A DNA stretch of 64,000 nt from Macrostomum lignano (GCA_002269645.1 NIVC01001525.1:1-64000); one strand, 5' to 3'. Positions 1-64,000 are shown, counted from the stretch's first letter. The notes: generated by a model from the letters alone, not told the origin. Numbers and translations are program-made.

Positions 1-1835
1 TTGGAGCAAAATGACGAGTGACCATGGTAAACGCTTTTTATATGTTGCATGAAGAATAGGAGCGATAGTAATGCTATGTTATGCCCCATTATATTACCAC
101 TTAATAATGTTTATGTTATCCCCACACCCCAGCTTTCATTGTGTTTTCCTGCCTAGAATGATGGAGACATGAATAGCGTCAAGAGGGGTTTGTGTCACAC
201 CTTATCTCGTGATTAGTATACCTTTTTGACGAAAATGCCCTGAAAGAAGTCCTCAAAACATTTGAGACTTTGATATACCTAAAACCACAGCTTAAAGCGT
301 TCACCATTCTTCAGTAACTCATAAACGTGCATGCCCTCAATCATTCTCATGTGACTATCGTCAAGTTTTAGTACAATTTTTCATAAATGGCTGTATTCTA
401 GAGGGTCCTGATAATACACAATGAAAACATATTAAACTCAAAATACCAGAACTCAAAATAAACTCAAATCATAAAATGACTTGGAATTTTCCAATCACAT
501 TAAATCCGAATTTATCCCATTTCTTCCATAAAGATCGCCAAATGCTGAAGTAGTCTGGTTTTCGGCATAACGGTAGCTTTTTGGCTCTAAATAGAGAGAT
601 TGGTGTAAAGAAATCGGCACCCAATGCTTCGGGCTCCATTTTGACTCTTTAAGTTCACATCTACTTTGAAGCTGAAAGAGCCCACCAACCCATGCGAGCA
701 CGTTTATTCGTGAGACTCGTACAGTTCCTCCCCTGCTTCATTCCGCATGGCAACGACAGCTGGGAATCGCAGCATGGCAACTAACACATCGCTACACACA
801 ACTGTGGGGGTTTAAGCATTGCCCGTAGGACCGAGCGCTGTTTTAACTCAGCTTAATGCATGCCGTAACATCAATCTAATATGCTACTCAAGCTGTTCTT
901 ATAGCGATGTGGAGAGAAGAACAGTCCTGCGAAAATTCTAATCTTTTCAAATTATCTAAATTCACAGTCTTCACTTTCGAGTTGAGGTATGAACCTGGAC
1001 AGACTATGCAATAAGACGGACCAATTTGTCAAAGCAATCAATTTCATTAAAAATGAAGAGAAATCGAAGCAAAACGATGGAGATTGGGACTCACTAGCAC
1101 CAATACCGCTACGTCATCCACTAAAACGCCGTTCAGCATGTGCTACAGCCGGTCATTAGGATCGCTCCGGCATCACAACGATGACCGAGCAATCGAAAAG
1201 TTGCATCTGGTCTGTATGTATGTATCTCGCGACATTCAGTCCCATGTAGCTGAATATTAAATTTGTGCAAAGGCTCAATCGTGGTGTAGATGGTAGAATA
1301 CTGTATGAGATACCGTATGTATATCGATCAGTCCTGACCTAATCAGTTCTGTCCATGAATAGGCAATAGATATAACAAGCCGACGATAGCGCGAAAGTCA
1401 CCTATATTAGTTGTGTGTAAAAATTTCTTGGCGTTGATCTTGTATGACCCCTTTCATCTGGTAAAACTCTACTTGTACTAATCAACTACTACTTAAGATC
1501 AACAACAACTCTATAATAACAAAAACATGACGGTGATATTCAGTGCATTTGGTGAGTGCAAAGCGCTCGTGTCGCACAGTGGACCGTGATTTTCCTGGAA
1601 TTCCATAACCTTATTGTTGTGTATGCGGCTAGCACACCGTCTTGGAGTGATAGTGCGCGTGGCGCCTTTGGATTGGCTAGGTCTAGGCCAGGGGTGGGGT
1701 TTTGTTGTTTACGTGACTGACTAGCTAAATATATTAGTACGCACAGGCCTTTAAAAGCCTCATGTGTTGTTTTCCCAACCTTCTCACTTATTTCTCCGTT
1801 GTTCCTTTGGCTATGCTGCCTCATATCTAGCATTT

Positions 1836-3390
1836 CCGAGCCAAGCGTGTTTCTCGACCCCCCGGACAGCCAAAAACGCCTTGGAATCGTTGGATCGAAG
1901 AATTCAAGATCTACTTGGAAGCCTTGGACCTAAAAGAAGCATCAGAAGCACGAAAGAAAGCGATTCTTGTTCATCTGCTTGTCGAGGAGGGCCAGCGAAT
2001 CTTCGCGCTGAGGAATCTGCCCACGGCTCGGGTCGACACCTTCGACAAGCTGGTGGAAGAGCTGAAGACAATCTTCGGCCAGTCTCACAGCACCATCAAC
2101 AACCGACCGCTACAGATTCAAGTCACGCGCCCAGATGCCTGGTGAGCCGATTAGCCAGTTCGTTGACACCCTTCGCGAACTCGCAGCAGATTGGAATACG
2201 GCGCTCTTCGAGACCAGATTATCAGGGATCAGATCATTGAGAAGACCCATTCGGCGCGCATCAGAGAGCGACTGCTCATGGAGAAGGTGCTCGAGCTGGA
2301 GACAGCCACAGCCCAAGCGATTCAGGTCGAATCCGCCATTAACGACGCCAAGAAGCTGCGCGACGGCAAGAGCGACAAGGAGCATGAGTCTCGGATCCAG
2401 AAGGTCAGCCAGCGCCCGCCACACAAGGGACCCAAGCACGCGACGCCGCAGAAATCCAGCTCGGACGAGCGATGCGTCAATCGCGGAAGAGCTGGGCACG
2501 CCGCCTACGCCCCCGAGTGTCCAGCGAAAGACAATACCTGCCTGCACTGCCACTGGGTCGGTCATTTCAAGTCCTGTTGCCGACAGCGACGCAGAGTTCG
2601 CACCGTCAAGGACGACGACGACGACGATGGGCCATTCGAGGTGTCTGCAGTTCAGTGCGCAGCATCACTTCTAAACTTCGTGGACTGCAGCATCGCCGTC
2701 ATCGACGTAAAGCTCCTGTTGGACACTGGCTCAAGGTTCAACATCATCAACGAGAAGACCATGAAGCGCCTGCCGAAGCAACCCGTCATTCCGCCGACTC
2801 ACAAAAAAGCTCGCCGACTCGTCGTGTACCAGGGCAAGGCTGCAGTCTGCCGACTCTTTATCACGCGGCGAGGTGCCAACATCCTTGGTATCGACGGCAT
2901 GGACAAGCTCGGATTCTCGATCCGGGTCAACAAGATCAGCAGCGTCGAGGACATCGCCGAGGAGTTCCCAGGCATTTTGGCAGGGCCAAGAAGTTCTGCC
3001 ATAGACCGAAACTGCGCCAGGATGCGACGCCGACGGTCGAGCCGCTGCGCCGGGTGCCGCTGGCGCTGTAGGACCGGCTCTGGAAGCTGCAGGCGTCATT
3101 GCGAAGCGACACGTCTCCCTGGGTGTCGAAGTTGGTCGTCTCCAAGAAGAAAAACGGCGACCTCGACTCTGCGTCGACCTGCGAAACTGCAACCAGTCAT
3201 TCCCCGTGCCAACGCAGGAGGAGCTGACCGCCGAGTTTGCTGTTCGCCAAGTTGGACCTGAAGCAAAGCTACCTGCATATTCCGTTGCATGACTGCCTTC
3301 ATCACTCACTGCGGTCTCTACCAGTTCACGAGAGTCCCATTCGGTTCGTCCAGTTCCGGCGCCCGTTTCCAGAAGATCCTGCCAACCTTG
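1836..3390 (+). mobile_element. Degenerate Ty3/Gypsy retrotransposon fragment (gag, Zn knuckles, protease, 5' RT)
   Basis: Frameshifted ORFs: gag-like PWNRWIEEFKIYLEA and LRDQIIRDQII, knuckle CLHCHWVGHFKSCC, protease LLDTGS, RT motifs FAKLDLKQSYLHIPL and TAFITHCGLYQFTRVPFG. Truncated before YxDD; no LTR pair found. Confidence 0.9.
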
Positions 3391-4706
3391 TTTCTTTGGC
3401 TAACGCTATACCTAAAACTTATATTTCATTTACTTTGTCTTACATTCTCGGCTCTTACATCGCTAATTTACACTCACCATCGGCAAGTCACTCCGTACTG
3501 GCCAATAGGAAATACAGAGGTGAAGAGGTGAAACAGCGAACAGCATGTATGACGATCTTTTGAGACAGCGCTCGAGCGGCAGCATGGTGAAAATTCTTAA
3601 AAATGATGCAGAAGAACGCTAAGCAGAACTTTTCTCGTGTTTAAAAGTTGCGTTTCAAGGATGCAGCTTCCAGGGACAACAAGGAACTTATTTTTCGGAG
3701 CTATCCCTAAGACTTTAGGCGGGGAGGGAGGTAATTTATTCACTAATAAACTAATTTATCCAATTGGTATGTCTACGGCATAAATACTTGGTATATTAAC
3801 GGCTGCCTAAGCACTTTCCAGCCGTAGCTTTGACTGATCAGATTCCTTGAAGGCCGACCAAATAAGCCAATTTGAATTCCCTCCCTTATTACGAAGTAAA
3901 ACCAGTGACTTTTGAGTATACGCTCATGCGACTGCGATTCCAAGTCAAAAAGAACATATTAATCATTCGGTATTGTCTCAAAAAATGAACTTGAGAAAAT
4001 TATGCAGATTGGAAACTTTTGAATTGGACTTAAATAACGAATAATAGGAAGCAATCTGATGCGTTTGGAAGATGAGCTACCAAAAAAGAAACCATTGTTT
4101 CTAGACTTGACCCAGCAAGTTAGCAACTCTTCCCCAAGCCTTTCATTTTTAACTGCAGGTTTTTGTCTGCACCAACAGATGGGCGATTGATGAATTTCTC
4201 ATCTGAATATCCCCTGTCAAGTTGTTTTGCTGACGTGAAGTAAATGATTGATAGTTTGAATTGGTTCGGCTGTAAGCGCATCTGGATTGCTTTTTTCACC
4301 TCTTCAGTGAGCAAACAATCTCGAATAGATATAGGAGAAAATTGCTTGCTGCTCTATTTGTAACAGCTGGAGTTTCTTGTGCAGAAAATTGTACAATTAG
4401 ACGAGGGACAACATGAAAAAATTGGCAAAGCAGATTGCTCTTGAACGGGCAAGCGTAAGGTCATAAAAACTAGATCCATTGTTAAAAAAATCGAGAAAAT
4501 ATATCTCTTGAGATGGATGACCTTCGAATGCATACGCTGAAGTTACGAAAGCTGCCGTTGAGTGCCTGTCACCTGATGGATTGGTTTGCCTTTTTTTACA
4601 GGCCAATTTTGCATTTATTTGGACGAAAATTTGTTTGGAAAGGAATCAAAATCTCACTAATTCTCCAGTTCCGTTGAGACTCATTCAAACATTGGCTATT
4701 TTATCA

Positions 4707-4809
4707 ATGTATCTGCTTTGGAAGTATCCTCAAAAGCCGTTAATTCTTCTTCTGCTGCTGCTGATATCCTGCTCAACATTGAGCGGTCAAGAAATATCGC
4801 CTCCAGTAG
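4707..4809 (+). CDS. Exon 1, signal peptide
   Basis: MYLLWKYPQKPLILLLLLLISCSTLSGQEISPPV, then a phase-1 G|GTAAG donor matching the phase-1 acceptor at 6586. Confidence 0.8.
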
Positions 4810-7800
4810 GTAAGCTACGAGCGTGCTGTAGCCTTGGTTTCTATGGGAAATTATTTAATATTTATCTCACCTGCGAACAGCAGCCTGTTTAATGATCACA
4901 TCGGCAGGGGCTGATAAAACCATTACAACGTACATGAAAGCTTAGGCTTACGGCAAGACAGAGCGAAAAGAATTGGAGAGAATAGTGTGCAACCTTCCCG
5001 ATGCCCGTACGAGTACAGAATATCAGTTAGTTAGTTAATCTAGAGTTCAGCAACCAGATACCAAAATTTCTACTATTAAAAGCTCACTCTGTATTAATAA
5101 CCAGAAAATTATTATCAAAATAATTATATATTTCCGGTTCCAAGGCTAAAACACACATGTGACAATTCTACAGATATTCGGTGTCCTATTCATTGAACAA
5201 TTGTAAGGACTCTGAACTACATGTATAAAGCAAAATCATGGCGGAGAAAGGCATGAATTCTTATCAGCAAAATAGGGGAATTACTTTTCTCTATACATGG
5301 TACCTTAGTTCGACAATTTCTATCGGCTATGGTGAAGAGGTCCACCTTAGGCCTTTTGTGGACACCATTCGCGGTTAGGTATTAGCAGAAGTGTATATTG
5401 GGAGTAATCCATTCTTTGAATGAAGACGAACTAATTTGAAAGCTTGGCATATCGCTTGATATCGTCTTCCTAATCACTTTCACAAGCTCGAAACTTTATA
5501 AGCAGAAAATCAGTCAACTTTCGAAGCTAAAATTTAGCAGGGAAATTCATGACTCTAAAAAGCCTTACCTAGTTATTTGAGCCAGTAAAACCTAAAAAAT
5601 GAAAGACTTGAAATTTTCCTGTGAACTGCTTCTGATTTTTTTTCACTAACTGAATGCGCACTGTGAGCTTCTACATGTAAATGTGTGTCCAAAAATAACT
5701 ATTAATAGGCCTTAGAAACAGTTCTCTTTCTTGACAAAGGTCTTAATCGATGAGCATAGAAGACAGCACTCATACAAATTTATATTTAACTTTTATTGTG
5801 CAACCTTTTCGACCAGCAGTTTCGCAATAATCTGCGCTACTCAATATTAGTACATGTAATGCGATATTTTTATGCCCACTTATTTTATTTCATTAAAAGC
5901 AGGGTGCGCTTTCAGCGACATTGTCACACAGTCGATGAGAGGCATTAATGCCAATACGTACGGCGTTATATGCACAGGCACACACTCACACAGGAGTGTA
6001 CATCGGCTAACTTTATTTCTCATTAGGCATATACGCTTCACTGTGCCTCGGAAGTTGGGCCTCAAGGGCATTAATTGCCTCGTTGAAAACGAGGGTTAAT
6101 CTTGAAAGTAAATTAACAAAAAGTAACTTCTGGTTAGTTAATTTACCACAGTTTAACTTTCGAAAAAGTGGATTTACGTTAATTAACCACAAACACTTTG
6201 TACGTTAATTTCGGTTAATAAACTCATAAATTAACGTAAATTTACCCTCCATAGAGTAAAGTAACGTCAATTAACGTTTATTCGCCTAAATTCACACGTT
6301 AGTCAACCTTCAAGCTATTGGTTAACTAACCCCACAATATTAGCCCTCGTTGTCAACGGGGCACAATCAGAGCCAAGCCGAGATTCCAATTCAGCCCTAA
6401 ATTAATGTGATTGCACTTGGAATCGAGCCTGGGCCGCTGGTACATCAGAGCTCTTATCGATCCCAAACTGTGGGGTGGGAGATCAGTTTTTATCCCGCTA
6501 TCGATTTTCAAGGCGGCTTCGTTTCGATACATGCCTTCCTTCCTTGGGCATTAAATGCACTCCAAATCGATTCGGAAAACTTCAGGAAGCATCCAGCTCG
6601 AGAGACTCGAAAAAACTGCCACCGGATTCGGTCGCAACGTCCCATCTGGAGCGTTGCTATGGCAACCAGTCTCCGCGTCCGACGACCTGCTGCAACTTCC
6701 TATGGGAAGCTTGTCACCCGCCAGATTGTCGCTAACCTCCGACGTCACTCTGCGCTTCTTCCTGCCGATCCGCTTCAACTTGACCGGCCTGCTGTTGCGC
6801 GGCTTCCCCGACGTGGGGCGGCGCCAACCGGCTTCTCCGCCGCCGCTTTTCCCGGAAACAGCCTGATTAGCGACTCACCGAAAGTTTCGGTAAAACTGAA
6901 CGCGTAGAGCTACTTACAGCAACTTTTTTTAACATGAATTATCTAGCTCGTACATTTACAGTAAATAAGACTAAGGAACCTAATATTTTCCCCTGATTTT
7001 GCACTCAACTGAGTATCATTCAAAAGAATTTTGACGCCTAAATTGTTTTTTTTGGAAAAAATATCGACGTTAACCTTCCTAATAGCTGAACTTCGCTTCT
7101 ACAGACTACAGATCTACGTTCACTGATAATTTTTACTTATTAATGATCATATTCACTCATAGATGGCCAAAATTTAACTCAAAGAGTTAGAACTCGCAAA
7201 GATCCAATTACAGTCTTTGTGAGCTTCTGTGTTTTAAGTGCACCTGAGGTACTCCAGAGTAGCAAAAAGTGTTAGAACCGACTGTCTCTCAATGAACTTG
7301 CTTTTCCAAGAGTAATTTATTATTAAAGAATAACCGACAGTCTCTTTGGCTTACACTTACAACTCAACCGATTTGCATGACACAAAAGCCAGTCAGCGTT
7401 TCTTCGTCACTTAAAATGACTTCACCACAATAAAAAAATTCAGACGACTTACCTGCCGATCTACTCTAGCGAAGGCTTCGCTCCAGTTCGGTTTTCAGCT
7501 GCTCAAAGAGCTCAGCTGCTGCAAGTGAAGTTTGGTACATCGAGCGGCACACGTCGGATGCAGATGGATCTCATGGGCCACCCTGATCCAACAGGTGCGA
7601 CTTTTACTTTGAGATTGAGACACTCACTTGAGGGCTGATTGCTCAAAAATCTTGAGTTGGATTTTCTCTCCAGCCGCGTCAATTTTTGGTTCGCTCTCTC
7701 AAAAAGTGGTCTGGGGCTTTTCGTGCTTTTAGTTTACACCTTCGATGGTAGAAGGTTGCCTAACAAGTGAGGGGCCAGATCTCTTACACAGTTTCTTTGC

Positions 7801-10800
7801 ATTGATAAGTACTTTTAGGCGGACCACTAGTCAAGATCAAAACGTTAGGATCCATCCGTCTACCGGTATTGACCTTGCTTTGCGGCTGTACCTAAACGCT
7901 TTTTAGAAAATGACTACCTATCCAACCAAATATCCAACTCCAGCTTGTGGCGTCATTCCAAGCGAAAAATACTCGGCCAGCTTGCTACGACATACCAGCA
8001 ACAGCGTGCTTGCCATAAGTTTCGATCGCAACTCTACCTACCACGTGACATCATTCGCGCTCGCGGGTCTCAACGCCGATTCGAGTTTTTGGCTGTCTTT
8101 CGCTGATACAGCTGGTAGATTCAAGAACCTCAGCATCCTGCAGCACAGTGGGAACAGTAATATCTCTGGCCTGGACCCATTCTTGGTAAACCAGTACTCG
8201 ATTTACAATGAATCAACGTTTTGGCATGTACACGTAAAATTTCCTTACCAAAATCCGAGAACTTCAATTCCAACACACAGTTCGTGAAGACATTCAACCA
8301 GGAGACTTTCGTCATGCCTCTTCTGCTCCCAGTTCGTCAGCTACGAATCCACTTGAGTACTGAGACTCTTGTGACTACCGTTGACCAGATCAGGGGTTGC
8401 GAGCTGACAGGTAGATTCTAAACTCTCTCACGTGTCCAATAAGCAGCGACCTGTCAATCTGTCAAGTCAATTACTTTCTTTTAGACTGCCCGGTAGGTTG
8501 GATCGAGCACCTGAACTCCTGCATCTCCATTCAGCACGCTCGCTACACCTGGGATCAGGCCAGGGACTTCTGCAGCCTTATTAGTTGGAACGGAATCAAT
8601 GCCAGCCTCTTTGCTGCTAAATCGGCCTTTGACAGGAACATTGTGCAACTCGGGTGAGATCATTGGTACCTTTAATAGTACTATTAAAGCTGAGAATTAA
8701 AGGGGATTTCAGTATACAGGATAACTAAGCAGTTGAAATCATTCATTTAAAATTCAATTTCATAAATCACTGGCAAGCTGGTGAATATCTGTCTATCTGT
8801 ACTACATAGTAGTCTGTGTGAAATGCGATTAGTTTTGTCAGCTTGTGCTCCGCAACATTCCGGACCAGACTTATAAAAAGCAGCTTTGGTATCTTGCAAA
8901 TGGTAGATTCACCACTTACCATCTGGTGCGTGGGTTCGATCCCTCATCAATATCGAAAATCCTAGCCAGTAGGTTTTGTGCGATTTATGCTTATATACTC
9001 AGCAACAGTCAAAAGTTTCATCCTCCAAACGAGATGAATTTTTTTCACTTATTGCGAGTGACGCAACTTACGGCACGCGCGAAGCTTATTGCCACTTGGG
9101 AGTGGCATAGCTCGTAATGGTCCAAGATGACAACGCGCCGTGACACTGAGCCGATGCTGTTAGTCAACTGAAAGAACAGCTACAGCTGCGCACTATGCGC
9201 TGGCCTTCCCGGTCCCCAGACATGAATCCCATCTAGCATGTCTGGGACTTCCTAGAAACGCTGCGCTCGAAAAGAAAATTCACCACACAATGTTGCAGAG
9301 CTGCATCATGCCCAAGGACCACTAGAAGTAACTTCTAGAAGTTACACTAGTGAAGTTACACTAGTAACTTCTAGTGGTCCTTGTTCATGCTTTGAAAACG
9401 CTTGGCAGCAGCTTCCTCAGGACTTTCTGCGCCGCCTCATCTTGAGGATGCACCGCAGAGTCGCCGCACTTTTGCGTGCGTGGAGATCCCACACGCGTTA
9501 TTAAGCATCGCAATTCTAACTGAATATTTCATAAAAACTGTTATAATTTTGTGCGAAATACGTTTATTGATTTAATCAACTTTCCCTTCCTCGCGGTGTC
9601 TTAGCTGCCTAACTGGAGGGTTGAATTGTGAGTGAAAAGTTGTCGCAATGCTCTCGCTTGGAAAAATTTTCATCTCGCTTGGTGGTTGGAACTTTTGACT
9701 GTTGCTGAGTATAAGTGCTCAGCGGTCTCACCGGGTGGTCATTGTTGGCTGCGAGCTAGCTCGAGCACCCTGCGAGCTAACCACACGTAGTTGATACTCC
9801 GCAGTTCCTTCCCAGCTTCGGACGACCAGCAGCTATTTGTTGGGTCAGTCAGAGACCCGACTACTCAGCAGTGGCAGTGGTCTGACGGTTCCCCCATGGA
9901 GCCGGGCGCGTTCTTCATGGGCCGCCCCTCCAAGCGGTGCGCGGCTCTGAGCGTCAGGTTTGCTGCTCTCGTTGAGGTCAGCTGCTCCATCAAGCTGGAG
10001 TTCGTGTGCCAGCTGCCAAAGTACATTTCGCCGTACCGGACTAAGCAAAAGGTGCTGGTCACCGCGCCAGCACCTGCTCAGTCAACGACCGAGAAGATGG
10101 CCAGTCTGGGTACCGGACTCGCTGCTCTTGATGAGGCAGCCAAGCTCCTCTTCATCGACTCATTTGCAGCATCAGCTGCTGCAATCGAGCTGAATACTGG
10201 GCTGACCGTGACGGCAGTGGCTGGAGCTGAGAATGCAGCGTCTGTCACTGCGAACTCGGTGCACTACAGAGTTGCCGAAGTTCACCGAGGTGAGAACATC
10301 TCAGACTGGCTTAATTTGTGTAAGCAAGTTCCAAAGTTGCTAAGAGACACATTTTCGATCGTGCTCCTCCTCAGGCTGCTCGGAGCCTCTACTCCCATTA
10401 GCCGCCATCGACTCAACTGGCGAGCTGCCGTTGCGCCCAGCGAATCGAGCATTTCTAGGAGCCGCTCAGGCCTACGAAGGTAGCGAATGAACTAATTAGA
10501 ACAATAATTGAAAAAACTAAACCTTACAAAATCTGTGCAAATTTCAGACCACACGAAATGCCAGATGGGCTACCGGGACTTTGGCTACTATGATTACGGC
10601 TGGTCGATGAGTCAGCTGGATGGAGGCCCGTGCACCCCGTGGCCTCCTGGCGAGCTAGCGGGCTTCGACAGGTCCTGCGTGTCCACGGCTGTATCTCAGA
10701 TTAAATGCTCCAATTTCACTTCTCAGGTGTCCTGCCTGAGCTCCGATATTTTGTGTGGTAAGCTCTTGCGTTTCTTTATTTCCGAGCCGAGTATCACAGC

Positions 10801-13800
10801 AGCTCATATTAATTTTGACTTTGAAATTAACCAACCCTTAATATAGCGGACTTTCACCAGCCAATCGATGACTTCAATCCTGATAGCGTTGGTCACATCG
10901 GCTTTGACAAGGACTACTATTTGAATGAGGTTTCAATCCAGGCGACTCAATCAGAGGAAGAGACAACGCTGGAAGGCGAGGCAGAAATAGCTGAGAATGG
11001 TGACTACTGGAGACGGGTGGTCGATCTAAAAACCGACCACGAGATCATCGGATTTAGAGCTTTTGCTGGTGAGAGAAGACGTCGTGCTTTGAGCTAATAA
11101 ATCATTCGATGAATTGATTTTTTTATCTGCTAAATGAAGAAACATTCTAGCCCCTGAATGGTTCCCCAGGATTCCCGCCCCTTGACCATTTTTGCTTTGC
11201 TAAACTTTATTCTCAAACAAGAATAAAGTTGCCAAACTGCCTCTGATCAAGTCTTGACAGTTTGCCAGCCTCAACTGCTAGGTACCCTCACTAAGTCTCT
11301 CAAGCATTCAGTAGTCATCCAGACGCCATCAGCTCCTTCAACAGATGGCACCAGTCGACTATGAACACTCTATCGCAAATTTCTCTGATGTCGCTGACCA
11401 AGCTTCAAAAGCGGGCAAACTTCCAACTTCCATAGCGGAGAAACATTATATGAACTAATTTCTCATGCATCGATTCATTAAACAAGGAAAAAGTCGCCAC
11501 ACATCCAGACCGCCAAGGTATTCAACTATTCTTTAAGAAAGCTTGACTTTTTCCGTAAGCGCTAATGTATTAAGGACAGTACATTCAGTACACCCATGTG
11601 CGCATATTAGCGCTGTCGTTCATTATGGCCTTGCCAAATCTTGGCAGATTTTAACAGTTCGTCGACCACATGTGTCCGCATCATCCCTGACTTCGGTGGT
11701 CTCTGGCTTTGGTTTAGGCAATGTTTCCGAAGTTTCAAAAGGTGGCAACATTTTAGTCGCTTGCTGACACTCAGTTGCACAAATATCACATCTTACTGAA
11801 TGGAGCCCTAGTTTACCTGGATAATTGCACCTTAAAACTTCCGCAAAGCATGCAAACCCATAATTGTACCACGGCAGGGATCAGCTACATCGGCTGTTTC
11901 CAAGACTCCGGAGCTCGCGACCTCCCCCTGTGGCGGCTGACCTCCGGCACAACCGTCAGCGTGTGCGCTCGGGTGTGCTCAAGATATCTGTACTTTGGCA
12001 CGCAGTGGTATGCTCACTGCTTCTGCGGAAACTCCTATGGTCGGCACGGCCGGGTGGCCGAGTCTCGGTGCAACAACCGGTGCAGGGCGAATCCAGCCGA
12101 CATGTGCGGCTCCTGGTTCAAGAGCAACATCTTCACCACTGGCCGTTCTAGTGCGTGCATGTGGAAGAAGGAGGATCAAAACATGTCTTGTTTAATCGAC
12201 ACAAATTTATCTCATTTATTGTTAAACTGCCGCATTCGGAATCAACATTGACTTCTACTAAAGTTAAAGAAAGTTTAATCAGCCATTTTCAGAAAGTGTA
12301 AAACATCATTGACCCTATTCACCTAAGCAAGAGTTTAAAAAACACCCATTTGCCGCTCCTGACTCTCTAGTGTCTCAGAAGCCCTAGCGTGTTTAATATT
12401 TTATTAGAAACTAAAATCTTTGTGTAATCAACTCTTACGATCCACTGACATGACAATAATTCTTCAGTGAAACCTTGGAGCGCCAACAATCTGACTGTGA
12501 AGGTTGGCAGCAGCTGGGATCCAACCCTGAAAGACGACGCTTTCAAGAACTGGACAGAATGCGCCACGTTCAGCTACCCGGAGTCGAGCTCCGACTCGCC
12601 ACTTCAGCTGCTGTGCCGCGGTCGACCAGTTGGGAGATTCGTGGCTTTCCTGCAGGGCGTCTCGGCCGGTAGGCACGGCTGGAAACAGCTCAGGCTGATG
12701 GGAAACGAAGGTAGGTGGCGATGCTGGCCATTATTTCTACAAGTTGGCTAGGAATGCAGCTAGCAGAGTACAGTGCTGACACTGTTAGGAGTGACTCTCA
12801 GTGGCTGCAGTGAGGGTTAGACGCTGTTGGCGAGTATGATAGCAGCATGTGTTAATGACAATATAGAAAATCAATCTATAAATAACCTTGAATTGGGTCA
12901 TCGATTTGCAACCGTCGATGTACAAGATTTCATTGGATTTCGGTGCTAACAAGAATTTAGACGCCTGACTATATTTCCGAGTAAATATTTTCATTAAACT
13001 CGCATGTGAAAATTTACAATACTTCAATATAGTGAGGCTGCACGATCGCCAGCTGCTGCCACGGTTTCTAAAGCGATTTCCCGAGCCGCTGACGCGCAGA
13101 GTTCGGCTGGATGGCAGACTAGATTTTCAGGCAAGACTCGGGACAAGTTCGCTCTGGGTGTACCTGACGGCCCATTATGAGCAGAGCGACATTCTACTCA
13201 ATGTAAGCCTCATACTGCAGTTATTATATACTAAAGTTTAAATACACGGATCTGATTCTGTCCTGTTTTGTCATTCCAGGACAGATATGAGCTGCTGCTA
13301 TCAGCCAACCGGTCTCACCTGTCCCTAACATGGCACTCTGTGCGCTCTGGCCGAGTCACTGTGACGCCAGACTTACTCGGCACCCCATTATTAACTGAGT
13401 TGAGCAGCGAGACAATCAGCTGCTCGACAGATGGGTTCCAGCCAGTCAGCATCGCATGGACCAATTCTTCATCGGAGCCCGTACAGATCTCCGTGTACGT
13501 GTGCGGGCGTTCGCTTGCGGTCGTCAAGGACTCGGTAGTCCGGGCATGGAAAATATCCCAGGCTGCCTACTCATGCGGCAGCAGCTCAAAATGCCCACAG
13601 TTGGTTTTCGACATCATTAGTAAGTTGGCTGGCTTGCGATTTCCAACCGAATGCTGTAATCGCAATAAAAGTTTTGACACTTTTCAGATGACCGTTACAT
13701 GGGTTTCTGGACTGCGCCCGGCTGGTTCAACAAAGATTACATTGAGGTAAAGCAGAGAAATCGATCAAACTGAAATATCAACAGTTTGTAAAAATTCAAT

Positions 13801-16800
13801 TCATTGTTCAATTTCAGGCCATTTTTCGGTTCCCAGTCACTGTGTTCTTTGTCTCCATGCAAGGCGGCACCGACAGAACTGCAATGCTGAAGGACACGTC
13901 AGCCTGGGTTGTGGATGCTGTACTGCACTTTTCAACCGATGGCAGAGGCTACATGAAGCATCCGACAGTGAGTCTCAATTCGCTTTAATATTTTAAATCC
14001 AATTCTTTCATTTTAGCTATTTTACTCTTTTAGACAATAACAGGTCCCAGCGCTCCACAGTACGTGAGCTCCCAAGTGCTGCAGCCCGAGGTTAGCGGCC
14101 TGAACTTTCGCCTCTACATTGGCAACTACAAGAAGCGACCTGAGCTGCGTTGGATGCTGTACGGCTGCACAGATGGTGAGGCTGTCTTTTTAGTTTAGAG
14201 GTAGGGGACGAGCGCATCTTGGCGCACTTTAAGCGACATTGTCACACAACCGACAAGGGTTATTACTACTGCCTATTTTGCCGACTCACCAGAGTAGGCA
14301 CACAATCGCGCGGATATATACGCAGTAATACGCACAGGCACACACTCACGCAGGAGTGTATAGCGACCCTAACATTATTTATTGTTAGACTTGTACAATT
14401 CACTGGGCCTTGGTTGTTCGCCCTTAACAGCACCAGTAGACCTAAGCCAAGATTCCAATTTAGCCCTAAATAACGAGTTATATGACCGCACTTACACTCG
14501 AGCCTGGGCCACTAGCACATCAGAGCGCCACGCTAGACCACTGGGCTACAGCCCCCGCGAGGCGGCCTTTCGTTGTAGAGCACTGTAACAAAATTCATCA
14601 GTACAATAAACTCTTCCCGCAGGTTTGAATCCCCGCATCGGCCGCAGCCGATACCAATTCACTATAGCCAGGCAGTGACGTCATCCGATGCTAGAGCAAA
14701 CTTTCTTTCGGCAGTGGATGGCAACAGAGGTGCAGGTGGCGGATTCTGGGTGAGTTCGGTCCAGCCCAGCTCTCCCGCCTTCATTGGAGTGCTGTTCAGC
14801 TCAAGACGCTTCATCAACTATCTTATAGTGTGGTGCATCAGTTCCGCTACTTCAAAGAGCGCAAGTATGTCGCATTGCTTTGTGAGCAGACTTCATTAAG
14901 AAGCAAAGATTCAGTGTGAAGTAATGACTGTCAACTTGGCTTTTCAGACGATCGCGTGCTCTATCCAGCAACTGTGACCAGCCTGTTCGTCTCGAACTCG
15001 AGTTCCTACTCAGACGGTCGAGTGGTTGACGCCAAGTGGAAGTCATTAATTCCGTTTCCATGGAGGGCTGACGTGAATGAAGTGAGTTGAATTTCTGTTG
15101 GGAGGGCAAGTGCTAGTAATAAGACAAACAAACTTTAACGTTCTCCTCAGCCTGCACTCCATGCCGGAATCGTAGCTCAATGGAATGCAACAGCTTCGTC
15201 ATCTGCGTTTCTGCGAGTATATGAAATTGAAGTTTATGGAAATCCATCAGGTCAGTACTATTGTTTTTATGTTCTAAAAATTCGATGCATTTTTCAAAAA
15301 AAATTATCACTTACCTGAGCAGAGCTTGATCAAGATAAAGCACATGGCAACTATGACGTATCGATTGGTATCGGAAATCAACTGCCTGTCACCTGCGCGT
15401 TTCACGAGGACACGATCGCCTCCAATGGGGACTTCTCCGGCGATGTTTATTCCCTGCCGCTGGACTTTCCTGGAGATGAGAGCTTTCACAGCGCTTTCAT
15501 TCTGAAGACTTCGGGAATTTTTTATCTGCAACTGCCTCAGATTTTCAGCATCACGGGACTCATCATCAGAGGTGCAGCGCTGCGAGCAACTGATCTTCTT
15601 GGCTATGTGACCAGCCTCAGAGTAAAGCACACAGATACCACTGATAAATCTGATTTGAAATCTATCGTCGATCCCCAGAGAGGAACATCAGAGGTGAGTG
15701 GAAAGTGAAAACAAGCTTGTTAAGTACGATTCTTAGTTTTATTGTGAGTTACCGCAACTGACGAACTGAATTTCCTGGCAAAGACGCACTAAATACTATT
15801 TTAGCTCCTCGTACCCGGACCAGAAGATGAGGTCCAACCAATGCGAAGATATTTTCCCAACCCGGTCCGAGCGAGACTGATGTCTCTGCAGGCTGTGAGA
15901 TTCGAGAAGCGCCCGATGCTGAAACTGGACTTGATTGGATATCCTGACGATCCGGGTAGGTCACAAAAAAGATACTTTACTTTTATTTAAAGTAGAATGT
16001 AAACTTTTCCACCGACGTTCTTCCTTCTTAGCGTGCGAGAACCTCACCCAGAATCAGCACTACATCGCATCGTCTCTGAACTCCTCAATGCTAAACTTCG
16101 AGTTTTTGTCCGACTACCACATCAACTTTATTTACATCAATGCGAATTGGCCAGTGCAGTTTTACATCTCAGGCGAAGAACTGGTTGGCGAAAAATTCAC
16201 TGTGAATGTCAGCGAAGTCACCTGGGTGGTAAGAGAACTACGATGTTTTCTATTTATTCTGAAATATTTGTGATGGATCATCTAATATATTTCTTTAATA
16301 ATCGCAGTTTGAGACCCACAGGGCGCAAGAAAAACTAGTCATGCCTCACCTGCACCACTTTCGTTGGATGAAACTTCATGTGATTAACGGGAGCTTGGCT
16401 CCCAGCCAGGTGACTCTGAGCGGAGTCGCCGTGTCTTGGTGTCCTGTGAACTTCATTCCTCACGCTGGGATCTGCTTTCACTTGTCCAATGTGAAGGCTT
16501 TGTGGGAGTCCGCGCTTCGAATGTGCCAAAGGTTCCACTGGGCTGGTCAGCAGGGCACACTGCTGATGGTGAAGGACCAAACGCTGCTTAACTTTCTTAA
16601 TATCTGGTGCGTTAATCGTTACAAAAATGCCAATCAATTTTTTGCTTCCTATCACCATTTTATCATCACCAACTTGTTTCTCTATGCTGCAAATGCAGGC
16701 CACCATCAACAGTTCTCCATGTCGGTGCGCAGCGCAACCTCACAACAGATGCCTGGGAATGGCTGGACGGCTCCAGCATCCACCCCGGCGATTGGAGATT

Positions 16801-19800
16801 CGGTCAGGCAGCTCAGTTCGCGGTAGGCTGGGACACCGAGAATGGGGCTCTGATTGGAACAAAGCCTAATGAGAAGCTCATGTTTGCATGCCAAGTTGGC
16901 CAGGTGCCAAGTGAGTCGCTGTTTCGGAAAAATTTGTTGAAAAATGCTCCAGAGTTTTTCATACTAAATTTAAATATCCATGATTTACAGAGCTTGGAGT
17001 GAACAAAGTGGCGCTCCTGTCACACACTGCCATCAGCGATGACAATGTTGTTAAAGAACGAGTTGGCGCCACCTCAAGTCGTCAGCAAAAGCTCAGTCTA
17101 TTGATGGAGTTTCTCCGTGACGACAGACTGGGCCGGATTGGCAGCAGCGTCCTGAGTGTGGGCTCTATGCTGTACGTTCGAACAGCTGGACCAGACCTCA
17201 TGCCATCCTCGGCCATTTGGTCCAACTACCGCCGAATCAGCTTTGCCAGGGTGCAGAGCAGTAAGTAGTTAAGGGTCCGATTTTATAATTACTGTAAGCA
17301 ATACAGCAGGCTGTAGAATACTCAATATCTATATTTTAGGATGCTGGCAACCTCTTTTAAGAGGAATAGCGGGTCTCATCAATGTTAGCATCACGATGTA
17401 TCCATTTCACGCATCATACTTTACACCGGAGTCTGCCATCATTGGAAATGATGCTATCATGCCAGGTAAAAGATATCCTAACAATTTTTAGCATAGCTGC
17501 AGCATTAAATTTATTACTGAAGCTTATCATTTCAGACAACTGCATTCTCGGCCTCAACGATGGCCACAGTAGGGTGTACAGCATCAACGCTACTGTCTCT
17601 GGTGAAGCCTGCATTCCATGGAAAACTGGCATTGGATATGGATCTCTTGATCTTGGGAACCAGTGCATCAGCTTTCGTAGTAAGATGTTAGGTTTTTAGG
17701 GAAGTCAGAAAACATTTTTTCAAGTTTTTGCTTCTGTTATATTTCAGCTCGAGTGCCCAGCTGTCAGATCAGCAGACCAATCCTGAAGCAATGCATTGCA
17801 AGCAATTGCCGTAAGTTACTAGCTGGGTAACTGGAGACAAAATTTATAATACATGTAAATATATTATTATATAAACAACAGACTGCATATTAACATTTTA
17901 GTGCATCACTATCGACCTTGGGAGGGAATTTTCAAGTCGCACAACTTAGCGATCGGTCGCCCGATCTACTTTAACGGACAGAAGCTGGCTACAAGGATTC
18001 AGACTGAAGGTCAAATCAGCTTTGAATTGTCGACCAGCATTGCGCCTTTAAGCAACCTGCATCATTTGATGGTTGACTTGCAGCTGCTGCACACAATTGC
18101 TGGCGTTGAAGCCAAAGGAGGTAAATAAAGCTAAGTTGTAGCCTATAGTGTTTAGAGCGTCGGACTCACGACCGGAAGGTCGGAGCTTCGATTCTCGACC
18201 AATTATGAACAATTGGGGTGTCCTTGAGCAAGACACTTAATTCTGCTTTGCTCTGTTCACCCAGCTGTAAAATCGGTCCCAGCATTAGCTGGGGTATTTA
18301 AGGGTGGGTGTTCCGACCCCCAGTCTTAGAACAGCCGTACGCAGCCTTAAGATGCGTCGCGCAATAGCTGCGGCTGAGCTGTCGGTTGCAAATCCGCCCA
18401 ATATGACAGGTGCAATAATATTTTATACATAATGTTAGCTAGACTATATATCACTCGCAACTTGTACGAAAACTCCAGACACCAATCAATGCGGAATTCG
18501 GTTGCGCGTTGGAAGCCAGTGGGAAGCCACAGCAGTCGGAGCAGCTTGGATTCAGCACTGGCCCACCTGCGGAGCTATTGAAACGCCCCTAATCAACCAG
18601 AAGGTCTACATCCTGCCGTGCGAGCGGCGCTACAATCTGGGAAGATTTGTGGCGCTGACCCGCAGAGCAGAGACAGGCATGATGCGGTTTTCTGAGTTGC
18701 AGGTGTATGGAGAAGAGTGTGAGTGTCTTCAGAAATAGATAACAGTAATGCTTGCAGTTTTATGTAGTGTAGCGAGTATCTCCTGTGACGGAGCGTTCAA
18801 ACCACTAATTCTCAATGCCGTGATCATATTGCAGATTACCAAACGAACTATCGGGTGACAAAACGTCCTTACTGGGTTCCAATCGTTAACCACAACCATG
18901 ACTGGTCAAGAGCAAGTTTCTATGTGAGACTGCAAAGCGACATCATCAAAATATGGCTCACTAACAAGTTCGGATACGCCGAGGCAGTTGAGAATGTATG
19001 GGAAACGACACTGAGTTTACATGAGTATGAGTGTTTTTTGTTCTGACAAGTTGACAAAACAAATTTGACATTTAACAATCTTGGTGACTTTCCCACAGCC
19101 GAGGTACTCACTGACCCTCAGTGGCAACGGCTCACACATGTCACTCTCCCACTGCTCTGTCGCGCTCTCTGACGGTTCGCACTCGGAGCTGTCACTGCAG
19201 GAAGCGGTGCCTCTGCCTGCAGACACCAGCCAGTTCGTCAGCGTGAGCGCAGTCTGGCGCCGAGTCGGAAACCGCACGGTGATTCGGGTTGAATCGATGG
19301 CTGCCAGTCTGGGCTGGTGCGAAGACTCAATCTACTTACTGCCGGTCAATCGAGTCGGATACTCAAGTATGCGCGAGATCCCATCAGCGAATCTGGTTGA
19401 CAGCCCAGAAGTCCGACTGGATGAGAGAAGCTTCAAAAGTCTCGCTGCCGTGAGAACTGGACTCGAGACTAGCAAGAGCGGCAGAGAAGACCGAGTTTTC
19501 TATCAGGTAACTGCTGTTGGGGGTCAGGAAATTCACGAACTAGATGCAAAAAGCAGACTGAATGGTCTATCTTGTCTCCAATATTAGGCAATTCTAAGTC
19601 GTCCAGCTCGCCTCGAGTTCCTCTCCATCTCCGGAGGCCTCGAGAGAAACTCAGCCAGTAGAGGTTGGGAATCCATGCTAACGGAATTCATGGTAGCACT
19701 AAGTGAGGAGGGGAGATACTGGCAGTTCCATCGTAACCGATGGGTGAGTTCCTCGCTGCTGTTTCCTGCTAGAAATCCATCGGTTGAAGTATTTACGCCT

Positions 19801-22800
19801 ATGCCCCATTACAGACATTTAAGGGAGTAGCAGCCCCAAGGCAGGTTGCCAGCTATCTGTTCGTGCCGGCTCAAGTTGCTCAGGGATTTCGACTGTATCG
19901 GATAAGTTTTGAAAGAAGTCCAGAGTTTCGGCTAGAGCTTTTTGGCTGCGTCTTGTCTGCAGGTGAGTTGCACTGCATTGCTTTTCTGTGAGGAGACAAC
20001 CAACGAGCATTTGAAATTAACCATTTTCACGTACACACACCCCCACAATACAGACTGGACTTCATCTCAGCCAATTCTGCTGTCTCAGCGACAAGCGGTT
20101 TCATCGAGCAGCTCCCTAACAGACCCTACATTAGCAACAGACGGAGACTACACTAACGATGAGGATGGCAGGCGCTGCTACAAATCGCCAGACACTCTCG
20201 GCGCCGATCAGCCATTCCACTGGTGGCAAGTGAGCCTCGGTGACGTGTTCGATATTCGGAGAATATTCATTGTGGACATGCTGGAGAGCAGAGGTAACGA
20301 TTAATCTTTACCTCTAACCCAAATTTTAACTATCAATGAACCATAACAAACAAAAATATATTTTTAACATTCTACAGCGCTTGTCCTAGCAGAGAGAGAA
20401 GACCTGCTATTTGCTCAGGTTTTTGTAAGCAACGGCAGCAATTCATCGACTCAAGTCATCGAAACTTGGACCAGCGACTTCATGACGAATCACACTTGGC
20501 TGATTGAAACCTCCGTAGTAAGTTTCACTGCCTGTTAATTTTTTTCAAACTTCTAGAGTTTAAAATTCAAATGCTCAAAAAATAATTTAAACTATAGCTC
20601 GCCTCGACTGCTGGAATCAGGAAGAACACTTCGATGGGTCGCCTTGCGCTGTGCGAATTCGAAGTTTATGGATTTCCAGTTATGGGTGCGTTTCGTAGAA
20701 AAAATTGATGTCAAAAAGAATGTCATTTCATGTTACTTTAATGATGTCAGTCTACGCTCGTAGATTACTAGCAAAGTTCAAAGCGTAGCGGTGAATTTTT
20801 ATTCTTTGAAACTACTCGGCAACAAAATACGCTCATATCAAGTCTTGAAATGAGAGAGGGTGTTCCTTAAGGTTCAAGGGAGGTCCAAGGCATTTTAGCT
20901 GCTGGTAGGGTGCCTGCAGCGTCAGTAGCAACACCTCCTGCTCAGATTTTTGGGCAGAGGAACTCGATGCAGATGATGCAGTCTGCCAGCTAGAGCTGCC
21001 AACGGCGCCACAGGTGCCTTAGACAGATCTGGCCAGCGCGACTCAATACTGATACCCTCTGGGAGTTTAACAGACATTGTTGTTTCGTTAAATATTTAAA
21101 TAACCACGCTCGTTCACTGAAATGCATTCACCATAGATAATCAGGAGTACCAAGAGCCATTAATGCATCCAAGGTATCTAGCAACACGGGATAGATCTGT
21201 CAAAACACCAATTCTTCTATGGTATACATGACGTGATAATTTTCAGATGGAAATCATTGGGTTGCGTCATCGCTGGAGCTGGAGAACGCGGCAGTTTCAG
21301 TTAACCAGCTCACCGTTGACCAAAGCCCACATTGCGCCATGTCTTCTCTGTGTGTGGCGCCTTTCATGGCGGTGCTCAAAAGGCCTCCAGTCCCTGGACT
21401 TCCCCCAGCTGCTCAACTCGATATATCAGGTAATTTACTTCAAGTAGTCATGTTGGTTTACTAACTTGACCAGATTGCAGCATATTTTATTCGATGCTTC
21501 TAGGCAGCTACTGGCTAGAGGTGTGGCTCGATGTGGCTCACGCAGTGACCGGGCTGGTGATGCAGGGCTCGGGAGTGTTGGACTCCGGCGTTGGTAGCAA
21601 CGCCTACGTTAGCGCTCTGAAGCTGGCCTACTCTCGGAGCAGACCTGCTGACTTTGTCAACTGCTCACAATTTTCTGATGGAGTTTTGAAAGATGTAAGC
21701 TATCGTACCGGTATATTTGCTGAATTCAGCTGTTTGTGTTTAGGATTCTCTTCATAACTGAATGAATTTTAGACTGAGCTCAGCAACAGCTTCAATGAAG
21801 AGTTTCCGCAGAGAATTTTTCTCAAGAGGCCGTTTGTTGCTGTCGCCGTTCGCCTCGTGCCAGTCCGCGCCTTCAGTACCGCCTCGCTTCGATTCGAGCT
21901 GCTCGGGTACCCACAAGGTAGGCTAATTATTTGGTGAATCTGGCTACCACACCCAATAGATCGTATAGTTCTCAGTTCAGCTAACTGCAATCAGTCACTC
22001 ATTGCAACTCAGACTGCGGACCAATAAACTCAACTTCGCTGCAATTGAGCTACCAAAACGAATCGGTCGTTCACATAAAACTGAATTATCCACACTTGTT
22101 GACGGCCGCTGGATTTCATTCTAGCCAAGCAAATTTCTCAGTCACATTTCGAAGCCTAAGCACTGGAGAAATTGAGTCTTTAACTGTTCACGGAAGAAGA
22201 GTGGTAAGTTGTGTTCCATCCATTCTAAACAAGCTCCATTCATAATATTGGAATCTTGATGTTTTTGCACAGGTGATGGACTCGAGCACGAATGTGCTTC
22301 CAAGGCTTGTTCGTACTAACGAATTGTGGCTTCACTTGCTTAGCAACGTTACAAAACTTTTTGAAAAGATCATTGAAATAAGAGGCTGCATCATGCCAGG
22401 TAATTTGAAAGTTTGTTTCAAATCAATTTACCGCAGAATTGCTCTACAAGATGGCACAATGAAACCGTTGCAGAATGTCCAATCGGAACATTTCGGCATG
22501 GTACGAAGTGCTACTGGGGACCATTTTCTACTAACAGTAGCATATTCGCGCACACATTGGCTTCACGATCGGTTGCCAGGTCAATTTGCGAGTCTCTGAA
22601 CTGGAATGGCACAGGACACTTGGCATCTATGAGGACAGATTTGGAGAGGACCGTGCTGATGGCAGTAGTGCAGCAGCTAAACATCACTTAGTGAGTTTTT
22701 TAATTTGGTGGCCGTCTATACATTCCATTGAAGATTCAGCATTGTTTATAATAAAACCAACTGAATACAGTTCCTCCAGAGGTCTCATTCACATCGACGG

Positions 22801-25800
22801 GCAGTTCAGTACCAACCAAAGTCGATACGAGTGGTGGGACGGCAGCCCAGTCCTGTGGAACAACTGGGAGAAACAAGAGTTCAGGAACTCCTGTTTGACA
22901 CTTAACTTACGTGGCAAATGGACGGACGTGGACTGCGACCTGGAGAATGAGACCCACCCGTTTCTGTGCGAGGTTGGAGCAGTCGACCTGTCTGGTAAGC
23001 TTTGAAGTGCAACCTAATTCGCTCTGATATCAAAGACAGCGAAGCTTTGAATTTTGTGTATTTTTCTGCCTTTATCTGCACTCATAGCACTTAAAGCGAT
23101 TTTAAGTTCCTAGGCCTTTTTATATTGTATTTTTTTATTTCTGCGATAGTGCTCTGATGGTGCAGTTAGTTGAACTCCGTCTGGGAAAACATTGAGGCTC
23201 TGAAAAGGAACAGCAGGCTTTTGTCTGAAAAGCGGCATTCAGCTTAGTGGAGGAACTAATGAAGCCCAAAGATGTTTTAAAAGCCGAGGTGAATGTTAAT
23301 GCTATTAAGGCGGCTTTGATAAAGCACTTCAAACCAAGGAAATCTCGAGAGGCATGTGTTCCAGATGCGGAAGCGATTGTGGACTTCGTTGGCAGATTGA
23401 AACGACAGGCCAACAAATGTACATTCGGTGATTTACGTGATGAGCTGACACTTTCTCAGTACATATTTGGGCTGAAGGACCTTAAACTGAACCAAAAGTT
23501 GCTTTCAAGAGATCTCTTTTCACTAAAAAAATTCTGATTGCACGTTTAGAGAAGCGCAATATCACAAGTGCGACAAGGTTAGGCATTTGGTAACGGTATG
23601 CCGCACGCGGGCGGTAAACACACTTCACTCCATACCGACTCCTGAAAATACGGCAGACAATAATGCAACGGAGAGTCAGCTAAGAATTATTCACACGCGA
23701 TGGAGGATAAAGACGACCGACAATCAGATCAATGGTTTTTAAACTGCCGCGTAGGAGAAGCTGAAGTATCACTGCTTTTAGATACCGGAAGCCAAGTGAT
23801 TTTCAAGTCAGAGTGGCCGAAAAATCAGGTCTCTTAGCGCAACAAATTAACAAGACTCCACGCTCGTACGAGCTATGTTGGCCGCGGTTAGCGCTGTAAT
23901 TTACGGAGCGACGATTAAAATAATTGGGGGGGGGATTGCAATAGGAACTATCTACGTCGGGCAAGATTCAACATCCATTTTAGGGATGAATTTCATTTCA
24001 CTCCTGAACCTTGTTCATTTGAGCTCGGTCGAATCCCCAGTACTCAATCGTCGCCCAGTTATTCGAGATGAAAATTAAAGTTTAGTGGCAAGCTTTCGAC
24101 TGCGTTATGGAGTAAGTATGGATGGCATGAGATTCCCTGCTAGGTCGCTGCCATTTTTAATGAAAGCTATGGTTGAAACCAAACTGAGAAGAATTTTAGC
24201 TGATGGAATCATTTCCCCAACTATTTTGGTCGAAGCCGGTAAAAGCCGAAGGGTCGGCTGGACTAATACGCTTGTTACGTTAAATAAAATAATCGATGCA
24301 GACAAATACAGATTTCCCAAGTGGGAGGAAATACGAGGGGTGTCCCAAAAGTCCGTGCACTTTCTTCATTCCAGCCGTTTTCAAGCAATCTGAAATATTC
24401 TGACTATGGCAATTAAAAAGATAATTATCTGCCCGTGAAAATGACTTTTAATTTATTTGTTTATATGTAGGCATTCTCAAGTTATTCAAACTTTTCTGCC
24501 CCACTCCATGTGCTACTTCTACAAACTGGCACCTACAGCAGTACACATGATGCGCTACAACGAAACGTCCATAACAGAAACAGAAGAACAATCAAAAGTT
24601 AGTCCTCAACATTGTCTTGAGGCTTCTCTACGTAGTCGCCACCACGCTGCGCACACTTACGCCATCGGGTGTGCATGTCGTCAATGGCATCAGCAAAGAC
24701 TGAGCGGGGCATCTCATGAAAGAGAACTTGGCGAGTCAGAGCCTCGAGATCCCCACAAAAAGCAAAAATTCGTCCTCGCAGCAGCTTATTCATCTTTGGA
24801 AAGATGGCGAAGTCCGCTGGTGACAAATCCGGAGAGTAGGGTGGGTGTGGGAGAAGCTCGAAGTTGGCCCGCTCAATCATCTCCACTGTCTTCCTAGCCG
24901 TGTGGGGACGGGCATTGTCATGGTGGCTTCTCACCTGACCGACGCTTGTTCTGAATATCCGCCTAGAGTTTCTGTACTGTGGCGCAATAGCGGTCAGCAT
25001 TTATCGTCTGCCCTTCTTCCAAGAACTCGAGTGTGAGTGGGCCAGAACGATCAAAGAAAATCGTCATCATGATTTTCTTGGAGTGCTTGTCGCGGTGAGC
25101 CTTGACAGGGGGCTGGGATCCCTTTCTCGCTTAAACACGGCTCGTGTTTCTGCAAATACCTCTGTCAAATGAAAGCCAAGAACTTACCTGCATATCAACA
25201 CATCTTGGACACTTTGCAATAAAGAATCTGCAGCTCGGCATCTCCGGAGCGCTCATTTTTCAAGAGATTATCGACGAAATTCTTCGAGATGTCCCATACA
25301 CGGCATCGTATCAGGATGATAAACTCATCGGCACGCCAGAGAAAAGCATCGAGGGACATATGCACATTTATTCTTAATCAAGTGAAAAGCGTCTTTCAGA
25401 CTTTGGATTCCGAATAAATCAGAGAAATTCTCAGGAATGTGTGTGGCAAGTTAAATTTATCGGGTATATCTTGAGAGATGAGAAATTGCTACTCGATCCC
25501 GTGCGAATCGAGTTTGGAAGAGTTTTCCTCTGCCAGAGGACAATGATCAGTTGCATAGTTCGTTGTGCACATTTCGTCACCACGGCATCTTCTGCAAGAA
25601 TTTTTCCGTGATAGCACGTCCTTTATACTCGATGTTGAAGAACGGAGTTCATTGGCATTGGACTACATAACACAGAATCTTTCCATAAACTCAAGTCGAT
25701 CATTGCCGAAGAGGCCATAACGGCATATGACGTGAATAAGCCTCTGTATCTGATATGCGACGCCTCAAAGGATGGGTTAGGTTACGTGCTGTCTCACGAC

Positions 25801-28800
25801 ATTGGACAACGGCAGGTTCTTTGGCTAGCAAGCCGTGTGTTGTCACCCACCCAGGCCAACTATGCCAACATAGAAAGAGAGGCTTTAGCAATTCTAGAGG
25901 GAGTCAAGTACTTCCACCATCGTTTCTGACCACCGACCTCTGCAGTTCATTTTTAAGAAGGAGAAAATGCCAGAAATGGTATTCGCCTGATTGCAGCGTT
26001 GGGCCATAGTTCTGCGAGCGTGTGATTACTCCACTCAGAATGGAATCATTTTAAAGGTCTTCGCATAGTACCACTTTCCAGTTTAAGGATCGAGATTCTA
26101 AAGATGTTGCATAAAACTCATTCAGGAATTGTGCGAATGCTTCGGTTAGCCAGGCAGTATTTTCGGTGGCCAGAAATCGATGAGCAGATCAACGCATTTG
26201 TACAACGCTGTGTTCAGTACCAGCTTCATGCTAGTTTCTCAAATCTCACAAATGCCAATCTTTGATCGGAGTCTGAGTCTAAGAGCTACTTTGAGAGATT
26301 TCGACTACTAAGTTCCTCCAGATAGTAGACTCGTTTTCAAAGTGGATCGATATGCAGCGCATAGACAACAGGAAAGCGTTGACGAGAATAGCCGCATGCC
26401 GGCACACGTTCAAGTACACCGGTCTGCCCAAGAGTTGGGTCACAAACAATGGAGGTTCGTTCATTGTCGATGATTTTACTAAATTTCTGAAGGGGGGCTT
26501 TTTGGAACATTTGTGCACGCCTCCTGGCCATCATCAGTCGAACAGGCAGGTGGAGCGAGTCATAGAAGAGCTGAATTTTTATCTGCGGAAAGTGAATGCA
26601 GGAACGGATATTGTTTCGCTCAAACAGCATATTGTAGCGTTATGTCTTTACCAGAACACCACGCCGCATTGCAATGGTTCCGTACCGGCTCTGATGGTTT
26701 TTTAACAGTTGCCGACAGCTCATCTATCCACTGCTTGCACTGAGAGTATGTCTTTGCTGCCGGAGTCGAGGCCAGTGTTTATCAGAGTGGAGCACAAGCC
26801 AAACCACGTTCCAAGTGAGTTAAGGACATCAGTTGAGTCGAAAAATTGAGTTGCTGAACACAGGCTAGTGCACCAGTCTGACGTTAAAAGAAGTTCTGAG
26901 GAATCATCTACTGAGGTCGCACCTACGAGTAATCAAGACACCATTAAGGATGTTGCTACTGAAGTATAAAGTTCTGATGCATCCAATTTCAGTGCGCCGA
27001 GCAGAAGCGCACGAGTTCGTCGACCTCCTTGATATAAATCCCCTCTTTGATATAAATCCGGACATTGTGGGTTCAGACAGCGGTGGGGTGTCGTGTATTT
27101 ACGAGCCGTACTATAAGCCTTTTTCTTTGCACTTATATTACCCAAAGCTGTTTTAATTTCCTAGGGATTTTTTAATTGTCTTCGACTTCATGATTTTGCT
27201 GCGTACAGTGATCGCAGCTCCGCTGAGTTCTATTTTATAAGCCATTTGAGTTTCATTATGAAATATAAAAAGCGCGCGTCTGCACGGCAGCTCAAATACC
27301 ACATTTTCTACCAACAAAACATTGATTAGTTAGCGAAAATGCATAATTGGCCTCCGGGTTTCGACCTCGATAAGGCGCAATTCTAACCCATAAAGTAAAT
27401 TAGCTCGCACGAGCCTGATTGCGAAAATAAAAGATCACTGTACACCCCATGAGAGTGTAACTCGGACGTGAAAATTCTTCAGCTGGTCAACGCTCAAGAG
27501 TCAGCGAAATAGACGCAACTACGTGCATGTAACACACTTGTTGCCGTTTGAACTGCTCTTCAGGTGCCGGAATCTGCACAAAGAAAATCAATACTCGGCC
27601 AGTGCCTGTTGATACGTTAACCGGTCTGAAAAGCTTCCAAAAGGACCAGTCTCATATGATGGCCTTGGCCCAGTGTCAAGAGAATCGAACCAAGGACTGC
27701 ACCACAGTTGCAGGTCTCGATCCTGCAGTTCTGTCTTCGACAACGGCTGGTCTTCGGAATTCAACAGCACCGACAAGACTGGTACTGCAGTGGCTCTGTT
27801 ATGGTGAGTCACTGCTTATTTACTAATTTCATTGTGATAAAATTGCCGATAAAGAACTCAGCGTTTAAAAACGCTTCAGACTCCGGATGCGACACAGCGC
27901 TGACGCCAGGCATCGAAGGTCAGCTCGGTGCAGCCCGGTGGAGATCCAAGTCCTGGTCTCATGATCAGGAACCGTACAAGGCCTCTTTTGCTGTTTGTGA
28001 GTGTTGAGCTGATTTGAACTGTTCAAAAAACTAAAATATGGTAAATACGTCATTAGTTTTCGTTTTAACAGCGCCTGGCATCAACGGAACCGGATTTTTT
28101 CGATCACGAAGCCCCGACACAACCGAATGGTTGATGGTCTCTTTCGAAAAACTTGTGATTGTTCAACAAGTGCTGCTAACTGGGTCTCCATGCAATGCTG
28201 GAGAGCGGGAGGCTGTGCTTAAATATCTTTTTTTCAACTCTACAAACGGACTGCAGTGGAACTTCTTTAACGCAGTACGTTTTGGACTTGAATTTTAGCA
28301 GTCAGAGCAGTCAGGTAAATTTTAGAAGCTTTTGTAATTGCAGACTCTTTTCGGACAACTCAACTATCCAGACCAGTGCGACACCGTTGCGACGGAAACT
28401 TTAACGCCGTCGCTGATAGGTATTCACTTCCGGCTCTACGGAATCGAGAACCGAGGCCGTCTTGCGGGAAAGCTTGAGCTCATTGGCTGCCTAGCAACAG
28501 GTGACGCAATTCTGGAGTGGCCAATTCTCGAGTTCTTGCCGCATCAGGTGACATCAGTCGGTCGCGGCGATTCAACCGAGGCGGGCTCAGAAAGCTTATT
28601 GACTCCCTGGCTGCAGATAGGCCGGCGTCACGTGACTTCCTATCCGGCGTCTGGACAGGCGTTCTGGGCGCCAGTGAGAAGTCGAGTGACGGTGAGCTTT
28701 GCGCTGCTCCATAAGCTATATGCCGTCTCTACTCGCGGCAATGGTTCCAGCTACGTGACTGACTTCAGCGTCTCCAGCAGCACCTCGGATATAAGCCCAA

Positions 28801-31800
28801 TGCTGCCTGTGCCATTGTTGGCATCGTCTGATCGACGGCTGCTCGGCGAACTCGGCTCTGAGCTGTCGATTCGACAGGACTTCATTGGGCCAGTTGTAGC
28901 TAAGCACGTTTCTATCACGCCTTTGTCCTACGTTGGTCAGCCATTGCTGCAGATCGATATCCTGGGCTTTCCAATTGGTAATAATTTAAAAAGAGAAGCG
29001 TGGTATGTTTAATGTTTTAAGCACATCTCAAAATTGAATTTACAGAATGTCCAGAGATCCCTAGTGACGATAAAAGCGTTCATAATTCGCGCCCAAGTCG
29101 ATGGAACATTGAATTCAAGAAGCCTTTTCACCTGACTAACATGACGGTTGAAGCTAAAAACTGCTCGACATCCGAGATTCTTTCTGTTTCGTGGGGCGGG
29201 CTTTGGTCACGGAGCTGGGATCTCACAGGGGTGAGCAAATTTCGCTTATTAGACATATATATTTCAAAAGCGCATGTGTGGAATCGCAAGAATGCATCGT
29301 GGCTAAGGCCACATGATGAGTCTGTCTATGGTAGCCCGTACTTTTCTTTAGACAGTTGGTTTTCTTGCAGCTCATAACAAAATACCTTATTTTATGAAAC
29401 CTCAGAACTTCAGCATCAGCAACGGAGTGACAAATCTGTGGCTCAACTCCAGCCTTCCAGCGACAATGGCTTTGATTGCGGCTTCAGAGGCTGCTTGCGA
29501 CATCGTAAAGCTACGCTTTTTTGGTTGTCAAACGGAAGGTATGCGAGCTAAGAACAAACTAAACGTATCGTAAGCAATCAGAGCAATTGTATTCACCAAT
29601 GCACAAGCGCACATTTGCAGAGTGCCCAGTGAACTACGCGTACTTCAGAGGTCGCTGCATCCTGTTTCACCCCGACTCCGCCAAGCCGCTTTCAAGGCGA
29701 TTCGCAAAATCACTCTGCTCGGATGTGGCTTGGCCCAACAAAGGTGGACTTTTCCTTCCGAGAGACTACAGAGACTATGCTGTCATGAAACTAGCGTTTG
29801 TGCAGTGGGCTCGGTAAGGTGGAAATTAATCTAGCTAAAAGTTTCAATTTATATTTAAAATATCAATACTGGAATTGCCTATCACAGAAAGCACCGGCCA
29901 ACTGCACTGCCTGAGCAGTTCAGCGTTCATCTCGGAGTTCGACGGAGCAACTCAACCCGATCGGAATGGACTGACGAGCTGACTGGATCGGAACTCTCGT
30001 GGAAACAGTGGGCTTATGGCTATCCGCAAGCCCATCAAGATTGCGCGACTTCGTCTCTAAGGGCTGAGAATTGGGTTTCTGCGAGCTGTGACTTTGTTTC
30101 GGCCTATGTGGTATGCGAAGTAGCCAATGGTAAGTGGTGTATCGTGAACTTTAGGATAATCAATTTCAATGCCAATGTTTTATTTTATTTATATCCTATA
30201 TACCAAAAATGAAAATCTTGTACGTTTGTTTGTTTGGCCATAAAGGCCATGCACTTGGTTGAAGTGAGGTAGAGAGCTAGAGGAAAAACACGGCTAATAA
30301 AAGCTGGCCACAGTTAATATATAGCATGAGCCTAAACTCTACTGTGGTAAATAAAAAAAGCCTCTAATATACTATTTGCTTGATCTACTCCATAGAGGAA
30401 GTAGATACTAGAATATCTCATCGTTAAAGTGTCCCTAATGGTAGAACTCAACTCAAGACTAAGCGTTCAAGAGCGATATTTAAAAACTTGGGAAGATTTC
30501 TGCAGTGACGACTTTCAAAGCAGCTGGTGGATCCGTGAAGACCCAATCGAAAGATGTGGTCTGGTGCTCCAAGAAGCTAAACAGGCCTACAGACGTTTTG
30601 AGATTGTGACGGATCATAAACCACTCAAGTTTATCGTCTTTTCGCCCAAAGATCTTCGGAAGATCTGGTGTCAGTGTACCAGTACAGCATCAAGGGTAAA
30701 AAACATGAGATACCTCATGCGGATGCCCTCTGAAGATTGCCTACGGATGGTTGTTTCAGAAGGGACAAATCGGCTACTGAAGTCGTGAGCAAAATAGCAA
30801 AATAGCTGCTCTGGACCTCGCTTTTTCGGATAAGTTGCCACTCACTGTGGATCGAATGGAGCAAGGGTTAACGGCAGACCAGGAACTCAAAGAGGTTATA
30901 CATACAATGCAAAAGGGCAAGGACCTACCGGAGCAATTTGCGAAAGTAGGCTGAGCTGCAAGGAACATGTGCTGCTGTTGGATCAGCGTAGCTCGTATTC
31001 TTACGCCAGTGAGATTGAGACCACAGATTATCAGATACCTGCACAGTGGCTTTTCTCGATATTTGAGTGAAACAGTCCAGGACATGCCAGCAAATGAGAC
31101 CATCAAAGAAACCTGCATTGAAGCCTTGACAGGTACCAAAAGCGACATGGTCAAGACTACATGCTTACTTAGGACAGCTGGACGGAAGCAACTTCCTAGT
31201 CATTGCTGATGCCAAACAGACTCTGGTTATTAAGGTGCTGCGTCGGACATATTTCAACTACGGAGTTCCTGACGTGCTTGTCACTGACAAATGAAGGTAG
31301 CTCGTTGCTAGTGATACGGAAGCTTTGGCTCAAAATAATGGGTGCTTTGCACCTAAATCAGGTGGCTGAAGGTGAAGCTGAAGCAGCTGAGCGAGGTAGA
31401 TCCGGAGATTTGCAAGCAACAGGCACTCTATGGTCGTCGCGTCTACCCCAGAAACCTAGCAGCGGCACATTGTCAGGAGATGATTAGATGCAGCTTCAAA
31501 AATTGAATGACGCTAATGTATCGGCGGTCATATGAGAAAACCACTGCAATAGAGAGTGAAGAGAAAGTTGATGCAAGAGGCGGTGGAAGACGAGCTACAT
31601 CTGGTGGCCTGCGGACCAGTCATTGAATGAACAAGGCCAATCCTTAAGCCCTTTTTATTTATCACAGTGGTGTCTCCATGACTGCTATATACGCGGTCAT
31701 AGTTCTTTCGGCCAGCGTTTCTTAGCTGGCTTTTTTCCACATTTGTTTTTTTTTCCTAAAGAAATTTAAAATACTGACTCTAACACTGATATACGAACTC

Positions 31801-34800
31801 ATACAAGGATACGGATACTTTAAGTTCTATTTAACGAAATGAAATAGCTGCATATCCAGCTACTCATGCGTAAGCGGCCTCTAATAAACACATTTGCTGC
31901 GATAGAAACATGAAACACTAGTTTCACGGGCAGCGTTCGCCGCAACACAAAACATAGTTTTCAATGTGGTATTTTTGCGTTTTAAAAAGGCAATACTCGT
32001 AGCAGTAAATTTTACCAAAAGGTTTCTACGCATTTTAGGTTCCCGATTGAGCCGCCAGTGCAGGGAACCTCAGTACAACATAAAGTACAACGTGACTACT
32101 TCCATGTCAGCAACATTGAAAAAGCAGTCAGTTTTGATCTGCCTCAGGCAATCGTGTCCTGTCAAATCGATCCCGTTTTGTGCCACTCCATTCAGATGGC
32201 ATCCGATGCGGAAATTGTATTGTCGGGTGAATATGCCAATCACAGCAACTCCAGTGGGCCTGAAGCAAGCCGCACGTTTCTTATTGAACAACTGTGCTTA
32301 GGTAATGAATTTACTACTAGCGTAGTATATGAAATAAGCAATTGTATAGATTTTCTGTATTTACTTGCAGATCTCTGTTCTGAAATGGACCTTCTCAGCA
32401 CCGGAGTAGCGCAAGCTCTAGTGCGATCTGATAGCACACACTCAACAGTACCCATTGATCGAATCCGAATGACTCAACCTGCTGTGGTTGCTGATGCTGC
32501 TGTCAGCGCTACAGAAGTTACGGTATGTAGTGGAGTAGGAATGTTGCCATAGATGTTTCTATCCCTTGCATCCTCAGCCTCTTGCATCCTCGTTCAATCA
32601 ACTTACCTGCAGATCAAATTCAGCCAACCAGTTTTGGTAGTGGCTATGTCCGTTTTGGGCCCTGGTCTTCGAATTACTGATTTGTCTGGACAGCCTAAAA
32701 CTTTCACTGAGCTGAAAGTGGATATTTTAGATCAAAGTACCGGAAGTTTCGTGACGGAAAGCGTCAGTTTTAACAGCGTAATGACAATTTTATTGTGTGC
32801 TAGTGCAAGGCGAGTATATGGTTCATTTCTTTGCTGTTTACTCATCCAGAGCTTATCATCTTCTATTTTAGCAATCTCCGCTGGATGCTCAAGGTCAGCC
32901 TTACCTGCTGAAGTTTCGCAAAATCATTGTCACTCGTCACGTCAGAGCATTTCCCCAACCTCGTGTGGCCATCAAGCTTGAGCTTTTTGGATGCGTCCTG
33001 GATCTGGGGGAGTTCAGTTGCGTCAACAAAACCAGCCTCAGCATTCTTTCGCGCCACGTGCGCTGCTTTGGAAACTGGCCTGTCGTGTACTGGAATTTCG
33101 ACACGAAATTTCAAATGAACCAATCAATTTTGAGATACTCTGGCGGCTTCTGGAGCAGTCAATTCAATGAGTCTGAGTCTAACTCATCATGGACTGGACT
33201 CAACGCTATTTCACTTTTGTCTCTGGTGTCTCAGTGGCGTCTTAGGATCGATGCCTGGCTTCAGGACGGCCGGTTCAGATACATCGAATGCTTTGTCTTC
33301 AGAGTGGCTCAGAAAGTTGATAGATTCATGCTCAGAGTCTCTGACTGCGATGGAGGTGACTTCAATGGCTCTGCATTTCAGGCTCTGAATGGCAGCAGCT
33401 TCTCAGCCCGTGACTCTGGGGACAAAGCGGACGCAGCAATCGCTTCTGGCAGCGGATGGTGGTTTGGAAGCGATTCTGCAGCACCGAAAATGACCGGATC
33501 TGGAACGGATGGAGCTGATGATGTCATGCAATGGGCTGGCGGAGAAGAGATCTCTGCGGTGCAAATGAGAATTTTGCAGCTAACTGAAATTGAAACAGGT
33601 GAGCATCGAATTCGGTTTACTGCATAACGAATTACCCGTCAAACCAATCAATCACGACCTTCATCAATGTTACTTCAGCTGCTGCATACGACTCGGGCTG
33701 TTTCTCCGATGCCAGCTGCACTCTCTCGAATCACACAGTCTGCAAAGCGTGGCAGGGCAACCGAACTTTGGCTTGTCTCTGCCGAATCGGATACAGATGG
33801 CACAGAGGTCGCTGCAAGCCAGGTTAGCATTTCTAACTAACCTTTGATTCAAATAACAAGCTTTAGTGTACTCAACAACATTGAAAAGTCGTTACCTTTG
33901 AGAGGTATTGACTTTTGAGTGACGTAACTTGCGCCACGCGACGCAAAGTTGGGCTGGGTGAGGAGGGGTTGGGAAGAGCGGAGGACTGAATTGGATGGAT
34001 TGAAGCTTCCGCCCGGTTTTCATTGTTTCTCAAGCATTTTTAACTATAAAAATGGTTTGACAGATGATAGACACTGGTAAAAAGACATTGCTCACTGGGG
34101 CAAAGGGTGGCGACTTTTCAATTTTGCTGAGTATAGATATTTTTGCGCAATTTAAGCAATTAAACCTTAATTTTCAGAGGTAGACATGGCAATTAGAAGC
34201 TCGTTAGCACAGGCTCCATATCTCGTCAGGCATGAGCAATCAACGGTTACATGGCAGCTGCGTCTACAAGCCGTAAGCGGAGTCAGTGGCTTTCCATCAG
34301 CGACTCAACCAAATTTAAGATTCTTCATCGGTGCAGAGGCACCAAATGCGACGCAGTTCGAAATGCACGCAGTGAAATCAGGTGCCGCCAGTGCTGGATG
34401 GGACATCGGTCAGGAGGAGGACCTCAAGTTGAACGGATCCATCGTTCTTCCATCTGGAAGCCGATGCCTCGATATCAACCGGCTTTGCATCACCGTCTCG
34501 GCTGACCTTGACGCAGCCTTTGTGGAGGCAGACGAGAGGGACAACTGTGTTTGTGAGCTTGTGGTGCCCATTTGCCAGCCGGAAATAGATGTTTCGCTGG
34601 TGCTAAAACCATTCCAGACAGTCATTACCAGAGGTGTCGCTGGCCAGCTCTCTCTCACTGCGGAGGTAACTGCCACTAACGCTGCTCCTCACGATATTGC
34701 TGAGGTTCAGGATACCGACTCAAACTTTGTGCTTAAGTCAGTGCTATCAAGGAGCAACTGTTCGATTCAAACAGCTGACTGTATTACAGCAGACACCACT

Positions 34801-37800
34801 GTGATGCTAGTGATGGTTGGCGATGGAGATGCAGCTGTGAGACAAAATGGAGTCGTCAGGGGCTCAGCAATGCTAGTTCCGTAAGTATCTATTTAGAAAT
34901 TCCAAAAAATATTGTTAATTTCATTAATATTTTCTCTTTCAGAATAAACACAACCGAAATTGTACTGAACCTGAGCGTTTGCGAGGCATCGCGCTACATC
35001 TGCGTTACAGTTGAAGCTGGAACCAACGCGAGCTACAAAGACCTTGCGCTCGAAAACAACTTGCAATGTACTCCGATTTCCTTGAACTGTACGCCTTATG
35101 CGGATGTGAGCATGGCCAACTCATTAACCTTCGTGGCTAATGGCAGTTGGCTGTCACAATACCCAGCCTTGCTTGTAGTCGATCACTCGTTTTATCTGCA
35201 ATCTGGAGTTCCAGTAGAGCCCGTGCCGGCTGGAACAAATCGCACAAACTTTGAGTTTCAATTATTTCTAACAGACGAAAACTCAACTCTCCGTGTGCCA
35301 TCATTAAGGACTGCAGTTTGTGACGAGGCTGAGAAGCGACAGGGACTCACCCACAACGCGACTGTGACGTGTCAATACATGTTCAACGTGTCGAAGACTG
35401 TGTGTCCCATGCTCAGTCTGCTATGCTCAGAACTGTTAATTGGCTCAGGCGCTTCTTACACCCAGTCTGTACCAGCAAACAATATTCGATGCAGTTCTCT
35501 AGCAGACAGAATTTCTTGCCGCGACTCTCCAATAACCAACTTTTCCTGCTCATCTCTGACACAACTGATTCTGGAATTTAACTCAACAGTTCAACTGCAG
35601 CTTAGTTGGTCATCTGGGTCTGCAATTCAAACGAATGTCACATTCGAAAGAGTTGGTTCCGTTGTTTGGAACTGGAACACAGCAGGTCACGTGCACAGCT
35701 TTGCGTCATATATACAGTCTATTTCGTTTGATTTTACCGATCACGTTGGACACTTTAATGTTTCCTGCGATGCTTGGAACGACGCTGGTTTCGTCTCAAA
35801 GCAGCTGGAGTTAGAAGTTGTTCCAGATCTGAGTAGCATTCTAAGCGTAACGCTTCCGGCTGTAGAAACTCCCGCGCCTGTCAAACAGAACCTTACATTT
35901 CGAATGCTGTATGGCAGCGATATTTCTGCCACAGAATACTCCTGTCTGCTTCAGACAAAATATTTAGAAGTGAATTTTACGGATCTAACTCTGAAGAGGA
36001 GCGAGCCACTGTTCGTTCCTATAGAGTTCCTAACCGATGTTCCATTTTTGTTATTAAATGTCTCCTGCTGGAACGCCCTGTCGGTCAGAAATAATTCTCT
36101 CTACGTCATCCTGCAGCAAAACATTACCGGCTTGCGATTGGAGGTCTCACAGCTGCTGCGAACTTATCAGTTTGGTTATTTAATGATCTCAGCTGAAACT
36201 GGCTCCCACGTAAATTTTCTGGTCAGCTTTAGCAACGGCAGTACACTCGATATTAATTCAAACCAGTCAGTGCATGCTCCCACACAGCTCAACCTGTCAC
36301 TTCTGTTTTCGAGTCCCGGAGTTCACACGATAGAAGTCACTGCTACGAATTTCCACACCCATGCAGCTCAATCAGCAATTGTCATTGTTCAAGAGCCAGT
36401 AAGCAACCTTACAGTGTCTGCTCCGCCGTTTGTGAATGACTCACAACTCGGCCTGACTGCCCAAGTTGGCTTTCTTCAGCGAATGCCTACAAACGCCTCG
36501 TGCAATGCAACATTCGGGAAGCAAAGCAGAACATGGAATGTGGAATCGCTCACGATCGAATTGAACTTCACCTGCCAGGCTGAAATCACAGCGAGACCTT
36601 GGAATCTCACGCTCAGCTGCTCAAACCTGGTGAGCTATGAAGAAACCCATACTACTGTATTCTGTCAGCAAAGCATTCAAGGAGCAAGAGTCTTTGGACC
36701 AGTGGCTCATCCGGCTGGCAGTGAGCTCAGTCTAAAACTCAGCTTTGATCGAGGCTCAAATATCCTTGTTGTGACACATCTCGGCGACTCCGATATAAAG
36801 AATATGTCCCTTCTGTTTGGTAGCACACAATTTATAAATCACACCTATGCAGACGCGGGGAACTACACCGTCAGAGTACTGCTCTACAATCAGGTCAGCA
36901 TAGTAGAGCTCTTGTTCGGACCAATAGTTGTTCAGGAAACTATTGCGAATGTCGAAATTCGATACCCGCACACAGTGCTGTACACTCCAGCAATTGTCAA
37001 CTTCAGCTTAAGTGGACCAGCATACAGAAATGTTCACTGTCAGTTCAGATTTTCAAAGTTTGGCTCAGGCTATCTATATATTCCCCAACTCAATGAATCT
37101 GCTTTGTTCGAGCGCAGCTTCCCTCGCGAAGCGCTTGGAGCCTGGAACTTTTCGGTGAACTGCTCCAATATGGTCTCGTCGTGGCTAAAAATTCTGCCAG
37201 TGTTCATTGAGCTGGATGCCGTCATCATTGAAAATTTACAGCCAAACGGTACTGCGTTCTACACTAACGCTTCTTATATGACCCTAAATATAGCCAGGTT
37301 TGGCACCCACGGCTGCTTTGTTGTCAACTTTGGTGACAACTCTTCTGGTGAATCTTTCGGTGCTGCAGATCTGTGCGCACCGTATAGTATGCGAGTTGGT
37401 GCCAATTTCACTAAACTACCTTATGATACTCGGATAGTGCATCTTCAGCATACGTATCCGGCAATCGGTGAATATATAGCCACTGCTTTGGCGTTCAACC
37501 ATGTTAGCAACGACACGGCTCAGTGCTCCATCATTGTCAACGACTGGTACTGCGAGCGTCCGCTCATCAACTTCACTGTCAACGGAATCCTGGTGAATCT
37601 CACTGACCCTACTGAACTCCCGCCAGAGATCATGAGGTCATCCGATGTAATCATCGAAGCCCTTCCGTTCATAAACTGCTCAAAAACATCCATCACAATT
37701 TGTTCCTGGTCAATAAAAGATTCGGCAGGAAATGAGCAGAACCATTTGTCATATCATGATTCGTTTACTTTCAACATCTCGAGGCTTAGTCTATGGTACG

Positions 37801-40800
37801 GAAAGTACAGAGTGTCACTCAATGTATCGATGTCGGGCGTTCAGCCTCCAGTGTGGTCAACCTCACAGCTGACTATCAACATTGTCAAGACGCCGATTAA
37901 GGTGTCCCGTATCGACGGGCCAGAAGTTGCGGCTTACAACAGCACGCTAAGCCTAAGTGTTGCAAACTCTACTCGCGACTTTGATGTCAGCGAGGGAAAT
38001 CTTACTGGCTTCAAATTTTACTGGGCGTGTTGGAGAGATGGATTGGAGGAGCCTCCAAAAGTTGACATGCTGCTGCCGAACATCACTGCACCATTAGTTT
38101 CCAATTCCAAAGTCTTTACTGGCTGCTATGGAAATGGTATCGGCCTCATCCATAGTGGGAGTGCAGCTACCATAGAAATTAACACCTATCACATGCTTCC
38201 AAACCACTCTTATGCCGTTCGAGTCACAGCCCAGAAAGACAGTCGCCAAGATGCCGCAATTTTGAATTTGTTAATTCGGCTACAGCCCGCGGCCATTCTA
38301 AGCATAAGGTAGAAAATATCATGTCCGAGTTAATATATGCTACCAATCTGACATGTATTGCTGCTCATTATCTCTGATTACAATCATTCCATTTCAGCTG
38401 CATCAAAAACTGCGACAAGAAAGTGAAGGCTTCGAGAGAGCTGCTTTATCAGGTTTCTTGTGTTCAGTTCTGTGGAACGAAATTCTCGAATGTTACATTT
38501 TCTTGGATAATAAGGCTCACGACTGATACTTTACCTCAGAGCAAGTTATTTGCTGGTAATTCATCTTTAATTGATATTCCCAGCAGTTCCCTCATCGAGG
38601 GTGGCGTTTACTTTTTGACGGTTCAAGGATCCTGCAAATGGTGTGACGGAGATACCTTAATAACGACCGCCCTCGTCGTGAACATTGCACCATCTGGAGG
38701 CAACTGCACTGTTGCTCCGCTGCAGGGATTTGCAATGGTGACAAAGTTTCAGATCTCCTGCTTTGACTGGAAAGAGTTTAACGTCACAGTCAGTCAATTA
38801 AACTACGAGTTCCGGGTGCGCCAGAAAGGCAGCAGGCGCAGCATTTTGCTGTTCAGCAGCTCCATATCGACCTCGCCGCTGGTTTTCTTTCCAGTTGGAT
38901 CAGAGACCGACGAATATCGGGAAGAGATTGTCGTGGCTGTTTCCGACAGCCTTGGAGACTCAAGAAATTTCGTATTTCAACTGCAGGTAGGTGTTTTATC
39001 TGGAGTATTGCTGAAATGTTCCTGCTACCGCACTTGAACTTCTTACTGACACTTTAGGTGTTTCCGCCACCTGTACCTGCTGAACAGCTAATCACCAACA
39101 TCAGCTCAATTTTCAATGGAGAAAACGACGAGCTTACAAAATTCCTGGACACTGGAAACCAGCAGGCAGCTTCCACGACTCTCATTTGCGTGGTGTCAGT
39201 TATGAACTCGCGTAACGATGATGCCGAAAGTGCCAATGCGAGTCAGTCGCTTAGGGAATTTTTCACCGAACAAATGTCTCAGGTAGGACAGATTTAGGAA
39301 TGAAAGCAAGCAGCTTAAACATATACGGCATCTGTAAATATTCCTTTCAATCTGAAAATTTTCAGCTCAGAACTCGCTACGTCAGCATCGTCAGTCAGTT
39401 TGCTGTAAACACAACCAACTCACTTGAGCAGACTAGTGAGCTGCTTAGAAGTGGAGCCGCCGAAAATCGAGTCACTCAGCTAGACATGACAGCTCAGGTA
39501 TTTAGTTATTAATTGTGTTTTCAAAAAATTTCTTAAAATAAAAATAATAACGAAATCATATAACTTGTTGGGAATGAGTAAGCGGGTAAGTCTTTCTTAT
39601 ACTCGTAAAAAAACAAATAGATTTTAGACTAAGTAATATAGGCAGAGAGCCAAAGCCAACTTACCTCTAGATTTCCTGTCTAAACATCGGAATGTACGTG
39701 TCAGGGGGATTCAAATGCTTCGCTTATTTTATTACATCATCGGCGCTGCCTCTGCCCCCAGCAAAATGTTCTAAGTAATTTGAAACACATCCCCCGCGAA
39801 CACCGTTCAGAACCTCAGCTCCGGAAAGCTAGCAGAAGTTTCACTAAAGTACAAGGAAATGCGACACAACTTGACAAATGATGGCCGTTCGCTCATGGCC
39901 GAAGGTTAGTAAAAAACTGAATTAGATGAATATAGTGAAGACTGTTCTCTAATTTGAGCAAATTTACCCTTTTAGACCTGGTACTGACAGGATCTAACAT
40001 CTGGCTGGCATCCAGCCTCTCAATGAGGGCGGCAGAGCTGGCTGACAACAGCAGCTGCGAGTCCATAAGCTGCAACAGCAGCCTCGCTGAAACAAGACAA
40101 ATGCTGCGTACCGTGCTTGAGAAAGCCATCGACTCAATCAGCAGCATAACCGAAGATTTAATCACCGATTCAAATCAATACGCGATTTCAAACAACTGGA
40201 TCTCGGCAGTGGGCAGTCGAGGTACCAATTTGAGCTTCGAGGCGCCTCAGGGCAGCGTACAGATCGATGAGCCACCCCCTAGTGACTGCAGCAATGACGG
40301 AGGCATCAAGGCTCTTCTATCCCGCAAGAACCCATTTTTATGGCACGAGTCCTCGGCCTCAGTAGCATCCAGTGTACTTACAACTCGCCAAACACTGTGC
40401 GATCAAAGTTTACCCTCAAATACATCCTCTCGGGTCAGGCGTTCCGCTGTCTCTCAAGCATTTGCGGCCTCTTTGCTCATGTCCGTGCCAGATCCAATCA
40501 GCATCAATGCGACACCGTCGGACAAATGGCTGCAGATTCAGCACTCGTTTTCCATAAACAGCAATCAGCGGGTGATAGTTTTCCTGCAGCCACTTCAGCA
40601 GGGGCAAACTTTTGACATATTTGTGGCATCAGGGACACCACCTAATCCTCAAAAACACTTGTTAAACTTCACCTTGCCCAGTAACAAGTCTGTTAACTCA
40701 CAAGAGTCAACACGAATTCTCATCACCCCTGGACTTCTAAACGCATCAGCTACCAACTACATCAGCGTCAGGCGTCACGGTTGCTCGAGAGACCCGACTG

Positions 40801-43800
40801 GTCACGTGACTTGCTCCGATCCCACAGTCGCTTACAACTTCTCAATCATTGAGCTGTCCTGCAGGCATTGGGATGCTCTGGCGGCCTCGTGGGTTTTGCT
40901 GGGCCCAGAAAGCTGCCAGCTTGCAGAAGTGGCGGATACAAACAGAGTTTCCCTTCGATTCAATTTGCTTGGCAGCATTGGTGTTGGTCTCAATGTCTCA
41001 CCGAATCTCATCGACTTTGGCAGTCTTTTCAGCAACTGGCAGGGCAAGCTGGCCGACAGCGCGGCAGTCGTCGCCACCGTGGTAACTTTGTGGCTTATCT
41101 TCATTCCCATTGGTGCCATTTTGAGACGGGCTGACAAGGGAGATAGAATACTGGTTAGTTGTTTTGTTTTTAATACTTTCCTGCGAACACAAAGTATAAA
41201 AATCCAAAAAAATCTTTCAGTTTACCTACGAGCCACTAATAGATGACAAAAGTCTGGCACAGGTCTACCTTATCGATGTATTCAACGGAAAACTTGACTG
41301 CTGCATTCAACAGATCTGTATGACTGTTGTTGGAACAAAAAGCACAGAAAGTTCCAGAATTCTTGACGACGGAATCCGACAGGTGAGCTATTCTCAAAAA
41401 GCGTTTTGTTATAGACTTGCTTAACTAGATTCACATATTGATACGAAATTTCAGAGCTTTAAGAGCAGTTCTATCGATCGGTTCCGCATGACGACAAGCA
41501 GCAATCTAGGGGATATTCTCAAACTGCAACTGCAGCTGACTGCCGTGCATGAGGAATTGGAGCTCTGGATGCCGAGAAAGATCGTTGTCACCGACACAGT
41601 CACTGGAGCCATGTATGAGTAGTTTCTAAAGCCTGATAAATAAATCACTTTGGTAACGATGTCTAAAAGACTTAAAAGTACCATCTGTATTTAATTTTAA
41701 GGTACTTCTTCATACCGGACACCCCACTGACCGGTGACGGACAACCTGCATCAATTTATCTGTCCTCACAAGGCGATTTGAGACGTTCACCGGGTTTCCT
41801 CCGCCACAACTTTGGCCGCAAGCTCGAGGACGAGCACTTGTGGGTATCTGTGATGAAGCGATCTACTGAGACAAATTTCTCCAGACTGCAGCGCTTCACC
41901 ACCTGCTTCAGCGCACTCTTTATCACCATGGTGACGAATGCAATGTTCTTCGGAGTGGGCGATGCGATATCAGCAGGCCAGTCGGACCTCAAGCTTGGGC
42001 CGCTGACCATGTCAGTGGGCTCTTTGATTGTATCCGTGATTAGTGCACTCATTGTGGTGCCCGTCACTGCTGCCATCACGCTGATATTCCTAAAGTCAAG
42101 GCAATATCAAGAATCGGACTCTGGTAGTGGTGATTGGCAGCCTTCTCACCAACATTCGGACAGGCAGAATATCTATAGTGTAATTGAGGTAGGTATTCCT
42201 CCAAAATTATCGTATGTTTAACAAGATACGCAAAAAGATTTCGTTTACCTATTTCAGAGCGAATCTGATGAATCTGCAATCGAGTGGGACAGCCTGGAGT
42301 GCACCCCCATTCAGCCTCTAAAAGAGACAACTAAGCCAGTTCAGCTTCCTTACTGGTGTCAGTTTATTGGGTGGTTCATAGCGCTCAGCACCATCATTGT
42401 ATCAGGAGTCTTTATCGTTTTCTACGCAATGGATTGGGGGCAGGAGAAGTCGCAAAAGTGGCTGCTCTGCTTCATTCTTTCGTTTCTGGAAACGGCCTTC
42501 CTCATCCAGCCCATGAAGGTAGTCCTCATTGGATTCATATTTGTCATCGTGATGCGCAAGGACAGCGACGTAAAAAATTCGGAGCGCGTCAGGGTGATGG
42601 AGATCGACGAAGACGATAACTCATGTACGTATGTGAGTGAGAATAGCTTAATGTAGACAGGAGAATCACATTGTTCTCCATTTCAAATTGCAGGTCGCGT
42701 CTGCTACCTAAGCGAGCTGCAGAAGAAACCGCAGCCAGAAAAGCAGGCAGTGTTTTGCCATGGGCTGCAAGCCGGTCTGAGCCTTCTACAGTTTGCTCTG
42801 CTTTGTCTCGCCAGTACAGGCGCTGTCGACACTCGAGCATTTCGGTTGCACAGCAGCCTCTTGAATCATCTCAATTTGTCCTGTCTGCAGTCAGCCAGCG
42901 TTGCCAAGGCAGTGCTGCCTTGTCTATCCGAGTCTGTCGTTCCAGCGCTTTTTCCTACAGAGAGGTCGGCTCGGTCTGGGTTCATTGCTGACAATGCGGG
43001 CTTCCTGCTTGGATCACCTCGCCTGAGCCGAATTCAAAGTGCCGACTCGATGCAGTCAGCAGCCTTTGCATCGCAAATCGATGCCAGCAACGCTACAGAA
43101 GCTATCGATCTGCCAACCAGTTTAAATGCGACCATCAAAATGCTGCAGTCACTCTCTGATTTCAATTGGCTGAATGCCAACACAAGGAAAATCAAGCTGG
43201 GACTCAGCTTATTTTATCCAGATGCCTCTCTGTTCACTTACGCTGTCTTCACCATCAACTGTGAGTCTTTCGGAGGCTGCGAGTTGACTTGGAACATGGA
43301 CTCTGCACCGCTCAGTCGCTACGTTGGTGTCGTGGGTATCGTCCACCTCTGCGCTGACTGCCTGGCCGCTTTGGTGACCGTTATCTGCATTGGAGCTTCA
43401 ATGTACACCGCTGTGACTCTCGGATTTAAAGTGTTCGCTACATCTGGCTGGAACATCCTGGCCTTGGCGGCATTTGTGTTAGCAGCGATAGCCTGGGTCT
43501 GTCTGCTACTCCGTTGCTTGGCGTCTACTAGCGTCTCAAATCTACAGGCTGTGATGCAGTTGGATCGGCAGTTCTGCAACTGCCTCGCTGTCGCCACCTT
43601 CTTGCTACAGCTGCGGCTGCTTCAGCTGGCTAGGCTCACCCGACACCTGAGGCACCTTGTCGCCACAGTCAGCTGCTGTTTGACTCAGTTGGTTGCCTAC
43701 CTTGCTCCGCTGTCTCTGGTTTTTGCTGCTTTTGCCTGCCTGTTCTACCTCTCCATGGGCTCTCAACTCCGTCAATTCAGCTCGATGCCCGCCACTCTGC

Positions 43801-44292
43801 AGCACCTCTGCAACGCTGCCCTTGGGGCATCAGATTTTCGCAACGTTATGCAGCGGAACATCCTTAACCAACTCTGCTATCTGGGCTTTGTCTGCTTTCT
43901 TATTCTGGTGCTGATGAACATCTTCGTGGCTGTCATCAACCACGGCATCGGTTTGAGCAAGTCAAGGACAGACAACGAAGATCCGGATCAGCAGCTGGCG
44001 AGCTACATTGTTGAAGGTCTTCGCAATATTTTAGCACCCAGGAAGCATCGAACTAAACGGCTGAAAACTATTGGTGAGTGAATAGCCGTCTGTAAGGTTT
44101 AGGCCAAAAGTTTTGGTTCAGGCTTTGGGTGTTTCTTTAGCGGCCCATTTCCGCTTTAATTCCGCAGACCCGAGCAGGCAGTTGTCAGCATCCGTCAGTC
44201 GCCTGACAGCAACTTTAACTAATCTGGCTGGGCCATCATTTACGACAGCTGAGCAGGCCATTAGACGGGTAATCATCCCGGACAATTCATGA
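4707..44292 (+). CDS. Giant multi-exon polycystin-1-like (PKD1/REJ family) gene with lectin-fold ectodomain array
   Basis: ATG 4707 opens a signal-peptide exon. Most GT-AG joins traced by hand are phase-compatible through discoidin, CLECT, F-type lectin, kringle-like, WSC, fibrinogen-like, PKD, REJ, GPS, PLAT and channel domains to TGA at 44290-44292. Joins near 11.2-11.8, 12.2-12.5 and 12.7-13.0 kb are unresolved; three joins need +1 nt. Confidence 0.72.
5895..6475 (-). mobile_element. tRNA-derived SINE-like repeat, interrupted by a MITE
   Basis: Shares AGCGACATTGTCACACA, GCACAGGCACACACTCAC.CAGGAGTGTA, AAGCC.AGATTCCAATT.AGCCCTAAAT and TCGAGCCTGGGCC with 14220-14550; B-box-like GGCTCGATTCC on the minus strand. 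Confidence 0.65.
6088..6351. mobile_element. AT-rich MITE-like insertion
   Basis: 13-bp terminal inverted repeats AACGAGGGTTAAT / ATTAGCCCTCGTT (1 mismatch). Its left 26 bp recur at 56294-56319. Confidence 0.6.
6586..8410 (+). CDS. Module 1 discoidin/F5-8C-like exons
   Basis: Exons at about 6586-6889, 7444-7594, 7944 onward and 8281-8410 give FNLTGLLLRG, RMQMDLMGH, YHVTSFALAG and RQLRIHL...QIRGC, which are discoidin-type ends. Confidence 0.6.
8485..10289 (+). CDS. C-type lectin domain 1 plus linker (exons 8485-8653, 9805-10289)
   Basis: CPVGWIEHLNSC...WDQARDFC joined in phase 2 to LFVG...WQWSDGS...C...FVCQ. Confidence 0.85.
8996..9711 (+). mobile_element. Internally deleted Tc1 (DD34E) element
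   Basis: TA target duplications; TIRs TACTCAGCAACAGTCAAAAGTT; remnant 9114-9504 reads QDDNAP*H*...WPSRSPDMNPI*HVWD...AWQQLPQDFLRRLI...RY* with 34-residue spacing. Confidence 0.92.
10548..10757 (+). CDS. Kringle-like exon 1
   Basis: Six Cys with a C...GY...GGPCTPW pattern; phase-1 boundaries. Confidence 0.55.
11878..12150 (+). CDS. WSC domain exon
   Basis: YIGCFQDSGARDL...C...C...YFGTQWYAHCFCGN...C...C......CG; a single exon with phase-1 boundaries. Confidence 0.9.
12468..16227 (+). CDS. Module 2 exons: F-type lectin, Methyltransf_FA-like, F5/8C, F-type lectin, F5/8C, short discoidin-like
   Basis: LLCRGRPVGRFV; YELLLSANRSHLS; FVSMQGG...FSTDG; PELRWMLYGC; LRVYEIEVYG; FSITGLIIRG...GYVTSL; MLKLDLIGY. 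Confidence 0.65.
14220..14550 (-). mobile_element. tRNA-derived SINE-like repeat
   Basis: Minus strand starts GTAGCCCAGTGGTCTAG (A-box-like) and CCAGGCTCGAGT (B-box-like); a second copy lies at 5895-6475. Confidence 0.7.
16308..16910 (+). CDS. C-type lectin domain 2
   Basis: CPVNFIPHAGICFHL...WESALRMC joined in phase 2 to LHVG...WEWLDGS...FACQ. Confidence 0.85.
17536..17810 (+). CDS. Kringle-like domain 2 (two exons)
   Basis: CILG...TVSGEACIPW...NQC...PSC...QCIASNC; six Cys ending in C-x4-C as in kringles. Confidence 0.6.
17901..22399 (+). CDS. Module 3 exons: F-type lectin, Methyltransf_FA-like, F5/8C, F-type lectin, F5/8C, short discoidin-like
   Basis: NLAIGRP...LMVDL...LGRFV...SELQVYG; PEFRLELFGC; LATDG...HWWQVSLG...LCEFEVYG; WLEVWL...VTGLVMQG...LRFELLGY; IEIRGC. 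Confidence 0.75.
18135..18420 (+). mobile_element. tRNA-headed SINE with Nin/Deu-like central domain
   Basis: A-box-like TAGCCTATAGTG and B-box-like GCTTCGATTCT, then GTGTCCTTGAGCAAGACACTTAA...TGTTCACCCAGCTGTAAAATCGGTCCC, which resembles the Nin/Deu core as I recall it. Confidence 0.7.
22474..22994 (+). CDS. C-type lectin domain 3
   Basis: CPIG...KCYW...ARSIC...GHLASM joined in phase 2 to YEWWDGSPVLWNNW...C...WTDVDC...FLCE. Confidence 0.9.
23150..27150 (+). mobile_element. Degenerate Ty3/Gypsy retrotransposon in an intron (gag-PR-RT-RNaseH-IN)
   Basis: gag FVGRLKRQANKCTFG; PR LLDTGS; RT FLQIPL...SYQDD; RH ICDASKDGLG...EREALA; IN LHKTHSG...YFRWP and PKSWVTNNG...SNRQVER. Domain order is Gypsy-type; many stops and frameshifts. 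Confidence 0.92.
24334..25140 (-). mobile_element. 5'-truncated mariner (DD34D) nested in the Gypsy RT
   Basis: HHDNARPH...PYSPDLSPADF with 34-residue D-D spacing; one end TA|CGAGGGGTGTCCCAAAAG; the other TIR is missing. Confidence 0.92.
27564..30129 (+). CDS. Module 4 exons: linker, two F5/8C, short discoidin-like, C-type lectin 4 (29621-30129)
   Basis: EWLMVSF...KLELIGC; YAVSTRGNGSSYVTDF...LQIDILGF; KLRFFGC; CPVNYAYFRGRC...AKSLC...W...DC...W...C...VVCE. Confidence 0.8.
30430..31500 (+). mobile_element. Ty3/Gypsy pol remnant (RNase H to integrase) in an intron
   Basis: FEIVTDHKPL, IIRYLHSG and PDVLVTD-like motifs in broken frames. Confidence 0.75.
32039..33598 (+). CDS. Linker, F5/8C and fibrinogen C-terminal-like domain exons
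   Basis: IKLELFGC, then WTGLNAI...LRID...G...FRV...NGSSFSARD...GSGWW (fibrinogen-related signature). Confidence 0.8.
33869..34133. mobile_element. Tc1-family MITE
   Basis: Ends TACTCAACAACATTGAAAAGTC / GACTTTTCAATTTTGCTGAGTA|TA; internal AGTGACGTAACTTGCGCCAC is identical to 47356-47375. Confidence 0.75.
34178..38986 (+). CDS. Three Cys-bounded Ig-like repeats, about 7 PKD repeats, and REJ (exons 34178-34880, 34943-38308, 38398-38986)
   Basis: Phase-compatible joins; PKD-type G.yNV.v.a.N..S repeats with QEPV/QETI linkers; REJ motifs FYWAC, CIKNC, PSGGNCTVAPLQGFAMVTKFQISCFDW, YEF. Confidence 0.9.
39058..41153 (+). CDS. GAIN/GPS region and TM1
   Basis: SCRHWD...W...SC...FNLLGSIG...VSPNLIDF, then hydrophobic TM1 and RRAD. 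Confidence 0.85.
41221..41760 (+). CDS. PLAT-like domain (degenerate)
   Basis: YLIDVFNG...ICMTVVG...FKSSSIDRF...NLGDILKLQL...W...IVVTD, positioned after TM1 as in PKD1 family members. Confidence 0.75.
41702..44292 (+). CDS. Polycystin transmembrane/channel region and C-tail (exons 41702-42188, 42258-42624, 42694-44073, 44168-44292)
   Basis: HLWVSV...FSRLQRFTTCFS...NAMFF; LPYWC; KWLL...QPMKV; LLGSPRL; WLNANTR; S4-like LRLLQLARLTRH; LMNIFVAVIN. Confidence 0.92.
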
Positions 44293-45007
44293 CGATTTCA
44301 CGTTTTTAAATTCAAGATTAAGAATTAATAATGACTGGCATATGAAAATAAGACAAGTAACATTTTTTGCTTTTTTGTTTGCAAAAATCTTCGCGTAAAG
44401 CACATTTTTATAAATATTTCCATAGTGTAAACGTAAATGCGCTTGTTCACGGCTATTAAAAGTTTTGTACTTGTAATCTGTATATCAAAAGAGTTACAAA
44501 AACATTAAATATTGAATGTCAATTCGTTTCCTCCGGTTTTAGGGCAGGTAATCATTATTATTGCAATAAACCAAACAAGCCACAGGTAAAAAAAGTAAAC
44601 AATGATCTTATCTAATAAAAACTCTTGGAACACACCCAGTTCTTCATTTACCCGTAATGTTGCATTGTCTTAAATTGATACTGATAAATTTGGGCTTCTT
44701 AAACAGCTTATTATATCACCAATAAAAAGCATGATTTGAGCAATCATGGTAACTTACCTGGTTTGCCACTTTGCAGTCCTGAATTTCTTTTTTCTGTCAC
44801 CAGTTTCTTCAACGATCACCTTCGCAGTCAGTTTTCCTCCGGAAAGAATGACCCGTGTCACTAAGCATGCCGATCAATTCTGCAGGTTAAAAGCTACCTG
44901 CATGCAGATATGAAAGTCGAAGAGTTGAAGTTTGCAGCTGTTAAACAAACTGCATAGTAACTGAATGCTACAAAGTAATACTACAAAGTACTGAGCTAAC
45001 ATACGCT

Positions 45008-45770
45008 TGAGCTTGTGTGAGCTTGTGTGAGCTTGTGTGAGCTTTTGTGAGCTTGTGTGAGCTTGTGAGCTTGTGTGAGCTTGTGTGAGCTTTTGTGAGC
45101 TTGTGTAAGCTTGTGTGAGATTGTGTGAGCTTGCGTGAGCTTGTGTAAGCTTGTGTGAGCTTGTGTGAGCTTTTGTGAGCTTTTGTGAGCTTTTGTGAGC
45201 TTTTGTGAGCTTTTGTGAGCTTGTGTGAGCTTGTGAGCTTGTGTGAGCTTGTGTGAGCTTGTGTGAGCTTGTGTGAGCTTGTGTGAGCTTGTGTGAGCTT
45301 GTGTGAGCTTGTGTGAGCTTGTGTGAGCTTGTGTGAGCTTGTGTTAGAGCTTGTGTGAGCTTGTGTGAGCTTGTGTGAGCTTGTGTGAGCTTGTGTGATG
45401 TGAGCTTTGTGAGCTTGTGTGAGCTTGTGTGAGCTTGTGTGAGCTTGTGTTAGCTTGTGTGAGCTTGTGTTAGAGCTTGTGTGAGCTTGTGTGAGCTTGT
45501 GTGAGCTTGTGTGAGCTTGTGAGCTTGTGTGAGCTTGTGTGAGCTTTGTGAGCTTTGTGAGCTTGTGTGAGCTTGTGTGAGCTTGTGTTAGCTTGTGTGA
45601 GCTTGTGTGAGCTTGTGTGAGCTTGTGTGAGCTTTGTGAGCTTTGTGAGCTTTGTGAGTTTTTGTGAGCTTGTGTGAGCTTGTGTGAGCTTGTGTGAGCT
45701 TTTGTGAGCTTGTGTGAGCTTGTGTGAGCTTTTGTGAGCTTGTGTGAGCTTGTGTGAGCTTGCGTGAGCT
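45008..45770. repeat. 10-bp satellite (GAGCTTGTGT)n, about 75 units
   Basis: Direct inspection; 8-bp and 9-bp variant units are interspersed. Confidence 0.97.
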
Positions 45771-47290
45771 AATTCACGTCTTGAATTTCTGTGTGCGCTT
45801 TAAAAGCTCACACAAACTCACACAAAAAGCTCACACAGGCCTCAAATTTCCCGGCGGTTACTTATTGTGACTAAATACAGATGCAGACTTTTGTCTATGG
45901 TCGAAATTGAGGAGACCGAAGATTTGGATTTCAACTTCAGCTAGCTCAGTAGCTACTTTTTGGTTTTTAAGCTGGCTTCTTGTTCTTCTTGACTGACTTA
46001 AATGCTGCAGGGACAGGCTTTGAGACCATAGACAAATAAAATTCAGCTTTGTCCCTTGACATTTATCTTGCTTGAATTCGATGCAATGCATGAGAGGCGA
46101 GAGCCCACAACTGCGAAAGCTCTAATGAGCGAAACCATTCAATATAGAGAGAAAAGCCATAAACTGAAAAAGACGAGAAATTTGAGAAATTATCGATATA
46201 TCGTAATATGACATAATAGGACTTTAAATGCTTTAAAAACACCAATTTTAGATTATATAGTTCTTCAAAATATGTTTCTGCATCCTATCTACATCCTATG
46301 GCAGAAAATAGCTCGTACAAGATTGTTCAATTCAGATGGTACAAGAATCTTTTTAATAACTATTCTACTAAAGTTCAGTTGTGCTTTGCTACATACCCCT
46401 TTCCAAAAAAGTTTACTACTAGATTCTGAATTTTCAAATTTCAATCAAAAATAGCCCGCCACGTACCTAGATTATCCTTCTTTGGTGCCTATCCTTCGTC
46501 GGATGATGAAAATGACACTCGTCCAGCATTTGCGACTGGTTGGTTAATTGACGGATGACACTTTTTTTGCTGCGGCTAATGCTTCGCTGCAGCTCTTTTA
46601 ACTCAAAATACACATCAGAGATGGCAAACAAATAAAATTCTAAAGCGAAGTGACAGGGAAGAATAGAAAGAACTCGTACTTAAATAAGAGACCAACTTGT
46701 CTGTGGCCAACTCTTCAATCGTTAGAACTTTCTAAGCCAATAATTCCAAAGAAAATACACTGGCTGATTGGTCTGTTATGTCTATGGTTCCAGTTCTTTA
46801 GCCCAAAAAGAATGCTGGATCGATGAGCGACTGTGTGTATACTGTACTGCAGACCAAACTCTAAAGCTGATTTTTATAAGTTAAAATAGCTAAGGGGAAG
46901 CTGTCTGCCAGCAGCATCCAGAATTTTATTGCTTACCCACTCGTCTGGTTACGCAATTCAAATCAAGTAGTTATCTGTCTGTCCAGTGGGGTGCACACAG
47001 CTACGAGTATTTTCTTATCAGTTAATTGGCCCTGATGCAATCAATTCTCGTATATTTTATTTCAGAACAGTCCAAGAGAAATTGCTCACAGGCGTATAGA
47101 GTGGCGACTTTTAAATATTGCTGAGTACAGTTTGTTTAAGTTAAAAAATCACATGTCGAATAGCTTAAAAGCAAATAGCTTACCAATAATAAATGAAGCG
47201 ATATCGATTTCTCGGATTGGCTGTTAAACGTAGCGTTTTTAACTACTACTATAAATATATATACTAATATATTATATATACTCGTATATA

Positions 47291-47902
47291 CACTCAGCAA
47301 CAGTCAAAACCGCCACCCTACCGAGAGAGGCGACTTCTCTCTCACCTCAACTGCAAGTGACGTAACTTGCGCCACAGCGTGGCTAAAGCTGAGTGAGAGT
47401 GAATGCAGGAGAGGGCAATCAGGGAATGCAGGGGATGCCCCATCTGCTTCTTTCACCCCACATTAGACGGAGCAGGGTGGCTAGCGCGGTCGGAGTTCGC
47501 CTGACAATCCGCAGCAGACGTCGATTTGCCCTGGCTGTTGAGCCGCGGAGATCATGGCGGTGGCTGCCTATGGCTGCGTGCTGAACACTACCAGTCTCTT
47601 GGGACTTCGTTAACAGCGCTCGAATTGTTGAACGTGATAGGCCAAATTGGCGAGCAACTGCGCTGATGGATGCACCAGCTTCTAGCATGCCAACAGCGCG
47701 CCATCGTTCAGCGTCTGTCATATGCCTGACCATTGTCACGTGTACTGTTGCACCCCCAACCCCAACCCCAGTCCCTTTTGTACTCTCACCCTGGAATTCA
47801 GCAGCTTTAGCCACGCTGTGGCGCAAGTTACGTCACTTGCAGTTGAGGTGAGAGAGAAGTCGCCTCTCTCGGTAGGGTGGCGGTTTTGACTGTTGCTGGG
47901 TG
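47291..47902 (-). mobile_element. Internally deleted Tc1 element with 101-bp TIRs and transposase N-terminus
   Basis: TA duplications; TIRs match over about 101 bp with 1 mismatch; ORF MVRHMTDAERWRAVGMLEAGASISAVARQFGLSRSTI (helix-turn-helix) from 47733. Confidence 0.95.
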
Positions 47903-48687
47903 TATATACAATGGTTTATATTAAGCATTTCATTGGTGTTCGCTTCTTTACTGTTGCACAAGCATGTCCTGTACTTTCCTGATAGAAAACCTGAAGTTTA
48001 CTAGACTAAAAATAGCTTTAAGATCGCTTCACCCACTACCATTTTGCGTTTGGCAATGTCGAATGTTGCAAAAAAGCTTCTCCTCTGCAGGGAAGGGGGA
48101 ATCACTAAGCCCGCCCTAGTGAACAGATTACAAACATGCCGAGAGATGCAAATTTCATATGTGACAATAGAAAATTTCGAGCTTGAGAAGGGTTTCGAGC
48201 TTCTGAAACGATCTTAGCTGAAGTTAGTTATGCATTTATACTATTATATAATCAGTCCGTTTAGATTTTTGTTGTCAAGCTGTCTTTTCTGAAGCAGCTG
48301 AAAAGACAAAGTTTGCCAAGTCAGTATGAATTTAATTATTTAGAAAACCAAATAGTTCTGTGAGTACACGGACAAGAAAAAATGATTGCATTTCCGTATA
48401 TTGCTGCAAAAATGGCTCGTTAACACTGTAGCCAGGCTTTTTGTCTTCCGAGTGTTCGTTGTGAAATAAATAATTTAAAAATACACGGACGAAAAAGCAC
48501 TGCCAAATACATAAAATGGGTAATTTAAAGCGTCGAATTACTTAAACAAATTAGCGAATGAGCAATGCGCAGTCGAACTGACAAGAATGTAAGTCGTGCT
48601 TGGCGTTGAGCCAAGAGCTGTTTGCAAAAACCAACTTTTATGTACGAAGACAAGTTAGTTGTGGTGTGTTTTAGAAAGTTTTGTCAC

Positions 48688-50522
<1,835 letters not shown>

Positions 50523-51225
50523 TTCGACAATTAGTTAATCAACTTTTCTTTTCCGACGGTTAAAGTAGACTGGTGTTGAAATAAAATAATTTAACAATAT
50601 TAATTATGCGACTCTGAAGGCGTGGTTTGTAATTTGTCGCGATGCCTAAATATTAAACTGGCTCATAATAGTTTGTATATTCTCTCTGTAGTCACTTGAG
50701 TTCTTTCCATAGACTAATCAACTTTAGGCATGCGATGGCCGTATCAACTTAGTGACATTGTCAAACAACTAGCAATGAGGCACTCTGCCATTTCCACTGA
50801 CTCCGAGCGCATTATAAAAGTGCGCGGATAATAAGGACAGGCACGTACACTGTACTTCAAACATGCTTAGCACAGGTTGTGCTGCCGTCCTGACCTCCCA
50901 ATAAATTGCAGTGCTTTGGGTGGAAATTGCATGACAACCCACTAGACAAATTTCGCGCACAAGCCCCTACTGAATGTGGCCTGCGAACAGGGGTCGTGAC
51001 GTGAGAGAGTCAGATGCATTTCGCATACGCCAGTTAGAAGACCTTCGGCAGTAATCTCAAATGAAACCTCTTGTACGAGTAGCTTGAATTTGGCCTTCTT
51101 TGCAATTTACAGTTGGTTAATTATTTGCTGTTTTATTTTATTTTCAATTTTGCTTCGAAAAAGCGAGTTGCTCGATGTATTTATTTACACGTTCATCTAA
51201 TACATCATCAGGCGATGCACAAATG

Positions 51226-51752
51226 TCAGACCAGAGGTACAAATGTGACTCCCATCAGGGCTCGCCGGCTGAGGCTGCCATCCAGCGCTCTGTCCAGTCG
51301 GACAAGAGTCTGCCGGCCAGCAGCCGGACCCACAGGACAAACCAGACGTCCACCAGGCGCCAGCTGATCTGTCAGGTCGGGCGGCACCGACTGTTCGGCG
51401 GCGGCGCCCCCCACGTGAATCGCGTCGAATGGTTGCTCGGTTGGAAAGCCATGCAAGCTGTAAGGTAGCCAGAGCCGCTACCAATGTCTAGCGCCTTCGC
51501 ACCGGGGACCAGTTTTGGTGCCAGACAGCTCAGCGCTATGGCGTGCATGTGCGGCGCTGAAATGGTCGCCCCGTGGCCGATGCTTTGCGGTGAGTCAGCG
51601 TACGCGTAGAGTGCATCGCGGGGGAAGAAATTGCCTCGGTCAATTACCAGCATTGCCTCCTCGGCGCTCGAATGGCTGATTGCGCCTGAACGGAGCAAAT
51701 CTTTTACTAGGCGTTGCTGTCCAGTAAGGATCGGTTTTTTCTTTTCGGTCAT
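51226..51752 (-). pseudogene. PCMT1: Protein-L-isoaspartate O-methyltransferase, intronless, with internal deletion and frameshift
   Basis: DSPQSIGHGATISAPHMH, ALDIGSGSGYLTACMA, then in another frame PFDAIHVGGAA...QLAPGGRLVCPVG...VTFVPL. The central segment is absent. Confidence 0.85.
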
Positions 51753-53074
51753 TTTTAATCGATATTAATTGGCAAAAAAACATAAGTTTACGCTGAAGAT
51801 TGAAATAATAAATCACATGTTTAAGACCGAGTCGTTTAGCAAAAGGCACGAGCATGAATAGAACCAACAACTTATGGCAATAAGAAGCCAGCAGAAAACT
51901 TGAATACTTCACTGCTTACTTCACAATAATGTCTGTAAGAAAGTGCATGCGCACAATGCATTGGGAAATGCGGTTACTTGAACATGTGGTTTGAGCTAGA
52001 TGCATGCAGGCGCAATAAAAATAAATGCTCAGCCAAATTTAGAAAACTGCTATCCGTTTCGACTGGCTGGGTGAGTGACTTTTAAATATTTAAGTCGAAC
52101 TTGTTTTGTGCTTTTGTCCAACGTATTAAACAAATTATATATGCGAATTTTAGAAGTTGAAAATAGTAGAACACATTTTATGCAATAAGTAGAAAAAATT
52201 GATAGCCAGTATTCAAGAAAAGAGTATTAAGCCCTAAATTTTATTTCTTTGCTTTTGATAAAAGGATTAAAGTAAGCTGCTAAGCTGTTTTTGGCGTTTA
52301 CAATTTGTTTTACGGGGTTTTTAAAAAGTTTGTACAATAAATTTTCCAAGAAACCAAAAACGAAGATATCTTATTTATCGTGCTTTATCTGATCGACTCT
52401 TGTGGTTTGTAGGCTGTAAAGCCTGTAGGTGGTGTTGGCTATTTGGTATTTCAATGTGTGAAAACTACTTTTATTTCTGAGAATCATATTTATAAAAAAC
52501 AAATTAAAGCCTAGTTACTTACTTATGATTAACAACTTACAAAAGTTAATTAAGTAAAAAATAAAATTTGTATTTTAAGAGTAAGACAGACATTTGTCAT
52601 TGATTAAAAATCAACTAACATAATGTTACTTAGTTCTAAGAATTTGTTTTAGTAAGATTTGTGGTATATTTAAATTGGCATTGTATTACTTCATCGATAT
52701 TACTATTAGTCAAATTTAATTGAAAAAAATTATTCAATGTAACTTAATCTTTTGTAAATTTTAATTTTCTTTGCTAAAATTGTAATGATAAATGATTATA
52801 TACTATACCATAAAAAGTCAGAGTTTAAAAGTGTGGCTAGAGCTGGGGATTTGAGGTAAAGTTTTTTTTCTGTTCAGCAGAGTGCTGAGTTAAACTTAAA
52901 TAAATAGCTATTGCTATGCTAACTATAAGTAAGCTATTTTTTAGTTTTATCTGGCAAAACTAAACTGAAAATATATATTTTTTAAATAAAAAATACAAGT
53001 TATTCAATTTTTAACTTTATTAACTTAAGTCAGCCTCTTACTTTTGCTTCCCTTTAACTCATATTTGATGTTAC

Positions 53075-53589
53075 CCATAGTCAGGAAGGTGGCCTCTGAG
53101 GGGGAAAATTCCCGCGCACACAAGGCCCAAGGGGTCCTTGGCGCACTTGGCGCATAATCATGGCGCACACTGAGGTCCCTAGCGCATGCGGCGCATAATT
53201 GTGGCGCACAAGGTCCCTGACATGCATGAAAATTGTAATGCAAATTAACAATTTTACATAAAATAAAGGAGATTTGTATAGTCTAGAAAGTCAGTGATAA
53301 ACTTTTTGCTTCTTTAAAATTAACAGTAAATAAAATTAGTATAAATTATTGCTAAAAACATGAATTTTGCATTACTCTATTTGTAGGTATAATTTAAGTT
53401 TGTTTAAAATGAAAATATGCGTAACATTTTAAAAGGCTTTTCGTACAAAGGCCTTTCTTAGAAAACTCTACTTGTGAAAAGTGGCGCACAGATGGCGCAC
53501 AGACAGTACACACATGGCGCATAGACGGTGTACAAATTGTTCCAAAAAAAATTATTCTGGCACACACTGTGCCACCTTCCTGACTATGG
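53075..53589. mobile_element. Non-autonomous DNA transposon (MITE) with 8-bp TSD
   Basis: Perfect 19-bp TIR CCATAGTCAGGAAGGTGGC; TSD GATGTTAC at 53067-53074 and 53590-53597; subterminal TGGCGCA repeats. Confidence 0.93.
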
Positions 53590-56500
53590 GATGTTACAAG
53601 TTTAAAACTATAATTGCAAGACCTAAAATATACTTGGCAATAGTCAAAAGTTCCATCTTCTAAGCTATAGTTAAGATTGTATATAGAGATACTAATACTA
53701 GGATCCTAGTTTTGAAAAATACCAGTTTTGGGCCATTTTTTAAATATTACCAATACCAGTATTAGGGTCCAATATTGGTCTAATATAGGTCTAAAAGGTC
53801 AGTATTTTTTTAAATTTGTAGTTTTTTGTTTAAATTGCATTTTCCTAGAAATTAACAAATGATTTGGCTATGGCTTTTTAGCTTTTTCATTTTTTAAATT
53901 CTGTATTAGTCAATAGGCCTACCAATACCAATTTATGCTACTATAAAGAGTAAGCCTGGGGAGACTCCTGGTGGCATAAGTGTCCAAGTGGCAGAACACT
54001 ATCTAATCAATTCAATGGAGAGAGAGAGAAGAAGGGCTACATAGTAGATTGGAGTTGCCTGGGAAATGGGCATACTTATTGGGAATTTAAATAGCTAATA
54101 GGGAATTCTAACAGTTAATAAGGTATGCTGGCATAGAGAGTGGGATGTTTAATAGGGAGTGGGGGTAGGAGGAAGGCAGAATGCTTAATGAAGGAGGTTG
54201 GCAATAGACCTGATGGGGTGTAAGAAGGCAGGATGCCTGATTATGGGAGAGGGTTAAAATGGTCAAGAAGTTTAGTGGGATAAATAGGTAGAATTGAAAC
54301 TATCAGTAGAAGATGCATGATTTTTGTGATCTATTTAACAAACAATATAGCTGTCTATGTATTAAGGTAAATATGATAAGGCAATGAATAAGGTAAGGCT
54401 AGTAAGAATGCTACTAAAATGATAATTACTATATAAACAATTACTACTATTTCACAAATTGATTGGATTTAAAAGTCACGACAATTCAAATAAATGATTT
54501 ATATAATATAATACATTCAACAGATAGGCAATAAGAAAAAAATAGGAAAAATGCAATAAAATTTGAATTTTTGAAATTTGAGAGCCAATTAATATGAAAA
54601 AGCTATTGAATACCTGGCACAGTATTCAAAACTAGTATTGGCAAAATTCCAGTATTGAATACCAGGATCCTGGTATTGGGCAAGTCTAATATTTTAGCAT
54701 CCCTAATTGTATATTATTATACACTAGGTCTAGTGGGGGGAAGTATGGGATTATGTTTGTATACTAGGACTAAAATCTCATCAATCCCAGAATTTCTAGG
54801 ACAAATCCTAGCAATCCCAGAAAGTTTTCAACTATGTACATCTTTTCATTCTTGAATTTATTATTCATGCGAAGTAAGAAACTTAAAAAACTACAAACTT
54901 TTTCAATGTGCACAGAGAAAAGACAGATATATAAAAAAAGTACTTTAAATACTTTTATCTGCTAAATATAAAGAAAAAACAAGTTTTGTAGGGCACAAAG
55001 TTTAAAATTGTTTTTTTATTCCTTTGTTCCATGAATGCATGATAATAGTGTTGCATATAGGCTAGGCCTATTTTATATATTTATAAGGCACTTTATTTGA
55101 TCCTATATGCCATAGATCTAAGCTGAAAATTTTCTACTGTGTCATGTATGCTGGGATATATGTTGATATGCTAAAAAATGGCAAGTACCTTTATCGCAAA
55201 TAATGCAACTTATGGCATATATGAAGCTTATTGCCATTTGCCAGAGGTAGCTTGGGTCTATTTAATGGTACAAAATAGAAGCTGCCACACTGAGCCAATG
55301 CTGTTAATCAACTAGAAAATAGCTACAACTGCATATTGTGCTAGCCTTCTCAGTCCTTAGACACAAGTCTTATTAAGCAAATTGGGACTTCCTAAAATAT
55401 AGAATTCAAAAAGAAAATCTATTATAGAATGTTTTGGAGCTATATCATACCATTAAACATGCTTGGCAGTAGCTTCCCTATGACTTTTTGTATTGCCTCA
55501 TCATACGTGCGCAACAGTCGGCCAAGTCGGCCGATCTGGCCAACCAATTTGGCGGCCAACCAAGGAAGTCGCAAAAATGCCCACCCAAAAAAACACCCAA
55601 GTAGTAGTACTAAGTAGCTGACAAGGAATTTTGGCTTAATAAGACAGTGCAAATACTCCTGCCATTTACCCAAAGTTGCATTAATTTTGCTTTAGGGTTT
55701 TTTATATGTAAGTCATATTTTTGGCCAAAAACTATGTTGCATTTTTGTTAAAACTAAGTTGCATGGCCGACTGAATTTTGGAGGTTGCAAATGTATGTGC
55801 CTCATCTTGGGGATGCTTTATAGACTGATCCCATACACATTGTTAGGCATTGCAATTTTATTTGCATATTGTACAAAAAAATAAACTGTTATGATTATAT
55901 AACTATTGTCTATTATTATTCAATCCACTTTCTCTTCTTTGCAATGGCTTAATTATATAACTTAAGTGAATGTTAAATTATGAAAAAGAAATTGTTTCTA
56001 TAAGTGAGTAAATTTTCATCTTGCTTTTAAGGTAAAAATTTTGATTTGCTGAGTATATATTAGGATATATTCTGGAAGATGCTATGCATTTTGAACTTTT
56101 CTGGTATGTATTCTAAAACTTTAATCTGCACAATTTGCAAGTAAAAAATGTTTAGTTGTTAGCATATACATTATTCTTATAAAGGTTTATAGATTTGCAT
56201 TATTATTTTACTAAAATATTTCTACAATTTAATTATTAGTTGGATGCAATGTTTTTATAAATAAATATAGTAACCTATTGAAAATGTCAAAATGAGGGTT
56301 AATCTTGAAAGTAAATTAAACAAAATTCATTCAGTCAGTCAGTCAGTCAGTGAGTCAGTCAGTCAGTCAGATAGACAGACAAGACCACTATTGCTTTAAA
56401 ACAATCAGGGTATGATATTTGTCTATGGTATAAAGTATCAAGACAAAGCAGTGACTTGAAAAAGATATGCATGTTTGATCACAGACTTTCCAAACAATCC

Positions 56501-57565
56501 TCATATTACAAGCTATATTGACTAATATTATGATTAAATAATTTAATGAAGGCAACCTTTAGAAGGCAAAGTGAGACAATATAATTGAGGGGGCAGTCAG
56601 AAAGCATAATAAATACCAAACAAAAGCAGATAGCAGCCAAGCCTAGCCAATTAGTGCACTGCACAGGATAGAGATGTCCCTTCGGAGGGAGGAGGAAAAG
56701 AGAAAAGAGCCTAATTAGTCTGCAGAAAAGCTGAAGCTAAGTTAGTTTAATTTTTAGTGCTATATTAAAAAAACAATATCAAATATAAGTCTAGATAAGT
56801 ACTAGGTTTATAAGGTTTTGTTTAAAGTTAGGCCCATGTGTCTGCAATAGATTTGAGTTAAAAGTTGGAACCCAATTTTCTTGATTTTAGAAAAAATATC
56901 GAAATAAAAAGTGTTATGTTGCATGATAAACTTTATTTATTGTTTCTTAACAAGTCTCAGTATGAAAGTTTACTATATCACTAAATAGTTCAATTAAAAA
57001 TTTTCGATTATATCTTGATCAGTTAAAGAGACATCAATGCTAATAATTTCAACTAGATATTTTTAAGCACCATTTTATCTGATTATAAAATTTTATTCCA
57101 AAGTCACAAGCTGCATAAATGTCATAATGTACTTGCAAATGTATGCCAGTCTAGTCTGAAGTGGTATGGTTACATAGGTCTTCGAGTCCTGAACTTTTCA
57201 ATGTCACTAGTACCTCAAATGCATAAGCGATGTATTAGTGCAGTTGCCTATTCAGGTTACCAAGTGGCCACCGTTTTGTGCAGACGATGCTTTAGAGATG
57301 ACATTCATGCCCAGTAGCAGATGGGAGGGGGGAGTGCAGGCAGACTGGCTTCTTATTGATCAGCCAATGACAATCTGTGCATGCGGATTCACTGTCTAAC
57401 TGCTTTTGTATAAATTCAAGCCGCGGAAACCGACTTCACAATTAGTAATTCCTCGTACTTGCTAAATGCTATAACATTATGCTACAGAAAGTAGTTTGTT
57501 AATATTGCTTGTTCCAGTATCTAAGCGAACTAATACTTCGATTCTGCATTAAACGTGGCAGAAGT

Positions 57566-57880
57566 CCGACGCTATCAAAGACGTAAACGATCCGAAACCT
57601 GACGCTATCGAAGGTGTAAACGCTCCAAAACTTGACGCTGTCGAAGGCGTAGACGAGCTCCGAAACCTGACGCTATCGAAGGTTTAAACGCTCCGAAACC
57701 TGACGCTGTCGAAGGTTTAAACGCTCCGAAACCTGACGCTATCGAAGGTTTAAACGCTCCGAAACCTGACGCTATCGAAGGTTTAAACGCTCCGAAACCT
57801 GACGCTATCGAAGGTTTAAACGCTCCGAAACCTGACGCTATCGAAGGTTTAAACGCTCCGAAACCAGACGCTATCGAAGG
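57566..57880. repeat. 33-bp tandem repeat, about 9 units, just upstream of the Kv4 start
   Basis: Unit GAAACCTGACGCTATCGAAGGTTTAAACGCTCC; the first copies are degenerate. Confidence 0.95.
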
Positions 57881-57911
57881 CATAGTAAGACCCGATCCCT
57901 GACCAGCCAAC

Positions 57912-59020
57912 ATGGCAGCCGTGGCCGCTTGGCTGCCATTCGCCCGAGCAGCGGCCATCGGCTGGGTGCCGGTAGCCCAGGGCCCGATGCCGCCTCCGCC
58001 GGTGCGGGGTCGCGACTGCGGCAAGTCGGACGAGAAGCTGATCATCAGCGTGTCCGGCCGCAAATTCGTCACGTGGCGCAACACACTGGAAAAATATCCG
58101 GACACTCTGCTCGGCAGCGACGAGAAGGAGTACTTCTACGACGACGACAGCAAGCAGTACTTCTTTGACCGAGACCCGGACCTGTTCCGTCACATCCTGG
58201 CCTACTACCGCACTGGCAAGCTGCACTGCCCGAAGCACGAGTGCATCACGGCCTACGACGAAGAGCTGGCGTTCTTCGGCATCATGCCGGACATCATGGG
58301 CGACTGCTGCTACGAGGAGTATCGCGATAAAAAGCGCGAGAACAACGAGCGACTAATGGACGACAAAGACTCCGATACGGAGAACAAGATGCCAAACACT
58401 ACCATGCGAGAGAAGCTGTGGTGCGCGTTCGAAAATCCGCAGTCTTCAACTACCGCGCTAGTGATTTACTACGTGACAGGATTCTTCATAGCACTGTCGG
58501 TGCTGGCTAACGTACTGGAGACCATTCCCTGCGGCATTGTGCCTGGCACCCTAACTAACCCGGCTTGCGGTGACAAATTTAATCAGGCATTCTTCTGCTT
58601 GGACACCGCCTGCGTCCTCATCTTCACAGTCGAGTACGGTGCGAGGTTCTACGCTGCGCCCTACCGGTTGAAACATATGCGGGCCGTGATGAGCGTCATT
58701 GACATTGTGGCCATCCTGCCGTATTACATCGGTCTGTTCATGCCGGATAACAAAGACCTGAGCGGCGCGTTCGTTACGCTGCGAGTGTTCCGAGTGTTTC
58801 GTATCTTCAAATTCTCCCGACACTCGATGGGCTTGAGAATTCTGGGCTACACGTTGAAGTCCTGCGTGTCTGAGCTGGGCTTCCTGCTATTCTCAATGAC
58901 CATGGCTGTCATCATATTCGCCACTATCATGTACTACGCCGAGAAGAACCAGCCGAAGACTACATTTGTGTCAATTCCGGCTGCGTTTTGGTATACAATT
59001 GTTACCATGACAACGCTTGG
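57912..59020 (+). CDS. Shal: Voltage-gated K+ channel Shal/Kv4, coding exon 1 (N-terminus, T1, S1-S5, start of pore)
   Basis: [18 protein letters not shown]; T1 with H-x5-C...CC; S4 [15 protein letters not shown]; [13 protein letters not shown] followed by a phase-2 GG|GTGAGT donor. The remaining exons were not seen in the window. Confidence 0.97.
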
Positions 59021-60000
59021 GTGAGTCTCACAGATGCAAGTGTGACACACGCTATTGGCTTTTGCACCGCCAGTGCAGGATGCATTTCAGATCAGAAGCG
59101 CTCTTGTCTCCTCAATTTTGAAACCCGTCTGAAATGCGAGAAATTAAATCTGTCGTTAGAAAAAAATACTGATTTTCCAGAATTTCAACCAGAACACGAT
59201 TTCCAATTCCAATGTGTCTGTCGCCAGTGCTGAGCCTTTTTGACAACATACACGCACTCACACTCAGACAACGGGGGATCATGTTTTTCGATGTAGACAG
59301 GAGCTCAGATAGCGCCCTGATTAATCCCCAAGCTTCGGATTGATGCGACAGAGAGAGAAGCAGAGAGAGAGAGGGGGAGAGAGAGAGACGAAACACGAGG
59401 CGTTGAGTGAGTTAGAGCACTCTCTCAAGGGCAAGGTGGGTCGGGAGCAGAGAGAGAGAGATAAAGAAGCATCAGCTCCCTTGAGCAGTCCCCAATCTTT
59501 TAGATCAAATCCCCTACCGGCTAGAAAATCAGCTTAAGCTTTGCTGATTTATGAGCTCGCCCGAGTGCTGCGGAGAGGCGGATGGATCACATTTTAATCT
59601 GCTGGCCCCCTCATATTTCTCTCGCCGGCTATCTCAGCTCGCTCATCTGATCCCGCTCTTCTCTCCTCTCACCTTTTTGGCCTCTCCACACCGGCCGGCG
59701 CAGTTAAGGACGAGTGGGTGTGGGGGACGCGGCGTGGCGCATCCGGGAGGGCCAGAGAGGGGCTGCTGCTGGGGATGGGTGGCCCATCTTGATCGATACG
59801 AGCTGTGCGGGGGCTGACGGTGAGTGAAGAGGGGATATGGAAAGTGTGAGCTGCCTTGCTCTGCTTTGATGCCATTGCTGCTCAGGTTATCCGCTCTCAG
59901 CGATGCCCAATGCGCTTTCCTCCCCTGTCCGTCTCTCTTATGCAGGATGCACGGATTGCTTCTGCCGCCCTGGTGTGAATTAATCCTGCTCAGCTGGGGA

Positions 60001-60328
60001 CTGACTGACTGACTGACTGACTGACTGACTGACTGACTGACTGACTGACTGACTGACTGACTGACTGACTGACTGACTGACTGACTGACTGACTGACTGA
60101 CTGACTGACTGACTGACTGACTGACTGACTGACTGACTGACTGACTGACTGACTGACTGACTGACTGACTGACTGACTGACTGACTGACTGACTGACTGA
60201 CTGACTGACTGACTGACTGACTGACTGACTGACTGACTGACTGACTGACTGACTGACTGACTGACTGACTGACTGACTGACTGACTGACTGACTGACTGA
60301 CTGACTGACTGACTGACTGACTGACTGA
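60001..60328. repeat. (CTGA)82 microsatellite in Kv4 intron 1
   Basis: Perfect tetranucleotide run followed by a few GTCT units. Confidence 0.99.
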
Positions 60329-60982
60329 CGGTCTGTCTGTCTGTCCGCCCTACCCAATCAGTGTTAAACTGCAGGAAGCAATTTTTGAAAATGTGAAACT
60401 CCGCAGCAAATTTCGTGGCGGAATTTCTGGAATTCTGGCCAAAAAAGCAATCCAGGCAAAATTGAAAGCAACAATGTTCATTAGCTTCTTCGGCTACCCA
60501 GTTAGCAAGATCCATTAGAGGGAATCATTTTACGGAGAGGCTGTCTCGAGCTTAAGCCCTGCCTAGTTTGTAAAGTAGGCCCTCCTAGTGCAGCAATGGG
60601 TATTATCATCTATTAGCCTTTAAGCTTAGGTGAACTGCATTTCTTTTTTTACCTTTCATTCATTTCACTTTCGCAATTAGTCGGGCACAATGCGCTAGGA
60701 TTTAACCTAGCAGAAAAAGTGCAAGTCCAATCCGGCTGTTCCGCCCGGCAGGCAACAGCTGAATGAGAGGCAGTGCTGGTCAGCGCCCACTGCCATAAGC
60801 ACTGTGCACTCGCCAACTGTGTGCATAGCGCGTGGGCTGTTGGCTCAGCTAAGTCATTAGTGGTAAATGTCGCACTATTATTACAGTTCATTTCTTTGCC
60901 AATAAACCCAAACAGTTTTGTCCGTGCTTGCACGCTTCAATTGAAACTTTGGTTTCCGGTTCCTTTTGTGACTCTAATTGGA

Positions 60983-63259
60983 TTGGATTGCTAATCTATG
61001 CTACTGAGGATGTAGTGGATTGCTAATCTATGCTGCTGAGGATGTAGTGGATTGCTAATCTATGCTGCTGAGGATGTAGTGGATTGCTAATCTATGCTAC
61101 TGAGGATGTAGTGGATTGCTAATCTATGCTGCTGAGGATGTAGTGGATTGCTAATCTATGCTGCTGAGGATGTAGTGGATTGCTAATCTATGCTACTGAG
61201 GATGTAGTGGATTGCTAATCTATGCTACTGAGGATGCAGTGGATTGCTAATCTATGCTACTGAGGATGTAGTGGATTGCTAATCTATGCTACTGAGGATG
61301 TAGTGGATTGCTAATCTATGCTGCTGAGGATGTAGTGGATTGCTAATCTATGCTGCTGAGGATGTAGTGGATTGCTAATCTATGCTACTGAGGATGTAGT
61401 GGATTGCTAATCTATGCTACTGAGGATGTAGTGGATTGCTAATCTATGCTGCTGAGGATGTAGTGGATTGCTAATCTATGCTGCTGAGGATGTAGTGGAT
61501 TGCTAATCTATGCTACTAAGGATGTAGTGGATTGCTAATCTATGCTGCTGAGGATGAAGTGGATTGCTAATCTATGCTGCTGAGGATGTAGTGGATTGCT
61601 AATCTATGCTACTAAGGATGTAGTGGATTGCTAATCTATGCTACTGAGGATTTACTTAGTGGATTGCTAATCTATGCTGCTGAGGATTTAGTTAGTGGAT
61701 TGCTAATCTATGCTACTGAGGATTTAGTTAGTGGATTGCTAATCTATGCTACTGAGGATTTAGTTAGTGGATTGCTAATCTATGCTACTGAGGATTTAGT
61801 TAGTGGATTGCTAATCTATGCTGCTGAGGATGTAGTGGATTGCTAATCTATGCTACTGAGGATGTAGTGGATTGCTAATCTATGCTACTGAGGATTTAGT
61901 TAGTGGATTGCTAATCTATGCTACTGAGGATTTAGTTAGTGGATTGCTAATCTATGCTACTGAGGATTTAGTTAGTGGATTGCTAATCTATGCTGCTGAG
62001 GATGTAGTGGATTGCTAATCTATGCTGCTGAGGATGTAGTGGATTGCTAATCTATGCTACTGAGGATGTAGTGGATTGCTAATCTATGCTGCTGAGGATG
62101 AAGTGGATTGCTAATCTATGCTGCTGAGGATTTAGTTAGTGGATTGCTAATCTATGCTACTGAGGATGTAGTGGATTGCTAATCTATGCTACTAAGGATG
62201 TAGTGGATTGCTAATCTATGCTGCTGAGGATGTAGTGGATTGCTAATCTATGCTACAGAGGATATAATGGATTGCTAATCTATGCTACTGAGGATGTAGT
62301 GGATTGCTAATCTATGCTGCTGAGGATGAAGTGGATTGCTAATCTATGCTGCTGAGGATTTAGTTAGTGGATTGCTAATCTATGCTACTGAGGATTTAGT
62401 TAGTGGATTGCTAATCTATGCTACTGAGGATTTAGTTAGTGGATTGCTAATCTATGCTACTGAGGATTTAGTTAGTGGATTGCTAATCTATGCTGCTGAG
62501 GATTTAGTTAGTGGATTGCTAATCTATGCTGCTGAGGATTTATTTAGTGGATTGCTAATCTATGCTACTGAGGATTTAGTTAGTGGATTGCTAATCTATG
62601 CTGCTGAGGATTTAGTTAGTGGATTGCTAATCTATGCTACTGAGGATTTAGTTAGTGGATTGCTAATCTATGCTACTGAGGATTTAGTTAGTGGATTGCT
62701 AATCTATGCTGCTGAGGATTTAGTTAGTGGATTGCTAATCTATGCTACTGAGGATGTAGTGGATTGCTAATCTATGCTACTGAGGATGTAGTGGATTGCT
62801 AATCTTTGCTTCTGAGGATGCAGTGGATTGCTAATCTATGCTACTGAGGATGTAGTGGATTGCTAATCTATGCTACTGAGGATGTAGTGGATTGCTAATC
62901 TATGCTGCTGAGGATGTAGTGGATTGCTAATCTATGCTACTGAGGATGTAGTTAGTGGATTGCTAATCTATGCTACTGAGGATGTAGTGGATTGCTAATC
63001 TATGCTACTGAGGATGTAGTGGATTGCTAATCTATGCTACTGAGGATGTAGTGGATTGCTAATCTATGCTACTGAGGATGTAGTGGATTGCTAATCTATG
63101 CTACTGAGGATGTAGTGGATTGCTAATCTATGCTACTGAGGATGTAGTGGATTGCTAATCTATGCTACTGAGGATGTAGTGGATTGCTAATCTATGCTAC
63201 TGAGGATGTAGTGGATTGCTAATCTATGCTACAGAAGATATAGTGGATTGCTAATCTAT
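60983..63259. repeat. 32/36-bp minisatellite, about 2.3 kb
   Basis: Units CTATGCT(A/G)CTGAGGATGTAGTGGATTGCTAAT and a 36-bp variant containing GATTTAGTTAGTGG. Confidence 0.98.
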
Positions 63260-63684
63260 CCTTGCGAAAAAGTTTTGACCCCATTTGTGTATCAGTCAGA
63301 AAGGGATAAAAAAATCCTACAAGAAGGCATTCATACGCAGCAATCCGCCTAGCAGCCCACCCGTCAGCCTCGCCGTGGGACATTCGCCATAGCAACCAGT
63401 TTGCCTTGGGGATTCGCACGCTTGGGTGGCATTTTGTCTGCGCATTTCTTCAGGAGTTCTTCAGCGTAACGTCAACTACTGCTGCTGCTGCAGGGTCTAG
63501 TGCTGGACTGGCATAGTAGCATAGCGGAATGGGGGATTACTGGCTCGGTCCTTTACTGGGCGGCTGCAAATGAACGCAGTTTTTTCTTTTTTCTTTTCTG
63601 CATTTACCTGTCCAACTTAGCAGTTTCCCTCTGTGATGCCTATCTTTTATCAGACAGCCTGAATATGGTTATACCACTTGTGGC

Positions 63685-63999
63685 TGTCAGACTTTTTGAC
63701 AATATTAAACTACAGAAAATGTCAGACTTTATTGACAATTAAACTACAGAAAGTGCCTGACTTTATTGACAATTAAACTACAGAAAGTGTCAATTTTTTT
63801 GACAATTGAACTACAGAAAGTGTCAGACTTTATTGAGAATTAAACTACACAGAAAGTGTCAGACTTTATTGACAATTCAAGTATAGAAAGTGTCAGACTT
63901 TATTGACAATTAAACTACAGAAAGTGTCCGACTTTATTGACAATTAAACTACAGAAAGTGTCAGACTTTATTGACAATTAAACTACAGAAAGTGTCAAT
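63685..63999. repeat. 34-bp tandem repeat running off the window end
   Basis: Unit GTCAGACTTTATTGACAATTAAACTACAGAAAGT, about 9 copies. Confidence 0.95.
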
Positions 64000-64000
64000 T

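Follow-up and report, generated by a model that had tools for sequence, protein, structure and literature searches.

A probable single gene for a giant polycystin-1-like receptor with a block-duplicated, lectin-rich ectodomain in a macrostomid-type flatworm

We analyzed a 64,000-nucleotide stretch of DNA, hereafter the window, in which a polycystin-1-like gene with a very large ectodomain had been predicted. A dynamic-programming, splice-aware exon chainer joined, on the + strand, an ATG at 4707 to a stop codon at 44290-44292 through 73 exons, giving a coding sequence of 21,045 nt and a protein of 7,014 aa. Different runs spanned 73-75 exons, 7,014-7,097 aa and 21.0-21.3 kb of exons, in agreement with the exon sum of about 21 kb of the original prediction. 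The chain scored 983.6, versus 60.3 when the same region was read on the minus strand and about 9.5 for shuffles, and the score was effectively the same (982.1) when transposable-element remnants were masked. No in-frame stop occurs across the 21 kb of exons, the cysteine patterns are kept in all domain copies, and 56 of the 72 introns of the 73-exon chain are at most 120 nt long. All exon junctions are joined in phase via good splice sites, a compatibility that is partly built in because the chainer always delivers one chain. Downstream of the stop codon, AATAAA motifs occur at a distance of 270-430 nt. The features of the interval are as follows.

4707..4809, + strand: exon 1, start codon and signal-peptide-like leader (sequence read directly)
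6586..15250, + strand: module A, model aa ~46-1343, aligned with module B
6586-7594 and 7944-8410, + strand: module A, discoidin-like G1 (internal BLAST links) and X1
8485-8653 + 9805-10024, + strand: module A, C-type lectin-like domain CTLD1 (Pfam Lectin_C E 1.4e-7)
10548-10757, + strand: module A, Cys6 unit K1, preceded by an Ala-rich linker after CTLD1
10847-11068 and 12468-12710, + strand: module A, beta-sandwich-like halves V1 and G3, flanking the WSC exon
11878..12150, + strand: WSC domain on one symmetrical phase 1-1 exon (Pfam WSC E 1.5e-13)
13583-14175 and 14464-15250, + strand: end of module A, with U1, discoidin-like G4 (internal BLAST links) and G5 (coordinates for G4 and G5)
15323..20685, + strand: module B, aa ~1344-2553, paralogous to module A
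15323-15955, 16032-16421 and 16422-16910, + strand: start of module B, discoidin-like G6, X2 and CTLD2
17536-17810 and 17902-18718, + strand: middle of module B, V2, Cys6 unit K2, G7 and U2 (coordinates for K2 and G7)
19366-19962 and 20054-20685, + strand: end of module B, discoidin-like G8 and G9
21247..22994, + strand: first part of module C (Pfam F5_F8_type_C E 3e-8, Lectin_C E 1.8e-6)
21247-21917, 22013-22399 and 22474-22994, + strand: discoidin G10, X3 and CTLD3
22995..27563, + strand: 4.6 kb intron with a decayed Ty3/gypsy-type retroelement in sense orientation
27564..30129, + strand: second part of module C, and module D
27564-27908 and 27909-28508, + strand: Cys-rich W3 and discoidin G12
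28509-28977, 29046-29538 and 29621-30129, + strand: G13 (predicted discoidin fold), X4 and CTLD4
30130..32370, + strand: 2.2 kb intron with retroelement integrase-like debris
32371..33822, + strand: weak discoidin-like G15 (32371-33000), fibrinogen-C-like domain (33001-33598) and EGF-like Cys6 exon (33679-33822)
34178..36137, + strand: conserved Cys-rich region of ~630 aa (phmmer homologues)
36138..39144, + strand: PKD repeats and REJ domain (Pfam)
39145..41051, + strand: GAIN-like juxtamembrane region with a degenerate GPS
41064..44292, + strand: TM1 (41064-41120), PLAT (41221-41759), TM2-TM11 and C-terminal tail, stop TGA 44290-44292

One could wonder whether most of the interval contains no real gene, the chain being put together from chance open frames or resulting from a chimeric assembly, all the more as no database match was obtained for about half of the units of the ectodomain. 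This reading is already contradicted by the chain scores given above, by significant Pfam and PDB matches all along the interval and by paralogous modules with matching intron positions and phases, and we give it practically no credence.

The C-terminal part is the best defined. When the last 1,195 aa were searched with HMMER against 1.84 billion proteins, 2,706 matches were obtained, the best being M. lignano PKD1-like proteins (E 3e-174); the matches looked up were polycystin-1-like, PKD1L2, REJ-like, or unnamed models with these domains. As judged from its protein sequence, the gene belongs to the polycystin-1 (PKD1-like) family, and Pfam and HMMER bear out the central claim of the original prediction, namely a member of this family with an exceptionally large ectodomain of many lectin-type domains. 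The expected core of PKD repeats, REJ, PLAT and about 11 transmembrane segments was likewise recovered by Pfam, PDB phmmer and hydropathy. Pfam detects PKD repeats in at least three separate stretches (E 6e-16 on the large exon) and a REJ domain (E 5.9e-48, 164 bits, cut-off 25), which on the open frame 38378-39034, overlapping exons 38398-38452 and 38540-38986, gives an E of 1.9e-31. The PLAT domain (E 5e-5, 24.4 bits, cut-off 23) follows the first hydrophobic segment and precedes the second. A Kyte-Doolittle scan displays about 11 hydrophobic peaks from aa ~6094 onward, the exact number of transmembrane segments being approximate, and Pfam matches Polycystin_dom (E 1.3e-6), PKD_channel (E 7e-15) and Ion_trans (E 2.5e-10). 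In the PDB phmmer search, PKD2 structures match the transmembrane region (E 1.3e-20) and polycystin-1 6a70_B aligns across TM1, PLAT and TM5 (E 1.6e-17). The pore filter motif LGD of PKD2 is LGA here (43818-43838). Upstream of this core, the Cys-rich region 34178-36137 has no Pfam match; phmmer relates it to Dimorphilus P0015 (E 2e-39), M. lignano P0003 (E 1e-26) and Dimorphilus P0006 (E 6e-18).

A GPS had also been predicted, but Pfam finds none at E up to 0.1. The corresponding position is occupied by the degenerate VSLRFNLLGSIGVG (40947-40988), where relatives carry C-x-C-x-HL(T/S)-x-F; the aligned sequence, RFNLLGS, has neither the two cysteines nor the His nor the Thr/Ser, so that the cleavage triad is absent, with NLLG instead of HLT. 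Of the roughly 66 family representatives that truly match here, 63 have HLT or HLS, while NL(F/L)GS is found in this gene and in its M. lignano and Dimorphilus relatives, whose GAIN-like region is homologous to the one described here (BLAST). Since the degenerate GPS is common to these relatives, we consider it a trait of the subfamily and not a sign of decay.

The ectodomain is less easily assigned. Four C-type lectin folds had been proposed, and all four were recovered, three by Pfam Lectin_C (E 1.4e-7, 1.8e-6 and 4.8e-3) and one, CTLD2, by its PDB phmmer match to NKR-P1B (E 2.5e-7). The Lectin_C scores of 32.6 and 29.1 bits (cut-off 22.6) and of 18.1 bits go with the fold signature of the family, and CTLD4, which has the weakest E-value, carries the CTLD cysteine and WIGL-type pattern. 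None of the four contains the EPN, QPD or WND sugar-binding motifs; CTLD3 reads EKQ...WTD where EPN/QPD and WND would stand. The proposal that the protein senses glycans is weakened by this observation. The WSC domain, which also matches that of Kremen-1 (PDB phmmer, E 8e-4), and the fibrinogen-like domain (Pfam Fibrinogen_C E 2.3e-8) are both confirmed.

As for the discoidin units, estimated at about ten, two pass or nearly pass the Pfam F5_F8_type_C cut-off of 28.2 bits: G12 with 29.0-31.2 bits and G10 with 34.2 bits in context and 22 bits alone. Internal BLAST connects five further units (G1, G4, G6, G8 and G13) with this pair and for G1, G4, G6 and G8 provides the only links (E 2e-13 to 2e-3), apart from a weak match of G6 to lactadherin C2 (PDB phmmer, E 0.018). 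For G13, an AlphaFold2 model (pLDDT 64, core 70-88) retrieves with Foldseek the factor VIII C2, neuropilin b1 and CASPR2 discoidin domains as top matches (E 7e-8, TM 0.58), which points to a discoidin fold. G15 is weak, with 8.8 bits against an HMM built from the other seven units. Four F-type lectin folds, also proposed, could not be confirmed. G9 is the sole one of the four candidates with a PF22633 match, and a sub-threshold one (14.9 bits, E 0.04, cut-off 27.8). Bona fide domains failed to retrieve the candidates (6.9 bits in phmmer with the PF22633 domains of Dimorphilus, hhalign probability 2%), the PDB search of the ectodomain units gave no F-lectin, and the resemblance is limited to the short motifs xDG, HWWQVSLG and LCEFEVYG. 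The two units called kringle-like, K1 and K2, share the Cys6 pattern only: their loops are shorter than in a kringle, the NYCRNPD core is absent, no Pfam Kringle match appears at E up to 10 and no PDB match was obtained, and the AlphaFold2 model of K1 (pLDDT 38) is unusable. Finally, four X units of about 105-130 aa each are without family assignment.

A core consisting of a discoidin unit, an X unit and a CTLD recurs in three full copies, and a fourth copy, made of X and CTLD, stands right after G13. Modules A and B, each of about 1,250 aa, are 29.8% identical over 1,076 positions and have 11 introns common in position and phase, a match which validates the exon predictions. The WSC exon is present in module A only, as an unaligned insertion relative to module B with phase-1 introns on both sides. 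Altogether, the alignment shows that the ectodomain arose by duplication of multi-exon blocks.

Two long introns interrupt this arrangement. The first (22995-27563) contains a retroelement RNase H (25639-25926, Pfam RT_RNaseH_2 E 9e-20), an integrase zinc domain (26026-26262, Integrase_H2C2 E 4.5e-13) and an integrase core (26295-26702, rve E 1.7e-5), and no LTRs were found in it; the splice from 22994 to 27564 keeps the phase whether or not a doubtful 90-nt exon at 26993-27082 is included. The second is bridged directly from 30129 to 32371, the donor at 30130 (score 4.2) joining the acceptor at 32371 (score 4.5) in phase. This junction had been regarded as doubtful in the original prediction, as had the one between 33598 and 34178, for which we found a path via the EGF-like exon and across which the M. 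lignano homologue P0003 is collinear from its fibrinogen-like domain onward. An exon of our first model, 31173-31279, proved to be false and corresponds to the integrase-like debris of the second intron. In the same intron, the open segment 32039-32301 has weak coding scores in both frames and is given no in-frame join by its best splice sites; the idea that it encodes a PAN domain was not supported.

These remnants raise the question of whether the gene is decaying or partly disabled, retroelement insertions having broken an ancestral giant gene of which parts are still expressed. Two sense-oriented remnants within the locus, a segment 32039-32301 that could be a damaged exon, and a GPS and a pore filter that depart from consensus could all be read in this way. 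Against this, the exons are free of in-frame stops with conserved cysteine patterns in every domain copy, and the degenerate GPS recurs in the relatives. The remnants themselves are heavily decayed and without LTRs, which makes the insertions old, and the exons flanking them are intact. We therefore regard decay as quite improbable.

Another alternative is that of two or more adjacent genes, with one or several secreted multi-lectin genes running from 4707 to about 22994 or 30212, followed by a PKD1-like gene that begins close to 32371 or 34178. In that case the 7,000-aa protein would owe its existence to the chaining procedure. The two longest introns, with their retroelement remnants, do fall exactly between domain modules, read-through past the donor at 30130 ends with a stop after 26 codons, the annotation of the M. 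lignano relatives begins no earlier than the fibrinogen-like domain, and a tandem duplication of modules could equally mean tandem genes. On the other hand, the long intron 8654-9804 falls inside CTLD1, so that long introns do not mark gene ends at this locus, and all module boundaries lie in phase-1 introns that join in frame. The start of a second gene is also difficult to place. The ATG at 4707 opens MYLLWKYPQKPLILLLLLLISCSTLSGQ, the signal-peptide-like leader that had been predicted, with a good donor at 4810 (phase 1, score 3.7), and a scan of 4400-41000 identified it as the sole such ATG with a good donor; between 4810 and 41000 there is no second one with a usable donor, which would leave a downstream type-I receptor without a leader. 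In addition, the same lectin modules are joined to a PKD1 core in two Dimorphilus models, and the module order of the present gene is partly collinear with that of P0006. We thus judge separate genes unlikely, though well worth keeping in mind. An upstream gene of its own, or a secreted isoform of reduced length, could end past 30130, and the sense-oriented debris in the two long introns could supply premature polyadenylation signals.

The most economical reading is a single gene, presumably with a single transcript, because there is a single signal-peptide-like start, the junctions are in phase and a hydropathy scan finds no hydrophobic segment between aa 30 and the PKD region. We propose, with reasonable though incomplete confidence, that one gene of a macrostomid-type flatworm encodes a PKD1-like protein of about 7,000 aa with 11 transmembrane segments, both a receptor and a channel subunit. 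If made from a single mRNA, it would rank with the largest proteins of the PKD1 family.

A comparison with known proteins helps to place this gene. With human polycystin-1 (PKD1, 4,303 aa) it shares a signal peptide, WSC, CTLD, PKD repeats, REJ, PLAT after TM1, 11 transmembrane segments, the TOP domain and a last six-segment channel-like module. It differs by four CTLDs instead of one, by at least seven discoidin-type units, a fibrinogen-like and an EGF-like domain that polycystin-1 does not have, by at least three detectable PKD repeats versus 16, by the lack of an HLT cleavage site in the GPS, and by LRR and LDL-A domains, of which none was detected here. The sea-urchin proteins SpREJ1-10, PKD1-family members of 1,450-3,716 aa encoded by multi-exon genes and having a role in egg-jelly recognition, carry 0-2 CTLDs and sometimes WSC, SUEL or EGF modules, and no discoidin or fibrinogen-like modules were reported for them (PMC1934368). 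Planarian PKD1-like proteins have been described as smaller than polycystin-1 and lacking a complex N-terminal ectodomain, which was stated to occur only in chordate polycystin-1 (PMC11448475).

M. lignano itself provides the best matches of the transmembrane region, PAA69298.1 (2,685 aa) and the UniRef entries A0A1I8JIH8 and A0A1I8JK18, with 33-43% identity. M. lignano is probably the closest relative with sequence data, a neighbouring Shal channel exon being 89% identical to the M. lignano protein. Collinearity of its PKD1-like proteins with the gene begins at the fibrinogen-like domain or at the PKD repeats and extends through the last transmembrane segment, and they carry the NLFGS variant of the GPS; their models are fragmentary, starting only at the fibrinogen-like domain, without the CTLD or discoidin part. 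Given the low identity, they may be paralogues of this gene.

The combination of domains had been thought to be without precedent among polycystins, but two gene models of the annelid Dimorphilus gyrociliatus carry it. CAD5126282.1 (DgyrCDS14438, 6,071 aa), an unnamed automatic model, contains by Pfam several F5_F8_type_C and several Lectin_C domains, PF22633, PAN and Fibrinogen_C, followed by PKD, REJ, PLAT, the polycystin domain and PKD_channel, and an EGF-like motif can be read by eye. In its paralogue CAD5126713.1 (DgyrCDS14777, 5,543 aa), our own HMMs detect three CTLDs and three discoidin units, and collinear BLAST alignments extend into the PKD-to-TM part. Like the present gene, both are giant PKD1-like proteins with the conserved Cys-rich region and a degenerate GPS (SNLFGS), and their BLAST alignments begin at CTLD3 or the fibrinogen-like domain and stay collinear up to the C-terminus. 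Identity is only 19-27%, the lectin part is about 2,500-2,800 aa versus about 4,100 aa here, and the A/B block duplication is extra in the flatworm gene. Unlike the latter, P0006, with which blastp finds the module order partly collinear, has Pfam-detectable PAN and F-lectin-like PF22633 domains and no WSC. The size is exceptional, but the build is already public in two unnamed annelid models. We are evenly divided on a further reading, which joins a single mRNA of about 21 kb to an undescribed spiralian subfamily of PKD1-like "mega-receptors", so far in a macrostomid flatworm and the annelid Dimorphilus, characterized by a discoidin/CTLD chain that ends with fibrinogen-like and EGF-like domains, by the Cys-rich region and by a GPS without autoproteolytic site.

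If one gene is assumed, a working model can be drawn. The signal peptide would be followed by an ectodomain of about 6,100 aa, the first 4,100 or so forming the duplicated module chain, in which discoidin-type and unassigned beta-sandwich-like units would follow the recurring core, with a single WSC exon as an insertion in module A and the fibrinogen-like and then the EGF-like domain at the end of the chain. The family core would come next, with the Cys-rich region, PKD, REJ, GAIN-like region, TM1 and PLAT, and then ten more transmembrane segments with the TOP domain and a TRPP-type pore module. The protein could be located at the plasma membrane or the ciliary membrane in sensory cells, or perhaps in sperm, and would probably assemble with a PKD2-like TRPP subunit. 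Its ectodomain could be a multivalent binder of extracellular ligands, such as matrix, surfaces, glycoconjugates or proteins, and binding or mechanical load could gate or modulate the channel. With the GPS triad missing, no autoproteolysis is predicted and the ectodomain would stay covalently attached. The proposed sensory function is based on the planarian PKD1-like genes (pkd1L-1, pkd1L-2 and others), which are implicated in mechanosensation and have their expression in the pharynx and in ciliated sensory neurons (PMC11448475), with ciliated mechanosensory neurons also indicated by a second report (PMC12626421). A role in immunity or gamete recognition, as suggested earlier, is pure speculation.

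Should the receptor be single, complex lectin and adhesion ectodomains on PKD1-family channels would not be a chordate speciality, and would have arisen or been kept in spiralians, growing by duplication of multi-exon blocks and shuffling. With its phase-1 boundaries and a 1-1 WSC exon in one of two paralogous modules, the locus is a clear example of such block growth. A group predicted to lack GPS cleavage would also offer a natural comparison for the tethered-agonist model of polycystin-1 activation. No long-standing question is opened; unnamed annelid models built in the same way are already public. Macrostomum is an experimental model in which RNAi and transgenesis are available, and ligand-binding and sensory roles are testable there.

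The window is eukaryotic. From 4.7 to 44.3 kb of its + strand, open frames alternate with GT...AG intervals some 70-90 nt long, whose acceptor is of the TTTCAG type. The largest of these frames matched the Pfam families PKD, REJ, Fibrinogen_C, Polycystin_dom and PKD_channel, and the 3' third of the locus is therefore a polycystin-1-family gene. Since a Pfam scan of the unspliced frames returned half-domains only, a spliced model was needed. Exons were chained by a dynamic programming procedure of our own that combines codon log-odds, donor and acceptor weight matrices, phase bookkeeping and a stop check in split codons, the splice-site matrices being retrained on the short introns of the chainer itself. 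The chain initially converged on 75 exons encoding 7,097 aa and ended at 44292, which reproduces the end coordinate, overall outline and size of the original prediction. It scored 983.6 on the + strand versus 60.3 for the minus strand of the region with the same model and about 9.5 for three shuffles, a contrast that is very large though somewhat inflated because the parameters were trained on the + strand. Forcing the start at ATG 4707 cost one score unit and gave 7,086 aa; this ATG, the start given in the original prediction, opens MYLLWKYPQKPLILLLLLLISCSTLSGQ, and a strong phase-1 donor follows at 4810. No second start having both a strongly hydrophobic segment and a usable donor was found upstream of the transmembrane (TM) region when every ATG from 4400 to 44300 was scanned. 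With retroelement debris masked, the final model comprises 73 exons, 21,045 nt and 7,014 aa. Its 72 introns have a median length of 80.5 nt (56 are at most 120 nt long) and fall into phase 1 in 39 cases, phase 0 in 25 and phase 2 in 8. An excess of phase 1 is the expectation for shuffled extracellular modules. Single small exons may be wrong; the chain as a whole is robust.

Exons placed by the chainer, all on the + strand (modules A, B and C are successive ectodomain blocks)
First exon: 4707-4809
Module A: 6586-6812 7444-7594 7944-8185 8260-8410 8485-8653 9805-10289 10375-10479 10548-10757 10847-11068 11878-12150 12468-12710 13033-13202 13280-13619 13688-13746 13818-13967 14034-14175 14464-14584 14668-14864 14948-15081 15151-15250
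Module B: 15323-15693 15805-15955 16032-16228 16308-16606 16699-16910 16991-17260 17340-17465 17536-17679 17748-17810 17902-18120 18479-18718 18835-18995 19099-19506 19588-19743 19815-19962 20054-20293 20378-20517 20598-20685
Module C, first part: 21247-21429 21504-21694 21773-21917 22013-22203 22273-22399 22474-22690 22771-22994
Doubtful: 26993-27082
Partly module C: 27564-27803 27880-27996 28072-28274 28344-28977 29046-29230 29406-29538 29621-29813 29888-30129
Downstream: 32371-32522 32613-32813 32872-33598 33679-33822 34178-34880 34943-38308 38398-38452 38540-38986 39058-39282 39366-39497 39811-39904 39976-41153 41221-41382 41455-41612 41702-42188 42258-42624 42694-44073 44168-44292

We then placed the predicted protein among its relatives. 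A word-prefiltered homologue search gave one match for a 1,177-aa exon and none for the 1,584-aa C-terminal part, missing relatives that HMMER found. Indeed, the last 1,195 aa, searched with HMMER against 1.84 billion representative proteins, gave 2,706 matches at E up to 1e-3. The best were from Macrostomum lignano (PAA69298.1, E 2.7e-174, 33% identity; fragments up to 48%), followed by Dimorphilus gyrociliatus and then by PKD1-like proteins of amphioxus, hemichordates, annelids and brachiopods. None of these representatives exceeded 50% identity, so that collection lacks both the gene itself and close orthologues of it. Taken alone, these identities and that of the Shal exon described below would suggest, as the source, a macrostomid flatworm other than the sequenced M. 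lignano strain. In phmmer searches of the PDB, the region from TM1 through PLAT to TM5 matched polycystin-1 (E 1.6e-17) and the last six TM segments matched PKD2 and PKD2L1 (E 1e-20), with the filter LGD of PKD2 aligned to LGA. By its REJ and PLAT domains, TM architecture and channel module, the deduced protein belongs to the PKD1 family.

Whether the locus holds one gene or several depends on a few junctions. The original prediction of one giant polycystin-1-like gene had flagged two of them as weak. The second, 33598-34178, is bridged with good sites by the EGF-like exon 33679-33822. The first, at 30129, is also bridged in phase, but not through the segment 32039-32301 that had been proposed. 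The best donor after the fourth C-type lectin-like domain (CTLD4) lies at 30130 (score 4.2, phase 1). In our first models it led to an exon at 31173-31279 and from there to 32148; the translation of this exon (LDGSNFLVIADAKQ...VLRRTYFNYGVPDVL) resembles, as judged by eye, a retroviral integrase core, and the exon was dropped as debris upon masking. Exon end 30129 then splices straight to 32371, a good acceptor (score 4.5), with the phase kept and the total score unchanged at 982.1. The open segment 32039-32301 allows no in-frame join through its best splice sites, and both of its open frames score weakly as coding sequence. A PAN/apple domain considered there (frame 0, with a frameshift) aligned no better than shuffles to PAN-like Dimorphilus regions picked by eye and to W3, another ectodomain unit. 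This segment is taken to be intronic or, possibly, a damaged exon. Further upstream, the splice from 22994 to 27564 is in phase with or without the doubtful 90-nt exon. The intron that it removes (22995-27563, 4.6 kb) contains Ty3/gypsy-type RNase H and integrase remnants in sense orientation, in several broken frames. Decayed Ty3/gypsy-type retroelement remnants lie inside the two longest introns of the gene, in the same orientation as the gene:

23229-26702 (+), retroelement remnant, confirmed by Pfam
30405-31484 (+), retroelement remnant, judged by eye

RNase H, the integrase zinc-binding domain and the integrase core are recognisable in these remnants, and a search for LTRs around them found none.

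Intron length alone does not mark a gene border, because long introns also lie inside domains, such as 8654-9804, which splits CTLD1. Hydropathy reveals one N-terminal leader and nothing strongly hydrophobic after it before aa 4935, where a few peaks of moderate height begin in the PKD/REJ region; the TM cluster starts at aa 6094. A PKD1-like protein of M. lignano (P0003) gives one collinear BLAST alignment that begins at the fibrinogen-like domain and extends to TM5 (model aa 3912-6424). It is possible that a separate upstream gene encodes a secreted lectin-type protein, or that read-through of the donor at 30130 yields a shorter isoform ending at 30210-30212. The bridged junctions, the single leader, the hydropathy and the fused architecture of two annelid models favor instead a single gene, which we regard as the probable reading. 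The claim of one giant gene, whose outline and size largely held, is plausible but unproven.

Self-comparison of the protein uncovered a large internal repeat. Modules A (aa 46-1343, 6586-15250) and B (aa 1344-2553, 15323-20685) are 29.8% identical over 1,076 positions of a global alignment, and for 11 of the 21 introns of module A, module B has one of the same phase no more than 2 residues away. This identity and these matched introns support the view that a multi-exon block of about 9 kb was duplicated in ancient times; the intron matches also independently validate many predicted splice sites. A discoidin-X-CTLD core recurs in modules C and D. Module A carries its WSC domain on one phase 1-1 exon (11878-12150). 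The domain is missing from module B, where G7, the unit paralogous to the WSC-split V1/G3, is split by the phase-1 intron 18121-18478. We infer that this intron is the equivalent of the WSC exon position, at which the A/B alignment is gapped. Judged from this comparison, the WSC of module A is a textbook exon insertion. In the protein, it would sit between the two halves (V1 and G3) of a beta-sandwich-like unit, and its exon, being symmetrical, could be skipped in frame.

Domain matches in the spliced protein
Lectin_C, model aa 322-428: Pfam, E 1.4e-7
Lectin_C, model aa ~1647-1714: weak in Pfam; PDB phmmer match to NKR-P1B, E 2.5e-7
Lectin_C, model aa ~2867-2972: Pfam, E 1.8e-6
Lectin_C, model aa ~3587-3655: Pfam, E 4.8e-3
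WSC, exon 11878-12150 (+): Pfam, E 1.5e-13
F5_F8_type_C, two copies (units G10 and G12): Pfam, E 3e-8 and 3e-7
REJ: Pfam, E 6e-48
Fibrinogen_C, PKD, PLAT, Polycystin_dom, PKD_channel: Pfam

The domain census first drawn from the sequence was borne out for the CTLDs, WSC, fibrinogen-like, PKD, REJ, PLAT and channel domains, but profile and PDB searches did not confirm its F-type lectins and kringles. When the putative units were scanned singly (Pfam, E up to 10), the sole addition was a sub-threshold PF22633 match in G9 (14.9 bits). Internal BLAST tied the discoidin-like units G1, G4, G6, G8 and G13 to the Pfam-positive G10 and G12 (E 2e-13 to 2e-3), and an HMM built from these seven units weakly recovered G15 (8.8 bits). 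The single-exon unit G13 was modelled from an alignment of nine discoidin domains of homologues (pLDDT 64, core 70-88); its best PDB matches were factor VIII and factor V C2, neuropilin b1, CASPR2 discoidin and lactadherin C2 (E 7e-8, TM ~0.58), in a model biased toward this fold because the alignment rows were discoidin domains. V1+G3, G5, G7 and G9 end in ...EVYG-type motifs, G9 also carrying xDG and HWWQVSLG. Tested as F-type lectins, all four were negative or sub-threshold by Pfam, PDB phmmer, phmmer and hhalign; against bona fide Dimorphilus domains, phmmer reached 6.9 bits and hhalign 2%, and PDB phmmer also failed. The two kringle-like units, K1 and K2, are 27% identical and have a Cys6 pattern in common; Pfam and the PDB returned no match for either, and modelling of K1 gave an unusable structure. 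Four X units of about 105-130 aa each precede a CTLD, and domain searches assigned no family to X1-X4, U1/U2, V2 or W3. None of the CTLDs contains EPN/QPD plus WND, so that the word lectin is not justified in its functional sense. A Cys-rich region of about 630 aa (34178-36137, +) separates the EGF-like exon from the first PKD repeat that was detectable. It matches no Pfam family, is conserved in the relatives from Dimorphilus and M. lignano (E 2e-39 to 6e-18) and may consist of divergent Ig/PKD-like repeats.

The GPS site is also altered. Autoproteolysis of GAIN domains requires a His and a Thr/Ser nucleophile. The motif C-x-C-x-HL(T/S)-x-F is present in 63 of about 66 matched relatives, and the protein reads VSLRFNLLGSIG there (40947-40988). 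An SNL(F/L)GS equivalent occurs in P0003 and a second M. lignano PKD1-like protein (P0002), in three Dimorphilus proteins (P0006, P0015 and P0026) and in P0008. Because the His and the nucleophile are replaced, this group is predicted to be uncleaved at the GPS.

The combination of domains had been thought unprecedented in a polycystin. It is present, however, in public annelid models: according to Pfam, Dimorphilus CAD5126282.1 (6,071 aa) unites F5_F8_type_C, Lectin_C, PF22633, PAN_1, Fibrinogen_C, PKD, REJ, PLAT, Polycystin_dom and PKD_channel. By BLAST it is partly collinear with our protein, in the order X-CTLD...discoidin...CTLD, fibrinogen-like, EGF and on to the end. Among the 150 best family representatives, searched with HMMs of the window domains, only two Dimorphilus proteins have at least three CTLDs and at least two discoidin units. 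The association of lectin/discoidin domains with PKD1 is rare, not unique, and exists elsewhere only as unnamed automatic models; a literature search found no published description of it. Sea-urchin REJ proteins reach 3,716 aa and have at most two CTLDs (PMC1934368). According to a recent planarian study (PMC11448475), chordate PC1 alone is known to have a complex N-terminal ectodomain.

Altogether, the predicted protein displays a very large modular ectodomain, a lost GPS site, non-canonical CTLD sugar sites and an altered filter residue. It would be a type-I 11-TM receptor, likely paired with a PKD2-like subunit as in other family members. Its site would likely be sensory cilia, by analogy with flatworm PKD1-like genes (PMC11448475, PMC12626421). 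In this reading, binding or shear outside the cell would act on channel activity through the multivalent adhesive ectodomain. Participation in sperm/egg recognition, as for sea-urchin REJ, is a less probable but real alternative, and nothing specific supports a part in immunity.

Finally, several features were noted in the flanks of the gene:

2167-3258 (+), just upstream: 53% G+C, long open frames (up to 364 aa) that overlap on the two strands
45008-45770, 49945-50283, 57568-57880, 59999-60329, 60984-63259, 63685-63997: satellite/microsatellite arrays
47422-47832 (-): 137-aa ORF with HTH_23, HTH_7 and PAX matches (helix-turn-helix, paired-box-like)
57903-59021 (+), downstream neighbour: exon 1 (first coding, 373 aa) of a Shal (Kv4) voltage-gated potassium channel gene

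The upstream frames had no Pfam match, and an Rfam scan of the whole 64-kb window returned nothing. The arrays comprise a 10-mer x78 (45008-45770), (GACA)85 (49945-50283), (GACT)83 (59999-60329), a 32-mer x68.5 (60984-63259, 2.3 kb) and two shorter 33-34-mer arrays (57568-57880 and 63685-63997). The ORFs 44877-45768, 49713-50534 and 59646-60524 were discarded as genes, being translations of tandem repeats with long ORFs on both strands. The 137-aa ORF resembles the N-terminal portion of a Tc1/mariner-type transposase. The Shal exon encodes the Shal N-terminal, BTB/T1 and Ion_trans domains and is 89% identical to an M. lignano protein and 72-78% to those of other animals.
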